64,000 bases of DNA, from the NCBI GenBank assembly GCA_002269645.1, contig NIVC01002722.1:82535-146534 (forward strand), written 5' to 3'. Positions 1 through 64,000 of this stretch are shown here, piece by piece. The position numbers were made by a program, and so were the translations under genes. The notes under the pieces are model-generated. The model searched no databases. It saw only the letters and a list, made by a program, of their open reading frames with translations, and had not been told where the DNA came from. Position 1 is the first letter of the stretch. Every line of letters begins with the position of its first letter. This stretch comes from Macrostomum lignano. Its lineage: Eukaryota.

Positions 1-189
1 CTCAGTGTGGTTTAGGGGCGATTCTCAGTGTGGTTCAGGGGCGATTCTCAGGGTGGCTTAGAGGCGATTCTCAGGGTGGTTTAGGTGCGATTCTCAGGGT
101 GGTTTAGGGGCGATTCTCAGGGTCATTTAGGGGCGATTCTCAGGGTCATTTAGGGGCGATTTTCAGGGTGGTTTAGAGGCGATTCTCAG
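1..189. repeat. 23-bp minisatellite (about 8 copies, GGGGCGATTCTCAGGGTGGTTTA) in a B3GNTL1 intron
   Basis: Period-23 repeat read directly; it ends about 30 nt from the exon donor at 222. Confidence 0.9.
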
Positions 190-222
190 TGTTGTTATCA
201 ATGCTGCACAATCAGAGCTCAC

Positions 223-1482
223 TCGTGCACGGAGAATGTGGTGGCAGCTGGTTGGTATCTGTACATGAGCAGATCGGCGTCAACTCTTGCCACACCACCG
301 CCGCAGTCAAGATGCTTAAAGAAAAACTCCAAATCCTCCGGAAAGCCCCTGGCTGTAGACTGATTGAAGCCTCCCACACGATCAAATACCGATCGATGCA
401 TGAACCAAGTTGGCATGATCACGGTGGGTCCGTGAGAAGTGTACACCTGAGTCACCAGCTGCACAGGAGTCAGCTGATTGGCCCAGGCTGTGAATCGCGC
501 TGTGGAACCGTCAGGCTTACGGTGAAACTGACTGCCGACAATCTTAGTGAATATTTTGGGGGGGGGCAATAAACGATTTTATAACATTTAAATTATCAAT
601 TAATATTTGAGCGACAAAAATAATTAATAACTATTGTTCTCTTTATACTGTACTAACAGTAGAAATATAAAACATTCTGGTAAAAAATACTAATATTGAA
701 TTTTAAATAACTACTCTACTTACAGTAGAAATATGGGAAAAATACGCTAAATAACAATACAAATATTTATAGGATACTAGACAGGTCACACCCTTAGCTA
801 ATGACAGTATGTAAAAAAGAAAAGTAAAATAACTTCAGTAGACAGTAGCTCACAGCATGTTTGTTTTTCAGTGACACTGCTAGAGAAAGTTGTTCAGCAA
901 TCCGGTCAGGCAGCATGACATCATCCTGAAGATATTTACACAGATTATAAAATATCTTTATGTTTTACACACAAAATACTTAAAATTCTGTAACACAAAG
1001 ACCCACTTACAGCATCTAAAAAGCAGAGATATTCTCCAGAAGACTGAGCTACAGCACAATTTTTGGCATATCCACAGCCTCTTGCTTCACCATTGTGTCC
1101 AGATATGACAAAATTGTACACTTTTTGTGAAAATTCTTGTTTTAAATTGTTCAAGATGTTGGCGCTGCTATCCTAGTTTGTTTGTTAAAAAATTACATTG
1201 ACAATAGATTAAATTATAAATTATATAATTACATATATATTATAAGATGTAATGACATAAAAAAACTTACAGAACTAGCATCATTGTAGACAGAAATCTC
1301 TAAATTGCCAGAAAAGTTTTGATTGACAGTGGATTGAATGGCTTCACTAAGCCATGATTCAGCATTGTGAACTGGTATGATAACAGACTACAATGGATTA
1401 AAATTAATCTAATAAAACAATGTACTTTAGTATTATAAATATTAAATATTAACAATGCAAAGAATCTTACCACAAGGGCCAT
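223..1482 (-). CDS. B3GNTL1: GT2-family glycosyltransferase, B3GNTL1/QTGAL (queuosine-tRNA galactosyltransferase) orthologue; 3' part lies outside the window
   Basis: Exons 1482-1471 (MALV), 1387-1271 (SVIIPVHNAESWL...VYNDASS), 1172-1011 (...GCGYAKNCAVAQSSGEYLCFLDA), 925-854 (DDVMLPDRI...) and 542-223 (...[13 protein letters not shown]...PEDLEFF...LLMYRY). All junctions are GT-AG and in frame. Motifs match human B3GNTL1 as recalled ([35 protein letters not shown]). Confidence 0.9.
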
Positions 1483-2487
1483 TTAAAGAAACTTAATAAT
1501 TTTTCTATACTAGCATAATGTATAAAATAAGCTTCTCTGAAAAAGAATAGAGATAAAATTATTTTTACTTTAGTTTCATAATGTTAATAGCATGTTATCT
1601 GGTTGTGCTTTAAAGTTGACACTAGTAATGCGTCTTCAATGATATATAAAAAATCAGTTCTTAGATAGACTTGTATAAACATCTACCAATTGTTTTGCCC
1701 TAATGTCAGTTTAAAAAGCCTTTTTTAAGCTAGCCATCTCACATTAATTGCTAGACTGGATTTTGTTTTTATGCTATAGAAATAAAGCAAGCCAATAGCC
1801 AATGACAATACAACTTTGGCCATAATACCATTAGAAAATCTGTATTTATTATATATACCCAATATTTTATTGATTAATCTGAGGAGGAGAAGGCACTAAT
1901 AAAGGTTAAGGCTGATTTGAAGCTCAAACAAGGATGCTTCTCCTTGCCTAGAATTTATGTTTAATTATATTATTTTGGCAACTGTTGTTTGTCTAGTGAC
2001 TAGACAAATAGCAATGTGGTTATTCATCTAGTTATGGGATACATAGCCATTTCACTATTCATTCAGTTGTTATAGGCCTACTGGACAAATAGCTATTTTT
2101 TATTATATAAGTTAGTGAATATTTTTGGATTTTAAAGGTTTCTTACTTGTATCTTGATTAATATATTGTTTTATTAGTATATATCTAGTCTACACTTAGG
2201 CCCTAGTCTGACTGTTTCCTGTCTTGTATAGCTTATACCCTTTTATAAGGCAAAGCGCATGGAGAATAACAAGGTGTAAGAAGGTATAAAAATCAAACTG
2301 AATAATGAGAAGTTTTAATAATCATGCAGTCAATATGCAAGTAAAACTTTTAAGTGAGTTAATCATATATATATACATAGTTATAGGTATCCTAGGCTTA
2401 CTAAGTAAAACAAAAGATTATTTAAGGTAGGAAAAAACTCTTAAAAATCTAGAATATAAATCACTTAATAAATACTTTAAAATAAAA

Positions 2488-2838
2488 TAGAGGTCGGACG
2501 GGATCCGGATCCCAATCCCAAAATCTCGGGATCCCGAGACTCGAGATTCGGGAACAGGTCTTTCGATTAATAATTTATAGAATTAGTGATTACTTGAAGG
2601 TATTTTGCTTTATCTTGTACTCGTTACATTATTTACTTTGTTGGTTACAAAACTTCATATCAATTTCGTTGTGTTTTACTTCTTGATCTTGACAATCTTT
2701 TCTCAATTTTGTTTAACTTTACATGGAAAATACACTAAAAGACCTGATCCTGATTCCTGAATCCCAATCCCGATCCTGAGAAAAAAATTATTCCCGATCC
2801 CAATCCCGCCCGAAGATTTCAATCCCGTCCGACCTCTA
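2488..2838. mobile_element. hAT-like MITE (351 bp)
   Basis: 17-bp TIR TAGAGGTCGGACGGGAT / ATCCCGTCCGACCTCTA; 8-bp TSD AAATAAAA at 2480-2487 and 2839-2846; internal ATCCC subrepeats. Confidence 0.8.
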
Positions 2839-3318
2839 AAATAAAACACTTGTATATAGCAATTTAAGTAGACAAATAACAAATGGCTATTTGTCCAGTA
2901 ACTAGACAAATAACCATGTTGCTATTTTTCTGGTCACAGGACAAATAACTGCTTATTATTTTTCTTGACTATTTAAGACAAAAATAAATATGAGAAAATA
3001 TTTTGAAAATACAAGTAGTAAAACAAAAAGTTTTTCTTAGATTTTCACTCATTTAAAATGCATTAAAGTTTCATAATTTTTGGGTAAAAAAGAGGCTTAG
3101 GCCTATCTCATATATTTAAAATCTTGACTAAAAGTTTCATTGTTTTTTACCTTTTTAGTATTTTAACCAATTAGCTATATTGCACTTGTTTAGACCTATA
3201 AGTATGGACCTAATCAATATTAGAGACACGGCCACCATTTCTACAAGTTTTTTGGATGTAGACACGGCCGCCGTGTCTTTAAGTGTGGCGAAATAAAAAC
3301 CCAGCCAGATGGCCTTTC

Positions 3319-3430
3319 GGCTATCCTGTAGTTTCGCACGTTAAATTATTTTACGGAATTATTTCGCCCTCTATTCAAGGGTGGTGGGGGGTGGGGGTTA
3401 TAATTAAACGTGCGAAACTACAGGATAGCC
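3319..3430. mobile_element. 112-bp MITE with GG-start TIRs and 8-bp TSD (Merlin- or hAT-like)
   Basis: TIR GGCTATCCTGTAGTTTCGCACGTT / AACGTGCGAAACTACAGGATAGCC; TSD GGCCTTTC on both sides. Confidence 0.75.
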
Positions 3431-4009
3431 GGCCTTTCTTTATTAAAAAACTTGAACTAATTTCTCTACATCTCTACAAACAAACTCTACAAACAATCTC
3501 TACAAACAACAAGCTTTTAAAAACTTAAAAGTAAATAAAGTTTGACTAGACCCATAGTCGGACAAAAATATTAGAATTCAAGGTTTTGTATAACCTCAAA
3601 GTAATTACTTAAGAGATATATATCAACAACGTAAAGAAAAAAACACATTAAAAAGAAGGTGTCCTGGAATTTTACAAATTTAAAAACCATTTACCGTTGT
3701 TTAGTAGTAAAACAAAGTCAATATTTTATACTTCAACTAAATAATATAAGTAGAAATTGCAGCTAAACAAACATATTAAAAACTTTGTCAAATTATAATT
3801 TATAAAAGATATTCTGCTTAAGACTTGCAAAAGAGAGTTATTTATAATTCAAATTACATAATTTCATCAATATATATACTTGCGACGACCACGACTACAT
3901 ATAAAAGTTGCAGTTGTAGTCAAATAGTTTAGGTTTATTTTCATTACTCTCATTCGCAAGGCTACGTTTTCGATTTTTAGCTTTTCATTTCAATAGTTTT
4001 TTAGCCTAA

Positions 4010-7000
4010 ATGGGAAATATACACACAGTCGGACCTAATGAAGCCTTGGTAATTTCAGGTATGTAAGTTAGAGTATTACTTTCACGTTTAAAGTGTTTTT
4101 GTAATTAGAAAAAATATTTAAAACTAGGCTAAAATTGCAATGATTCTGATTGTTTTTTAAGAATTTCTTAGACTTGATTAGGCCCCTAATATAATATAAC
4201 TTTTATAATTGTTTTTTTGTGTACACTACAGTTATTTTGTCTGCCACCAGTTACTCTGGACACATGATTAAGGACTTCTTTAAGTTTAATGTTGATAAAA
4301 TACTTTCGATTTTTTAATTTTTCTGTAATTTTCACTAGACACTTGGGGGATGCTAGAAATGATAAAAAAGTGAAAAAATCTCCAAAAAATACATTCTGTG
4401 GTGATGCAACCTCAGTTTATTAATCCCTTAGGCCAGGCCCTATGATGTCAATAAGAATTTGAAAAAAATTGTTTCAATGAATTTTGTATTTATAAATGAA
4501 CATTTTTTAAAACAAAAAATAAGTTAATATGTTTTGTGAATATAAAATATATAAAAAAGAAATCACAAGTAATAAACCACTTTCCAATTATAATGTAATG
4601 CTTATAATGCTTTTCGGTGCCTGGTATCTCGTTGCCCCAGTTTATATTACCCCAAAATTATGATAATAAAAAATCTTATAATAAACATAATAAATACTTT
4701 ACAAAATGTTCAATATTCCTAATAAAAGCAGTGTTAATTTTGTTCAACTGGCAGGTTTCTTTAAATTGGAAAAATCCGTTCAATTTAATTGCATATATTT
4801 GCTATATCTTGTATATACAATACAAGTTGGCTGCACTCAGCAAGTGTGCTAGTGCTATGAAGACTTAGTTAGGAAAGTTGAAATCCATCAACGATGCTAC
4901 ATATAGTTTTGATCAAAATTCTGAAATGTGACAAGTCTATATGTATTTTAGTTAGTATTGATTTTTTCCCTATTGGAATAAGTTGACGAAACCCGGACGA
5001 CCGTCCGTCGCATTTTTGGATTCTCCTGGTGTCGCGTCGCGCGACAGTGGTGTCAAGTGGAAACCTGGTGTCCTCATGCATTGTGTCGTGCGACACGACA
5101 CAACGAGACGCGAAAGTGTGGCAACTTGGCGGCTGGTGTCGTCATGTGTTGCGTTGCACCTAGATCTGCAGCCAAAACCTTGCAAACTGTGTTTCATTGT
5201 AATAATATGTTCACAGTTATTTCTCGGTATTTAACTATTTCAAACACATTTAATGAAAACTAATTCTTGAATTGTTTTTTTTATTTCGACAGTAAAATAA
5301 CTAATACTTCAAATATACTGTTGTACCTTTGTTGTTTTACTCTTTATTGTTTTTAAATTTCATTTCTTTTTCCGCAAAATTGAAAGGAATACTCTTGTCC
5401 CTCGCTCCATGGTCTTGGTGTCGGGAGTGAACGGCAGAACAAGAATTGTCAATTGCAACGTGGCTGCTGTGGCGTCCTTCCCCCCCCCCCCCCCGGTCAT
5501 TCGGTCAACAGACATCACTGTTGCGTCGCGCGTTGCCGCCCCCGTCAAAAAAATTTGGTATTGCGTCGCACTTTTAAGGGCATAATTTTGGCACCCGTGT
5601 CGCACGTCCGCGGGTTTTTGAAACTTATTCCAATAGGGGATTTTTTGAATCACCCAATCATGTTTTATTTCATAAAACTGCCTAAGAAATAAAGCAAGTA
5701 TTATTTAATGAAGTAAAATCTTTTTGGGCATAACTATTGGACCATAATTAATCTATAAGATTTTATTACAAGTGCATTTGGGACATTAGTTTAAAATTTT
5801 GACATGGCTGAGATGCACGGCTATAACGACATGAAAATAAATCAAAGTTCAAGTAACCAAAAACCATTTTTTGAATTAAAACAGCAGGTCAGCTTAACTA
5901 AATAAAGAATACCTTTTTTATAATAAATAAGTACTGCAAAGACAAAGCACTTACTGCTAAATTAAGGCTCAATTTCTATATTTTGGGTCCAATTTTAATG
6001 TATAATTTGGGCACCAAAAAGCAAGCTGGGGCACCAAAATGACAGGCACCAAAAAGCGTGGATACCAGGTTTATCTCCCACCCAAGTCTAGAACTTATCA
6101 ATATCATCTTGAATATGTCTCTATGCCTCTATTCAAGTTTATGTTGATAAAATCAATCCCTATAAAGAATCTCCCCATCCTAAAACCCCATATTCCCCAT
6201 GACCTAATGGTTGGTTTTAAGCTACATATAGTTGGGTTAAAGCTACAAAAAATGAAAGCTCAAATTTGAAATCAGCACTATTAAAAACAAAATTATGCTC
6301 CTGTTAAAATTGCAACTAATTTATCAATATAAACTTGAAGAAGTCACATGATGGCCTTTTGTATTTTCTCAGACATTTGCTTTCAAAATATGTTTTGTAA
6401 AGGGTGCCACTAAATTCATCATTTGACATACTTTCTATTTATTTATGTCAATGCTTTTTTAGGATAGAAATTTTTGCTTGGGCCTATAAAATTTTTAAGC
6501 ATCATAGACCATGATAATGTCAATTGAATTGTCACAAGTGGCAAACCTTATATATATTAAGTTTATATTTAAGGGAAATTTTCTATTTTTGGTATAAAAT
6601 GGTATATTTAGCTAAAAAGGATTCTTGTTCCTGTTTATATTACTTTTACAATCTGGACCATATATGCACAACCTCCAAAATTCGGTTGGCTGTGTGACAT
6701 AGTGACATAGTGACATGTGACATAGAAAATGCAACTTACATGTAAAGAAACACAATTAACACAACTTTGGATAAATTGCAGGAGTAACTGTGACTGTCTT
6801 ATAAAGCCAAAATGCCTCGTCAGCTACTTAGTACTACTAGGTGTTTTTTGGGTGGGCATTTTTGTGACTTCCTTGGTTGGCCGCCAAATTGGTCAGCCAG
6901 ATCAGCTGACTGTTGCGCATGTATGATCTAGACCCTGGCAACATGGTATATAAAAATATTATATAGCAATGGCATTAATTTCTATACTTTTACTGCAAGC

Positions 7001-10000
7001 AACATATTATGCAAAAAATAGTACTTCATGCAAGTAAAACCAAGTGAAACAGAGCCTATGATTTTATTTTCACTTTTGTTATAATCATTTTAATGAGATT
7101 TATGACAAAGTGATCATAGGACAAAAATAGGAGAGTATAATTTTGGCTCTTTGCTTATTGTGTGCCCCAAAGGGAGGCACTAGATTGCTAGTTTTTACTA
7201 ATAATAAATGTCAATTAGTCATTTCATAGATAGGCCTAGTGTCTGATCAATATCAAAATAATAAAAACTATGTCTATAGACTCATTTATAAATATTTAAG
7301 TCAATAAAATCTAATAATAATATATACTTTTTAATGCTTTTATATAGACATTACGAGTAACTGTGTTCTATAAAAAGATGGGATAGATAAAAATAAAAGA
7401 AGGTGCACATATCTTTAGCTACTTTAATACATTGGATGTGCTATAACTTTATGCTATGATTTCATATTATGATCTAGTAAAATCAATCTTATATTAATAT
7501 ATGTAATTTTACTATTAACTTCAAGTGATTGTAGAACAAAATAGATATCTTCAGTTTGTCTGACAATCAGCTTCATTCAATCATTTATATGGTAGTATAA
7601 CAAAAGTGAATATATATGCTCTTTTAATAAAGATATAAGTCCCATCTAGTGTTCTGGAGGTTCATATTTTGTTACACAAGCTCATATTTTTGGGGTTTTA
7701 CTAATTTAATTGTATATGTATTTTTTATTTATTTAATCCAACCCCCCTCTCTCTTTGCTAACCTCACCCCCACGTTAAATTATTAAATAAAAATGGCGTG
7801 ATTTTGGTAAGCGTGCTTTTTGCTAAGTGGTTGCTTGTTTTGTTTGCCTGCGCAAGAATTCAGAAGTATTGAAGGCTACAAACATCTGATTATACTTAAT
7901 TATTTTTTTGGTTTTTGAAGAGTTAGTCAATTTAATGTCTAGTATATGCTTTCTCAGTCATGCGCAACCTTTGGATTCACTTGGCTGTTTCTATTGGCAA
8001 CACACACATGTAAGTTGCTATTGGACCATACATGCGCAACCCCCTTGATTTACACTGGCCATGCAACTTACTTTTTGACCAAAAATGCGACTTACCTGTG
8101 AAAGAAACCCTAACACAGTTTTGGGTAAACGGCAGGAGTAATTACGACTCTCTTATAAGGCCTAAATGCCTCATCATCTAATTAGTACTAGGTCTGTATT
8201 CTTTAGGCTGGGCATTTTTGCGACTTACCCCTAGTCCACCACAATTTACGGTGGCCAGATCGGCCAGGTCGGCCAGCAGTTGCGTATGTATGCTATTGGA
8301 CGGAATAGTAGTCATGTGACTGCTCTCAGCCAATAGCAACTTACATGTGTGTGTTGCCAATAGAAACGGCCGGGTGAATCCCTAGGTTGTGCCCAAGCAT
8401 GTGCTTTCTTAAACTCTAAATTAATTTTAATTATTTTTGGGATTGCATAAAAAAACACCTACTCTCATATAGACAGGGGATAGGAGATAGGGGATTATGA
8501 GACAAAATACTATTACTGTTACTATTACAAAAATTAATTAAAAATAAAAACTAATGGACATTAATGCAAAATGATTTTGATAATTAATTTCTACTCAAAG
8601 ATAAAGTAAATTTAAATGCTTAGAGATTTTTTTCTTTGTATGAGTATATAAGCCTAATGCATATATTTTTTCTTGATAATCTAATGCCTAGATATTTTTG
8701 TCCATAGTATTAGCATTTTTTCTAATAGACATATGATTGTCCTTGCCTGTAGGATAAACTCTAATAAATTAAAATAAATTTTTATTTTATTCATTTGTTT
8801 AAAGACAACAAACAACTACAACAAAATATAGTAAATTAGTAAAAAGAGTGTCAGATGTCATGTCAAAGTGCTAATAAGTAGAAAAATCAACCTTTTCAAA
8901 TAAAAGTTTTATAAATAATATACCACATAACTTAATATGTTTTGTTTCTTATATCATATAATATATAATAAAACAATAGACCCTTAATTAGGACCCGATT
9001 CTTGAGTACTTGATTTAGAATTCTTAGTGCTCCAACTTTATATAGCTTAAATATCAAAACTTTTTATAGCAGAAAATGATCAAACTGGTAGGCAACTTTT
9101 CACAAATATTAGAAAACAAAAGGTAGCAGACTAAATGTAGTCATTTTTACCTTTTTTGAATATCTACAAGTATTATTTTACAATCTGTTATATATGCAAC
9201 TATTTTTACAAAGATCTTGCTCAACCCTTATGTTCACCCTTAGCCAGTATCAATATTACCAAGTTAATATTGCCAATTTAAAATCCAAATCCAATCCAAA
9301 CAAGTAAAATAATCAGTTTGAAATCATAATATCAATTACTTCAAACTTTTAAGGTGGTTGCTGTGGCGACCAGAGTGTCCGTCGCATCATTGGAGGCTGG
9401 GGCTGGGCTTGGTGGCTTGTAACACAAACTCAGAAGTGAGTAATTAGTTATTGTTAAACTTGATAATATATTAATGTAGTGGGTCCAGCGCGTTTGTCTA
9501 TAATTTTTTGTTTATTTTTTCAGACTAACTTTGGAGGTGTTCACACTGAAGCCGCGCTGTGAGAGTGTTGAAACCTCCGAGGGTGTAGCTCTGACAGTGA
9601 CAGGTATGATATTGATTTATTTTATTCATTTTTCTGGAGTTGGGAGTGATAAGATTTAAACTGGAAGTGACGTATGGAAAATGGGATATTTTAGTGGGGA
9701 TGTAGAGAGGGGAAAATACAGAAGGGATGTAGAGAGGTGAGACCCCATAGGGAGTGTAGAGAGGAGAGAACCCAGAGGGGTGTAGAGAGGGGAGAACCCA
9801 TAGGGAGTGTAGAGAGGTGAGAACCTAGAGGGGTGTAGAGAGGGGAGAACCCATAGGGAGTGTAGAGAGGTGAGAACCCAGAGGGGTGTAGAGAGGGGAG
9901 AACCCATAGGGAGTGTAGAGAGGTGAGAACCTAGAGGGGTGTAGAGAGGGGAGAACCCATAGGGAGTGTAGAGAGGTGAGAACCCAGAGGGGTGTAGAGA

Positions 10001-13000
10001 GGGGAGAACCCATAGGGAGTGTAGAGAGGTGAGAACCCAGAGGGGTGTAGAGAGGGGAGAACCCATAGGGAGTGTAGAGAGGTGAGAACCTAGAGGGGTG
10101 TAGAGAGGGGAGAACCCATAGGGAGTGTAGAGAGGTGAGAACCCAGAGGGGTGTAGAGAGGGGAGAACCCATAGGGAGTGTAGAGAGGTGAGAACCCAGA
10201 GGGGTGTAGAGAGGGGAGAACCCATAGGGAGTGTAGAGAGGTGAGAACCCAGAGGGGTGTAGAGAGGGGAGAACCCATAGGGAGTGTAGAGAGGTGAGAA
10301 CCTAGAGGGGTGTAGAGAGGGGAGAACCCATAGGGAGTGTAGAGAGGTGAGAACCCAGAGGGGTGTAGAGAGGGGAGAACCCATAGGGAGTGTAGAGAGG
10401 TGAGAACCCAGAGGGGTGTAGAGAGGGGAGAACCCATAGGGAGTGTAGAGAGGGGAGAACCCATAGGGAGTGTAGAGAGGTGAGAACCCAGAGGGGTGTA
10501 GAGAGGGGAGAACCCATAGGGAGTGTAGAGAGGTGAGAACCCAGAGGGGTGTAGAGAGGGGAGAACCCAGAGGGAATGTAGAGGGGGAAGAACCCAGGGG
10601 GATGTAGAGAGGGGAGAACCCAGAGGGAATGTAGAGGGGGAAGAACCCAGGGGGAATGTAAAGAGGGGAGACCCAGAGGGAATGTAGAGGGGGAAGAACC
10701 CAGGGGGATGTAGAGAGGGGAGAACCCAGAGGGGTGTAGAGAGGGGAGAACCCAGAGGGGTGTAGAGAGGGGAGAACTCAGAGGGGTGTAGAGAGGGGAG
10801 AACCCAGAGGGGATGTAGAGAGGGGAAAGTTCTGGGTGATGTTAAAAGCAGCGAGTCGACAGTAGATGACACGAATGGCATCCCTTTAATCAAAGGCGTC
10901 GCCCAAGTGAAGGTGATGCGAGATGATGAGATTCTGGCCACCGCCTGCGAGCAGTTTCTGGGCAAGTCGCGCCAAGAGATGGAGGAGACAATCCTGCAGA
11001 CCATGGAGGGCCATCTGCGCGCCATCCTGGGCACCCTGACTGTCGAGGCCATCTACAAAGATCGTGACCAATTCGCTGAACTTGTCCGCGAAGTGGCCGC
11101 ACCGGATGTAGGCAAAATGGGCATCGAAATTCTGTCCTTCACCATCAAGGACATCTACGACAAGGTGGACTATCTAAACAGCCTCGGCCGCACGCAGACT
11201 GCCGTTATCAAGAGAGACGCCGATATTGGCGTGGCCGAAGCCGAGAGAGACGCCGGCATTGTTGAATCGTCCTGCCAGCGAGCCAGAATGGATGTCAAGT
11301 ACGACATGGACTCGAAAATTGCCGACAGTGCCAGGACCTTCCAGATGCAGAAGGGCGCTTTCGATGTGGAAGTGAATAGGGCCAAGGCCGAGTCCGAGCT
11401 GGCCTATAATCTCCAGGGTGCCAAGGAGAGGCAGAAGATCCGAGCTGAGGAAATCGAAATTGAGGTGAGATAATCTAATGCTTTGTGGGTGGAAAACAGG
11501 GTGTGAAGAGGATAACAGGGGAGGGTGAGAAGAGGGTAACAGGGGAGGGTGAAAAGAGATAATAGGGGAGGGTGAGAATAGGGTAACAGGGGATGGTGAG
11601 AAGAGGGTAACAGGGGAGGGTGAGAATAGGGTAACAGGGGAGGGTGAGAATAGGGTAACAGAAGAGGGTGAGAAGAGGGTAACAGGGGAGGGTGAGAAGG
11701 GGATAACAGGGGATGGTGAGAAGAGGGTAACAGGGGATGGTGAGAAGAGGGTAACAGGGGATGGTGAGAAGAGGGTAACAGGGGAGGGTTAGAAGAGGGT
11801 AACAGGGGAGGGTGAGAAGAGGATAACAGGGGATGGTGAGAAGGGGATAACAGGGGCTGGTGAGAAGAGGGTAACAGGGGATGGTGAGAAGAGGGTAACA
11901 GGGGAGGGTTAGAAGAGGGTAACAGGGGAGGGTTAGAAGAGGGTAACACGGGAGGGTTAGAAGAGGGTAACAGGGGAGGGTTAGAAGAGGGTAACAGGGG
12001 AGGGTTAGAAGAGGGTAACAGGGGAGGGTTAGAAGAGGGTAACAGAGGAGGGTGAAAAGGGTAACAGGGGAGGGTGAAAAATGGGTAACAGGATAGAGTT
12101 AGAAGAGGGTAACAGGGGAGGGTGAAAAGGGTAACAGGGGAGGGTGAAAAATGGGTAACAGGATAGAGTTAGAAGAGGGTAACAGGGGAGGGTGAGATGA
12201 GGTTAACAGGGGAGGGAGAGGGTAACAGATGATTTGCTCTGTTGTTATTTCAAGTGATAGTTAAGATTAAAAAGTTAAATTTACTAATTTGATTTCAAAT
12301 TGCTGCAGGTTCTGTCTCACTTTGTGTGTTAGAAACAGAGATAGTCAAATAAATCAATCCTGAGTTTGCGCACCCCTTCTCATTCACAGCGAACAGCAGA
12401 ATTCAGACAGTGCTCAATGCGTATTGACTGTATATTTAAGATAAGGCGAGAACCTTTATAGATTTACAACTAGCTAGGTACTCGCATATCAGTGTGCAGC
12501 AATTACGTTCGTCTATTTTTTTGTTTTCTGAACTTGAAACATTTAATTTGATCTTTTTGCCATTAGTAAAGGTCAAGTAAGGTCAAATGAATATTATTTA
12601 TGTACTGCATTGACAAAAAACTTAATAATATAGTACGTTACACTGTCTATTTGTATCGAAAACAAGTTTAATAATTACCACGCCGATATGTATCGAAAAA
12701 ATCATTAATCATCACTTCACCGCCTATATGTATAAAAATTGGTTTCTTAATTACCCTGCCGAAATGTATTGAAAGCAGGTTTAATAAGTATCCCGCCGAT
12801 ATGTATCGAAGGCAGGTTTAATAATTATCCTGCCGATATGTATCGAAAGCAGGTTTAATAATTATCCCGTCGATATTTATCGAAAGCAGGTTTAATAAAT
12901 ATCCCGCCGATATGTATTGAAAGCAAGTTTAATAATTAACCTGCCGATATGTATCGAAAACTGGTTTAATAAAGTATCCCGTAGATATGTATCGAAAGCA

Positions 13001-13686
13001 GGTTTTTTTATAATTCTCCCGCCGATATGTATCGAAAGCAGGTTTAACAAATATCCCGCCCATATGTATTGAAAGCAAGTTTAATAATTAACCTACCGAT
13101 ATGTATCGAAAACTGGTTTTTTTAATTATTGCGCCGATATGTATCGATACAAATAAAATAAGTGGCACCTCCACTACCCTGGCAGGTTCGCGAGAAGCGC
13201 AAGCTGATTGAAATCGAAGAGAAAGAAATCATTCGCAACGAGAAGGAGCTTGACGCCAACGTTCGCCGCCCTGCCGAGGCGCAGGCCTTCAAAGTGCAGA
13301 CCATCGCGGCCGGTGACCGGTTCCGCAAAGTGAAGGTGGCCCAGGCCGAGGCTGAGTCCATCCGAGTGCGCGGCTCAGCCGAGGCCGCCAGCATCGAGGC
13401 GGTTGGCAAGGCCCAGGCAGAGGAGATGCGACTCAAGGCCTCGGCTTTCCGAGCCTACGGCGACGCCGCCATCTTGGAGCTGACACTGGACGCTCTGCCG
13501 CGCGTTGCTGCCGAGGTGGCCGCGCCGCTGTCCAAGATTGACGAGATTGTTGTGCTGGGCGACGATCGAACCACGTCTGAGGTGTCGCGCCTGCTGAGCA
13601 GCCTGCCGCCAGCTGTGCAGGCCCTGACGGGAGTTGATCTGTCCAAAGCCCTTGGCAAACTGCCAGGAGCCACGGCCACCGCTTAG
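4010..13686 (+). CDS. FLOT2: Flotillin-2 (SPFH domain), 5 exons
   Basis: Exons 4010-4058 (MGNIHTVGPNEALVISG), 9354-9435 (GCCG...GGWGWAWW), 9524-9603 (TLKPRCESVETSEGVALTVT), 10896-11464 (GVAQVKVM...ACEQFLGK...QTMEGHLRAILGTLTVE) and 13186-13686 (...AAPLSKIDEIVVL...ALTGVDLSK). GT-AG, frames consistent; AATAAA at 13837. Confidence 0.95.
4960..5645. mobile_element. Degenerate non-autonomous DNA transposon in FLOT2 intron 1
   Basis: Imperfect inverted repeat CCCTATTGGAATAAGTT..AAACCCG (about 4968) / CGGGTTT..AACTTATTCCAATAGGG (about 5610) around a GC-richer CGACAC-rich core; TSD not found. Confidence 0.4.
7959..8401. mobile_element. MITE with about 65-bp inverted repeats
   Basis: ...GTTTCTATTGGCAACACACACATGTAAGTTGCTATTGG / CCAATAGCAACTTACATGTGTGTGTTGCCAATAGAAAC...; related sequence near 6700-6930. 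Confidence 0.6.
9710..10825. repeat. 53-bp (27+26) purine-rich minisatellite, FLOT2 intron 3
   Basis: GAGAACCCATAGGGAGTGTAGAGAGGT + GAGAACCCAGAGGGGTGTAGAGAGGG; it produces the 53-aa periodicity in the spurious minus-strand ORFs. Confidence 0.95.
11500..12225. repeat. 24-bp G-rich minisatellite, FLOT2 intron 4
   Basis: AGAAGAGGGTAACAGGGGAGGGTG, about 30 copies. Confidence 0.95.
12650..13150. repeat. About 37-bp tandem repeat, FLOT2 intron 4
   Basis: GCCGATATGTATCGAAAGCAGGTTTAATAATTATCCT-like units with no unique spacers. Confidence 0.9.
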
Positions 13687-14699
13687 GCGATGGACTTGAC
13701 TTTGAAAAACCCCCCCAACTATCAGGTGTGGGTTCTTCTAGCATGGCCTGTTTTACTAACTCCTAAAATTATATCCTGTTGATTAAATTAATTATTTTAT
13801 ACTCTATCTTCATTGTCTAGAGCACATAAAATTATTAATAAAGATAATAGAAAAGTTTTGTCGTTTTTTTCTTAAAATTTCTATTAAAAAACAGTAAAAT
13901 TCAAAACTGCCTACTGACTGTTTGTCTGTCAGTAGTCTCGTCAGGGTGTTTTTTCGGCGTTTTAATTTGCGCACAGTTTGATTGGCAGCTCGATTCTGTC
14001 AAGTAATTTTGTTATTGTTCGGCAAAAATTTTCGCGCTAAATTCAAAATTCAATTGTACGCCTTGCACGTTTGGCATCTCATTAAATAATGAATTATTTA
14101 TTATTAGAAACGCTTTGTCTGTCCACCTTGTTCTGCTAAGTGCATGTGCAATACGCTCTATAAACTTAACCTTCTTTGAATTATTTTTCTTTGTCTTTAA
14201 TAATATCAAGACTATATTCTCCTTTCTGTCTAAACAATACTGCTTCACTCGCTAATGATGTACAAGCGTGTATCCCTGTCCAAATATTTATCGATGGCTT
14301 TGCCTAACCGGATACTAATAAGCTTGTTTTTTATTTGTCTATCCAATATTTATTATCTGTATTCGATATGTTGAATATGGGCCACTAATTTCGCCGACTT
14401 ATATATTGAAAAAAACGATTATAGTTTTTTTACTATAGTGGTATCTGAGCCATGCGTTATATATTAACTCGAAACTAATGATTGTGTAAGTGTTACTTTT
14501 TTCGAAAATTTTAGTAGGCAAGTTTTACCAAAAATACAATTACGGGGATAGAGGGTCTTCCTTTTTTCAGCACAAATATTTGTATTGCTTTTGATAGGAG
14601 ACAGACTTAATGTTCATCTTTGGATATGCTTTGTTCTTATATAGCACTTATGAGTTCTAGGCATAGGGCCTTCAAAGTATATAGTGATATAGGCAAAAA

Positions 14700-14995
14700 T
14701 GGGTTTTAACCTAGTGGTTACAGTGTCAGACTCACGGCTTGAGGGTCGGGGGTTCGATTCCCTATCCCACTGGAACGATTTGTGTCCTTGAGCAAGACAC
14801 TTAACTCTGCATTCCTTCAGTTCCCCCCAGCTGTAAAATGGTTCCCAGCATTAGCTGTGGTTATTGAGGGTGGGTGGCGACCCCCAGTCCTTGGACTGAA
14901 CAGCCGTACGCAGCCTTCAGATGCGGCGCGCAATAGCTGCGACTGAGCTGTCGGTTGCACATCTGGCCATTACAGCAGGTGTAATCAATTATTAA
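14700..14995 (+). mobile_element. tRNA-derived CORE-like SINE
   Basis: A box (TAACCTAGTGG), B box (GGTTCGATTCC), then GTGTCCTTGAGCAAGACACTTAAC...CAG..CTGTAAAATGG resembling the MIR CORE domain. The 3' part recurs at 40203-40335. Confidence 0.7.
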
Positions 14996-17900
14996 ATTAG
15001 GAATAGGAAACGTGCGTTGTATATAAAACTAAAATTGAACCCTCATTTTCTTAACGAAAAGCTCTTTAAATATCAATCTATAAAGATTAAATTTGCCTCC
15101 TATCAAAAGCAATAGCAGTTTTTGTGCTGCAAAAATGGAAACCTATTATCTCCCGTAATGTATTCTTCGGTAAAAACCTGCCTTTTTTAAATTTCTCCAA
15201 GAAACATAGCTTCCCGTCCTTCGTGAGTTGTCCTTGGTGTTGCCTGCACATGGGTCGACACGGACACTGAATAAATTCCTACGTGCCTCAGGATAGTAGA
15301 CTCACCTATGATAGAAAATCACCAGGATAGTAGACTCTTCTATGAATGAGTTTTAACTCGACAAAGTTTTAAGTGCATCAGGAAAGCAATCACGGATATC
15401 TCTGACGCAAACAGCTCGATACAAAAAGAAGATCGTTGCATCAACTGGCCAAACCAAGCAGACTTAATTGGCTCATCAAGATTAAGACAAGATCAAAAAG
15501 ACACAAAATATTTATTGACGCCCGTTGGGAGAGGTGTACGCCTATCAACATTATAAAACTCTCAGTTTTGTAAATGAATCTTAATTTTACAATGAACAAT
15601 TTACAAGGATGAAAAACTTGAAAAAGTTCCAAAATGTGGCTTACTTCTCAACAACACGTTAATTCTAATAACGTTAGAATTTTTACGTCAAGGGTCCTGA
15701 GAATTAACAGAAGTTCAAATTCAAATCTGCTTAAGCGTGGTTTCTTTCAGAACGTATTTAATTATAAATTGCAACAGGGTTTCAAGCCTAAAATGGTAAT
15801 CTAAAAGCCCGCTTATTATTCTGGTTGGTTACTATATAATAGTATATTGCTCTTTCTCGTCTGTGAGCACGTTACATAAAGTTCTTTGTTCATTGGTTAA
15901 TAATCATAGAGTTGTGTACATAAAGTTATTATTGATGAGAAATAAGAAGTTATTGTTAGGTGTGCATAAAGCAGGTTAATTATTATTTCTTTTTTAGCAA
16001 ACCGGCTTGAGCCAGCGGAGGGGTCGACACCACCTGAGCTGCACCCCAGCAAAACTTATTTACTAATCTTCTATCATGCGTGCATTGAAATTATTTTTTC
16101 ATCGAATATTGTTATTTTCTCTTGTCAATCCAGTTTAAGTACTGTAACAGATCGTTTATCGGTAGCTAGTCTCTGAAGGCCTCTCACACCAACTACCTTA
16201 CACGCCTGCTACCCCTCTGCCACGACAGACAGAAGCTTCGAAGAACTGAGACAAGTCCTTTCTTAGGTTTGAGCTCAAACTTTACTAAACTCGGCAGTGG
16301 AGAGCCTCGGCTTTTCCAATTGCATTGTATTTATAATGCTCGGCATTGTGCTCGGGGGCATGCAGTGTTGGGGTGGTCGCGTGATATTTTTCCGCCCCAC
16401 CCATCTTATTTTCTTGTTTGCATGGTTAGCTAGTTTGATGAATTAACACAGAGAGGGCACGCATGGTCTGCGTGGCTGTTTTAGTGCAGGCAAATGGGTG
16501 GGTTTATCATTAATTATCTTGATAAGTTTGTAATAGCATATCAGCGTTTTGAACGCTGATAAGTACCAAGTAAATTTCTTGAATATACCTCGGAAATAGA
16601 GACCATCAGCGAGTCTGCCGAGACAGCTCCCATGCACAACTCGATCGCCCTGACAGCTGTGCCAGCAGGCGGAGCTCTCCGATTCAAATGAAGCAAGTTT
16701 GTGTTTTTTCTGTGCTTGGTAAATATAGAGGGGCAAGGGTAACGGAGAGGTATACCAGCCAGTTCAGTTAATTATTCTAAATAAAGTTTTTACCTGCTGT
16801 ACAGAGACTTGTCTCAAATCTCTAAGAGCGAATGGCCGCATAGAGGTGGGCAGCTGGGTACTAACCGCCTTTCTTGCAGCCTTTTTAGTAGACCATTCTT
16901 CCTTTAGCACTGACAGCCCCTCGACACCCAGCCCATTACGCTTGCGTTCTGAAACTGCTAGCCTGGCTTCTCAGTGTAAGTTTTTCTTTGCTTTTTGTTA
17001 GTCTGATAGAATTCAGAAATGTTAACGGCACAATAAAAAATCGATCTCGTTCCGGTGTCCATTAGTCGCCTGATGCCATCTTTTGAAGGTGCCGACGGCG
17101 TCGGGTGATGAAGGGATGCTTGAGAGACCAGCTGAGGATGTCCAGCAGTTGAGGTTTGCCCACTGTTGAGGCTTGATCAGTGAAACTGAAGAAATTAGCA
17201 ACGGGGTGTCATCTGACGCCGCCTTGCACACCGGTCTTGTGGCTATTTCTACAGTTGACTGTCCCAACTGTGGACTGAACTTCAACTGGGCAAGCTGTTC
17301 CTGTGGGAGTAGTCTGAGGATTTCAGCCGTTTCAGGGCCTTTGTACGTATTTGTCTTTAAAGGAGTATGTAAGGAAGGCTCTCCTACAATTCTAGCTTAA
17401 AAACCATTGCATTTTACATTATAATGGGGTACCTTCATTTTCATAAATAACCATTACATATACGAGTAATGTTTTAAATAGCTATTAAAAGTGATGCTTG
17501 GGTTGTAAATATCTCACGCTCGTAATGGCAAAAAAGATAAACAGAGGGTTGAGCATGGGTAAAGCTAGTTGAGTCATGCTTACGTTGCGTTTTTATTTTT
17601 CCACAAATTTCTAGAGCTGCATATACTATACATACTATACAACTTACTACATACAACATACATTGCTCCTATTGTACTGCTTGTTCAATTTATGCACAGT
17701 GATTGTTGTTGTTGCCACGTAGTTTTCTAAAATATGAGAGGCTGAGTGGTTTTCTAACAATAACATTGTTGATTCTTAAACTATTTGAGAAAGCAATTTT
17801 ACTAAAACTTCATGACGGTTCGATCGAAGATACTGTAAATTCGAGAAAAAATGGGTTGCGGAAAGAACGAAAATTAATGGATAAATGGGTGAATCGACTA

Positions 17901-18297
17901 GATAATTTTTGTAGATCAAGCATTTTATTTTCCGTCTAACTTTATAGAATCAAGGCTAAAATTAGAAAAAACGTTGGCACTAAGCAGAGTTTGGATGATG
18001 CAGGAGCATCTTCTGCAGGAAATGTCTAAATTCCATACGCTCTAATGGTCCAGCAGGACTCTCATGCTTCCGGTAGACAGCAGTCTGACCTTTTGACTTG
18101 CCAAAAATTACACCTTAAGTTAAAAGAGAGCAAGCCAGAAAAAAGTATACCGCCAATGCTCATGTACCTGCTTTTAACAAATTTCATTCTCAGCTAAACA
18201 TACCGACTTTCTAGAATATGAAGTGAGAAGCTGACGATTCGGTCCACTAATTGAAACAAAGGCACTAAAGCTGAAACAAGTGTAGCTTTAAGCAGCA

Positions 18298-19181
18298 ATG
18301 AATCTGCTCCCGGAGCTGAAGAGCGCCGCCATGGACGGCAGAGTCGGCAAGGTGCGGCAGTTTCTACGGAGCAGCGTCAGTCCGGACGTCGCTGACGACC
18401 GGCAGCGGACGGCGCTGCACTGGGCAGCCGAGCGAGGCCAGTCCAGGGTGGCGAGGCTTCTCATCGAGGCCGGAGCTCAGCTGGACGCTCAGGACAGCAG
18501 CGGGGCGACCGCTCTGCACCTGGCCTCGATGCACGGTCACCGGGATGCGGTCCGGCTGCTGCTCGAGTCCGAGGCCAACACCAGCCTGGTGACGAAGTCC
18601 AGCTCCTCGGCGCTGCACCTCGCCTCGCGGAACGGCCACCTCGAAGTCGTGCAGCTGCTGAGCCGGCAGGCCGACTGCGATCAGCAGCTCGCAGACGGAG
18701 ACTCGCCGGTGCACCTGGCTGCTCCGCTCGGGCAGCAGCTCGTGCTCGCTGCTTTGCTGCTGGCAGCCGCGGATCCGAGCGCCAGGAATGCGCGCGGCCA
18801 GACCCCGCTGCACTCCGCGGCTCTCCACGGCCAGCGGGCCGCCATTGAGCTGCTCGTCCGGGCGGGAGTCGCCGCCGACTCGCTGGCAAGCGATGGGTCG
18901 ACGCCGCTGCACGCCGCGGCAGCAATGGGGCACGAGGCCACCGCCCAGACTCTGCTGCAGCTCGGCTGCGGGCTCGTCGACCTCAACAAGAACGGGCTCA
19001 GCCCCGCTGCCATCGCCTGTCGCTTCGGGCATCGCGAGGTCTTGCATCTGCTGCTCAAGCAAGTGACTCACGCCAGAGAGCTCGGAATCCGGCACGAAGA
19101 AACCAACGAAAGGCTGCAGCGATTCAAGAATTCGCTTGTTCCTGCAGCTCAGTCTCGCGGAACGTTTTTGCACGAAGAGCG
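18298..19181 (+). CDS. Ankyrin-repeat exon (7-8 repeats)
   Basis: Motifs such as RTALHWAAERG, ATALHLASMHG, SSALHLASRNG, QTPLHSAALHG and STPLHAAAAMG at about 33-aa spacing. Confidence 0.95.
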
Positions 19182-22100
19182 GTAAGCGTTTGTGATGTCA
19201 GTAATGAAACGGTCTAAACGTATGTTACATAAGTACAGAATAAGGATATTTTGTTGCCAACTGATATCTCGACAGCTTGATATGTACCTGATATTCGAAA
19301 CATCCCTCTTGCTAGTAACACATCTCACAATCATCCGTTAACACTATTAATTATTGTACCTTGCATCTGGAATCGTGGCTCTAGGCTACTTGGTGTGACG
19401 AAGTTGTAGGCCTACTTTTCTTTTGCTAATGTTGATGAGTTGTATAGCGGTCTATCAGGATTTACAACTTTAACATGTATGAATAAGTAGTAGTAAACTT
19501 GGCGAATTACAGGGAGCTGTCGAAATACTGTTGAACACGAGTATATTTATCTATTAAGTATTAGGGCCAGCACAAAGCCAAGAGCGACGAGCGACAAAAC
19601 CAGACCACCAGCTTGGAGGCGAAATTCAAAACGTTTTTATAGTAATTTGAAATTGGAGTATAAAGATTTAAACAAAAGAGAGTAAACTTAATCTGCTTAA
19701 CGTGTCAAACAATACGTACAGATGTACAGTTAAATAGAATAATAAAATACCGATAATTACTTTGTAAAGACTTTCACAACGACGGCGGCACATGAAACGA
19801 TCTACAAAAGCTCAAACCGTCACATTGGATTTATTTTTGTTTCAACCTTTCTGAATACTGCATGGTTTGATTTGGCAGTCTGTGACGTACGCAGTCACGG
19901 TAAGCTTTATTACGTACTTCGATTTAAATATATTCAAATCATGCTTGCGTTGACAAAGATTGTATTGCCCTTGAAAACCATTCATTCAAGCTCCTCTCAC
20001 GGCCAACTGACGTACATACGGTGGGTCCCGTATGTCTAAGTAGTGATATAAGTGAAGTAGTGATTTAGTATCATTCGTACTCAATATCAATATTTCACTG
20101 CAAATCCCTATATTTAGTCACTTGGTCTGTTTCTAATACAGTTCCAAAATTGTATTACTTTCATTATTGATAATTAATTGCCAATGATATGCAGCTGACA
20201 GAACCACTGTAACTCAACAAAACTTTCAGTGAGCAGCCCGACTCAAACAGCCTGCGCGAGGTCCTCATCGATATGGATGCTGTGGCAGATGAACCAGACG
20301 AGCACAAGAGCGCTCAGCTGCACATAGCCCTGAAGGAGTCCGGGTTTGAGCTGAATCGTGTGAAACTGCAATCCGCATGTTCTGATGTCCTGCAGCGCAT
20401 CACTAGAAACCGCCTCGACGCTCAGGAGTACAATGACTGCGAAGTGTACATCGTCGGGAGCTTCAGTGAAGGCTGGTCCAACAGTCTGGTTCGGTTGGAT
20501 GGCCAAACCGACGCAGACTCCGACATCGACGTCTGCTTCGTTGCGAGAGGGATGCTCTTTCATCTCAAAGGCAGCTGCAGCTGCATCAACTGCAGATTCG
20601 ATGAAGAACGACATAGGGCAGTTGAATATGAAGACGGGCACATTAAGTGGCCTGGATCGCGTAAGAGGATATTGGCTGGAATCTGTGATTTTCATTTTCA
20701 CTTGTGTACCCTCATTTGCATCATTTTACCAAAAGCATCATTTTCCTAAAAGCTCACCCACTAACAATTTCGCCCCAAACAGCCTCGAATCCGTCGCAGA
20801 CCTGGGCCGGGTCGGAGGTCAGACCGGCAGTGGATCTTGTGTGGGCGTTCCGCTGCTGTTGCTATCCAAAACTGGAAGTGCTGCAGCCAGGATACAGTAC
20901 TCACATTGCGCCATCAGTGCTGCAGAGCCTGAGGCAGGAGATGCTGGAGTCTCCATGTCACCTGGTGGCAGCGGCTCCCCCCAGCAAGGACGGGCAGCAG
21001 CTGAGGATCAGCACCACCTTCCTGGAACGAAGGCTGCTCAGAAGCCTCACAACTGAGCAGGGACACGTGTTCGTGCTTATCAAGTTTATCATTAAGAAAG
21101 TGATTTCAGCTCGAGTTAATGGACTCAAGACCTACATAGCCAAGAGTCTGATGTTTTACCTGCTGGATGAGACGCCTGCTACTCACTGGCAGTCCGAAAA
21201 CCTCATCAGTCTGGCGAAAGGAGCACTTTCGATTCTGTTGCGGTGTCTGCTGGACAAGGGTATTTCAGATGCGGACAAGTGCATGAAGCACTTCTTCATG
21301 AGAGATGCCTGGGTGTACTTAAAGAAGCGCCACAGTGGAAAGAAGCTGATTTCAGATGTTGTGAAGGACATCATCGAAAAGCTGTCAGAAGTTGTGTCGT
21401 GTTTTTACGAAACGCTGCGACCACTGGAGGATGCGAAAAACTTTAGCTTTCATCCGTTCCTGGTGCTGCCAGTTTTGATTCCGAGGCCAGTTCCGATGGC
21501 ATCAAACCTGCAGTTCCACGATGTGTATGACGCGATCCGGTCCATTCTGCTGAACTTGGCTCATGAAGAGTGCCGCGAAGAAGACAAAAAGGTCATGATG
21601 AAGCTGGCTCGCAGAGTTCCTAACTACGCTGCATGTCCGAAGCACTGCCTCTTCGCGCTGATCTACTTGAAATTCGAAATGCGCTACGCGGCGCGAAGGG
21701 TCTTGCGCTCGTTCCGCTATCAACAGGTCAGCCGAGGACTGTCACACTGGAAGGTGCGCGCCACTGACGCAGAGTCTGAGTTGGCGGTGTGGCAGCACCT
21801 GGAAAGATCCAGTTCGGTTTGGAAGCTCCTGATTCAATCCGACAAGCCGCCCGTTCTGTCGTTTTTGCCGGACAAATTCAGGCAGCATTTTTCACTGAGC
21901 TGTGGCCAGTTTGACTGGTACTACGTGAACTTTGACGCGCTGCTGAAAGCCCTCAGCCTCTATCTGGATCACGATATGGGACTTGAACTGTGGTTTGAAG
22001 AAACTCTCCGCTGTGCGAGTCCAGACGTTCAGGAGCTGCTTGTAACTCTTGAGCTTTGTGGGGATAGCGACCTGCTTGTCCAACTGGTTCAGAGACACAG

Positions 22101-22796
22101 GCGAGCCATTTGCGACCACCAGGGCACGAGAGAGAAGGTCGAGCAGCTGATGCAGGAGTCGGTAAGTCAGACTGGTCATTGCAATACCTTTATAACAATT
22201 ATTAAAAATGAAAAAAGCTAGAGGCCACATCAATTATTGCTCATGAGTGATTTCCGATTCTCTTGCAGCAGTCCCTGGCTGAAAGGAGCTTCCGAAGGAC
22301 AGCGCGAGCGTTGCCTGGGGCAGAAAGCACTGATGAGGACCAGCTGTTTCTAGGCCGGGGAAGAGACCGACCCGTAAGGTTCATCCTTGTTAAGCTATTC
22401 ATCTGCCTTTGCAGCCTGTCGCCCCTGGTCTTCTTAGCGCAGAAGTCCCGGCGCTACGGATTTTCCATTGGCAAGGAGTGCCTGGTGGCAGCCGTTCGCA
22501 AGCATCTCGCTCGCCGCGTCAGAGGAAGCGTTCTGGGCCGGTACTCGTCTGCTAGAAACATTATGATTGGCAATTGCGTCTTGTTTGTCTTCCTTGGAAC
22601 CTATGTGCTCATCTGTTCAAGTAGCTACTCCCATCACAAAACCTGGCTGTCGACTTTAATTTTTTTGATTTTTATTACTGCATGCTTAATAATTCTCATT
22701 TGTACCTGCGGAATTTCCTGTATAACGCACCGGGCTGCGTCAAATATGGTTAACCACACAGTTGCAAGTGCTGAAGTGACTCATGCAGAGACGTAA
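18298..22796 (+). CDS. Ankyrin-repeat + cGAS-like/Mab-21 nucleotidyltransferase (cGLR) + putative 3-TM tail, about 1083 aa, 4 exons
   Basis: Exons 18298-19181 (TALH/SALH/TPLH ankyrin repeats; donor CG|GTAAG), 20230-20660 (TTTCAG acceptor in frame; YIVGSFSEG...DSDIDV), 20753-22161 (AVDLV; LRISTTFLERRLL; LKTYIAKSLMFYLL; CMKHFFM) and 22269-22796. Summed length is 3252 nt, a multiple of 3 with no internal stop. The ankyrin-to-NTase splice is inferred. Confidence 0.75.
20230..22161 (+). CDS. cGAS-like/Mab-21 NTase exons 2-3
   Basis: GS activation loop, DxD, a third Asp in VDLV, and Mab-21 C-lobe motifs; 92-nt intron at 20661-20752. Confidence 0.85.
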
Positions 22797-23542
22797 GCTC
22801 TTACGAACTTGAGTTAAAAACTGACGCTTCTAGCGTTCTTAAATGCGTTCGATTAAACTTCCACAGACATGTCGTAACCTCCTGACTTGCCCCGCCAACG
22901 GAATTTTTACTGCGCTAAATTTTTATTTTAATTAACATATGTTTCTGTCTGAAGTTTTTTCACTTAGGTTCTGGGATTTGTTTGCTCATAACTTTGTCTG
23001 TGTTTCATTTTATCTATTGTTATAATCGCAGATTGTTATCTGTGTTTAATTTCTGTTATAATCGCTGTTGTTCAATTCAGTTCAATTCAGTATCAATTCA
23101 AACAGTTAATTTGGTTATTAGTTATCTGTAGGAATGCGAGCTGGTCAGTCAGCCACTGCTAATTATCCAGCCCCATACTGATCATTTGCCCGCTTTGCCC
23201 TCCCCGCCCGCTCAGCCTCGTGAATCCGCCGTCCCCTCACAGGCCCGCAGCTGTTCAGTTGTTGCTGAGGTCACAAGTTCGAGTCCCTTCACCGCCGTCC
23301 CAGCTGGACAAATTTGAGTCCAGTATATGACTGTACTGCGACTAATGATCAAAAACAATGGCTAATAAACTACGTGCTCGTAGTAGACTACTAAACTGTC
23401 AATAATATTTAGAGGCACTTGTTATTATGCGTGACAATCAAGCAGTTCACTTATAGCGTCAAGCAGTAAAACTGAATAATGTATTTGGAGCTTTCAAAGT
23501 TAATTTATTTTCGAAATTCGAGTTTACCGCACTGTTTTAATA

Positions 23543-23946
23543 TTACTGCCTTTGGGGCAGAAATTTTCCGAACGCCTCTAGCTCACAGATGGTCAGATAT
23601 CCCAGGCTACTTTTCACCATGATCTCCTGTCCAACACCCTCGCATGGTAGCGCCTTGGAGCTGAACTCTTCGCCATTGCTATACCGACTGCACTCGCTTT
23701 TCTCGTCAATATAGATGGCAAAGTTGGTTAATCCGGATCGTCGATTGAGTCGGTTGTAAATTTTGACCATCATGAATTGCACCTGATAATCGGTGGCCGC
23801 CCTCCACCAGCCGGCTCTTGCACTGTCCACAAAAGCGCAGGTCTGCAGGTGAGTAGACGGATCTTCCAGGCGGTCATCAATAGCTTTTTCGCACGTGTGG
23901 GTGTAGTATGATGAGCTCTGTTTGCAGCGCGTCAGAGGCAGCTTGT
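23543..23946 (-). CDS. F-type lectin-like domain exon 1 (terminal exon with stop)
   Basis: Phase-1 acceptor (CTCAG|AC AAG CTG); CAFVDSARAGWW...KIYNRLNRRSGL...LTICELEAFG; TAA at 23545-23543; AATAAA about 35 nt downstream. Confidence 0.75.
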
Positions 23947-24091
23947 CTGAGGGTTCCCGAATTAAAAATTCCTTTTAAATTATAAGCATAAAAGCATCAA
24001 TTGCATTCCTGAGTTGAATTTTCGGACACTTCTCAATATTATTACTTGTAGAAAACAGCTTATCACATAGAATTATTACAATTTCCGTGAT

Positions 24092-24454
24092 TTTTTTTAG
24101 AGGCAGGGGGGGGCTGTGTGCACCCTGGCGCACTTTAAGCGACATAGGCACACAACCGGCGAGAGGCATTGCTGCCCATTCCGCCGACTCCCCTGAGCAG
24201 GGCATACAAGCGCGCGGATACGTACGCAGGCACACACTCACACAGGAGTGTACAGCGGCCCTAACTTTATATTATCGTTAGGCATGTACACTTCACTGTG
24301 CCTTCGGGGTTGGCTCTCAAGGCTGTAAATTGCACGAGCAGAGCCAAGCCGAGATTCCAATTCAGCCCCAAATTAATGTGACTGCACTTGGAATCGAGCC
24401 TGGGTCGCTGGCACACCAGAGCCTGCGCTAGACCGCTGGGCTACGGCCCTCCTT
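24092..24454 (-). mobile_element. tRNA-derived SINE with A-tail and 12-bp TSD
   Basis: Minus-strand head GGGCCGTAGCCCAGCGG...GGCTCGATTCC; A8 tail; TSD AATTTCCGTGAT at 24080-24091 and 24455-24466. Confidence 0.8.
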
Positions 24455-24544
24455 AATTTCCGTGATAATACGTAAACATTAATTTTGAATTTTAGATTAA
24501 TTAGGTTTCAAAGACGCGTTTGCACTAAACTGATTTGTTCTTAC

Positions 24545-24943
24545 CCTCGGCAGGCAAAGACTCTCCGTAGGCTTCAAACTCGCAGAGTGTCAAGTATGGA
24601 ATATTGCTTTTCACCATGATCTCCTGTCCGTATCCATCGCATCTCAGAGTTTTCGACAAAAAGTATTCCGAATCTGTGTACCGATTGCACACTTTCTTCT
24701 CGTCAATGATCACTTCTAAGTTTGTCCGTCTAGACTGACGTTCCTTTGTCAATCGGTTGTAGATTTTGACGTAGATAAACCGTACGGGCTTTTCAGTTTG
24801 AGCCCTCCACCAGGAGTTGTCTGCATTGGTCAGCGCGCAGTGGTCCAGCGTGTCGCCTAATTTATTATCGTAAGCTCTATCGCAGAGAGAAGTCGAACTG
24901 AACTTATCCGAGCCCTGGCTGCAGTTGGTCAGCTTGAGCTTCT
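24545..24943 (-). CDS. F-type lectin-like domain exon 2 (phase 1-1, 399 nt)
   Basis: CAG acceptor (alternative NAGNAG start at 24946); donor G|GTAAG; CSQG...CALT...SWW...IYNR...TLCEFEAYG. Confidence 0.8.
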
Positions 24944-25182
24944 CTGCTGAATGGTTTTTGTTGGAGTGGAGTAGATTTTATTGAAGACGAACGGATATTT
25001 CTATCAGTTATTAAGAATACCCTATGACTCATAATAGTAAAACTGTACTTATACATTTGAGTTTCTAAATAATATTAAATAATTGCTTCCACATGCTAAC
25101 ACATGAGTTTTGTCCAAATAGGAAGTTAAAGGTGTAATCGATTATAATAATTCCTTGTGCTCTTAATCAATATCGTACTCAC

Positions 25183-25587
25183 TTTCCATCGGAAGAGTTT
25201 CTCCAAACGCCTCAATCTCGCAGATCGCCAGCTGCTTGGGCAGGTGACTTCTCACCATGATCTCCTGTCCGGATGCGTCGCATCGTAGAGTCTTGGAGGC
25301 GAATTGTGTCGAATCTTTGTACCGATTGCACACGTTCGTTTCGTCTATTACAACTTCGAAGTCGGTCAGTGTGTCTCGATTCGTGAGCCGATTGTAGATT
25401 TTGATGTACATGAAGCGCACAGGATGCTCAGTTTTCGCCTTCCACCAGGTGTTGTCAATATTGGTGATGGCGCAGTTCTGAATGGGATTATCTGGATCGT
25501 CTAGCTTATCATCGTAAGCTTTGTCGCAAGAGTGCTTGATGCCGTCTAAGCTCGAGCCTTGGCTACAGTTGACCAACTTGAGTTTTT
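25183..25587 (-). CDS. F-type lectin-like domain exon 3 (phase 1-1, 405 nt)
   Basis: GACAG|AA AAA CTC; donor A|GTGAGT; CAIT...TWW...IYNR...LAICEIEAFG. Confidence 0.8.
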
Positions 25588-26006
25588 CTGTCAAGATAAA
25601 AAAGGAATAAGTAAACTGTTTGCTTTATTACAAGGTTTAGGTTTTTTGTTTGTGATTTTATAGTCATCCAAGTGCATTTTTGTCGCGATTTTTCAGTTAA
25701 AGGCAGAACGGGCAGATGTAGGCGAGCTTTGATTGGTAACCTAGCCATCAAATCATTCTATGATTGCATTGAACCTTTCAATTTAAAAAGACATGAGAGT
25801 TTTGTCGCTCTTGTTTGCATCATAGACTAATAAAAAACCTTAGCTGTCTCGAGAAATTGTACATGTACCAATAAAAAAACTATGCAATAGAACACAATTC
25901 AAAATTATTCGCACCGTAGAAGGGTGTAATGCTCTGCGTTTGAAGAGGACATTACGCTTGTACATTTCAATTTCTTTGCTAGTATACCTGAGTTGCAAGG
26001 GAGCAC

Positions 26007-28094
<2,088 letters not shown>

Positions 28095-28230
28095 ATAGAC
28101 CCGAAATGCGAGGCTTGAGTTACGACTAGAGGGGTCGCTTGAAACTATAGTAGATTTACCATGGACGAAAAGGTCAGGTAATTACTGAACTAGGAACCAA
28201 AGCAGAGTTATTAACGGATCTTGTCCTCAC

Positions 28231-28632
28231 CATGACGTATTGATTTTTGTCCGTAAGCCTCGAACTCGCAGATCGTCAGCTGAGGCATGTGACTTCTCAC
28301 CATGATCTCATGTCCGTATCCGTCGCATCGCAGAGTCTTGGAGGCGAATTGTGTCGAATTTTTGTACCGGTTGCACACGTTCCTCTCGTCTATTACAACT
28401 TCGAAGTCGGTCAGTGTGTCTCGATGCGTGAGCCGATTGTAGATTTTGACGTACACGAACCGCACGGGATATTCAGTCTTCGCCTTCCACCAGGTGTTGT
28501 CAATATTGGTGATGGCGCAGTTCTGAATGGGGTTATCTGGATCGTCCAGCTTATCATCGTAAGCCTTATCGCACAAGTTTTCCGTGCTGTTCAAGTTCGA
28601 GCCCTGTCTGCAGCCGATAAGCTGGATTTTAT
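28231..28632 (-). CDS. F-type lectin-like domain exon 4 (phase 1-1, 402 nt)
   Basis: GCCAG|AT AAA ATC; donor G|GTGAGG; close paralogue of exon 3 (DDPDNPIQNCAITNIDNTWW). Confidence 0.8.
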
Positions 28633-28978
28633 CTGGCAATTTGTGAGAAGTATATTATTCATGTACTTTACATTCAGTTCATCTTGTACTTTTGCTTGTC
28701 TGTGACCTCAATTAATTCAGATAGAATAAGTGATGTGATCAATGAGTACAAACTAATTCTGAAAACGGATGCCTACAGTGTAAAAGGTTTGGCTTAAGAT
28801 GTCGATTAAAGATGCCGAGCTCCCACACCCCTAACTAGTCAGCGCCCCTTTGTACTGACTCAATCGATGGCAATCCAGAAATCGCGCCCCGATAAAAATC
28901 TGGATTTACAATTGCAGATTGATAGCTTTGCTACACTAAAAAACATTAATACGAGCCATTTTGATGGCAATAGGAATA

Positions 28979-29685
28979 TACCTTTTTACGTTCTATTTGA
29001 TAAAAACTGCAACCAATTTGGCCACGGCTCAGCCTGACCATAGACATAGAATTTTCCATAGACAGCCACCGCTAGCGGCAACCAATTTGGTAAAAACTGC
29101 GAGCTATTTTGCCAGCTTGAAGATAGCAGCTGCTCTGATGGCGAATCGTGGGCCGTACCAAAAGATAAGTCAGCTGGATCGAGAGCGAATCGTGAGAGCG
29201 TACAGGAGTGGCGACGACTGGGGAGAGCTTGGCAGAATGATGGGGATGAAGAAACCGACAGTGAGGAACATCGTGACCACGTATGAACGAACTGGTAGAG
29301 TTGGCACTCTGCCAAAAGGAGGAGTGAAGAGGATGGCGCTGACGGAGGCTATGGTGGACACCATTGTTCAATTCGTCGAAGGTCAACCTACTGCCTCTCA
29401 CGCCTCTCAAGTGCCTGCGCTGGATCAACCATTCCCAGACGTACTTCAATCGGTGCTTGAATGCTGAGGACATAATGTTCTGACTTCGTGCATGTATTGT
29501 TAACATTCTTTATCGTTATTGTTATGCTATTGAGCTGCTATCTTCAAGCTGGCAAAATAGCTCGCAGTTTTTACCAAATTGGTTGCCGCTAGCGGTGGCT
29601 GTCTATGGAAAATTGCTGCGGCTGCGTCAGGCTGAGCCGTGGCCAAATTGGTTGCAGTTTTTATCAAATAGAACGTAAAAAGGTA
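28979..29685 (+). mobile_element. Internally deleted Tc1/mariner (IS630-like) element that retains the HTH coding region
   Basis: About 150-bp TIRs (TACCTTTTTACG...), TA TSDs, and an ORF from 29138 (MANRGPYQKISQLDRERIVRAYRSG...TVRNIVTTYERTGRVGTLPKGG) of Tc1 N-terminal type. Confidence 0.8.
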
Positions 29686-29690
29686 TAATA

Positions 29691-30451
29691 TAGCTTTTGG
29701 CAGCCTATTTGGGCTTACGCGCATTTAATTTAATCCAAGATACGCTTGCCAATGTAATGGAGCTTTTTTGTCTATGGTAGCAAGGCTGCCGCAGCGGCAT
29801 TCAATTTGGTCCAACAAGCATCAATTTGGTCCAAATGCTCGTGAGCCAGTGGCAAACTCTTGCCTTCTCGCAACCGCCTAAGGGTTGTTGCGCACCGCTG
29901 GAATGTCAGCGTCTGTACCAGCAGTTTCCAGTCGCTTTTCCAGAGCTCTGCTGATAGTCCAAATCTGATAACCAACTGGAACTGTTCCTTCAACTGCTGC
30001 TGCATTTTCTGCAACGTCAACAAAGGGTTCGTCTCAATTGCATTAAGTAGCAGTTGGACCTGAGTCTCTAGCAACTTGCCGAGGCGATTGCCACCTTTCC
30101 ACAGGCGACCTATGCCAGAAGTGGTTTCAACACGCTGATGGATGCTGTAAACCATTTTTCTTCTATATTCAGCAGCCTTGCAATGTCCTTTGGGTGTTCA
30201 CCTCTGTTGAGTGCTTTGATCACAAGCCAGTGGCATACGTTCGACAACCTAGCATGGTTCACAATTCTGGGGCTGGTGTTGCTCCTCCGCAACAGTTGAA
30301 AATAAAGCTATGGACCAAATTGATGCTTGTTGGACCAAATTAAGTGGCGCTGTGGCAGTCTTTCTACCATAGACAAAAGCTCTGTTGCATTGGCAAACGT
30401 ATCTTGGATTAAATTAAATGCGCGTAAGCCCAAATAGGCTGCCAAAAGCTA
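29691..30451 (-). mobile_element. Second Tc1/mariner-derived MITE family, copy 1
   Basis: Long TIRs TAGCTTTTGGCAGCC / GGCTGCCAAAAGCTA, TA flanks, frameshifted HTH remnant (ALNRGEHPKDIARLLNIEEK...). Confidence 0.75.
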
Positions 30452-30568
30452 TAATTAATTAGTCAGACCACCGATAACACAACTATGGCAAAAAGCGATT
30501 AAAAAGCATGTACAAGTTGCGTTGTCACACAGTTGTCGTCTTTCAGCAGAGTATCATATGCTACTCAC

Positions 30569-30973
30569 CCTCAGTAGGTACCGTTTCCCCGTAAGCCTCG
30601 AACTCGCAGATCGTCAGCTTCGGCAGGCGACTTTTCACCATGATCTCCTGGCCATATCCGTCGCATCGCATGGTTTTATAGGCAAAGAAAAATATACTCT
30701 GGTACCGATTGCACACGTTCTTCTCGTCAATGATCACATCGAAGTTGGTCAGTCTATACCTCCGAGTCGCGCGGTTGTAGATTACAACGTACTTAAACCG
30801 CACGGGATGCTCGGTTTTCGCTTTCCACCAGGTGTTTTCTTTGCCCGTGTGAGCGCAGTTTATAACAGAACCCGGCTCACTTGTATCCAGCTTATCATCG
30901 TAAGCCTTGTTGCACAAGTGATTTGTGCCATCCCAGTTCGAGCCCTGGCTGCAGTTGACGAACTTTAACTTTT
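30569..30973 (-). CDS. F-type lectin-like domain exon 5 (phase 1-1, 405 nt)
   Basis: TTTCAG|AA AAG TTA; donor G|GTGAGT; CAHT...TWW...IYNRATRRYRL...LTICEFEAYG. Confidence 0.85.
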
Positions 30974-31209
30974 CTGAAAAAAATATTTGTATTTTAAACA
31001 AGGGGTGCTTTTAGTTTGTAATATGATATATGGCACTATTTTTCGTTGGTATACTTTTCCTTGTGTAGTCAATTTGTGTTGAAACTTTTTCCGCTACTTT
31101 TGCTAAACGCATAGCGTTTTCATTGCTTTAAAAAAACCTCTAAACTGGTCCAGAAACAGCTCAAGTTGCATGTCTATCGCTTTATCAGAAGAAATCAGCT
31201 TCGACTCAC

Positions 31210-31614
31210 CGTCTGTAGGCACGGTCAGTCCATAAGCCTCGAACTCACAGACGGTCAGCTGTCCAGCAGCGGTGCTTATCTTGAGTTCCTGTCCGTATCC
31301 ATCGCATCGCAGAATTTTAGAAGCAAATCTATCCGTAGGTTTGTATCGAGTGCACACTTTTTTCCCGTCGATAAGAACCTCAAAGTCAGTCTGCTTGTTT
31401 TTAAAGTCGAGCCGGTCGTAAAGTTTGACGTACGTGAACCGCACAGGGTGCTCAGTTCGCGCCCACCAATAGGTATTCGAATGGTTGCGACTGGTGATTG
31501 CGCAGTGGTCTCCCAATTCTTTTCCATATTCTAACCGATTATCGATAGCTTTATCGCAGGTAGTACTATTATCCCGATCTGTATTCTGTTCGCAGCTGAC
31601 AAGCTTCAGTTTTT
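31210..31614 (-). CDS. F-type lectin-like domain exon 6 (phase 1-1, 405 nt)
   Basis: AACAG|AA AAA CTG; donor G|GTGAGT; CAIT...YWW...LYDR...LTVCEFEAYG. Confidence 0.8.
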
Positions 31615-33501
31615 CTGTTGAGTTGTGTCAAGAATAATTGAATGGTTAACTTGCGCCATAACTTGAAATATTTTTCAGTGTTTGAAAAGTGAATACTATA
31701 TGCATTTTCACATGTGCATCCTGTGTGCACCCCTCTCCCTGCACTCTGTGCCTTAGATCTACCTCTTTTCAGTCGCAAACGTACTAGTATATTTGGTTAT
31801 TTCTTAGCTGCAAATGCCCTATGAATAGCTACAGTTAGTTATTTCTCCTTTTTATGGTTTTCTTCAGCATTTCTCTATGTCAAGCCCCTTCATTTTCTAT
31901 CTAAATTTCTTATTGAATCCCTCCAGAATTGTCTTATTTTTTCTCGATATGTATCTCTTGGAGGGGGTGGGTCATTTACGTGCAACATCTTTCTATTAAA
32001 CTATCTAGATACATACAAGTTTTGCAGTATAAAAATTGGCAGTCACTGTAAAGTTATATGCCCTCAAAAAACGTACTATAATTATCGTGCACTATGAGAA
32101 AATCAAAGCAGGAAATATGGCCAGCTCTTCGGGCCGGATTAGACAGCAAAATATCGGTTAACTGGCCCGGATTTCTCGGCGCAGAATAATTCTGGGTGAA
32201 TCGCCCGTAAATATTCGGGTATAAATGCGGGTGCATGCACGGGTGCATCGCCCGAAAAGCGAACTTTTCGTAACGATTCCGGGCCAGTAGCCCGGCAATT
32301 TTTACACCCGCAAAGTGCTGACGATTTCGGGTGAAGAGAAGGGTGAAAATTCGGGCCAATTTTTCATAGGGATACTATGCAAATTTTGGGGAGAGTTTTT
32401 CTTGATATCTAAATGATACGGAGGAAAGACGCATATGTACTTCTAATATGTAAGTTGCTGATTACTGAAAAATGCCAGTCACTAGCGATCTCCTGAATCG
32501 GAAGATGCGGCAGTCCTATTTATGAGCCATAAGAAAATGCTCATAAGTCTAGGAACGGGGATAGGCTAGGTCACCTTGTCGTGTCACCTGGTCGTGTCAC
32601 CTGGTCGAGTCACCTGGCGAGGCTGGACGGCAACGAGAGGACCCAATGTGAGCCTGGAGCGAGGGGACCAAAGTTATGAAGTAGGCCCCAACGTTGCGGA
32701 CGCTAGCTTTTGTCTAAGACACCCAACGTAGCTCGGCTCGCACCATCAGCAGCAGCAGCATCAACGATCTCAGCAGTACGCAACAATCAGCCGATCGGCT
32801 CAGGACAGCAAGACCAGTTCAGCAGGAGTTCATTGTGCTTCCCAACGCTCAATTGTTTGCACAAGTGAAAGTTAGAAAAGTTTAGCCGGCTGAACTTGGC
32901 TTGCACTAAGAACGCCTGAACGTCTGGTTCTCACGAAAACTGCTGAGATCAGCGCCCAAAATCTGCGACATCGATACAGCTGCAACACTGGTGGAGCCGC
33001 CGAATGACGCACAACGGCGCTGTCCGATTTCGCTGTTCACATGAAACTGGCACGCAGACATCCAAACTTTCGCACCAAAAAATAATTCCCAGACTTTCTT
33101 GCAATTGCTATTGGTTTGAAATAACGCTGACTGAGGCAAATTTTGTTGTATAAATATAAGTGCGGAAAAGTAGAAATGGGCCAACTTGCGAGCGAGCAAA
33201 CTGGCGGCCTAAAAACTATCGTTCGAACAAAAACTTGTGTTCTAAACTTTCGATTGAACAGTAAAGCCAGTAAAGTTGAAAGGCTAATTGAAATCAAAAG
33301 GAGGCGCAAGCAAACATATTTAGCCGCTTAACTCGACAGGCGCGCAACCTCCTATACTATTATTGGCAAACCCACAGTGGTTAATCAAAGGACATGCCGA
33401 CGCCATACTGGTGCATCAAGCCTAGGATGTAATTTATTTTAGCTACCCTTGTCACCTTGTCACAACTCTCGTCAATCTTAAACAGGTCAATCTATACTCA
33501 C

Positions 33502-33900
33502 TCTCCGAAGGTACAGTCTCTCCGTAAGCCTCGAACTCGCAGATCGTCAAATTGGGCCGGTTACTTCTCACCATGATCTTCTGACCGTACGCGTCGCATT
33601 TTAGAATCTTTGAAGCAAATACCTTCGATTTTTTGTACCGATTGCACACTGTCTTATCGTCGATGATCACTTCGAAGTCGGTCAGCCCTTCTCGTTGTTT
33701 GAGCTGGTTGTAGATTTTGACATAGTTGAACCGCACGGGTTGCTGAGTTTTTGCCATCCACCAAGTTTTGCGATCGCCGGTTCGTGCACAGTTCAATAGA
33801 GAGCCATCTTCATTTGTCTTACCGTCGTAGGCCTTATAACACATGTTCTTTCCGCCAGGCAAGCTTGAGCCCTGGCGACAGCCATGAAGCTTCAGTTTTT
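33502..33900 (-). CDS. F-type lectin-like domain exon 7 (phase 1-1, 399 nt)
   Basis: GCCAG|AA AAA CTG; donor A|GTGAGT; CART...TWW...IYNQ...LTICEFEAYG. Confidence 0.8.
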
Positions 33901-36635
33901 CTGGCAATTAGGTTTATGAGAGTGTGGCAACGTTATTTCTACGTAATAATCTCCAAGTTCTGAGCTTATTACATGTAGCTTAGAGCAGTAAACCCAACGC
34001 TAACATGATGAGCCTTGGGACATTGTTCAAGCAAGGGTAAAGCTCGTATATTTGTTATCACAGAGTGACCTGCTTACTACTATGCCATTTAGACTCTGGT
34101 TTACACGATAAAAGCGTGCTTCCTACAGAACAGCTTGTGCTTTTATACAACATAAGTGGTAACAGTGCTGTACGCAGAGAGAGGGCTAGGACTGTAATAG
34201 CCCCTCCCCCCAGGAAGTTGTGCGTCCACCAAAAACCGAATGAAGGTGTGGTAACCAAGCTTGATAAATATCATAAGGTCAATTTTTGCCACGTCTTGGA
34301 CGTCGCATCCACCGAACGGCCGATGAAACAGACTAGGACCATCAAGAGACAGAGGCACCTGAGACACGAGACACCAAATATTGGCGCCCATTAGGGTAGC
34401 GACCCCTCCAATATGGTTGACGCCGATATTTAATATTGGCGTTCAGAAAGTAAGGGCCGTATATACAGTAGTTTTTCCAGATTACCTCAGATTAGCCCAG
34501 ATTGATAAAATTTACATGCCTAGAAAAAATTAATACAAATGCGTGACTTGCGCACTTTTGTCATAGACGGCTGCATCTGATAGGTTCCAGCTCAGCCACT
34601 ATGAAACGCAAGGAGAGCTTGTAAAAGTGTAAGAGTATAAACAATAAGCATGCACTTCTATCGTATCGTCGCTTTGCTCTTCAGAATGCGACACTGACTT
34701 GCCCTACCGTGGAAATTTTGGTAGAATAAATACAAAGAACCAGATAGGCAAGTTGTAGAGTACCTTGTTGTCCCACTATTTGGCATAACTTCGGTCTGAT
34801 TCAACGAATTTTTATTGTCGATTTTGATAAAATCTGTTTTTTTCACACGTCAAATGTTCTGTTTTGAAGCAAACTCACCGTAGGTCTCTGTTTTATAGGT
34901 TCTTTGACGAGTAAAACAAGGTTTTTTGCACCGCAACTTTTCTAAGAAGTTTTTACTTTCAAATCTCTTGTGAGACTACTGCAAAACTACCACCTTGAAT
35001 GCTGGAAGACTCGTATTAACATACTGAAGCGAATATGCAGGATTGCTGTTAATGACATTTAACGCCCGATTGTCTATTTCAAACTTACTCTAATGCAAAT
35101 TAGCGGGCAGTTAATATCATTAACTGCCCGCTAATTTTGTCCCACTTTGTCAAGGACACAAATGTCTATGGCACAATGATAGTAATACCCATGCTTTGCG
35201 GGCGTTAATGGGAAAATCAGAGGGCGCCGTGTTGTTTCGGAAAATGGAAACACTTGCAGACAGAGAATCGAAGGGAGCGGACTGCCTTCCTATAAAGTCA
35301 GATTCAAAGGAGATGCAATTCAAGTACCGTTAACGCGTAAAGTTATTACAACTGTAGAGTTATTAAAACCATACCGTAATGTGCTACTTAAAGTAATACT
35401 CTAAGAAAAGTCTATTTAAATCTGCAACCTATAGAGCCAGGCGCAAATAGAATGAATCAGAACCCTACGTAGGACCAACGTTTGTTTTATCAAGGAACCG
35501 GTTTTCAACAGCTGTATTTGCTTTACTCCATGTATGGTAGTGCTCAAACATGCATGACCGCCTAATCAAACATAAATGATCTAAGTTAATATCCGATCTC
35601 GAACCGGTTTTTACCCAAAATTTTGCTATAAATATAAGTGAAAATCTGCGTAAAAAATTCAGACTCGGAGCGGTATCTAAAAAGACTTCGAAGAAACAAA
35701 GAAGACCAATCTCTGAGGGACGATACGAGCTACTTCTCCAATTGGTAAGCGTTTAACGGATTTAGTTCTTTGTTGCTAGCGTTAATAAGTAGATTAATTA
35801 AGTTTTTCGAGAGCGGTTTATTGTCGAAACATTTTAGAAAGGCCTCCTTATTTTCTAAGATATTCCTAAAGGATTAATTGATTGATTTAAGCTATCTGTT
35901 ACATTTCGGACGTGACGAAGAAGACGCCCTTCATGAGGACCTATTACAGGTACTCAAAGAATTCAATTGTTCATTAGAGCGCACGTTCTATTGTTAATTC
36001 CGAGCTCGAGGACCGTCAAGATTTCTGATTCGCTCTCGCTTTTGGTTGACCCACAGATAAAGTCAAGGACTCCCGGAGGTATCGATTCACCCAAGCCAAG
36101 CAAAGACGTCTACAAGCTACTAAAGGAGCCGCTCCTAAGTAAGAGTTATTTGATTTTGCACTTGCACTTGCTCCCCAGTGTCTAGAAGTGGAAGCGGGAC
36201 TGATCAACACTCCTATACTCTACACAACACGTGACACAAAATGATACAGTAGTACATGGTTGAAAGTATGCAAGAACGCTAAACGAAACAGGTACGCTTA
36301 TAGTCACGGCTCGTATATATATGCCACGTGGGCACGTACGAGCTCGTAGATATCTATAACTGGCAACTGAGGCGCTTGACATATCTCTCAGCTCTATATA
36401 CTGCTGTAGCTGAAGTCGAAGGCTACAAGCATGAGCTAACGTGCACCCATAGATACAGTACATATTACAAATGAATAGGCCTTTCATGTTATTTTCTGCA
36501 TGAATTGAGGCGTTTCCCGTTCCCCTTTTCGTCCCTGGTCAAGCCTTGATTCCTCTTAAGAGCCAAATTTGCTACCGATTCTTTGTGGTCCGTTTAGCCA
36601 CACTAAACTATCACGTAAACTTCATTCGCACTTAC

Positions 36636-37004
36636 GCAGCACTTTTCCGTAAGCCTCGAACTCGCAGATCGCCAGCTTGGGCAGGTGACTCCTCACCATG
36701 ATCTCATGTCCGTATCCGCCGCAAGGCAGTATTTTTGTATCGAATTCTGTCGAATCTTTGTACCGATTGCAAACGTTCTCGTCGATTAGAACTTCAAAGT
36801 TGGTCAGACTGTCCCGTTGTTTAGCACGGCTGAAGATTTTGACGAACATGAACCACACAGGTTGTGAAGTTTGTGCCTTCCACCAGGTGTTGTCACTATT
36901 GGTGATTGCACACTGGGCTAGAGAACTATCGTAAGCCTCATGGCACAGGTGTTTAGCGTCATCAGCGTTCGAGCCCTGACTGCAGCCATCAAATTTGAGC
37001 TTAG
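36636..37004 (-). CDS. F-type lectin-like domain exon 8 (phase 1-1, 369 nt)
   Basis: ACCAG|CT AAG CTC; donor C|GTAAGT; shortened N-terminal loop; CAIT...TWW...IFSR...LAICEFEAYG. Confidence 0.8.
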
Positions 37005-37151
37005 CTGGTGAAATGGTTGAAAGGATGGTGGGTTCAAAAATTTCCAACTGAAAAACTTTTATCAAAACGTTTTGCGGGTTATTAAATCAAAATCAACACA
37101 AAATATTCCAAAACACAGACTGAACAGTAAATTGCAAAAATATATGAAAAA

Positions 37152-37900
37152 TGGCTTTTGCAGCCCATTTGGGCTTTACGCGCATTAAACTTAATCCAAA
37201 AGATATGTTTGTCAATGTAACGGAGCTTTTGTCTATGGTAGCAGGGCTGGCACTGAGGCACTTAATTTGATCCAAACGCTCCTGAGCCATTCGACAAACT
37301 CTTGCCCCCTCGCAACCGTCTGCGGGTAGTTGCGTACCGCTGGAATATCAGCGTGTCTACCAACAATTTTCAGTCGCTTTTCCAGAGCTCTGCTCATACT
37401 CTAAATCTGAAAAACCAACTGGGACTGTTCCTTTAACTTCTGCTGCATTTCTGAACCGTCAACAAAGTGCTCGTCTCAACTGCATCGAGTAGCAGTTGGA
37501 TATGAGGGTCTCGAGCAACTTGCTTTGGCAATTGCCAGCCCTTTAAAGGCGATCTCTGCCGCCACTGGTTTTAACGCGCTGATTGATGCTGTAAACCATC
37601 TTTTCTTCTACATTCAGCAACCTTGCAATGTCCTTGGGGCGTTCACCTCTGTCCAGTGCTTCGATCGCAAGCCAATGGCATTCGTTCGACAGCTTAGCAT
37701 CAGGTCCACTTATCTGGGGCTGATCTTGCTCCTCCGAAGCCGTTGCTAATGTAGCTATGGACCAAATTGATGCTTGATGGACCAAATTAAATGCCGCTGT
37801 GACAGCCTTGCTACCATAGACAAAAGCACCGTTACATTGGAAAAAGTATCTTGGATTACATTCAATACTGGTGAGCCCCCAAATTGACTGCAAAAAGCTA
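37152..37900 (-). mobile_element. Second Tc1/mariner-derived MITE family, copy 2
   Basis: Collinear with 29691-30451 (ALDRGERPKDIARLLNVEEKMVYSINQRV); more diverged TIRs. Confidence 0.7.
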
Positions 37901-38102
37901 TTTTTGTTTCTGTCTATCGCACTGCATCAATCTCTGCCGGTTCTCTCTGTATTTATTCGCTTGTCCATTAATCTAGTTTGTGATTCATTCAAGGACCACT
38001 GTAAATAACAATGTATACTTTATATAACATTATAAAATTATATACAGTGGTCCTTGGGTTCATTCATGTAGTGAATACCCTTAAACACGGTGTATATAGC
38101 AA

Positions 38103-38911
38103 TAGCATTTTGTAAGCTAGTAAAGACTACGAGCAAGCAATTTAATCCAAGATAGCAAAAACACATGCATTTTGAGCCTCACTGCTAGTTATCCATGGTA
38201 AAAAGTGTGTCAAACCGGCAGGAAATTTAATCCTTGGAGCACTCATTTAAGCACTGAAATCCATAAACAGCGCTGTCTATGCCATTCCACTCTCAGTTTA
38301 TACTACATGTCAGACGAATGTGACCAAGCCAGCACCATTTTTAAAGACATCGACAGAATCGCTGCCGAAGATGCCGGAGCGCCACCTGTGCAATATGCTA
38401 AGATTAGCGACAAAAAGCATAGATTGATAATCGACGGTATCGACAGAGGCGATAACAACAGAAGCATTGCCAACTTGGCACGCAGGCAAGAATTCGCACA
38501 GGCTGCATCGCTGGGGAGGTGATTATGTAACTTACTGAAGTCTAAACGTACATGTAAAAACTTTTCTGTCGTGTGTTTCTTTATAAGCAGGTTTCGTTAA
38601 GTGAACTTTTTTGCTGAACCTTGTTCTACGTCGTAACTTTTTCATATGGAGCTTCCTGGTTGGTTTCGTTAGAGGCATGCATGAAATAAATGGAAAGGCC
38701 GAGCAAGATAGTGCTTAAATCATGGATTTCTATACTTAGATGCTAAGTATAGAAGTCCATGGCTTAAATGAGTGCTCCAAGGATTAAATTGCCTGCCGTT
38801 TTGACGCACTTTTTACCAAAGACAACTAGCAGTGAGACTCAAAATGCATGTGTTTTTGCTATCTTGGATTAAATTGCTTGCTCGTAGGCTCTACTAGCTT
38901 GCAAAATGCTA
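38103..38911 (+). mobile_element. Third Tc1/mariner-like MITE
   Basis: About 80-bp inverted repeats (TAGCATTTTG.AAGCTAGT...TAATCCAAGATAGCAAAAACACATGCATTTTGAG); HTH-like remnant YAKISDKKHRLIIDGIDRG. Confidence 0.65.
38721..38761. mobile_element. 41-bp micro-MITE (CA...TG ends, 8-bp TSD; P- or hAT-like)
   Basis: CATGGATTTCTATACTTAG-ATG-CTAAGTATAGAAGTCCATG flanked by GCTTAAAT on both sides. Confidence 0.75.
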
Positions 38912-39102
38912 TATTAAAATTTAACAACGAAAGAACTGTTTATGTCAAAGTTTAACAAAGCAATGATACTAATTAGCACTAACCCGTGATTTTGGTTCAA
39001 GTATATGCAAAATAATGTACGTATGTCTGTCAAGCATGAACTATATTGGCTATGCCTATGCTTTTATCTGTATAATAACAGGAGAAACAAAGTCGAACTC
39101 AC

Positions 39103-39498
39103 GCAGTGCTTTTCCGTAAGCCTCGAACTCGCAGATTGTCAGCTGAGGCAGGCGACTTTTCACCATGATCTCCTGGCCGTATCCGTCGCATCGCAGAATC
39201 TTAGTGGCAAATCGACTCCAACTTTTGTTGTACCGATTGCACACGTTCTTATCGTCGATAATCACGTCGAAGTTGGTGAGTCTCTCCTTCAGAATCTCGC
39301 GGTTGTAGATTTTGACGCAAATGAACCGCACAGGAAACTCGGTTTTCGCCTTCCACCAGGTGTTTTCTTTTCCCGTGTGAGCGCAGTTTAATAGACCCAA
39401 TTTACCTGTATCCAGTTTGCCATCATAAGCCTTGTCGCACAAGTAATTTGTTTCATCCTGGTTCGAGCCTTGGCTGCAGCTGACGAGTTTGAGTTTTG
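39103..39498 (-). CDS. F-type lectin-like domain exon 9 (phase 1-1, 396 nt)
   Basis: CGCAG|CA AAA CTC; donor C|GTGAGT; CAHT...IYNREILKERL. Confidence 0.85.
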
Positions 39499-39642
39499 CT
39501 GCGTTGAATGGAGAGTGGCAGTTGAAATTTCAGATGCACACAGAAACACAAATATGTTTTGGAATCTGTTTCCAACTAACCAATAAAATAACTCTTGCAA
39601 GAGTATGCGTGTCTATATGCAAAACAGAATGTGCACTGCTTG

Positions 39643-40198
<556 letters not shown>

Positions 40199-40202
40199 TA
40201 TA

Positions 40203-40335
40203 ATTGAGGGTGTGTGGCGACCCCCAGTTCTTGGACTGAACTGCCGTACGCAGCCTTCAGATGGCGCTGAGCAATAGCTGCGGCAGAGGTGTCGGTTGCA
40301 CATCTGGCCGTTACTCGTAGGGCAGGTGTAATCAA
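40203..40335 (+). mobile_element. 5'-truncated copy of the SINE at 14700
   Basis: ATTGAGGGTG.GTGGCGACCCCCAGT.CTTGGACTGAAC...GCAGGTGTAATCAAT matches 14863-14990. Confidence 0.75.
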
Positions 40336-40609
40336 TCGATATTCGCATAATATTATTATACTGTTTTTACTTTTAACACCATTTTCCCTTAAAGATTAAC
40401 AATAGTGACTGCACAAAGCAGAAACGTACGTATACTTATTCAAAATATGTAAACTGTCAGACAAAAGGCGCAGATTGCTAGTGCAACTAAAATTTTAACA
40501 AACCACTGATTTTCCACTATCCCCCGTGTCTTTCATTAAACTTACTGCATTATTTAGTATATCGGTTATGCTTTTTTCTCTATAATAGTTAGGAAAAAGT
40601 CCAACTCAC

Positions 40610-41002
40610 GCATTGGTTCTCCGAAAGCCTCGAACTCGCAGATTGTCAGCTTTGGCAGGTAACTTTTCACCATGATCTCATGTCCGTATCCTTCGCATCG
40701 CAGAACCTTGGTGGCGAATAGTTTTGGATTTTTGTACCGATTGCACACGTTCTTATCGTCGATGATCACTTCGAAGTCGGTCAGTCTCTCCCTCAGAATG
40801 TCGCGGTTGTAGATTTTGACGTACACGAAGTGCATGGGATTATCAGTCTTCGCCTTCCACCAGGTGTTTTGGTTGTCCGTGTGAGCGCAGTTTAATATAC
40901 CTAATGTACCTCTATCCAGTTTGCCATCATAAGCCTTGAAGCACACGTGCTTCAAGTTATCCCAGTACGAGCCTTGGCTGCAGGTGACGAACTCGAATTT
41001 TT
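40610..41002 (-). CDS. F-type lectin-like domain exon 10 (phase 1-1, 393 nt)
   Basis: TGCAG|AA AAA TTC; donor C|GTGAGT; CAHT...IYNRDILRERL. Confidence 0.85.
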
Positions 41003-41099
41003 CTGCATTTCATTTATTGTAGTAGTTGGAATTTCAGGTGCACACAGCGAAACAAAAAAATTCATGAATATCTTTTGGACTCGGCAATAAAAAACTCAG

Positions 41100-41880
41100 A
41101 AACGGAAACGGGCGAGTGGGAGATTTGTGAGGCCTAACCGCCCAGAAATAAGAGCTCCGCCACGACTCCTCCGAGGTGAACCCGGCCAGGGGCAAAAAAC
41201 CACGAAAATTGCAGCAAAAGGACGCGAAAAGACCCGTATCCCGCCCGGAACACTATCCGCTCAGGCCCGACTCAGCGCGCGAAGCAGCTGCTGGACACCG
41301 TCAAAGTTCAAAACTGCAGCAACCAGCCCAGTGTCACCACTGCTTCTCTATCGGACAACAGGGCTGAGAATCCGGACACTGCCCCAGTGGCGACCTCGCC
41401 CTTGACCGAGGAAACCATCAGGAAAGGAGTCTATGGAAGAGGCAGCAGTGAACATCCTGCAGACTAACCTGCTTCACTGCATCGAGGCCAACCTGATGAA
41501 GGTAACGGACTTAGCAAAACCGATAGTTATTCTGCTTGAGGAGACCTGGACGACGAAAGGTAAGATTCCGGACATTCTTGTTGGTTCTGACATTTTTTAG
41601 GACCCTCAGAACCCTAGAGCAGCCTATTCGAGACTACCCTTCTCAAAGCTTGGCACAGATTGGACCTCTCTGACAGAGACCTCTGTGTCATTCATTCAAT
41701 CCAATCATATTATCACCAACCCCTACGACCATCATTGTTTCGATTTATATCCCTGACAATGACTTTTGCGGTTCCGCCTAACCTCACCTCACGTCCCAAT
41801 GTTCTTGTTATACCTATTGCAATGTTGGGCTGCTCTAACAGCGATACAAGTTGGATCTACCCATGGAGGAAAGAATAGAA
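41100..41880 (+). pseudogene. Non-LTR retrotransposon remnant (N-terminus of APE endonuclease)
   Basis: 41433-41600 translates as MEEAAVNILQTNLLHCIEAN...VILLEETW, like the start of a LINE ORF2 APE domain; no RT follows. Confidence 0.55.
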
Positions 41881-43639
41881 TCTATATAACTAAATCTGAA
41901 AAGTTTCTTCTTCTAATCTTCTATCTATATGTATATAAATCTATCTTCTAAATATACTAAATCTCTAAGGTTTGTATGTTTGTCCATAATCTAAATATAC
42001 TAAATATTCGAAAAACAAGTTTATCTAAATGCTTTTAATGGAAGGCCAAGCAGCGTTGAATTCTTGACTGGCTGAATTCCAATTCTAAATGATTGCGCCA
42101 CAACTGCGTACTGCATATTCTCGCTATAAACTGACTCTGAGCTTTTCAGCAGGAGGCAGTGTGCCAAGCATTGCGCAGGCACTCTGGAGGGAGAAAGAAA
42201 TCAGCCAGTGCATTTTAAAAGTATTGAAATTGAGAGATTTACTTAACTGTGCAATACCTTTGCCAGCACCAAAACTGTGCACACTGAGCAGGCTATCACT
42301 GCTATGTATTTGACTGCAGTGCCGAAGCATATGTCTGATTTTTGCGCCCTTCCATCAGTAGGCGGAATAGCCGCAGTGTAGGCACTAGGACTAGGTTTAG
42401 GCTAGGCGTAAGGTCCAAGGTTCGAGTCCGCCTCCCCGGTGGATAATTAAAATAAGTAAATTCATTCATTTGTAGCTTGTGACTTGACTAAATATAACTT
42501 TTTTTAAATTTAAATTGCAACATTTTTTATTAATTAGCAAATAATTTTTGCTACTTGGCACAAGCCGCTTATCAAATTTGATTTTAAAAAACTGCTTCGT
42601 GTATTACTGATCCCATCAACGAGTACTGCCTCGCACCATGAAGTATGAAATTGCTATTAAACTGCAGACCATGCTGTTAAAACTGCTTAAAGGTATTGCT
42701 AAATTTTGAGCTTTTTAAGAATGCCGATATGTACTTAAAATTGTTTAGTGAGCCGTAAAATGCTGAGCACATTTTTAGATTATCGGAAGATTGGAAGATT
42801 ATTGGAAAGGAGAACAGAAGATGCTGAGGGGAACTGCAGATTGTCAAAGGGATCATTCATGCAGACTGCAAAGGGAAAAATGGAACAAAGTGCTGAGGTA
42901 GTTCCTCCACACTTATGAGCGCATAGCAGCAAACTGTTAAGGGGATAACTATCTAGAGAGTTTAAAGTGGATAATAGCTGTGAAGAATTAAGTGCAAGTT
43001 GTTGAGTGGATAACTGCGGACTGCTGAGTGAAGCATTGTAGTTTGCTGATGTTAATGAAAGTTGTAGACGGCACAGTGGATATCTGCAGGCTGCTAAGAG
43101 TATGACTGCAGTCTGTTTGTGGGATTAGAAGTGATAGCTAATTTCAGGATGTTGTGGAGATAACTGCCGATTTCTGGGGGGGGGGTTAACTTCAAACTGC
43201 CGAAGTTACTAAACTTCTTGAATTTAGTTTGAATCTTGAATCTTGAATTAGAAGTTTTAGTAACTGCCGAAGTTACTAAACTTCTTGAATAGTATAAGGC
43301 TTTTAGCAGAAGGTCGGCAGTTCGAGTCTGTATTGAAGCAGCGAATTTATCTTTGTGACAATAATCATTGTTTCCTATGAGGATTCATGCAAATTTTTAG
43401 CATTTTCATTTTGTACCTACTTTTGCTGGGGCTACGCTAAGCTTTAAGAGCAGCGCTAATCGGGGAGAGCAGTGCTAATCTGATGTATAAAATAAAATAA
43501 TAAATATGTAAGTGAATTACAAATCAATTAATTACAAAACCTGCAAGTTGACAAAGCATTTCATATGGTTTCGATTATCCAGAAGCAATATGGCAATAAG
43601 CAAAGATTAGTGGCCATCTGCTCACTGATTGTGCAAAAA

Positions 43640-44245
43640 AGTGCTGGTGAATCATTGCTAAACTGCTGGTGAAGCATTGTTAAACTGCTGGTGAAGCATT
43701 GCTAAACTGCTGGTGAACCATTGCTGAAATGCTGGTGAACCATTGCTAAACTGCTGGTGAAGCATTGTTAAACTACTGGTGAAGCATTGCTGAAATGCTG
43801 GTGAACCATTGCTAAACTGCTGGTGAAGCATTGTTAAACTACTGGTGAAGCATTGCTGAAATGCTGGTGAACCATAGCTAATGAAAACTGATGGTGAAGC
43901 ATTGCTAAACTGCTGGTGAACCATTGCTAAACTACTGGTGAACCATTGTTGAAATGCTGGTGAACTATTGCTAAACTGCTGGTGAAGCATTGCTCAACTG
44001 CTGGTGAACCATTTCTGAAATGCTGGTGAACCATAGCTAATGCAAACTGCTGGTAAAGCGTTGCTGAATGCTGGTGAACCATTGCTGAATGCTGGTGAAG
44101 CATTGCTAAACTGCTGGTGAACCATTGTTGAAATTCTGGTAAAGCATTGCTGAATGCTGGTGAACCATTGCTGAAATGCTGGTAAAGCATTGCTGAATGC
44201 TGGTGAACCATTGCTGAAATGCTGGTGAAGCATTGCTAAACTGCA
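43640..44245. repeat. 21/22-bp tandem repeat (CTGCTGGTGAAGCATTGCTAAA)
   Basis: Direct reading. Confidence 0.9.
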
Positions 44246-45114
44246 GAAAGCTATGGTAAAATATTGTAATTTTTTAAATAAAAACTTTCAAAGAGAAGAA
44301 AACGCAACGCAAGAAAAAGCGAACAAGAATCATCATATCAATCATAAATGAAGCGCCCTGTCGAACGTAAAAGTCTCATCGGGAATTGCTTAGACTGTTA
44401 AGACTGCTAAGACTATTGCTACGAGCATAATGCTGGTATGGGAAATCGCTGTGATATCAAGACTCACGGTAGAATTTATAAGATCTCAAGGCTCAGGGGG
44501 AATTGCTATAGTTATGTCATTCTGGGGAGAATTGCTTTGATTTCAAGTTTCATTTGTGAAATTGCTGAAATTAATTGTTGAAATGCAAGTGCCAGGATAT
44601 CAAAAGGTTAGTCACTCAATTTTCAGGCTCATGGGGAAATTGCTAACATTTCCAAAGCTCATTGGGGAATTGCTGAAATTCTAAGATTAAAGATTAATTA
44701 AGATTAGATTCTAAGTTGCTAAGATTAAATTCTCTTGGGGGAAAACTTAAATGATTTGGCTCTACTACGGGGAATTGCTGACAGGTCAAGGCTTTCGGTG
44801 AAATTCAGATTACAAAGCTTATTTATGAGGAAGTTACTTTAATTCTGAGGCTCAAGGCTTATGGTGGAAATTTCCAACACGCCAAGACTCACTTATGGGT
44901 TAGGGTGACCATTAATTAAAGACTTGTTTAGATATAATCAAAGTTCATTGTGCAATCGCTCTGTTGACAAAGCTCATAAAGAAATTGCTGAGTTATCAAG
45001 GCTTATAAGGGTATTGCTGAATTCTTGGGAAAAGGGAGTTGGGTTGTTGGTATGTCAAGGCTTACTGCGCTGGGTGAATTGCGTGATGTCAAGGCTCGAG
45101 TTTACTCTTACTTA

Positions 45115-45420
45115 CTCTTACTGGGGGATTGCTGAGATGTCAAGGCTTACTGGGGGAAATTGCTGAGATGTCAAGGCTTACTGGGGGAAATTGCTGAGAT
45201 GTCAAGGCTTACTGGGGGAATTGCTGAGGTGTCAAGGCTTACTAGGGGAATTGCTGAGATCTAAAGGCTTACTTGAATCTCAAGGCTTACTGGGGAAATG
45301 CTGAGATCTAAAGGCTTACTTGAATCTCAAGGCTTACTGGGGAAATGCTGAGATCTAAAGGCTTACTGGGGGAAATGCTGAGGTGTCAAGGCTTACTGGG
45401 GGAATTGCTGAGGTGTCAAG
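45115..45420. repeat. 30-bp tandem repeat (GGGGGAATTGCTGAGATGTCAAGGCTTACT)
   Basis: Direct reading; degenerate copies extend back to about 44400. Confidence 0.85.
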
Positions 45421-45948
45421 GCCCATGGACGATGGCTGAATTGTTGGGGGGGTGTTAGATTGTTAGGCGATTGTCAGATAGTCAGGTAGTACGGCTCAAG
45501 TAGCTCATGTAATTCAGATAATGAAAAAGTACACACAAGTGATGCTGATTTCTGCTAATAGGAAATACCAGCGCATTCATTAAAGGTTTGATCCTTTGAT
45601 TTAGGCTAATATAGAGAGAGGGTCTAAGGGCGTCAGGGATTTGCATATTGAGCTCCTGCTGCGGATCAGAATATGCCCCGGCCAGTGACGATATCCATCA
45701 AGAGTTTGTGCTTGAAAGGATAAGCACTATTTGCTGATTTAGAAAGGGTTTTGGGCTGATGAAGGAAACCTTTTGGCTAATGAAAGTTTGGATTAATGGC
45801 AATTTATTTCTGCCAAAATGAGAAAAGGTAATTTTTGATTAATGGAAATCAATTTTTTGGACGATTATAGTAAGGTTACTCTTATGCAAAAATAAAAACC
45901 AATTGGTGTCATTTTCAAGGCTCCCCAGCGGGGGGGCTAAATGGCTAG

Positions 45949-47915
45949 TCTTCTTCTTCTTCTAAATATACTAAATCTCTAATATTTGTATGCTTGCTTG
46001 CTTGTCCATAACGCTCTAGAGATTGCAATTATTCACCAGTGCTAATTAGTGAGCCGTACAATGCTGAGCGAATTTCTAGATTGATAAAAAGATCATTTGC
46101 AGTTTGCTGAGGATACTGAGGGGCCAGCCGAGAGAATGACTGCAGACTGCTGAGGTTATAAATGAGAGTTATTAAGGAAACTCTTGCTGACTGCAAATGG
46201 ATTGACTGTAGACTTCTGAGGGGAACTGCAGATTGTCAAAGAGATCGTTCATGAATCATATAGATCTTCCAGACTTAAGAGCGTATAGCTGCAAACTATT
46301 GAGTGGATAATTATCTGCAGAGTTTTGAGTGGATTGTTGAGTTGATTCCTGCGGACTGCTAAGTTTGCTGAGAAGACAACTCTAGGCCACTGAGTGGATA
46401 ATTGTTTAATCTGCAGGCTGCTAAGAGTTTGACTGCAGTTTGTTTGCGGGATTAGAAGGGATAGCTTTTCAGATTGTTGTGGCGATAACTACCAATTTCT
46501 GGGGGAAGGGTTAACTTCAAACTGCTGAAGTTACTAAACTTATTGAATAGTATAAGGCTTTTAGTAGAAGGTCGGCAGTTCGAGCGGCATTGCTAATCTG
46601 CTGTAAGTGTTCATTTGCAGAGGGTACATGTATTAGTAATCTGAGAGAGCAGTGCTAATCTGACGCATACAATAAAGTATTAAAAATTTAGGAGGATTGC
46701 AAATCAAATTTAAACTGCAAGTTGTATACATTTCAAATGGTTTCGATTATTGCGATGCATATGGCGATTAGTGGCCCTGATTGTGCAAAACAGTGCTGGT
46801 GAGCCATTGCTAAACTGGTGGTGAGCCATTGCTAAACTGGTGGTGAGCCATTGCTAAACTGGTGGTGAACCATTGCTAAACTGGTGGTGAGCCATTGCTA
46901 AACTGGTGGTGAGCCATTGCTAAACTGGTGGTGAGCCATTGCTAAACTGGTGGTGAGCCATTGCTAAACTGGTGGTGAGCCATTGCTAAACTGGTGGTGA
47001 GCCATTGCTAAACTGGTGGTGAACCATTGCTAACTGCTGGTGAACAAATTGCTAAACTGCTGGTGACGATGCATTGCTAAACTGCTGGTGAACAAATTGC
47101 TAAACTGCTGGTGACGATGCATTGCTAAACTGCTGGTGAAGCATCTGAGATGTCAAGGCATACTGGTGGGGGGGGGGGAATTGCTGAGATGTCAAGGCTC
47201 ACTGGGGGGGAATTTCTGAGTTGTCAAGGCTTACTGGGGGAATTGCTGAGATTTCAAGGCTTACTAAGGGAATTTCTGAGATTTCAAGGCTTACTAAGGG
47301 AATTTCTGAGATGTCAAGTCCTACTAAAAGAATTTTTGAGATGTCAAGGCCCACTGGGGGAATTGCTGAGATGTCAAAGCTTACTGGAGGAGTTGCTGAG
47401 ATGTCAAGGCCTACTAAGGGAATTTCTGAGATGTCAAAGCTTACTGGAGGAGTTGCTGAGATGTCAAGGCCTACTAAGGGAATTTCTGAGATGTCAAAGC
47501 CTACTGGGGGAATTGGTGAGATGTCAAGGCTTACTAAAGGAATTTCTGAGATATCAAGGCTTACTGGGGAATTGATGAGATGTCAAGCCTTACTGGGGAA
47601 ATTGATGAGATGTCATCAAGGCTTATGGCATATTGAGCTCCTGCTGCGGACCAGAATATGCCCAGGCCAATGACGATATGCACTAAGAGTTTGTGCTTGA
47701 AAGGATAAGTACTATTTGCTGAATGAGAAAGGCTTTTGGGCTGATGAAGGAAACTTTGGCTGGTGAAGGTTTTTATTCATGGCAACTGGGGGAATTGCTG
47801 AGATGACAAGGCTTACTGGGGGTATCGCTGAGATGTCAAGGCTTATTTGGGGGAATTGCTGGGATGTCAAGGCTTACTGGGGAAATCACTGAGATGTCAA
47901 GGCTTACTGGGGGTA
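45949..47915 (+). mobile_element. Helitron-like unit 2, head-to-tail with unit 1
   Basis: Starts with TC right after the CTAG and repeats the 5' motif. Collinear blocks with unit 1: 46050/42750, 46220/42830, 46510/43185, 47630/45645. Confidence 0.55.
46790..47910. repeat. 22-bp array (46790-47140) followed by 30-bp array (47140-47910)
   Basis: Same two repeat families and same order as in unit 1. Confidence 0.9.
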
Positions 47916-48519
47916 AGATTATTACTCATAGGCCAAAACTAGCAATTTAAGCCCCCCGTTGGGGGACGCAATAATGACGCCAAATGGTTTTTATTTGCTA
48001 TGGCTCCTAAGCATCAGCTTAAGAATTGAAGTTTAGTCTATGCCCATAGACGTATTGAGCTCTCACTGCAAGAAAAATACACTAATTAGATAGGGAGAAT
48101 ATCTTAAATTCTTAAATTCTTAAGCTGATGCTTAGGAGCATCGCATGGGTCTATTCTTTAATATATTAGCAATATTTTCATTTTCCTTTTTGCACTCCCC
48201 GAATTATCGTGACTGCCATAGACAAAGTATTTTTCGTCTCCTTTTCCTTTTTCGCTCCCCTCTGAAAGGAATTTCCCAGAATAGTACGAGCTCGCATCAA
48301 AATATGCTTTTAGCCAATAGGAAGGAACGGGGAGGAAAGGGATGTTAAAAGCGAAAATCGAGCGAGACAAAAATAACTGGCTCAGATTAGCACTCCATTC
48401 TATTCTTTCCTCCATGGATCTACCTCATATATATTTTCTCGCCCTGTCTCAAAGCATGAGGCCTTAGGCTGGGGCCATAGATATACACACGGTATGTCTT
48501 TATCTACACCAGTTCTAAC

Positions 48520-48587
48520 CACAGATACTATATACGTGAATATATTACTATATTACTATATACTATATAAGTTATATAGTATCCGTG
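48520..48587. mobile_element. 68-bp P-like micro-MITE
   Basis: TIR CAC(A/G)GATACTATATA; flanks GTTCTAAC / GTTCTAAA. Confidence 0.65.
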
Positions 48588-48689
48588 GTTCTAAACGTAG
48601 GTCTACGCTACACGTTCACATAGGGCGAAATTAACGCCCACCACACTCACTGAGGCAGTATTGCTTTTGCCAGCCTAACTGAGAATAAA

Positions 48690-49015
48690 GCCATCCAAAG
48701 TGAGAATCCTGCCTACGCTGACTGCGAAGGGCCTGGCTGCGTGCAGCCTTAGTCTATGGGCCATAGACAATAAAGGACAAGCAAAGTGATAAAAAGCCAT
48801 CCAATGTGAGAATCGATTGGTCTATGCGTCGTATTCTTTTATTTTTTTACCTTCTGAGCTTCTGAGCCATATGACTAGCCAATCCTAGCATATCCTTTAT
48901 AGTCTATGGCTCATAGACTAGGCTGGACGCAGCTAGGCCCTTCGTATTCAGCGTAGGCAGGATTCTCACATTGGATGGCTTTTTATCACTTTTCTTGTCC
49001 TTTATTGTCTATGTC
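48690..49015. mobile_element. Rearranged CATAGAC-ended MITE cluster
   Basis: CATAGACAATAAAGGACAAG...GCCATCCAATGTGAGAATC (48762) with its reverse complement at 48960-49012; 48693-48755 is the inverse of 48912-48975. Confidence 0.55.
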
Positions 49016-49446
49016 TATGGTTAGAATAAACTGCATCATTGTGAGGGAAGCGGCAACGATCAGATCATCAGAAAGGAGACGAACAAACTTCCAGGGACAC
49101 CGGCGATCGCCAAGCCCCATGAGTTCAACGATTTTTGATAATCACAACTGTCTACTACTCACACGGAATTCGTTATTATTTACTTTATAGAACGGCTGTA
49201 AGGCGTGCAACGCGCTATCTGCCCCATACTGTTTACGACACCCCTCACATAAAAACGTACTTATTTTTAACCAAGTCTCGACCAATCAAGCATCATTTCA
49301 CACCCCCACCCCAATGACAAATATATTGAGCAGACAAGGAAAAGCAGCGGCCACCATTTCCCGCGCGCAAACGTAGAATTCGTATGAATACTTTATATTG
49401 TTTACTATATTGGCCATGCTAACAGGTAAAACAAAGTCGCACTCAC

Positions 49447-49839
49447 GCAGCGCTTTTCCGTAAGCCTCGAACTCGCAGATCGCCAGTCGAGGCAGGCGAC
49501 TTTTCACCATGATCTCCTGTCCGATTCCGTCGCATTGCAGAATCTTGGTGGCGAATTGTTTCGAATCTTTGTACCGATTGCACACGTTGTTATCGTCGAT
49601 GATCACTTCGAAGTCGGTCAGTCTCTCCCTCAGAGTCGCGCGGTTGTAGATTTTGACGTACATGAAGCGCACATGCACTTCGGTTTTCGCCTTCCACCAG
49701 GTGTTTTGCTTGTCAGTTTGAGCGCAGTTTAATATACCTGATGTACCTGTATCCAGTTTGCCATCATAAGCCTTGTTGCACAAGTGCTTTGTGCCATCCC
49801 AGTTTGAGCCTTGGCTGCAGCTGACAAACTTGAATTTTT
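49447..49839 (-). CDS. F-type lectin-like domain exon 11 (phase 1-1, 393 nt)
   Basis: TGCAG|AA AAA TTC; donor C|GTGAGT; CAQT...IYNRATLRERL. Confidence 0.85.
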
Positions 49840-50814
49840 CTGCATGGGTTGAGAGTGGCAGTTAAAAGTTAAAAAATTACTTCTGACAACATGCAGTTTT
49901 TCGCACCTTCTAAACATTCGTTACAGTTACGTTCACAATTCGATGAAACAGGATTTTTATGAAATGCCACCTGAGACCGGCAAACAAGCAAATTTTATTT
50001 CAACTTTTTGTTTTCCTGTTTCTTTTGTGAAATATTTTCTAGCAGGATTTTTGTGGGTTTTTTGGTCTTTGTTAAAGCCTAAATTAGTGCTGCTGTTGTG
50101 CCGGCATGTACTTGCACTGTTGAGCGATCTATTCAGCCCTCAGTGAGGGGTGCGGCCGTCATTGCACTTTTCCTCATATGCCCACGACCCGCCGCTTTGT
50201 CTGGCGTCCCTAATCGCTGAATACTACGATGTGTTACGCACCAGCCCTGCGACCGCCCCACCTCCCTTTCTGTGTGATTGGCTGAATTACTGCCCACCGA
50301 CGCTTCCCCGTGCTTCAGTTATGATTCAATTCATTGTGTACGCGCTTGTGCCGACCAATCAGGGGCTGAAAAAAGGAAGTGGGTCCTCATCCCAAACCCC
50401 TAGAGGTTTGAGGAAGGATTTGTTTGTGAAAAATAGAAATACGTATTGGAGTTGAGCAAGGGGAGCGCGCCTTTTGAACTTTTCTCCTCGAAGCAATTTA
50501 CAACGTTTACAACGCTCAGCTATTGCAGGCATTCCGGTCAGTGAACTGAAGCAATCCCCAGGATCGTGGGCTGAAAGAGTCTGTTGGAACTCTAGATCCG
50601 GCCAAGTCACTACACTATGTTGAAATGCTCGATCAAGCACACACATCACCCCCACTTGCACTGTCAACTGACCAAATATATTGAGTAGACAAGGCAAAAC
50701 AGTGGCCACCATTTTCCGCGCGCAAGCGTAGACTTTACATAAATAGTCATAAATATTTGTTACTACATCGACTATTCCTTTTTTCTATAATAGCTAAAAC
50801 AAAGTCGAACTCAC

Positions 50815-51207
50815 GCAAAGGTTTTCCGTAAGCCTCGAACTCGCAGATCGTCAGCTGAGGCAGGTAACTTTTCACCATGATCTCATGTCCGTATCCGTCG
50901 CATTTCAGAGTCTTATAGGCGAATTGTGTCGAATCTTTGTACCGATTGCACACATTCTTATCGTCGATGATCACTTCGAAGTCTGTCAGTCTCTCCCTCA
51001 GCATGTCGCGGTTGTAGATTTTGACGTACATGAAGAGCATGGGATTATCAGTCTTCGCCTTCCACCAGGTGTTTTGTTTGCCCGTGTGAGCGCAGTTTAA
51101 TAGATACCCTATATCTGAATCCAGTTTGCCATCATAAGCCTTGTTGCACATGTAATTTGTGTCATCCTGGTTCGAGCCCTGGCTGCAGCTGACGAATTTG
51201 AATTTTG
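50815..51207 (-). CDS. F-type lectin-like domain exon 12 (phase 1-1, 393 nt)
   Basis: TGCAG|CA AAA TTC; donor C|GTGAGT; CAHT...IYNRDMLRERL. Confidence 0.85.
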
Positions 51208-51446
51208 CTGCATTGAATGGAGAGTGGCAGTTGAAATTTCAGATGTACACCGAAACACAAATATATTTACGGTATGAATAGCTGTTCGACGGACCAATCA
51301 GAAACTTTGTATGGGTGTGTATGTCTACTCGTATATGCTAAAATAGCACGTTTACTGCGAATGGATAGTCACTGCTGCTAGTAAACACTATTAACAAGTT
51401 GAGCGGTTTTTTGGCAGTTAATCTCTAGTAAAACTGCATTTTTCAG

Positions 51447-51983
51447 GGGGGTCTTTCTCGAAAGCAACTTACAATCGACCATAGACGTAAGTTGGGTAAG
51501 CTACACTTACGGGTTGCTCGAAGGGCTCGCAAGTTAGCTATGCGTAAGATTGATCGCAACTTTACGAGTTCGTAACTTTGCGCAAAAGACTGTTTCTCGA
51601 AGCGTTCGTATGTCTATGGTCTTTCGTAAGGTTGATCTTGATTCTTAACCCTACGACAGCTCGGTATCAGTCGTAAGACGCACTTAAGCACTAATCGCAT
51701 AGTACGTGGTGAAGCTTTAGTCAAGCCAAGTCAAGTTAAACTTTATCGAAGGTGAGTCTTTCTCGAAAGCAACTTACGATAGACTAAAGTAAAGATATTT
51801 GCAGATTTATGACCATAGACATGCAACTTTTCGTTTCAGATACGACTTACGAACAGCGTAAGCCACGCAAAGTCTAAGTGAGTTTTGAGAAAGCGTCTTA
51901 CGAGCAAACTTACGCTACACGTAAATTTCTTTCTTACGATCTAACTTACCATAGAACTTACGTGAGTTTCGAGAAACACCCCC
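51447..51983. mobile_element. PIF/Harbinger-like MITE (second copy at about 57769-58305)
   Basis: GGGGGTCTTTCTCGAAA / TTTCGAGAAACACCCCC ends with a 3-bp CAG duplication. Confidence 0.55.
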
Positions 51984-52324
51984 CAGACCGAAATTTTTAT
52001 GAAATGCTACCTAAGACTGGCAAGCAAGCAAAGTTCTTACGAAATTTCTGCCGCTCTAGTCTCCCTGGCTTATTTTTTCTGGAATGATTTTTGTGGAATT
52101 TTCTGGTCATTGTTAAAACCCTAATTTATCGCTATGCAGAAATGCATTATACAGAAATCCATTTAAAAGAAACGACTGTCTTTGTCGGGGGTCGGTGCTG
52201 GTTTGAGGTGGTAGGCCTCACCCACCCACTGTGTTCTAAGGGCTACCTTGTGAACCGCTGGTGCCTATTTCGCTGCGGTTGATTAAATTCTTAATAATAT
52301 ATAATTTATAAAATAATAATATAA

Positions 52325-53340
52325 TGTAACGATATATACAGATTTTTTTCGGCAGCTAATTGCTGCCGTTAAAGAATCTGTCTATGTCGTTATTGTGCTT
52401 TTTTGAATGAAACTGATTATTAACGATAGATTTTATACCTTTCGGTAGTATATTCAGCGATGCAGGATGTTATTACAACTCTGGGACACATGTATTGTTA
52501 TGTCTTCAGGTTACTTAAAGTCTTCAATATACTTAAGGCATTAATTATTAGTGCTGATATCCTAGCAGACGTTTCCGCGGCTCCAAGGTTCTTAGTCTTG
52601 CTCTTATTTCTCTTTATTCCACATTCTCACAGCGGGATTTTAACCCAAGCCTGTTTTGCAGCTTCATTTAGTCCATAGATAAAACAAAACGCGTCAAACT
52701 GCATATGCAATTAAAATAATATCAATATTATAGTCGCGTCATATCATCCCTCTTTCTTCAAGATGATTGGTACCTGTCCAATGCTCTCCGGATCCGCACT
52801 GGGTACCTGGACTCCGAAGGTTGAATTGAACTTGGTTCTTCATCGTCCTGGATAGGCTTGTGGGTTTCAGCCTCGGCTCTGTCTCTGACATGGTTCCGGT
52901 GCACCACCAGATCTCGTCCTCTATGGTCCTGTACTCGTCTCAGCTGTTCTCCAACCGCTTCTTGAAGTACTCCCTCCCTCCACTCCTTGTTGAAGGGATC
53001 TTGGACCCAAACAGGACTGTGAATTTGATCTGTTTTCTTGTGCTGGAACGACCGACGATGTAGCAGTGACAGTCTAGTATTAAACTGGCGCCCAAACATT
53101 TCTCGACACGGAGCGACACCGTTGGCTCTTGGGCAGACTCGAATGGCGTACAAAGTTTGTTGCATTCGAACTTCCGGGTCTGGATCGTTTAGCTGTTTTA
53201 GCTTGGTCTTCAGCCTTTTCACTGCTACCTCGACTACTCCATTCGAAGCGGGAAGGTATCTGGGTGACTTGAGGTGTAGCACTCCCATTCGCTTCAACCA
53301 GGCTTCTGTTGAAGCTTGGAAACAGAAGCATTCAGTGTGA
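52325..53340 (-). mobile_element. Truncated Gypsy LTR retrotransposon: integrase C-terminus, PPT and 3' LTR (duplicated at about 58646-59660)
   Basis: ORF 53297-52758 has SPRYLPASNGVVEVAVKRLK...P...MFGRQFNTRL of integrase type. The stop is followed by AGAAAGAGGGA, then TG...CA (52746-52325). Confidence 0.75.
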
Positions 53341-54489
53341 TGTCATTCTCTTGCAGCCTTTCTTACAGAGGGGGGTTGTGAGGGTTTGACTCTGACTATA
53401 TATGAAAGTGTGTTTGGCAATCAGATCTCACTTCTGTTTTTCCGTCCCCGGTTTTGATTTTTGTCCCGGCTTTCCGGCCGCTTGCCATTGTTTTGGTTCG
53501 CGCTTTGAGGCGCTTGAGTTCATCACCCCCGGTCCATATTTTTGTCCCCTGCCCGACCGCTTCAGTCTTGTAGCGTAACGTATACGGCAGATTCCTGTCT
53601 GAAGTCGTCGCTATCAAGCGCGGTTAGATAGAGACTGTCGGATTTGACCAAGTACGTGGCCTCGACCCAGAGGGCCTCGATCAGTGTCACACTGAAGGGC
53701 AGTGCTGATAGAATTTAGTCAGTGCTCCGTTGAACGGTCAATTCGGCAGGGCTCTCGTTTGAGTGTAGGTTCTGGTTTAGGCCAGGGGTTAGGAGTCTTC
53801 TCCGTTGGTCGTGTTCGGTTTTTCTTCTTCAAGCTGAGATCTGCTTGCCATTGCGTAACTAAGTTATTATTAATCGTTTGTCTCGATATCATTTTCCGCT
53901 ATTATCAGTTCGAAATTATCTGCGCCGCGAATTGCATTGAAGCTTGTAACTTGAAGTAATCAAATTAAATCGTCTAGCCAATTATCAGTCTGTATCATAT
54001 AGGATTATCACTCTCTAAATCTATTCGGTTCGTGTTCATCGGCATTCTTCCTTTTCTTGTACCGTACTGTGACTATTGGAGAAAGACTGGTAGGACTCGC
54101 CGACCGGCGATAGGCGATTAGCTTTAAAATCTCCGAACGCTCCAAGTAGGTTTGTCTAGGGCCTAAATAATTGCTTATCGTGCATGCAATATATATTCAT
54201 ATTGTATTCATCACATCGGCTAAATTTTCCCGGGTTTTTTTTCACAGACTAGAATGTCGTCATTCTTACAGCATACTAAAACATACTACGCACTACACCT
54301 TTTTCCATTCTATTTTGGCAAACATCTAGAACATCAACATCTAGAACATACTACGCGCTAAAGTCTCTGTTTTCGTGCGGCCATTCAGCGGCAAATGGAA
54401 TCCCCGTCCGTCGATCGCTAGGTAAACATCATTAGCGGAGAATCATTCAAGCGTTGTAATGGAGCTCTTGTCGGAACTCATTTGTGACA

Positions 54490-56902
54490 CAAGGACAACT
54501 TAAGTAGTTACGTTATATATAGGACGCGACACTCAGCTTTCGTGGAAATTTTTTTGGAGGCCCGTAAGCCGTATAAAGTTCTACGTACATAAGCCTAGGA
54601 TTCGACCGCTACATAGAGCACAGGACTGTGTGTGTTGTAATAAACCATTCAGGTTTTCATTTCTTACTAAACTTGATAAGCTGACTTCACCTATTAATTA
54701 AAATAATTATATCACGTTCCCTTAATGGCCAATAACAATATGCATTTTTTAATTTGGATTTGTGAAATAGCTACTGGTTTTCTTGTTTTCTTTTTTGCTG
54801 ACAAACATGGTTTCTTTATATCACAATTGTCAACAAGAGACCATGTTTACAAAGCATTTTTTTATAGTTATTATAGCTCTAGGTTGCAAATACCATTGCA
54901 TCTAAAATTAAATTTTGTTTTCTGAAAAATAACATATAGAACATCATATTTGATATGAAAAAATGGTCTAGGAATCTTCCATCATGAAAGCTTGGCTTGT
55001 TTATAGTTGACTGGGTGTGTTCTCCTATTATATTCTAATATAAGTCAAGAAAATAGTGACAATTTTTCCAAAGTCACTTTTTGCCTTTTTGGGTTTCTCA
55101 AATTTTTACACTCTAGAAATTGACATTAAAATGGAAGCTTTTTTTCTATGTATTTCTATGTATTTCTATGTCATGTCTGTTAGGCCCATTGTAGTTGAAA
55201 CTGAAATATTTCTATTAGTAAAAACCTTATTTATGTTAATGACTACCCCTAGTAGTTAGAAAGTTTTAAAGCCATGTTTTTCATTAAATAGCTTGTTTAT
55301 TAACTAACACTAGGAATTAATTTGAAACTTGTAATGTGCTAAATAGTATAAACACTAATAGGCCTACAGCTATTATAAGTAAAACCTATAAGAAATCTTT
55401 GACCAATAACATTTCATTTATATAGGTTATTAAGTGATAAACAAGGTTCATAAACATATAAATGTGCAATTTAAAATACTTTTTTTACTTTATATCATTC
55501 GAGAATGTCACCAAACACATGGGAAAATGTGTAGAAAGCATTGGCCAAAGGATGCAAGGCTTACAAAAATCAAGCGATATTTTCAACCTATTGACCCACC
55601 ATCTGTCTTTATGTGCCCACCTAGCTCACTCTATGCGGCAAACATTTGCAGGTACATTTTTGCCAAAGTTCTTTAAATAATGCTTTCAATATAAGTCAGC
55701 GCTGTCACTCAATTGCATTATTTCAGTGTCATCTAGAAATGTGACTGAACGTTGTATTCTGGCGTCACATTGTCAACAAATGCCTGATGAACTACAGGAC
55801 TTTAATACAAAGGATAGAATTGGAGGCTGGGAGAACTTTGCATCCGCTGTGGTAGACAAGCCAGCCTGGATGTCAAGTTGGTTGGTCCAACGCGAGGAGG
55901 GTTGCTTCGGAAACCCGCGAGCAGCTTGTTGCGATGGTGAGCTGTCGGACGACGAACTTGCACATCTCAATGATCTAGTTTCGACTTCGAAAGACAGCGC
56001 TGAATCCTCCATACCCACTGATGAAGAACAGTTGGCACTGTACTATGTATGCGGATATGTAGCTCGCAAGGAGCAGATCCCAGTTTCAGAAGACAGTGGC
56101 CAAGCTGATTCAAATTCTCCAATTCAGTTGCCCGCTGATTGTGAGTTCACGCGTTTACTATCGAGAGGCAAGCTGCGCAAGCCTCCAGAGTGGCTCCTGG
56201 TTTTTGCCGCACTGTGCTACCGACTGTTCTCATCACTGCGACCGTGTTGCTCAACTCGATTGGCTCGGATGTTTGTGTTTGTTTTTGAATCAGCCATCAC
56301 TTAAATTTTGACTAAACCTGTGGATTTTTGGAACAGTTTTGCTGCTCAGGGCTGCTCAGTTTTAGTGTTGAAAAAAAGCCAAATCTAGGTCAGGATCCAG
56401 ATCCAGGTCCTGGTCCTTCGGGTAAATTTCTGCTTCGTCGCAGATGCTTTGTCGAGTTTGTTTTCCGTTTTGTCTCACTCTAACGCAGGCCACAAATTTA
56501 TTAACTTTTTTGATACTCGTAATAAATAAACCAATGGCATTTGACAGTGATATTTTCTATAATACATAAACTGTTTTATTTTACACTTGCTTAATGAGAT
56601 TATTAGTTTACAAACTAAAAACTCGTTTTCGCTATTGAGTATTGACTAGGAATTGTGACAGACTGACAAATTTCTAAAGAAAATTTGGCGTATTTTACAC
56701 AAAATTGCACGAAATTGGGTTGTTTTCACTGTACTTAACTGTACGCTGCTTATAAATGTAGTCTACTATTTTATCACTGACATTTTAACGAAAAAAAAAT
56801 TTCTGGACCTAACACCGAAAGAATCAGCTTTCTACGTGCAACTAGTCGAAAATTACATGTATGTTAAGACCAGGCCTCCAATAAAAATTACACGATACGC
56901 GA
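54490..56902 (+). mobile_element. Decayed P-element-superfamily (THAP9-like) DNA transposon
   Basis: ORF 55726-56304 has LALYYVCGYVARK and LSRGKLRKP, resembling the P transposase C-terminus. Ends carry imperfect inverted motifs ACACTC.C.T.TCGTG.AA.TTTT.TTGGAGGCC. Both end regions recur inverted at 60395-61432. Confidence 0.65.
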
Positions 56903-56936
56903 GTAGGACGCAACACTCGCGTATCGTGTAATTTTC

Positions 56937-59900
56937 GATCCGGCCAAGTCACGATCAAGCACACACATCACCCCCACTTGCACTGTCAACTGACCAAATA
57001 TATTGAGTAGACAAGGCAAAACAGTGGCCACCATTTTCCGCGCGCAAGCGTAGACTTTACATAAATAGTCATAAATATTTGTTACTACATCGACTATTCC
57101 TTTTTTCTATAATAGCTAAAACAAAGTCGAACTCACGCAAAGGTTTTCCGTAAGCCTCGAACTCGCAGATCGTCAGCTGAGGCAGGTAACTTTTCACCAT
57201 GATCTCATGTCCGTATCCGTCGCATTTCAGAGTCTTATAGGCGAATTGTGTCGAATCTTTGTACCGATTGCACACATTCTTATCGTCGATGATCACTTCG
57301 AAGTCTGTCAGTCTCTCCCTCAGCATGTCGCGGTTGTAGATTTTGACGTACATGAAGAGCATGGGATTATCAGTCTTCGCCTTCCACCAGGTGTTTTGTT
57401 TGCCCGTGTGAGCGCAGTTTAATAGATACCCTATATCTGAATCCAGTTTGCCATCATAAGCCTTGTTGCACATGTAATTTGTGTCATCCTGGTTCGAGCC
57501 CTGGCTGCAGCTGACGAATTTGAATTTTGCTGCATTGAATGGAGAGTGGCAGTTGAAATTTCAGATGTACACCGAAACACAAATATATTTACGGTATGAA
57601 TAGCTGTTCGACGGACCAATCAGAAACTTTGTATGGGTGTGTATGTCTACTCGTATATGCTAAAATAGCACGTTTACTGCGAATGGATAGTCACTGCTGC
57701 TAGTAAACACTATTAACAAGTTGAGCGGTTTTTTGGCAGTTAATCTCTAGTAAAACTGCATTTTTCAGGGGGGTCTTTCTCGAAAGCAACTTACAATCGA
57801 CCATAGACGTAAGTTGGGTAAGCTACACTTACGGGTTGCTCGAAGGGCTCGCAAGTTAGCTATGCGTAAGATTGATCGCAACTTTACGAGTTCGTAACTT
57901 TGCGCAAAAGACTGTTTCTCGAAGCGTTCGTATGTCTATGGTCTTTCGTAAGGTTGATCTTGATTCTTAACCCTACGACAGCTCGGTATCAGTCGTAAGA
58001 CGCACTTAAGCACTAATCGCATAGTACGTGGTGAAGCTTTAGTCAAGCCAAGTCAAGTTAAACTTTATCGAAGGTGAGTCTTTCTCGAAAGCAACTTACG
58101 ATAGACTAAAGTAAAGATATTTGCAGATTTATGACCATAGACATGCAACTTTTCGTTTCAGATACGACTTACGAACAGCGTAAGCCACGCAAAGTCTAAG
58201 TGAGTTTTGAGAAAGCGTCTTACGAGCAAACTTACGCTACACGTAAATTTCTTTCTTACGATCTAACTTACCATAGAACTTACGTGAGTTTCGAGAAACA
58301 CCCCCCAGACCGAAATTTTTATGAAATGCTACCTAAGACTGGCAAGCAAGCAAAGTTCTTACGAAATTTCTGCCGCTCTAGTCTCCCTGGCTTATTTTTT
58401 CTGGAATGATTTTTGTGGAATTTTCTGGTCATTGTTAAAACCCTAATTTATCGCTATGCAGAAATGCATTATACAGAAATCCATTTAAAAGAAACGACTG
58501 TCTTTGTCGGGGTCGGTGCTGGTTTGAGGTGGTAGGCCTCACCCACCCACTGTGTTCTAAGGGCTACCTTGTGAACCGCTGGTGCCTATTTCGCTGCGGT
58601 TGATTAAATTCTTAATAATATATAATTTATAAAATAATAATATAATGTAACGATATATACAGATTTTTTTCGGCAGCTAATTGCTGCCGTTAAAGAATCT
58701 GTCTATGTCGTTATTGTGCTTTTTTGAATGAAACTGATTATTAACGATAGATTTTATACCTTTCGGTAGTATATTCAGCGATGCAGGATGTTATTACAAC
58801 TCTGGGACACATGTATTGTTATGTCTTCAGGTTACTTAAAGTCTTCAATATACTTAAGGCATTAATTATTAGTGCTGATATCCTAGCAGACGTTTCCGCG
58901 GCTCCAAGGTTCTTAGTCTTGCTCTTATTTCTCTTTATTCCACATTCTCACAGCGGGATTTTAACCCAAGCCTGTTTTGCAGCTTCATTTAGTCCATAGA
59001 TAAAACAAAACGCGTCAAACTGCATATGCAATTAAAATAATATCAATATTATAGTCGCGTCATATCATCCCTCTTTCCTTCAAGATGATTGGTACCTGTC
59101 CAATGCTCTCCGGATCCGCACTGGGTACCTGGACTCCGAAGGTTGAATTGAACTTGGTTCTTCATCGTCCTGGATAGGCTTGTGGGTTTCAGCCTCGGCT
59201 CTGTCTCTGACATGGTTCCGGTGCACCACCAGATCTCGTCCTCTATGGTCCTGTACTCGTCTCAGCTGTTCTCCAACCGCTTCTTGAAGTACTCCCTCCC
59301 TCCACTCCTTGTTGAAGGGATCTTGGACCCAAACAGGACTGTGAATTTGATCTGTTTTCTTGTGCTGGAACGACCGACGATGTAGCAGTGACAGTCTAGT
59401 ATTAAACTGGCGCCCAAACATTTCTCGACACGGAGCGACACCGTTGGCTCTTGGGCAGACTCGAATGGCGTACAAAGTTTGTTGCATTCGAACTTCCGGG
59501 TCTGGATCGTTTAGCTGTTTTAGCTTGGTCTTCAGCCTTTTCACTGCTACCTCGACTACTCCATTCGAAGCGGGAAGGTATCTGGGTGACTTGAGGTGTA
59601 GCACTCCCATTCGCTTCAACCAGGCTTCTGTTGAAGCTTGGAAACAGAAGCATTCAGTGTGATGTCATTCTCTTGCAGCCTTTCTTACAGAGGGGGGTTG
59701 TGAGGGTTTGACTCTGACTATATATGAAAGTGTGTTTGGCAATCAGATCTCACTTCTGTTTTTCCGTCCCCGGTTTTGATTTTTGTCCCGGCTTTCCGGC
59801 CGCTTGCCATTGTTTTGGTTCGCGCTTTGAGGCGCTTGAGTTCATCACCCCCGGTCCATATTTTTGTCCCCTGCCCGACGCTTCAGTCTTGTAGCGTAAC

Positions 59901-60395
59901 GTATACGGCAGATTCCTGTCTGAAGTCGTCGCTATCAAGCGCGGTTAGATAGAGACTGTCGGATTTGACCAAGTACGTGGCCTCGACCCAGAGGGCCTCG
60001 ATCAGTGTCACACTGAAGGGCAGTGCTGATAGAATTTAGTCAGTGCTCCGTTGAACGGTCAATTCGGCAGGGCTCTCGTTTGAGTGTAGGTTCTGGTTTA
60101 GGCCAGGGGTTAGGAGTCTTCTCCGTTGGTCGTGTTCGGTTTTTCTTCTTCAAGCTGAGATCTGCTTGCCATTGCGTAACTAAGTTATTATTAATCGTTT
60201 GTCTCGATATCATTTTCCGCTATTATCAGTTCGAAATTATCTGCGCCGCGAATTGCATTGAAGCTTGTAACTTGAAGTAATCAAATTAAATCGTCTAGCC
60301 AATTATCAGTCTGTATCATATAGGATTATCACTCTCTAAATCTATTCGGTTCGTGTTCATCTGCATTCTTCATTTTCTTGTACCGTACTGTGACT
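56937..60395. repeat. Segmental duplication, copy B
   Basis: Copy of 50595-54074, including the lectin exon, the MITE and the Gypsy fragment. Confidence 0.95.
57137..57529 (-). CDS. F-type lectin-like domain exon 13 (same protein sequence as exon 12)
   Basis: Same splice sites and translation as 50815-51207. Confidence 0.8.
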
Positions 60396-61432
60396 ACACT
60401 CGCGTATCGTGTAATTTTTATTGGAGGCCTGGTCTTAACATACATGTAATTCTCGACTAGTTGCACGTAGAAAGCTAATTCTTTCGGCGTTAGGTCCAGA
60501 ATTTAGTTTTTCGTTAAAATGGTAGTGATAAAATAGTAGACTACATTTATAAGCAGCGTACAGTTAAGTACAGTGAAAACAACCCAATTTCGTGCAATTT
60601 TGTGTAAAATACGCCAAATTTTCTTTAGAAATTTGTCAGTCTGTCACAATTCCTAGTCAATACTCAATAGCGAAAACGAGTTTTTAGTTTGTAAACTAAT
60701 AATCTCATTAAGCAAGTGTAAAATAAAACAGTTTATGTATTAAAGAAAATATCACTGTCAAATGCCAAATCACTGTCGGCTTTTATTTTAATGTCAATTT
60801 CTAGAGTGTAAAAATTTGAGAAACCCAAAAAGGCAAAAAGTGACTTTGGAAAAATTGTCACTATTTTCTTGACTTATATTAGAATATAATAGGAGAACAC
60901 ACCCAGTCAACTATAAACAAGCCAAGCTTTCATGATGGAAGTTTCCTAGACCATTTTTTCATATCAAATATGATGTTCTATATGTTATTTATTCAGAAAT
61001 TAAAATTTAATTTTAGATGCAATGGTATTTGCAACCTAGAGCTATAATAACTATAAAAAAATTGCTTTGTAAACATGGTCTCTTGTTGACAATTGTGATA
61101 TAAAGAAACCATGTTTGTCAGCAAAAAAGAAAACAAGAAAACCAGTAGCTATTTCACAAATCCAAATTAAAAAATGCATATTGTTATTGGCCATTAAGGG
61201 AACGTGATATAATTATTTTAATTAATAGGTGAAGTCAGCTTATCAAGTTTAGTAAGAAATGAAAACCTGAATGGTTTATTACAACACACACAGTCCTGTG
61301 CTCTAGCTATTTGTAGCGGTCGAATCCTTGGCTTATGTACGTAGAACTTTATACGGCTTACGGGCCTCCAAAAAATTTCCACGAAAGCTGAGTGTCGCGT
61401 CCTATATATAACGTAACTTCAGTTGTCCTTGT
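60395..61432 (-). mobile_element. Internally deleted derivative of the P-like element, inverted
   Basis: 60395-60765 is the reverse complement of about 56530-56900; 60780-61432 is the reverse complement of about 54490-55140; the transposase core is missing. Confidence 0.8.
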
Positions 61433-61749
61433 TGTAACAGAGAAAAAAACTACTGCTTAGTAGTTTTTGTTGTTTTGTGTCGTTGTCATGTTTTGATTTT
61501 TTCTATAGCCAAATTCCTTTGTTAATTTTCCAGCAACAATCTAAAACAGCCAGCAAACAATTGAAATGTTTCCGACAGGCTTACAGCCGAAAATCGTAGA
61601 CAAAATGGTACAATTATTCTTATTATTGCTGAACACCGCTAACTCAGACAAATGTAGCTCTGACGGATGTGCTTCGCACCGTAAATGCGCTACGTGAGAA
61701 ACTACTAGTACTTGAATTTCAGCGCAAGTGAACAAAGCAGAACTTCTTT

Positions 61750-63360
61750 AGCGTCTGATAGCGTATTTTAAAAGAGTCGCTCCTGGTATTGGACTCGATT
61801 TGTAGCTTGTCAGCCATGTCTCAGCTTCCCGAGGTAGCAAGTCGACAGGATATTGACAGAAAACTGGCAAATCACTCTGATTGCAGAAATAAAAGCTGGA
61901 GACGACAGAATCAGAAGCTACCATCAAAAAGGAAAGAACACCCAACTGATCCTCAGCCTTTGTGGCGACATCAGGTAGCAGGCAAACCTGTGCTCAGATA
62001 ATGCGGATGCTGTGCTGCAAGAGCCCACTGTAGAGGTCGGCAAAGTGCAACGAATCTGCGGATTGCATCAAATAGCCGAAGCAGCAATTCGCAGGAGTTA
62101 CCCAGTCAGGTGACATTAAGCAGAGTTGAAAATGAATGAGGTTGCTGTTGATTCGCTAGCGTGTGGAGACTGGATCTATGCGAATGTTATGTTTCTTCTG
62201 AAGTTGCTAGATGACGGAAGTCTAATAAGGAGTGGTCCAGATGTCCTGTTAGATGTCTCGGAGCTGCCTTACCACCTGCGCTACACAGTGCGGTGCGCAT
62301 TGGCGAGCTGTTTGACCTCCGGTTCGACAGAGCTCGTGTCAAGAGGTTTGATCATGAGCGCAGATCTGATCGAAGACGGGTTGCCACGTACCTGATGGCG
62401 CAGATGCAACGGCCTGTCTCCAAAGTGCTGACGCAGAGGGATAAAAGTGCAGAGGCTAGCCGGTCACTGCTTTGACTAAAGTGCGGAATCTGTTTTAAAT
62501 TCCCCATTCTTATTGAAAAAATTGCGGCTGTATTTAAGCATACCGGTAGATGCTTTGGAGCTCGATGACTTCACGCCTGCGAGAAAGAAGTTCATTCTGG
62601 ATGACTTTGCTGAAGGTTTTCGCATAACGTTCAGTCAGCTTTGCTGAGGGCAGTTGCGGTCAGCAGCTACCAGCCGTCTTAAATGAACTATGACGTGGTT
62701 GAGTTGCATATTTTAAAAGAAATTTAACTGGATTGCGGCCGGACGCGCGGAAGGACGGAGTGACGGAGTGACGGACGGGTGGTGGTCGCGGATGATCTGC
62801 GCTCGTGGAGACTTGGACAGTCGTGTGCACCGATCCATGACTGTAGTTGCATTTAATCGATTGCGCATGGGTGAATTCAAGATTGGAGAGCAAGGAGAAT
62901 CTGCGGTTCTCGTGTGTCGAAAAATTTGCGCGGAAGCTGACAAAAGGCTGCTTCGAGACCAAAGGTTGACCTGAGCTAAGCATACGGCTCTTGTGGCGTG
63001 CATCCTGATTACTTTGTCAACACTGGCTTAAGTTCAAGTTTTGTGGTTCATTTAACGTGATAATTAAATTCCCTATGGTGCGGCGGCTTCAGTCACTTGC
63101 TTTTATAATGCTGACTCATCTAATTTTGGCACGGATGTCATCTCTAGGCATTGAGTTCGACATTGTGCAAGGAATCAAAGAGCTGCCCGGGGACAAAGCG
63201 AGGAAGCTAATTCAGCTGATTTTGGAGAAGGCGGTCAAGGTCAGCTTGAGTCAGTGGGTGCTCAAGCAGCTCATTGGTAAGCTTGAATGGGCGTTGCAAG
63301 TCATCACCTGCGGCAAAACCTTGCCTCATGAAGTAATTGAGCGATGCAACACCTAACACA
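61750..63360 (+). pseudogene. Degenerate DIRS/Ngaro-type retroelement RT region
   Basis: FILDDFAEGFRI (about 62590) and LGIEFD...LPGDKARKL...LIGKLEWALQVI (63140-63310) resemble tyrosine-recombinase retroelement RT motifs; frames are broken and the left boundary is uncertain. Confidence 0.5.
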
Positions 63361-64000
63361 ATGGAATCTCAACAAGCTCCCCGTGAGCTTTGAAATCTCA
63401 GTAGCTCTCACCGTGAGTCATAACATTTCCGCGTCAGAATGAAATGTTTGTGACGGATTGTACTCGTATGCTAGCTGGTTCTACATTGAAATTTAGCGCA
63501 ATTAGCGCCGCTAGTTTTGAAATGCGCTAAATAATTAATATATTTACTATAAACTTCTGTTTCACACGGATTTATGTGTTTTTGCACATTTTTGACTCAC
63601 AAGTTTTAAATAAATAAGCTAATAATGCTATTGCTAATAATTTGTTTTTATTAGCAATCCATTGTCACAGACATCAGTGTCAAACTGAGACTTGACAAGG
63701 CAAGTGCAAGTTGATAAATGAAATTAAAGTAATTAACAACTTTTTGGCAATGAACTAGAAGTAGTAAAAACTCTAAAAGTCAGTGACAAAAAACAAGATA
63801 ATTGCCGATTACGAAAAGCGAAAAATGATATTAAAATTTCCTTTCGTGTTTCTAAGAAAATCAGAAACATTTACGTAATCGTTAACTATTACTCAACTAG
63901 GTTCTCATTTTCAGCCTTTGAACACAACTTTGTTATTTACCATATTTATATTTACTATTTGCATGACTTCACCTCTTTAACAAAAAGTGAAACAAAGACG

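Follow-up and report, generated by a model that had tools for sequence, protein, structure and literature searches.

F-type lectins that have been characterised contain between one and five F-type lectin domains (FTLDs), whereas database models of Xenopus tropicalis reach 13-14. The fish and amphibian tandem F-type lectins, MsaFBP32/MsFTL1 and the multi-FTLD fucolectins of Xenopus including LOC100491211 of X. tropicalis, are secreted proteins that combine motif-intact and motif-variant domains in one chain, and their repeats are surrounded by phase-1 introns, as in the striped-bass gene (PMC12221842). The tandem FTLD repeats of the sperm bindin of Crassostrea gigas likewise come from one gene; only some of them carry the His-Arg-Arg triad, and microsatellites and retroelement remnants are found in the introns next to them. 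Here alternative splicing sets the repeat number, yielding mRNAs with 1-5 FTLDs (PMC5712786), and this variability was demonstrated in cDNA and protein. Dscam1-type clusters are long tandem series of homologous one-module exons that arose by exon duplication.

How does the array of FTLD exons in the flatworm Macrostomum lignano compare with these systems? The stretch analysed, hereafter the window, comprises the last 64 kb of contig NIVC01002722.1. A preliminary description of it had proposed either a giant multidomain lectin or a Dscam-like splicing system, and the giant lectin is borne out by RNA-seq-guided models at three loci, whereas the Dscam-like alternative is contradicted by the splicing of adjacent cassettes to each other. 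Very probably the array constitutes the 3' thirteen fourteenths of a single gene, the dominant mRNA of which includes all cassettes and encodes a secreted, multivalent soluble lectin of ~1875 aa with 14 tandem FTLDs. The same description stated that known F-type lectins have far fewer tandem domains, which is true of the characterised proteins and not of the Xenopus database models.

Like the fish and amphibian lectins, the flatworm protein is predicted to be secreted and to consist of tandem FTLDs, has phase-1 introns around its repeats and mixes motif-intact with motif-variant domains. The C-terminal domain of FBP32 lacks the Cys-Cys pair and has the shortened R-D-x-x-x-x-R spacing exactly like the domains in the window. 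In contrast, an FTLD is encoded by a pair of exons in MsFTL1 and by one exon in the flatworm, the Cys82-Cys83 disulfide is absent in all 14 flatworm domains, an extra N-terminal Cys pair (C7-C20) is present, and vertebrate FTLDs are only ~20-25% identical in sequence. With oyster bindin the gene shares the single-gene organisation, the restriction of the triad to some of the repeats and the microsatellites and retroelement remnants in the adjoining introns. However, the annotated flatworm transcripts are all-inclusive, each FTLD is a single uninterrupted exon and not split by a recombinogenic intron as in the oyster, and the array retains its structure across three loci, unlike the variable oyster repeats. 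Long tandem homologous one-module exons are common to the flatworm array and to Dscam1, but the former shows no exclusivity, no docking or selector elements and no constitutive exons flanking a cluster, and its cassettes are joined in the mRNA.

Locus and gene models

The gene in the window is BOX15_Mlig029438g1, with Mlig002920g1 and Mlig031901g1 as sister loci. It is interrupted by the contig end: positions 57530..64000 (minus strand) hold the 3' part of the intron between exons 14 and 13, and base 64000, the last of the contig, aligns ~8 bp downstream of the 14th lectin exon in the sister locus. The thirteen exons of the preliminary description are therefore all that the window contains and not all of the gene, as a 14th domain exon and a leader lie just off the contig end. 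A signal-peptide exon had been expected beyond 57529, and the sister locus places the leader there. Its exon map is intact and consists of the leader followed by 14 cassettes, all of phase 1, and the complete gene would thus have 15 coding exons, namely a leader of 24 codons that encodes the signal peptide and has a phase-1 donor, and 14 one-domain exons.

GenBank entry PAA55666.1 already unites the window exons in one protein and matches the spliced exons to 100% over 1569 aa. The full model, PAA57549.1 (1875 aa), stems from the sister locus, which is complete (NIVC01002473.1:99046-139594), matches the window exons to 99.3% and adds the signal peptide and the 14th domain, with all 14 FTLD exons included. 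At the three homeologous loci the GenBank models join the cassettes consecutively, the cassette order is identical, and within the DNA available no copy-number variation of cassettes was seen among them. These models were produced by a STAR/StringTie/TACO RNA-seq-guided assembly (PMC5730564). The all-inclusive isoform thus comes from a published, short-read, genome-guided annotation in which multi-mapping was allowed among three near-identical loci and isoforms below 75% of the major one were dropped (TACO isoform-frac 0.75), for which reason minor exon-skipping isoforms may exist. PAA55666.1 itself begins in exon 13 and yet has 12 domains instead of 13, being one 131-aa cassette short. As the missing cassette is one of two identical exons (12 and 13, see below), its absence may be either an artefact of this identity or a genuine skip.

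Older UniProt models based on the ML2 assembly (P0002, P0003, P0008 and P0011), which suggest skips or chimeras, were rejected as unreliable, since they read through into introns and include exon 2 twice as well as a chimeric 11/9 domain. Among the protein clusters searched, neither Logan nor other transcript-derived proteins of this gene were present. The three gene IDs are absent from the searchable main texts and from the supplements of selected M. lignano papers, and the literature search returned no paper connecting Macrostomum with F-type lectins and no expression or functional data.

Exon anatomy

A tblastn search of the whole window with one domain as query returned exactly 13 copies, all on the minus strand between 23558 and 57470 (E 5e-30 to 1e-75), and no comparable copy elsewhere in the 64 kb, in agreement with the 13 homologous fucolectin-like exons first described. 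Each exon encodes one FTLD. Numbered from the 3' end, exons 13 (57137..57529), 12 (50815..51207), 11 (49447..49839) and 10 (40610..41002) measure 393 nt each, exon 9 (39103..39498) 396 nt, exon 8 (36636..37004), which encodes the shortest domain, 369 nt, exon 7 (33502..33900) 399 nt, exons 6 (31210..31614), 5 (30569..30973) and 3 (25183..25587) 405 nt, and exons 4 (28231..28632) and 2 (24545..24946) 402 nt. These twelve are of phase 1-1 with lengths divisible by 3, all end at a phase-1 GT donor, mostly GTGAGT, and they are followed by the terminal exon 1 (23543..23946). A phase-1 AG acceptor precedes all 13 exons, in the case of exon 2 as a CAGCAG tandem acceptor of which the GenBank model uses the 24946 site, and none of the cassettes begins with Met. 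The exon boundaries thus agree in every respect (phases, the 369-405 nt length range, lack of Met) with those reported previously. Joined end to end, the 13 exons form a single open frame of 1718 codons, close to the ~1700 aa that had been estimated.

The claim that only the most 3' copy has a stop codon and a poly(A) signal also proved correct. Exon 1 alone ends in a stop codon (TAA, 23545-23543), and AATAAA (23504..23509, minus strand) follows 36 nt downstream. Read beyond their donors, the other cassettes reach a stop after 5-146 nt of intron, and after 11 of these 12 read-through stops the poly(A) hexamer is absent; the only other AATAAA, which follows the exon 7 read-through, is no more than expected by chance. 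The introns, all GT-AG, range from 236 to 9542 nt, and no homologue of the leader exon and no signal-peptide-like mini-exon with a phase-1 donor was found in any of them, including the two shortest of 236 bp, just as no leader had been visible between copies lying only about 240 bp apart. That the cassettes belong to one gene and are not separate genes, as had been argued, is seen from PAA55666.1, which joins them, and from the lack of an internal leader. An independent start of every cassette by SL trans-splicing was rejected, the SL ATG being out of frame throughout.

Fold and binding motifs

Sequence and structure searches against the PDB assign the cassettes to the FTLD family with a predicted F-type beta-jellyroll fold. 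A check of each exon by HMM search had been proposed, and the matches to the F5/8-type-C families PF00754 and PF22633 amount to 14-20 bits per cassette, all under the gathering score of ~28, which is why the assignment is based on the PDB sequence and fold searches. By phmmer, FBP32 (5.7e-10), lectinolysin (4e-5), SP2159 (7e-4) and eel agglutinin (8e-3) were retrieved. The AF2 model of domain 12 is all-beta (pLDDT 79.5, pTM 0.78), and the top 10 Foldseek hits in the PDB, among them 2j1r, 1k12, 3le0, 4gwi, 2j22 and also 3cqo, are all F-type lectin domains (TM 0.67-0.75, E ~1e-6). A profile of the 13 domains moreover retrieves named Xenopus fucolectins. The cassettes share six invariant Cys residues.

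In solved FTLDs, a His and two Arg residues contact fucose. The domains were examined for the corresponding fucose-binding motif H-X24-R-X-D-X4-(R/K), which contains this basic triad, and the complete set of His, Arg, acidic residue and Arg is found only in domains 13, 12, 10 and 9, the last as His-Arg-Glu-Arg, about a third of the domains. Domain 5 and the off-window domain 14 keep His/Arg/Arg without the acidic residue. The His is replaced by Gln in domain 11, by Ile in domains 8, 6 (the most divergent internal copy), 4 and 3, by Arg in domain 7, where in addition the first Arg is replaced by Gln, by Leu in domain 2 and by Phe in domain 1. Compared with eel agglutinin, the two Arg residues lie one residue closer together, with the same spacing as in the C-domain of FBP32. 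At the position of the Ca2+-binding motif h2DGx, AYDGK occurs in domains 13-9 and 7 and AYDDK, AYDNK, AIDNR, AIDDR or AYDSS in the others, the Asp being invariant and the Gly variable. Along the protein, the domains form a gradient from motif-intact at the N-terminal to motif-degenerate at the C-terminal end.

Duplication and selection

Exons 12 and 13 are identical owing to a 3.45-kb tandem segmental duplication with 99.86% identity between its copies. The proximal copy (50630..54075, minus strand) carries exon 12 and the upstream intron with a retroelement-like ORF, and the distal copy (56952..60396, minus strand) carries exon 13. The 14 symmetric phase 1-1 modules probably originated by repeated tandem exon duplication, of which exons 12/13 are the newest product.

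Purifying selection acts on all exons. Between the homeologous loci pN/pS is 0.19 with identical coding length and no indels, pairwise dN/dS amounts to 0.17-0.4 among the older paralogous cassettes and to 0.5-0.93 among the young 5' cassettes 9-12, the latter being pairwise and not site-level values, and all 13 cassettes, although 45-76% diverged, have retained open frames, the six Cys and intact splice sites.

Splicing mode and alternative readings

What kind of splicing does such an array undergo? The most serious competitor of an all-inclusive mRNA, albeit an unlikely one, is combinatorial exon skipping in the manner of oyster bindin, by which the same single gene would produce regulated isoforms with differing subsets and numbers of FTLDs and thereby diversify glycan recognition. 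Since all cassettes are of symmetric phase 1-1 and have lengths divisible by 3, any subset would remain in frame; the preliminary description took this symmetry as a pointer to combinatorial use, an argument that does not hold, because phase-1 symmetry is a general trait of FTLD and extracellular modules and the striped-bass repeats are flanked in the same way (PMC12221842). There are precedents in oyster bindin and in Xenopus, where exactly one FTLD of 148 aa distinguishes RefSeq isoform X1 from X3, and the dN/dS of 0.5-0.93 among the young 5' cassettes is a further argument. The GenBank model of the present locus is one cassette short, but this cassette is ambiguous; the older UniProt model P0002 links exon 8 directly and in frame to exon 3, but also contains the chimeric domain and the duplicated exon, suggesting that the older ML2 genome was mis-assembled. 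The isoform threshold of TACO would conceal minor isoforms, yet the dominant annotated transcripts of three loci take in all cassettes consecutively, and near-consensus GTGAGT donors are present at almost all cassettes, as expected of constitutive exons. That the 14 symmetric exons form a full bindin-like system, in which regulated skipping, perhaps specific for tissue, individual or infection, would generate many secreted lectins of differing valency, has a slightly smaller chance still. If true, lectins mixing fucose-competent and motif-altered domains would provide a platyhelminth with a splicing-based glycan-recognition repertoire on a larger scale than oyster bindin, although even then combinatorial FTLD splicing would not be a new principle, having been described for the oyster protein (PMC5712786).

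The other readings are far less probable. Loss of the triad His in seven or eight of 13 domains could be taken to mean that only some cassettes are functional, with those at the C-terminal end that lack the motif being pseudo-exons retained by the annotation, but such decay is very hard to reconcile with the conserved frames, Cys residues and splice sites, the low dN/dS among old copies and the low pN/pS between loci. More improbable still, and scarcely credible, are the two readings that break up the all-inclusive transcript. Under mutually exclusive splicing as in Dscam, an mRNA would contain a single cassette, or one from each cluster, between the leader and the terminal exon. The sole argument for this is the superficial anatomy, in that many homologous exons stand in a long row and are in frame and interchangeable. 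Such splicing is contradicted by the RNA-seq-guided models, which splice neighbouring cassettes together along the whole array, and nothing would enforce exclusivity, since exon lengths in multiples of 3 cause no frameshift or NMD and GT-AG introns of at least 236 nt impose no steric block. A crude search for docking/selector pairs (12-mers with up to 1 mismatch, no G-U pairs, fixed 236-nt flanks) showed the cassette flanks to be no more complementary to the leader or last intron than shuffled sequences are, the best 12-mer covering 1-3 of 13-14 flanks as in the shuffled null. A cluster of separate small lectin genes would need a private leader or promoter, or SL trans-splicing, for each cassette and termination by intron read-through. 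SL trans-splicing affects about 30% of the genes of M. lignano, with an SL that ends in ATG (PMC8629364), every cassette frame does meet a stop soon after its donor, and some older predictions (P0003, P0008) finish in such read-throughs. However, translation from the SL ATG would yield ORFs of just 3-37 aa at any cassette, neither an initial Met nor an intronic leader is available, the poly(A) hexamer is missing after nearly all read-through stops, and the 15-exon model passed undivided through the TBONE pipeline, which splits transcripts at SL sites.

Predicted product and significance

The all-inclusive mRNA would thus be translated into a secreted protein consisting only of FTLDs, with no transmembrane or other domain predicted. 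Domains 14, 13, 12, 10, 9 and also 5 probably bind fucosylated glycans because they retain His/Arg/Arg, and the C-terminal domains 8, 7, 6, 4, 3, 2 and 1, in which the His is lost, are probably spacers or have a shifted specificity. As most domains are without the canonical fucose triad, the designation fucose lectin may fit only part of the protein. Multivalency would allow cross-linking or agglutination of glycan-bearing surfaces, for example of microbes, mucus or egg and sperm coats. M. lignano is genetically tractable, with RNAi, in situ hybridisation and transgenesis as standard methods, and a role in immunity, mucus or reproduction is therefore directly testable.

Although unusually long, the gene is an ordinary member of an established lectin family; it is already annotated and gives no sign of Dscam-like splicing. 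Rather than a splicing-based diversity machine it is a normal multidomain lectin gene that inherited its phase-1 symmetry from duplication of the FTLD module. Its 14 FTLDs match the longest tandem arrays in any public model, and the motif gradient together with the very recent exon duplication would make it a neat case of a gene growing through tandem exon duplication with later subfunctionalisation. Within M. lignano it is part of an expanded and as yet uncharacterised family of CC-less FTLD proteins, whose members, the best non-self profile matches (E 1e-130 to 1e-73), include BOX15_Mlig034341 ('Kringle domain-containing', 6 FTLDs) and WSC-domain and FTP-domain models with 4-6. These paralogues are of the same CC-less subtype but have fewer repeats, mixed with other domain types, whereas the gene described here is FTLD-only and has the longest array among the M. 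lignano models found.

Gene structure

A tblastn search with a single domain as query places 13 homologous segments on the minus strand between positions 23558 and 57470 (E 5e-30 to 1e-75) and reveals no further credible domain copy in the 64-kb window. Exon borders were delimited by extending the open frame of each copy and listing every AG and GT site with its phase, which gave a single consistent solution for the whole set. More precisely, the acceptor AG falls between codon positions 1 and 2 in 13/13 copies and a donor GT of the same phase follows in 12 copies (GTGAGT in 10/12). Numbered in transcript order down to the terminal, 3'-most exon 1, exons 13 to 2 measure 393, 393, 393, 393, 396, 369, 399, 405, 405, 402, 405 and 402 nt, each divisible by 3. 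Exon 1 (404 nt, minus strand) ends with a TAA stop at 23545-23543, and a poly(A) hexamer AATAAA is found 36 nt downstream of this stop. Among the other 12 exons, AATAAA occurs within 120 nt of the intronic read-through stop only for exon 7, about as expected by chance since the hexamer is found once per 1.7 kb. Intron lengths lie between 236 and 8444 bp, and the 13 exons joined form one uninterrupted frame of 1718 codons. The preliminary description of this array was thus accurate, including its coordinates.

Close protein-search matches to the spliced product are exclusively Macrostomum lignano entries: PAA55666.1 (BOX15_Mlig029438g1; 100% identity, 1569 aa), PAA57549.1 (BOX15_Mlig002920g1, 1875 aa; 99.3% identity, 1718 aa) and PAA58779.1 (BOX15_Mlig031901g1, 1084 aa; 99.1% identity). 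The locus of PAA55666.1 is the exact reverse complement of the final 50,458 bases of the window, which therefore forms the 64-kb end of contig NIVC01002722.1 (GCA_002269645.1). PAA57549.1 mapped to its own locus, the intact sister locus L001, reveals a leader exon that encodes MTKLLGSLLVAVALAVYGNERTYA and ends at a phase-1 GTGAGT donor, followed by 14 one-domain exons, all phase 1-1 and arranged as in the window. In the alignment, base 64000 of the window corresponds to L001 position 13019, about 8 bp beyond the donor of the 14th-domain exon, indicating that the contig end cuts the gene and that the leader exon sits off the contig, behind one additional lectin exon. The signal-peptide exon predicted to lie beyond 57529 hence exists, upstream of the 14th lectin exon, and the proposal of one giant multidomain lectin is supported, such a protein already being in GenBank (PAA55666.1, PAA57549.1). 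The gene is annotated there and is an uncharacterised member of a known family. Exons 10 to 1 recur, with their order unchanged, at a third homeologous locus. The presence of the gene at three near-identical loci agrees with the redundancy already described for the M. lignano assembly, whose source line has extra large chromosomes (PMC5730564).

Comparison with L001 shows the 13 exons of the window to be of equal total length (5159 nt) at the two loci, with 16 synonymous and 12 non-synonymous changes separating them (pS 0.015, pN 0.003, ratio 0.19); the introns diverge by 0.1-4.5%, with indels. Pairwise dN/dS is 0.17-0.40 for the older paralogous cassettes and 0.52-0.93 for the young 5' cassettes 9-12 (39103-51207). 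On these pairwise comparisons, cassettes 9-12 could be under relaxed or diversifying selection after duplication, possibly similar to oyster bindin and eel fucolectins, for which such selection is reported. Exons 12 and 13 are identical because both lie inside a tandem segmental duplication (50630-54075 versus 56952-60396; 3.45 kb, 99.86% identity, period 6322 bp). As L001 also has the duplicated exon pair, an assembly artefact is unlikely and the duplication probably genuine. Both copies contain a retroelement-like ORF of 179 aa (52758-53297 and 59080-59619) with no Pfam match.

Domain identity and proposed function

Pfam yields F5/8-type-C matches for the cassettes, all sub-threshold. A sequence search of the PDB leads to F-type lectins, namely striped-bass FBP32 (5.7e-10), lectinolysin, pneumococcal SP2159 and eel agglutinin. 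An AlphaFold model of domain 12 (pLDDT 79.5, pTM 0.78), built with the 13 copies as input alignment, has only F-type lectin domains (FTLDs; TM 0.67-0.75) among its best 10 PDB structure matches, with CBM32 and discoidin domains ranking after them. Six cysteines are invariant in the alignment of the 13 copies, all of which lack the adjacent Cys-Cys pair of eel agglutinin. NRDSFEKRI of the FBP32 C-terminal domain aligns with flatworm NRDMLRERL at equal spacing. The published FTLD motif, H-X24-R-X-D-X4-R/K (PMC5712786), was scored domain by domain. His, Arg, an acidic residue and Arg are all kept in domains 13, 12, 10 and 9; in domain 5, and in domain 14 outside the window, only the three basic residues of the motif remain; His is replaced by Gln in domain 11 and by Ile, Arg, Leu or Phe in domains 8, 7, 6, 4, 3, 2 and 1, most of which have also lost the distal basic residue. 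The binding sites thus form an N-to-C gradient from canonical to degenerate.

What could such a protein do? Apart from a signal peptide it is made solely of 14 FTLDs, and the binding residues that are intact lie mostly in the N-terminal half. Judged from this anatomy, the best-supported mechanism is that of a secreted, highly multivalent lectin that would cross-link fucosylated glycans, with candidate roles in immunity, mucus or surface biology, or reproduction. No published mention of the three gene IDs, or of F-type lectins from Macrostomum, was found, and the supplements to three papers on expression in M. lignano do not contain the IDs either.

Reviews list 1-5 tandem FTLDs per protein, with 2 or 4 in fish, up to 5 in Xenopus and 1-5 in oyster bindin (PMC5712786; PMC12221842). 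When a profile built from the 13 domains was run against 1.84 billion representative proteins, 550 relatives reached E <=1e-3, among them X. tropicalis fucolectin LOC100491211, with models of 1800-2055 aa and 13-14 FTLDs. A snail protein of 2619 aa contains at least 12 stretches matching the profile. Given these arrays of similar size, the flatworm gene stands at the top of the known range and not past it. Other M. lignano paralogues, including the protein models P0012, P0013 and P0015 from further loci, carry 4-6 FTLDs of the Cys-Cys-less subtype together with Kringle or WSC domains, and some of them bear a Kringle- or WSC-domain-containing label in UniProt. Such paralogues point to an expansion of the Cys-Cys-less family specific to this lineage.

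Alternative readings of the array

If the cassettes were separate genes, each would be expressed independently; however, 0/13 begin with Met, no homologue of the leader exon is present in the window, and scanning all introns turned up no ATG-initiated mini-ORF with a hydrophobic core ending at a phase-1 GT(A/G)AG donor. The start codon could also be supplied by trans-splicing, an option missing from the preliminary description, as in M. lignano a 35-nt spliced leader ending in ATG is joined to the transcripts of about 30% of genes (PMC8629364), but ahead of any cassette this ATG is in the wrong frame and opens ORFs of merely 3-37 aa. A Dscam-like system of mutually exclusive splicing, also put forward earlier, is not supported: it is contradicted by annotated junctions between neighbouring cassettes, and nothing in the anatomy would enforce it, with exons divisible by 3 and introns of at least 236 nt, all GT-AG. 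In addition, when the leader intron and the last intron were searched for docking sequences complementary to cassette flanks, coverage was at best 1-3 of 13-14 flanks, as with shuffled controls. Phase-1 symmetry is generally expected in duplicated extracellular modules. The FTLD repeats of the striped-bass gene are likewise flanked by phase-1 introns (PMC12221842; PMC5712786), so that this symmetry is a family trait and not evidence of combinatorial use.

Regulated skipping of cassettes is an unlikely possibility and the sole live version of the more exciting earlier reading. It has a precedent in oyster bindin, where alternative splicing of one FTLD gene determines the number of repeats (PMC5712786), and a single 148-aa domain is the exact difference between RefSeq isoforms X1 and X3 of LOC100491211. 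The gene models in GenBank are not ab initio predictions: STAR mapped the RNA-seq reads, StringTie assembled them, and TACO combined the result with de novo transcripts placed by BLAT; spliced-leader and poly(A) sites mapped by experiment served to split transcripts, and TransDecoder predicted the ORFs (PMC5730564). A 15-exon model joining each neighbouring cassette in such a pipeline implies junction support throughout the array. The pipeline permitted multi-mapping, and a TACO isoform-frac of 0.75 means that near-dominant isoforms alone were retained. The PAA55666.1 coding sequence starts with a Met inside exon 13 (57473) and ends at 23543, yet has 12 domains, not 13, omitting one member of the exon pair 12/13. 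Since these exons are identical, the absent cassette may reflect either mapping ambiguity or a true single-cassette skip.

Intron repeats and neighbouring genes

Very long microsatellites occur in intron 4/3 ((CTGT)x383, 26280-27811) and intron 10/9 ((TCTA)x139, 39643-40199), similar to oyster bindin, in which intronic microsatellites adjoin the FTLD exons; minisatellites of 15-57-nt units flank them at 26003-26244 and 27940-28075. Intron 11/10 (8.4 kb) is filled with minisatellites of 22-nt and 30-nt units (43638-44244, 45117-45422, 46797-47139, 47174-47615), which cause its strong positive GC skew (0.16-0.28) and generate spurious long ORFs on both strands. Introns 5/4 and 9/8 host Tc1/mariner-type transposase HTH remnants (28961-29467, plus strand; 37543-37893, minus strand; HTH_SB 9e-7, HTH_28, HTH_29) and an 80% identical dispersed repeat (29677-30452 versus 37136-37901). 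A 650-bp inverted repeat (97%) in the introns upstream of exon 12 (54489-55138) and exon 13 (61432-60779) is probably a mobile element present twice in opposite orientations. Intron 13/12 contains an annotated 190-aa gene on the opposite strand (55732-56304, plus strand; L001 21997-22569) with no Pfam match. According to the called-gene table of locus L002, the downstream neighbour is a gene for a 1073-aa ankyrin-repeat protein on the strand opposite to the lectin (about 18298-22796, plus strand), followed below about 13686 by a Band_7/flotillin gene. Close to this flotillin-like neighbour, downstream of the lectin gene, lie purine-rich satellites of 53-nt and 24-nt units (9697-10828, 11498-12220; GC about 0.55, GC skew 0.5, AT skew 0.39).
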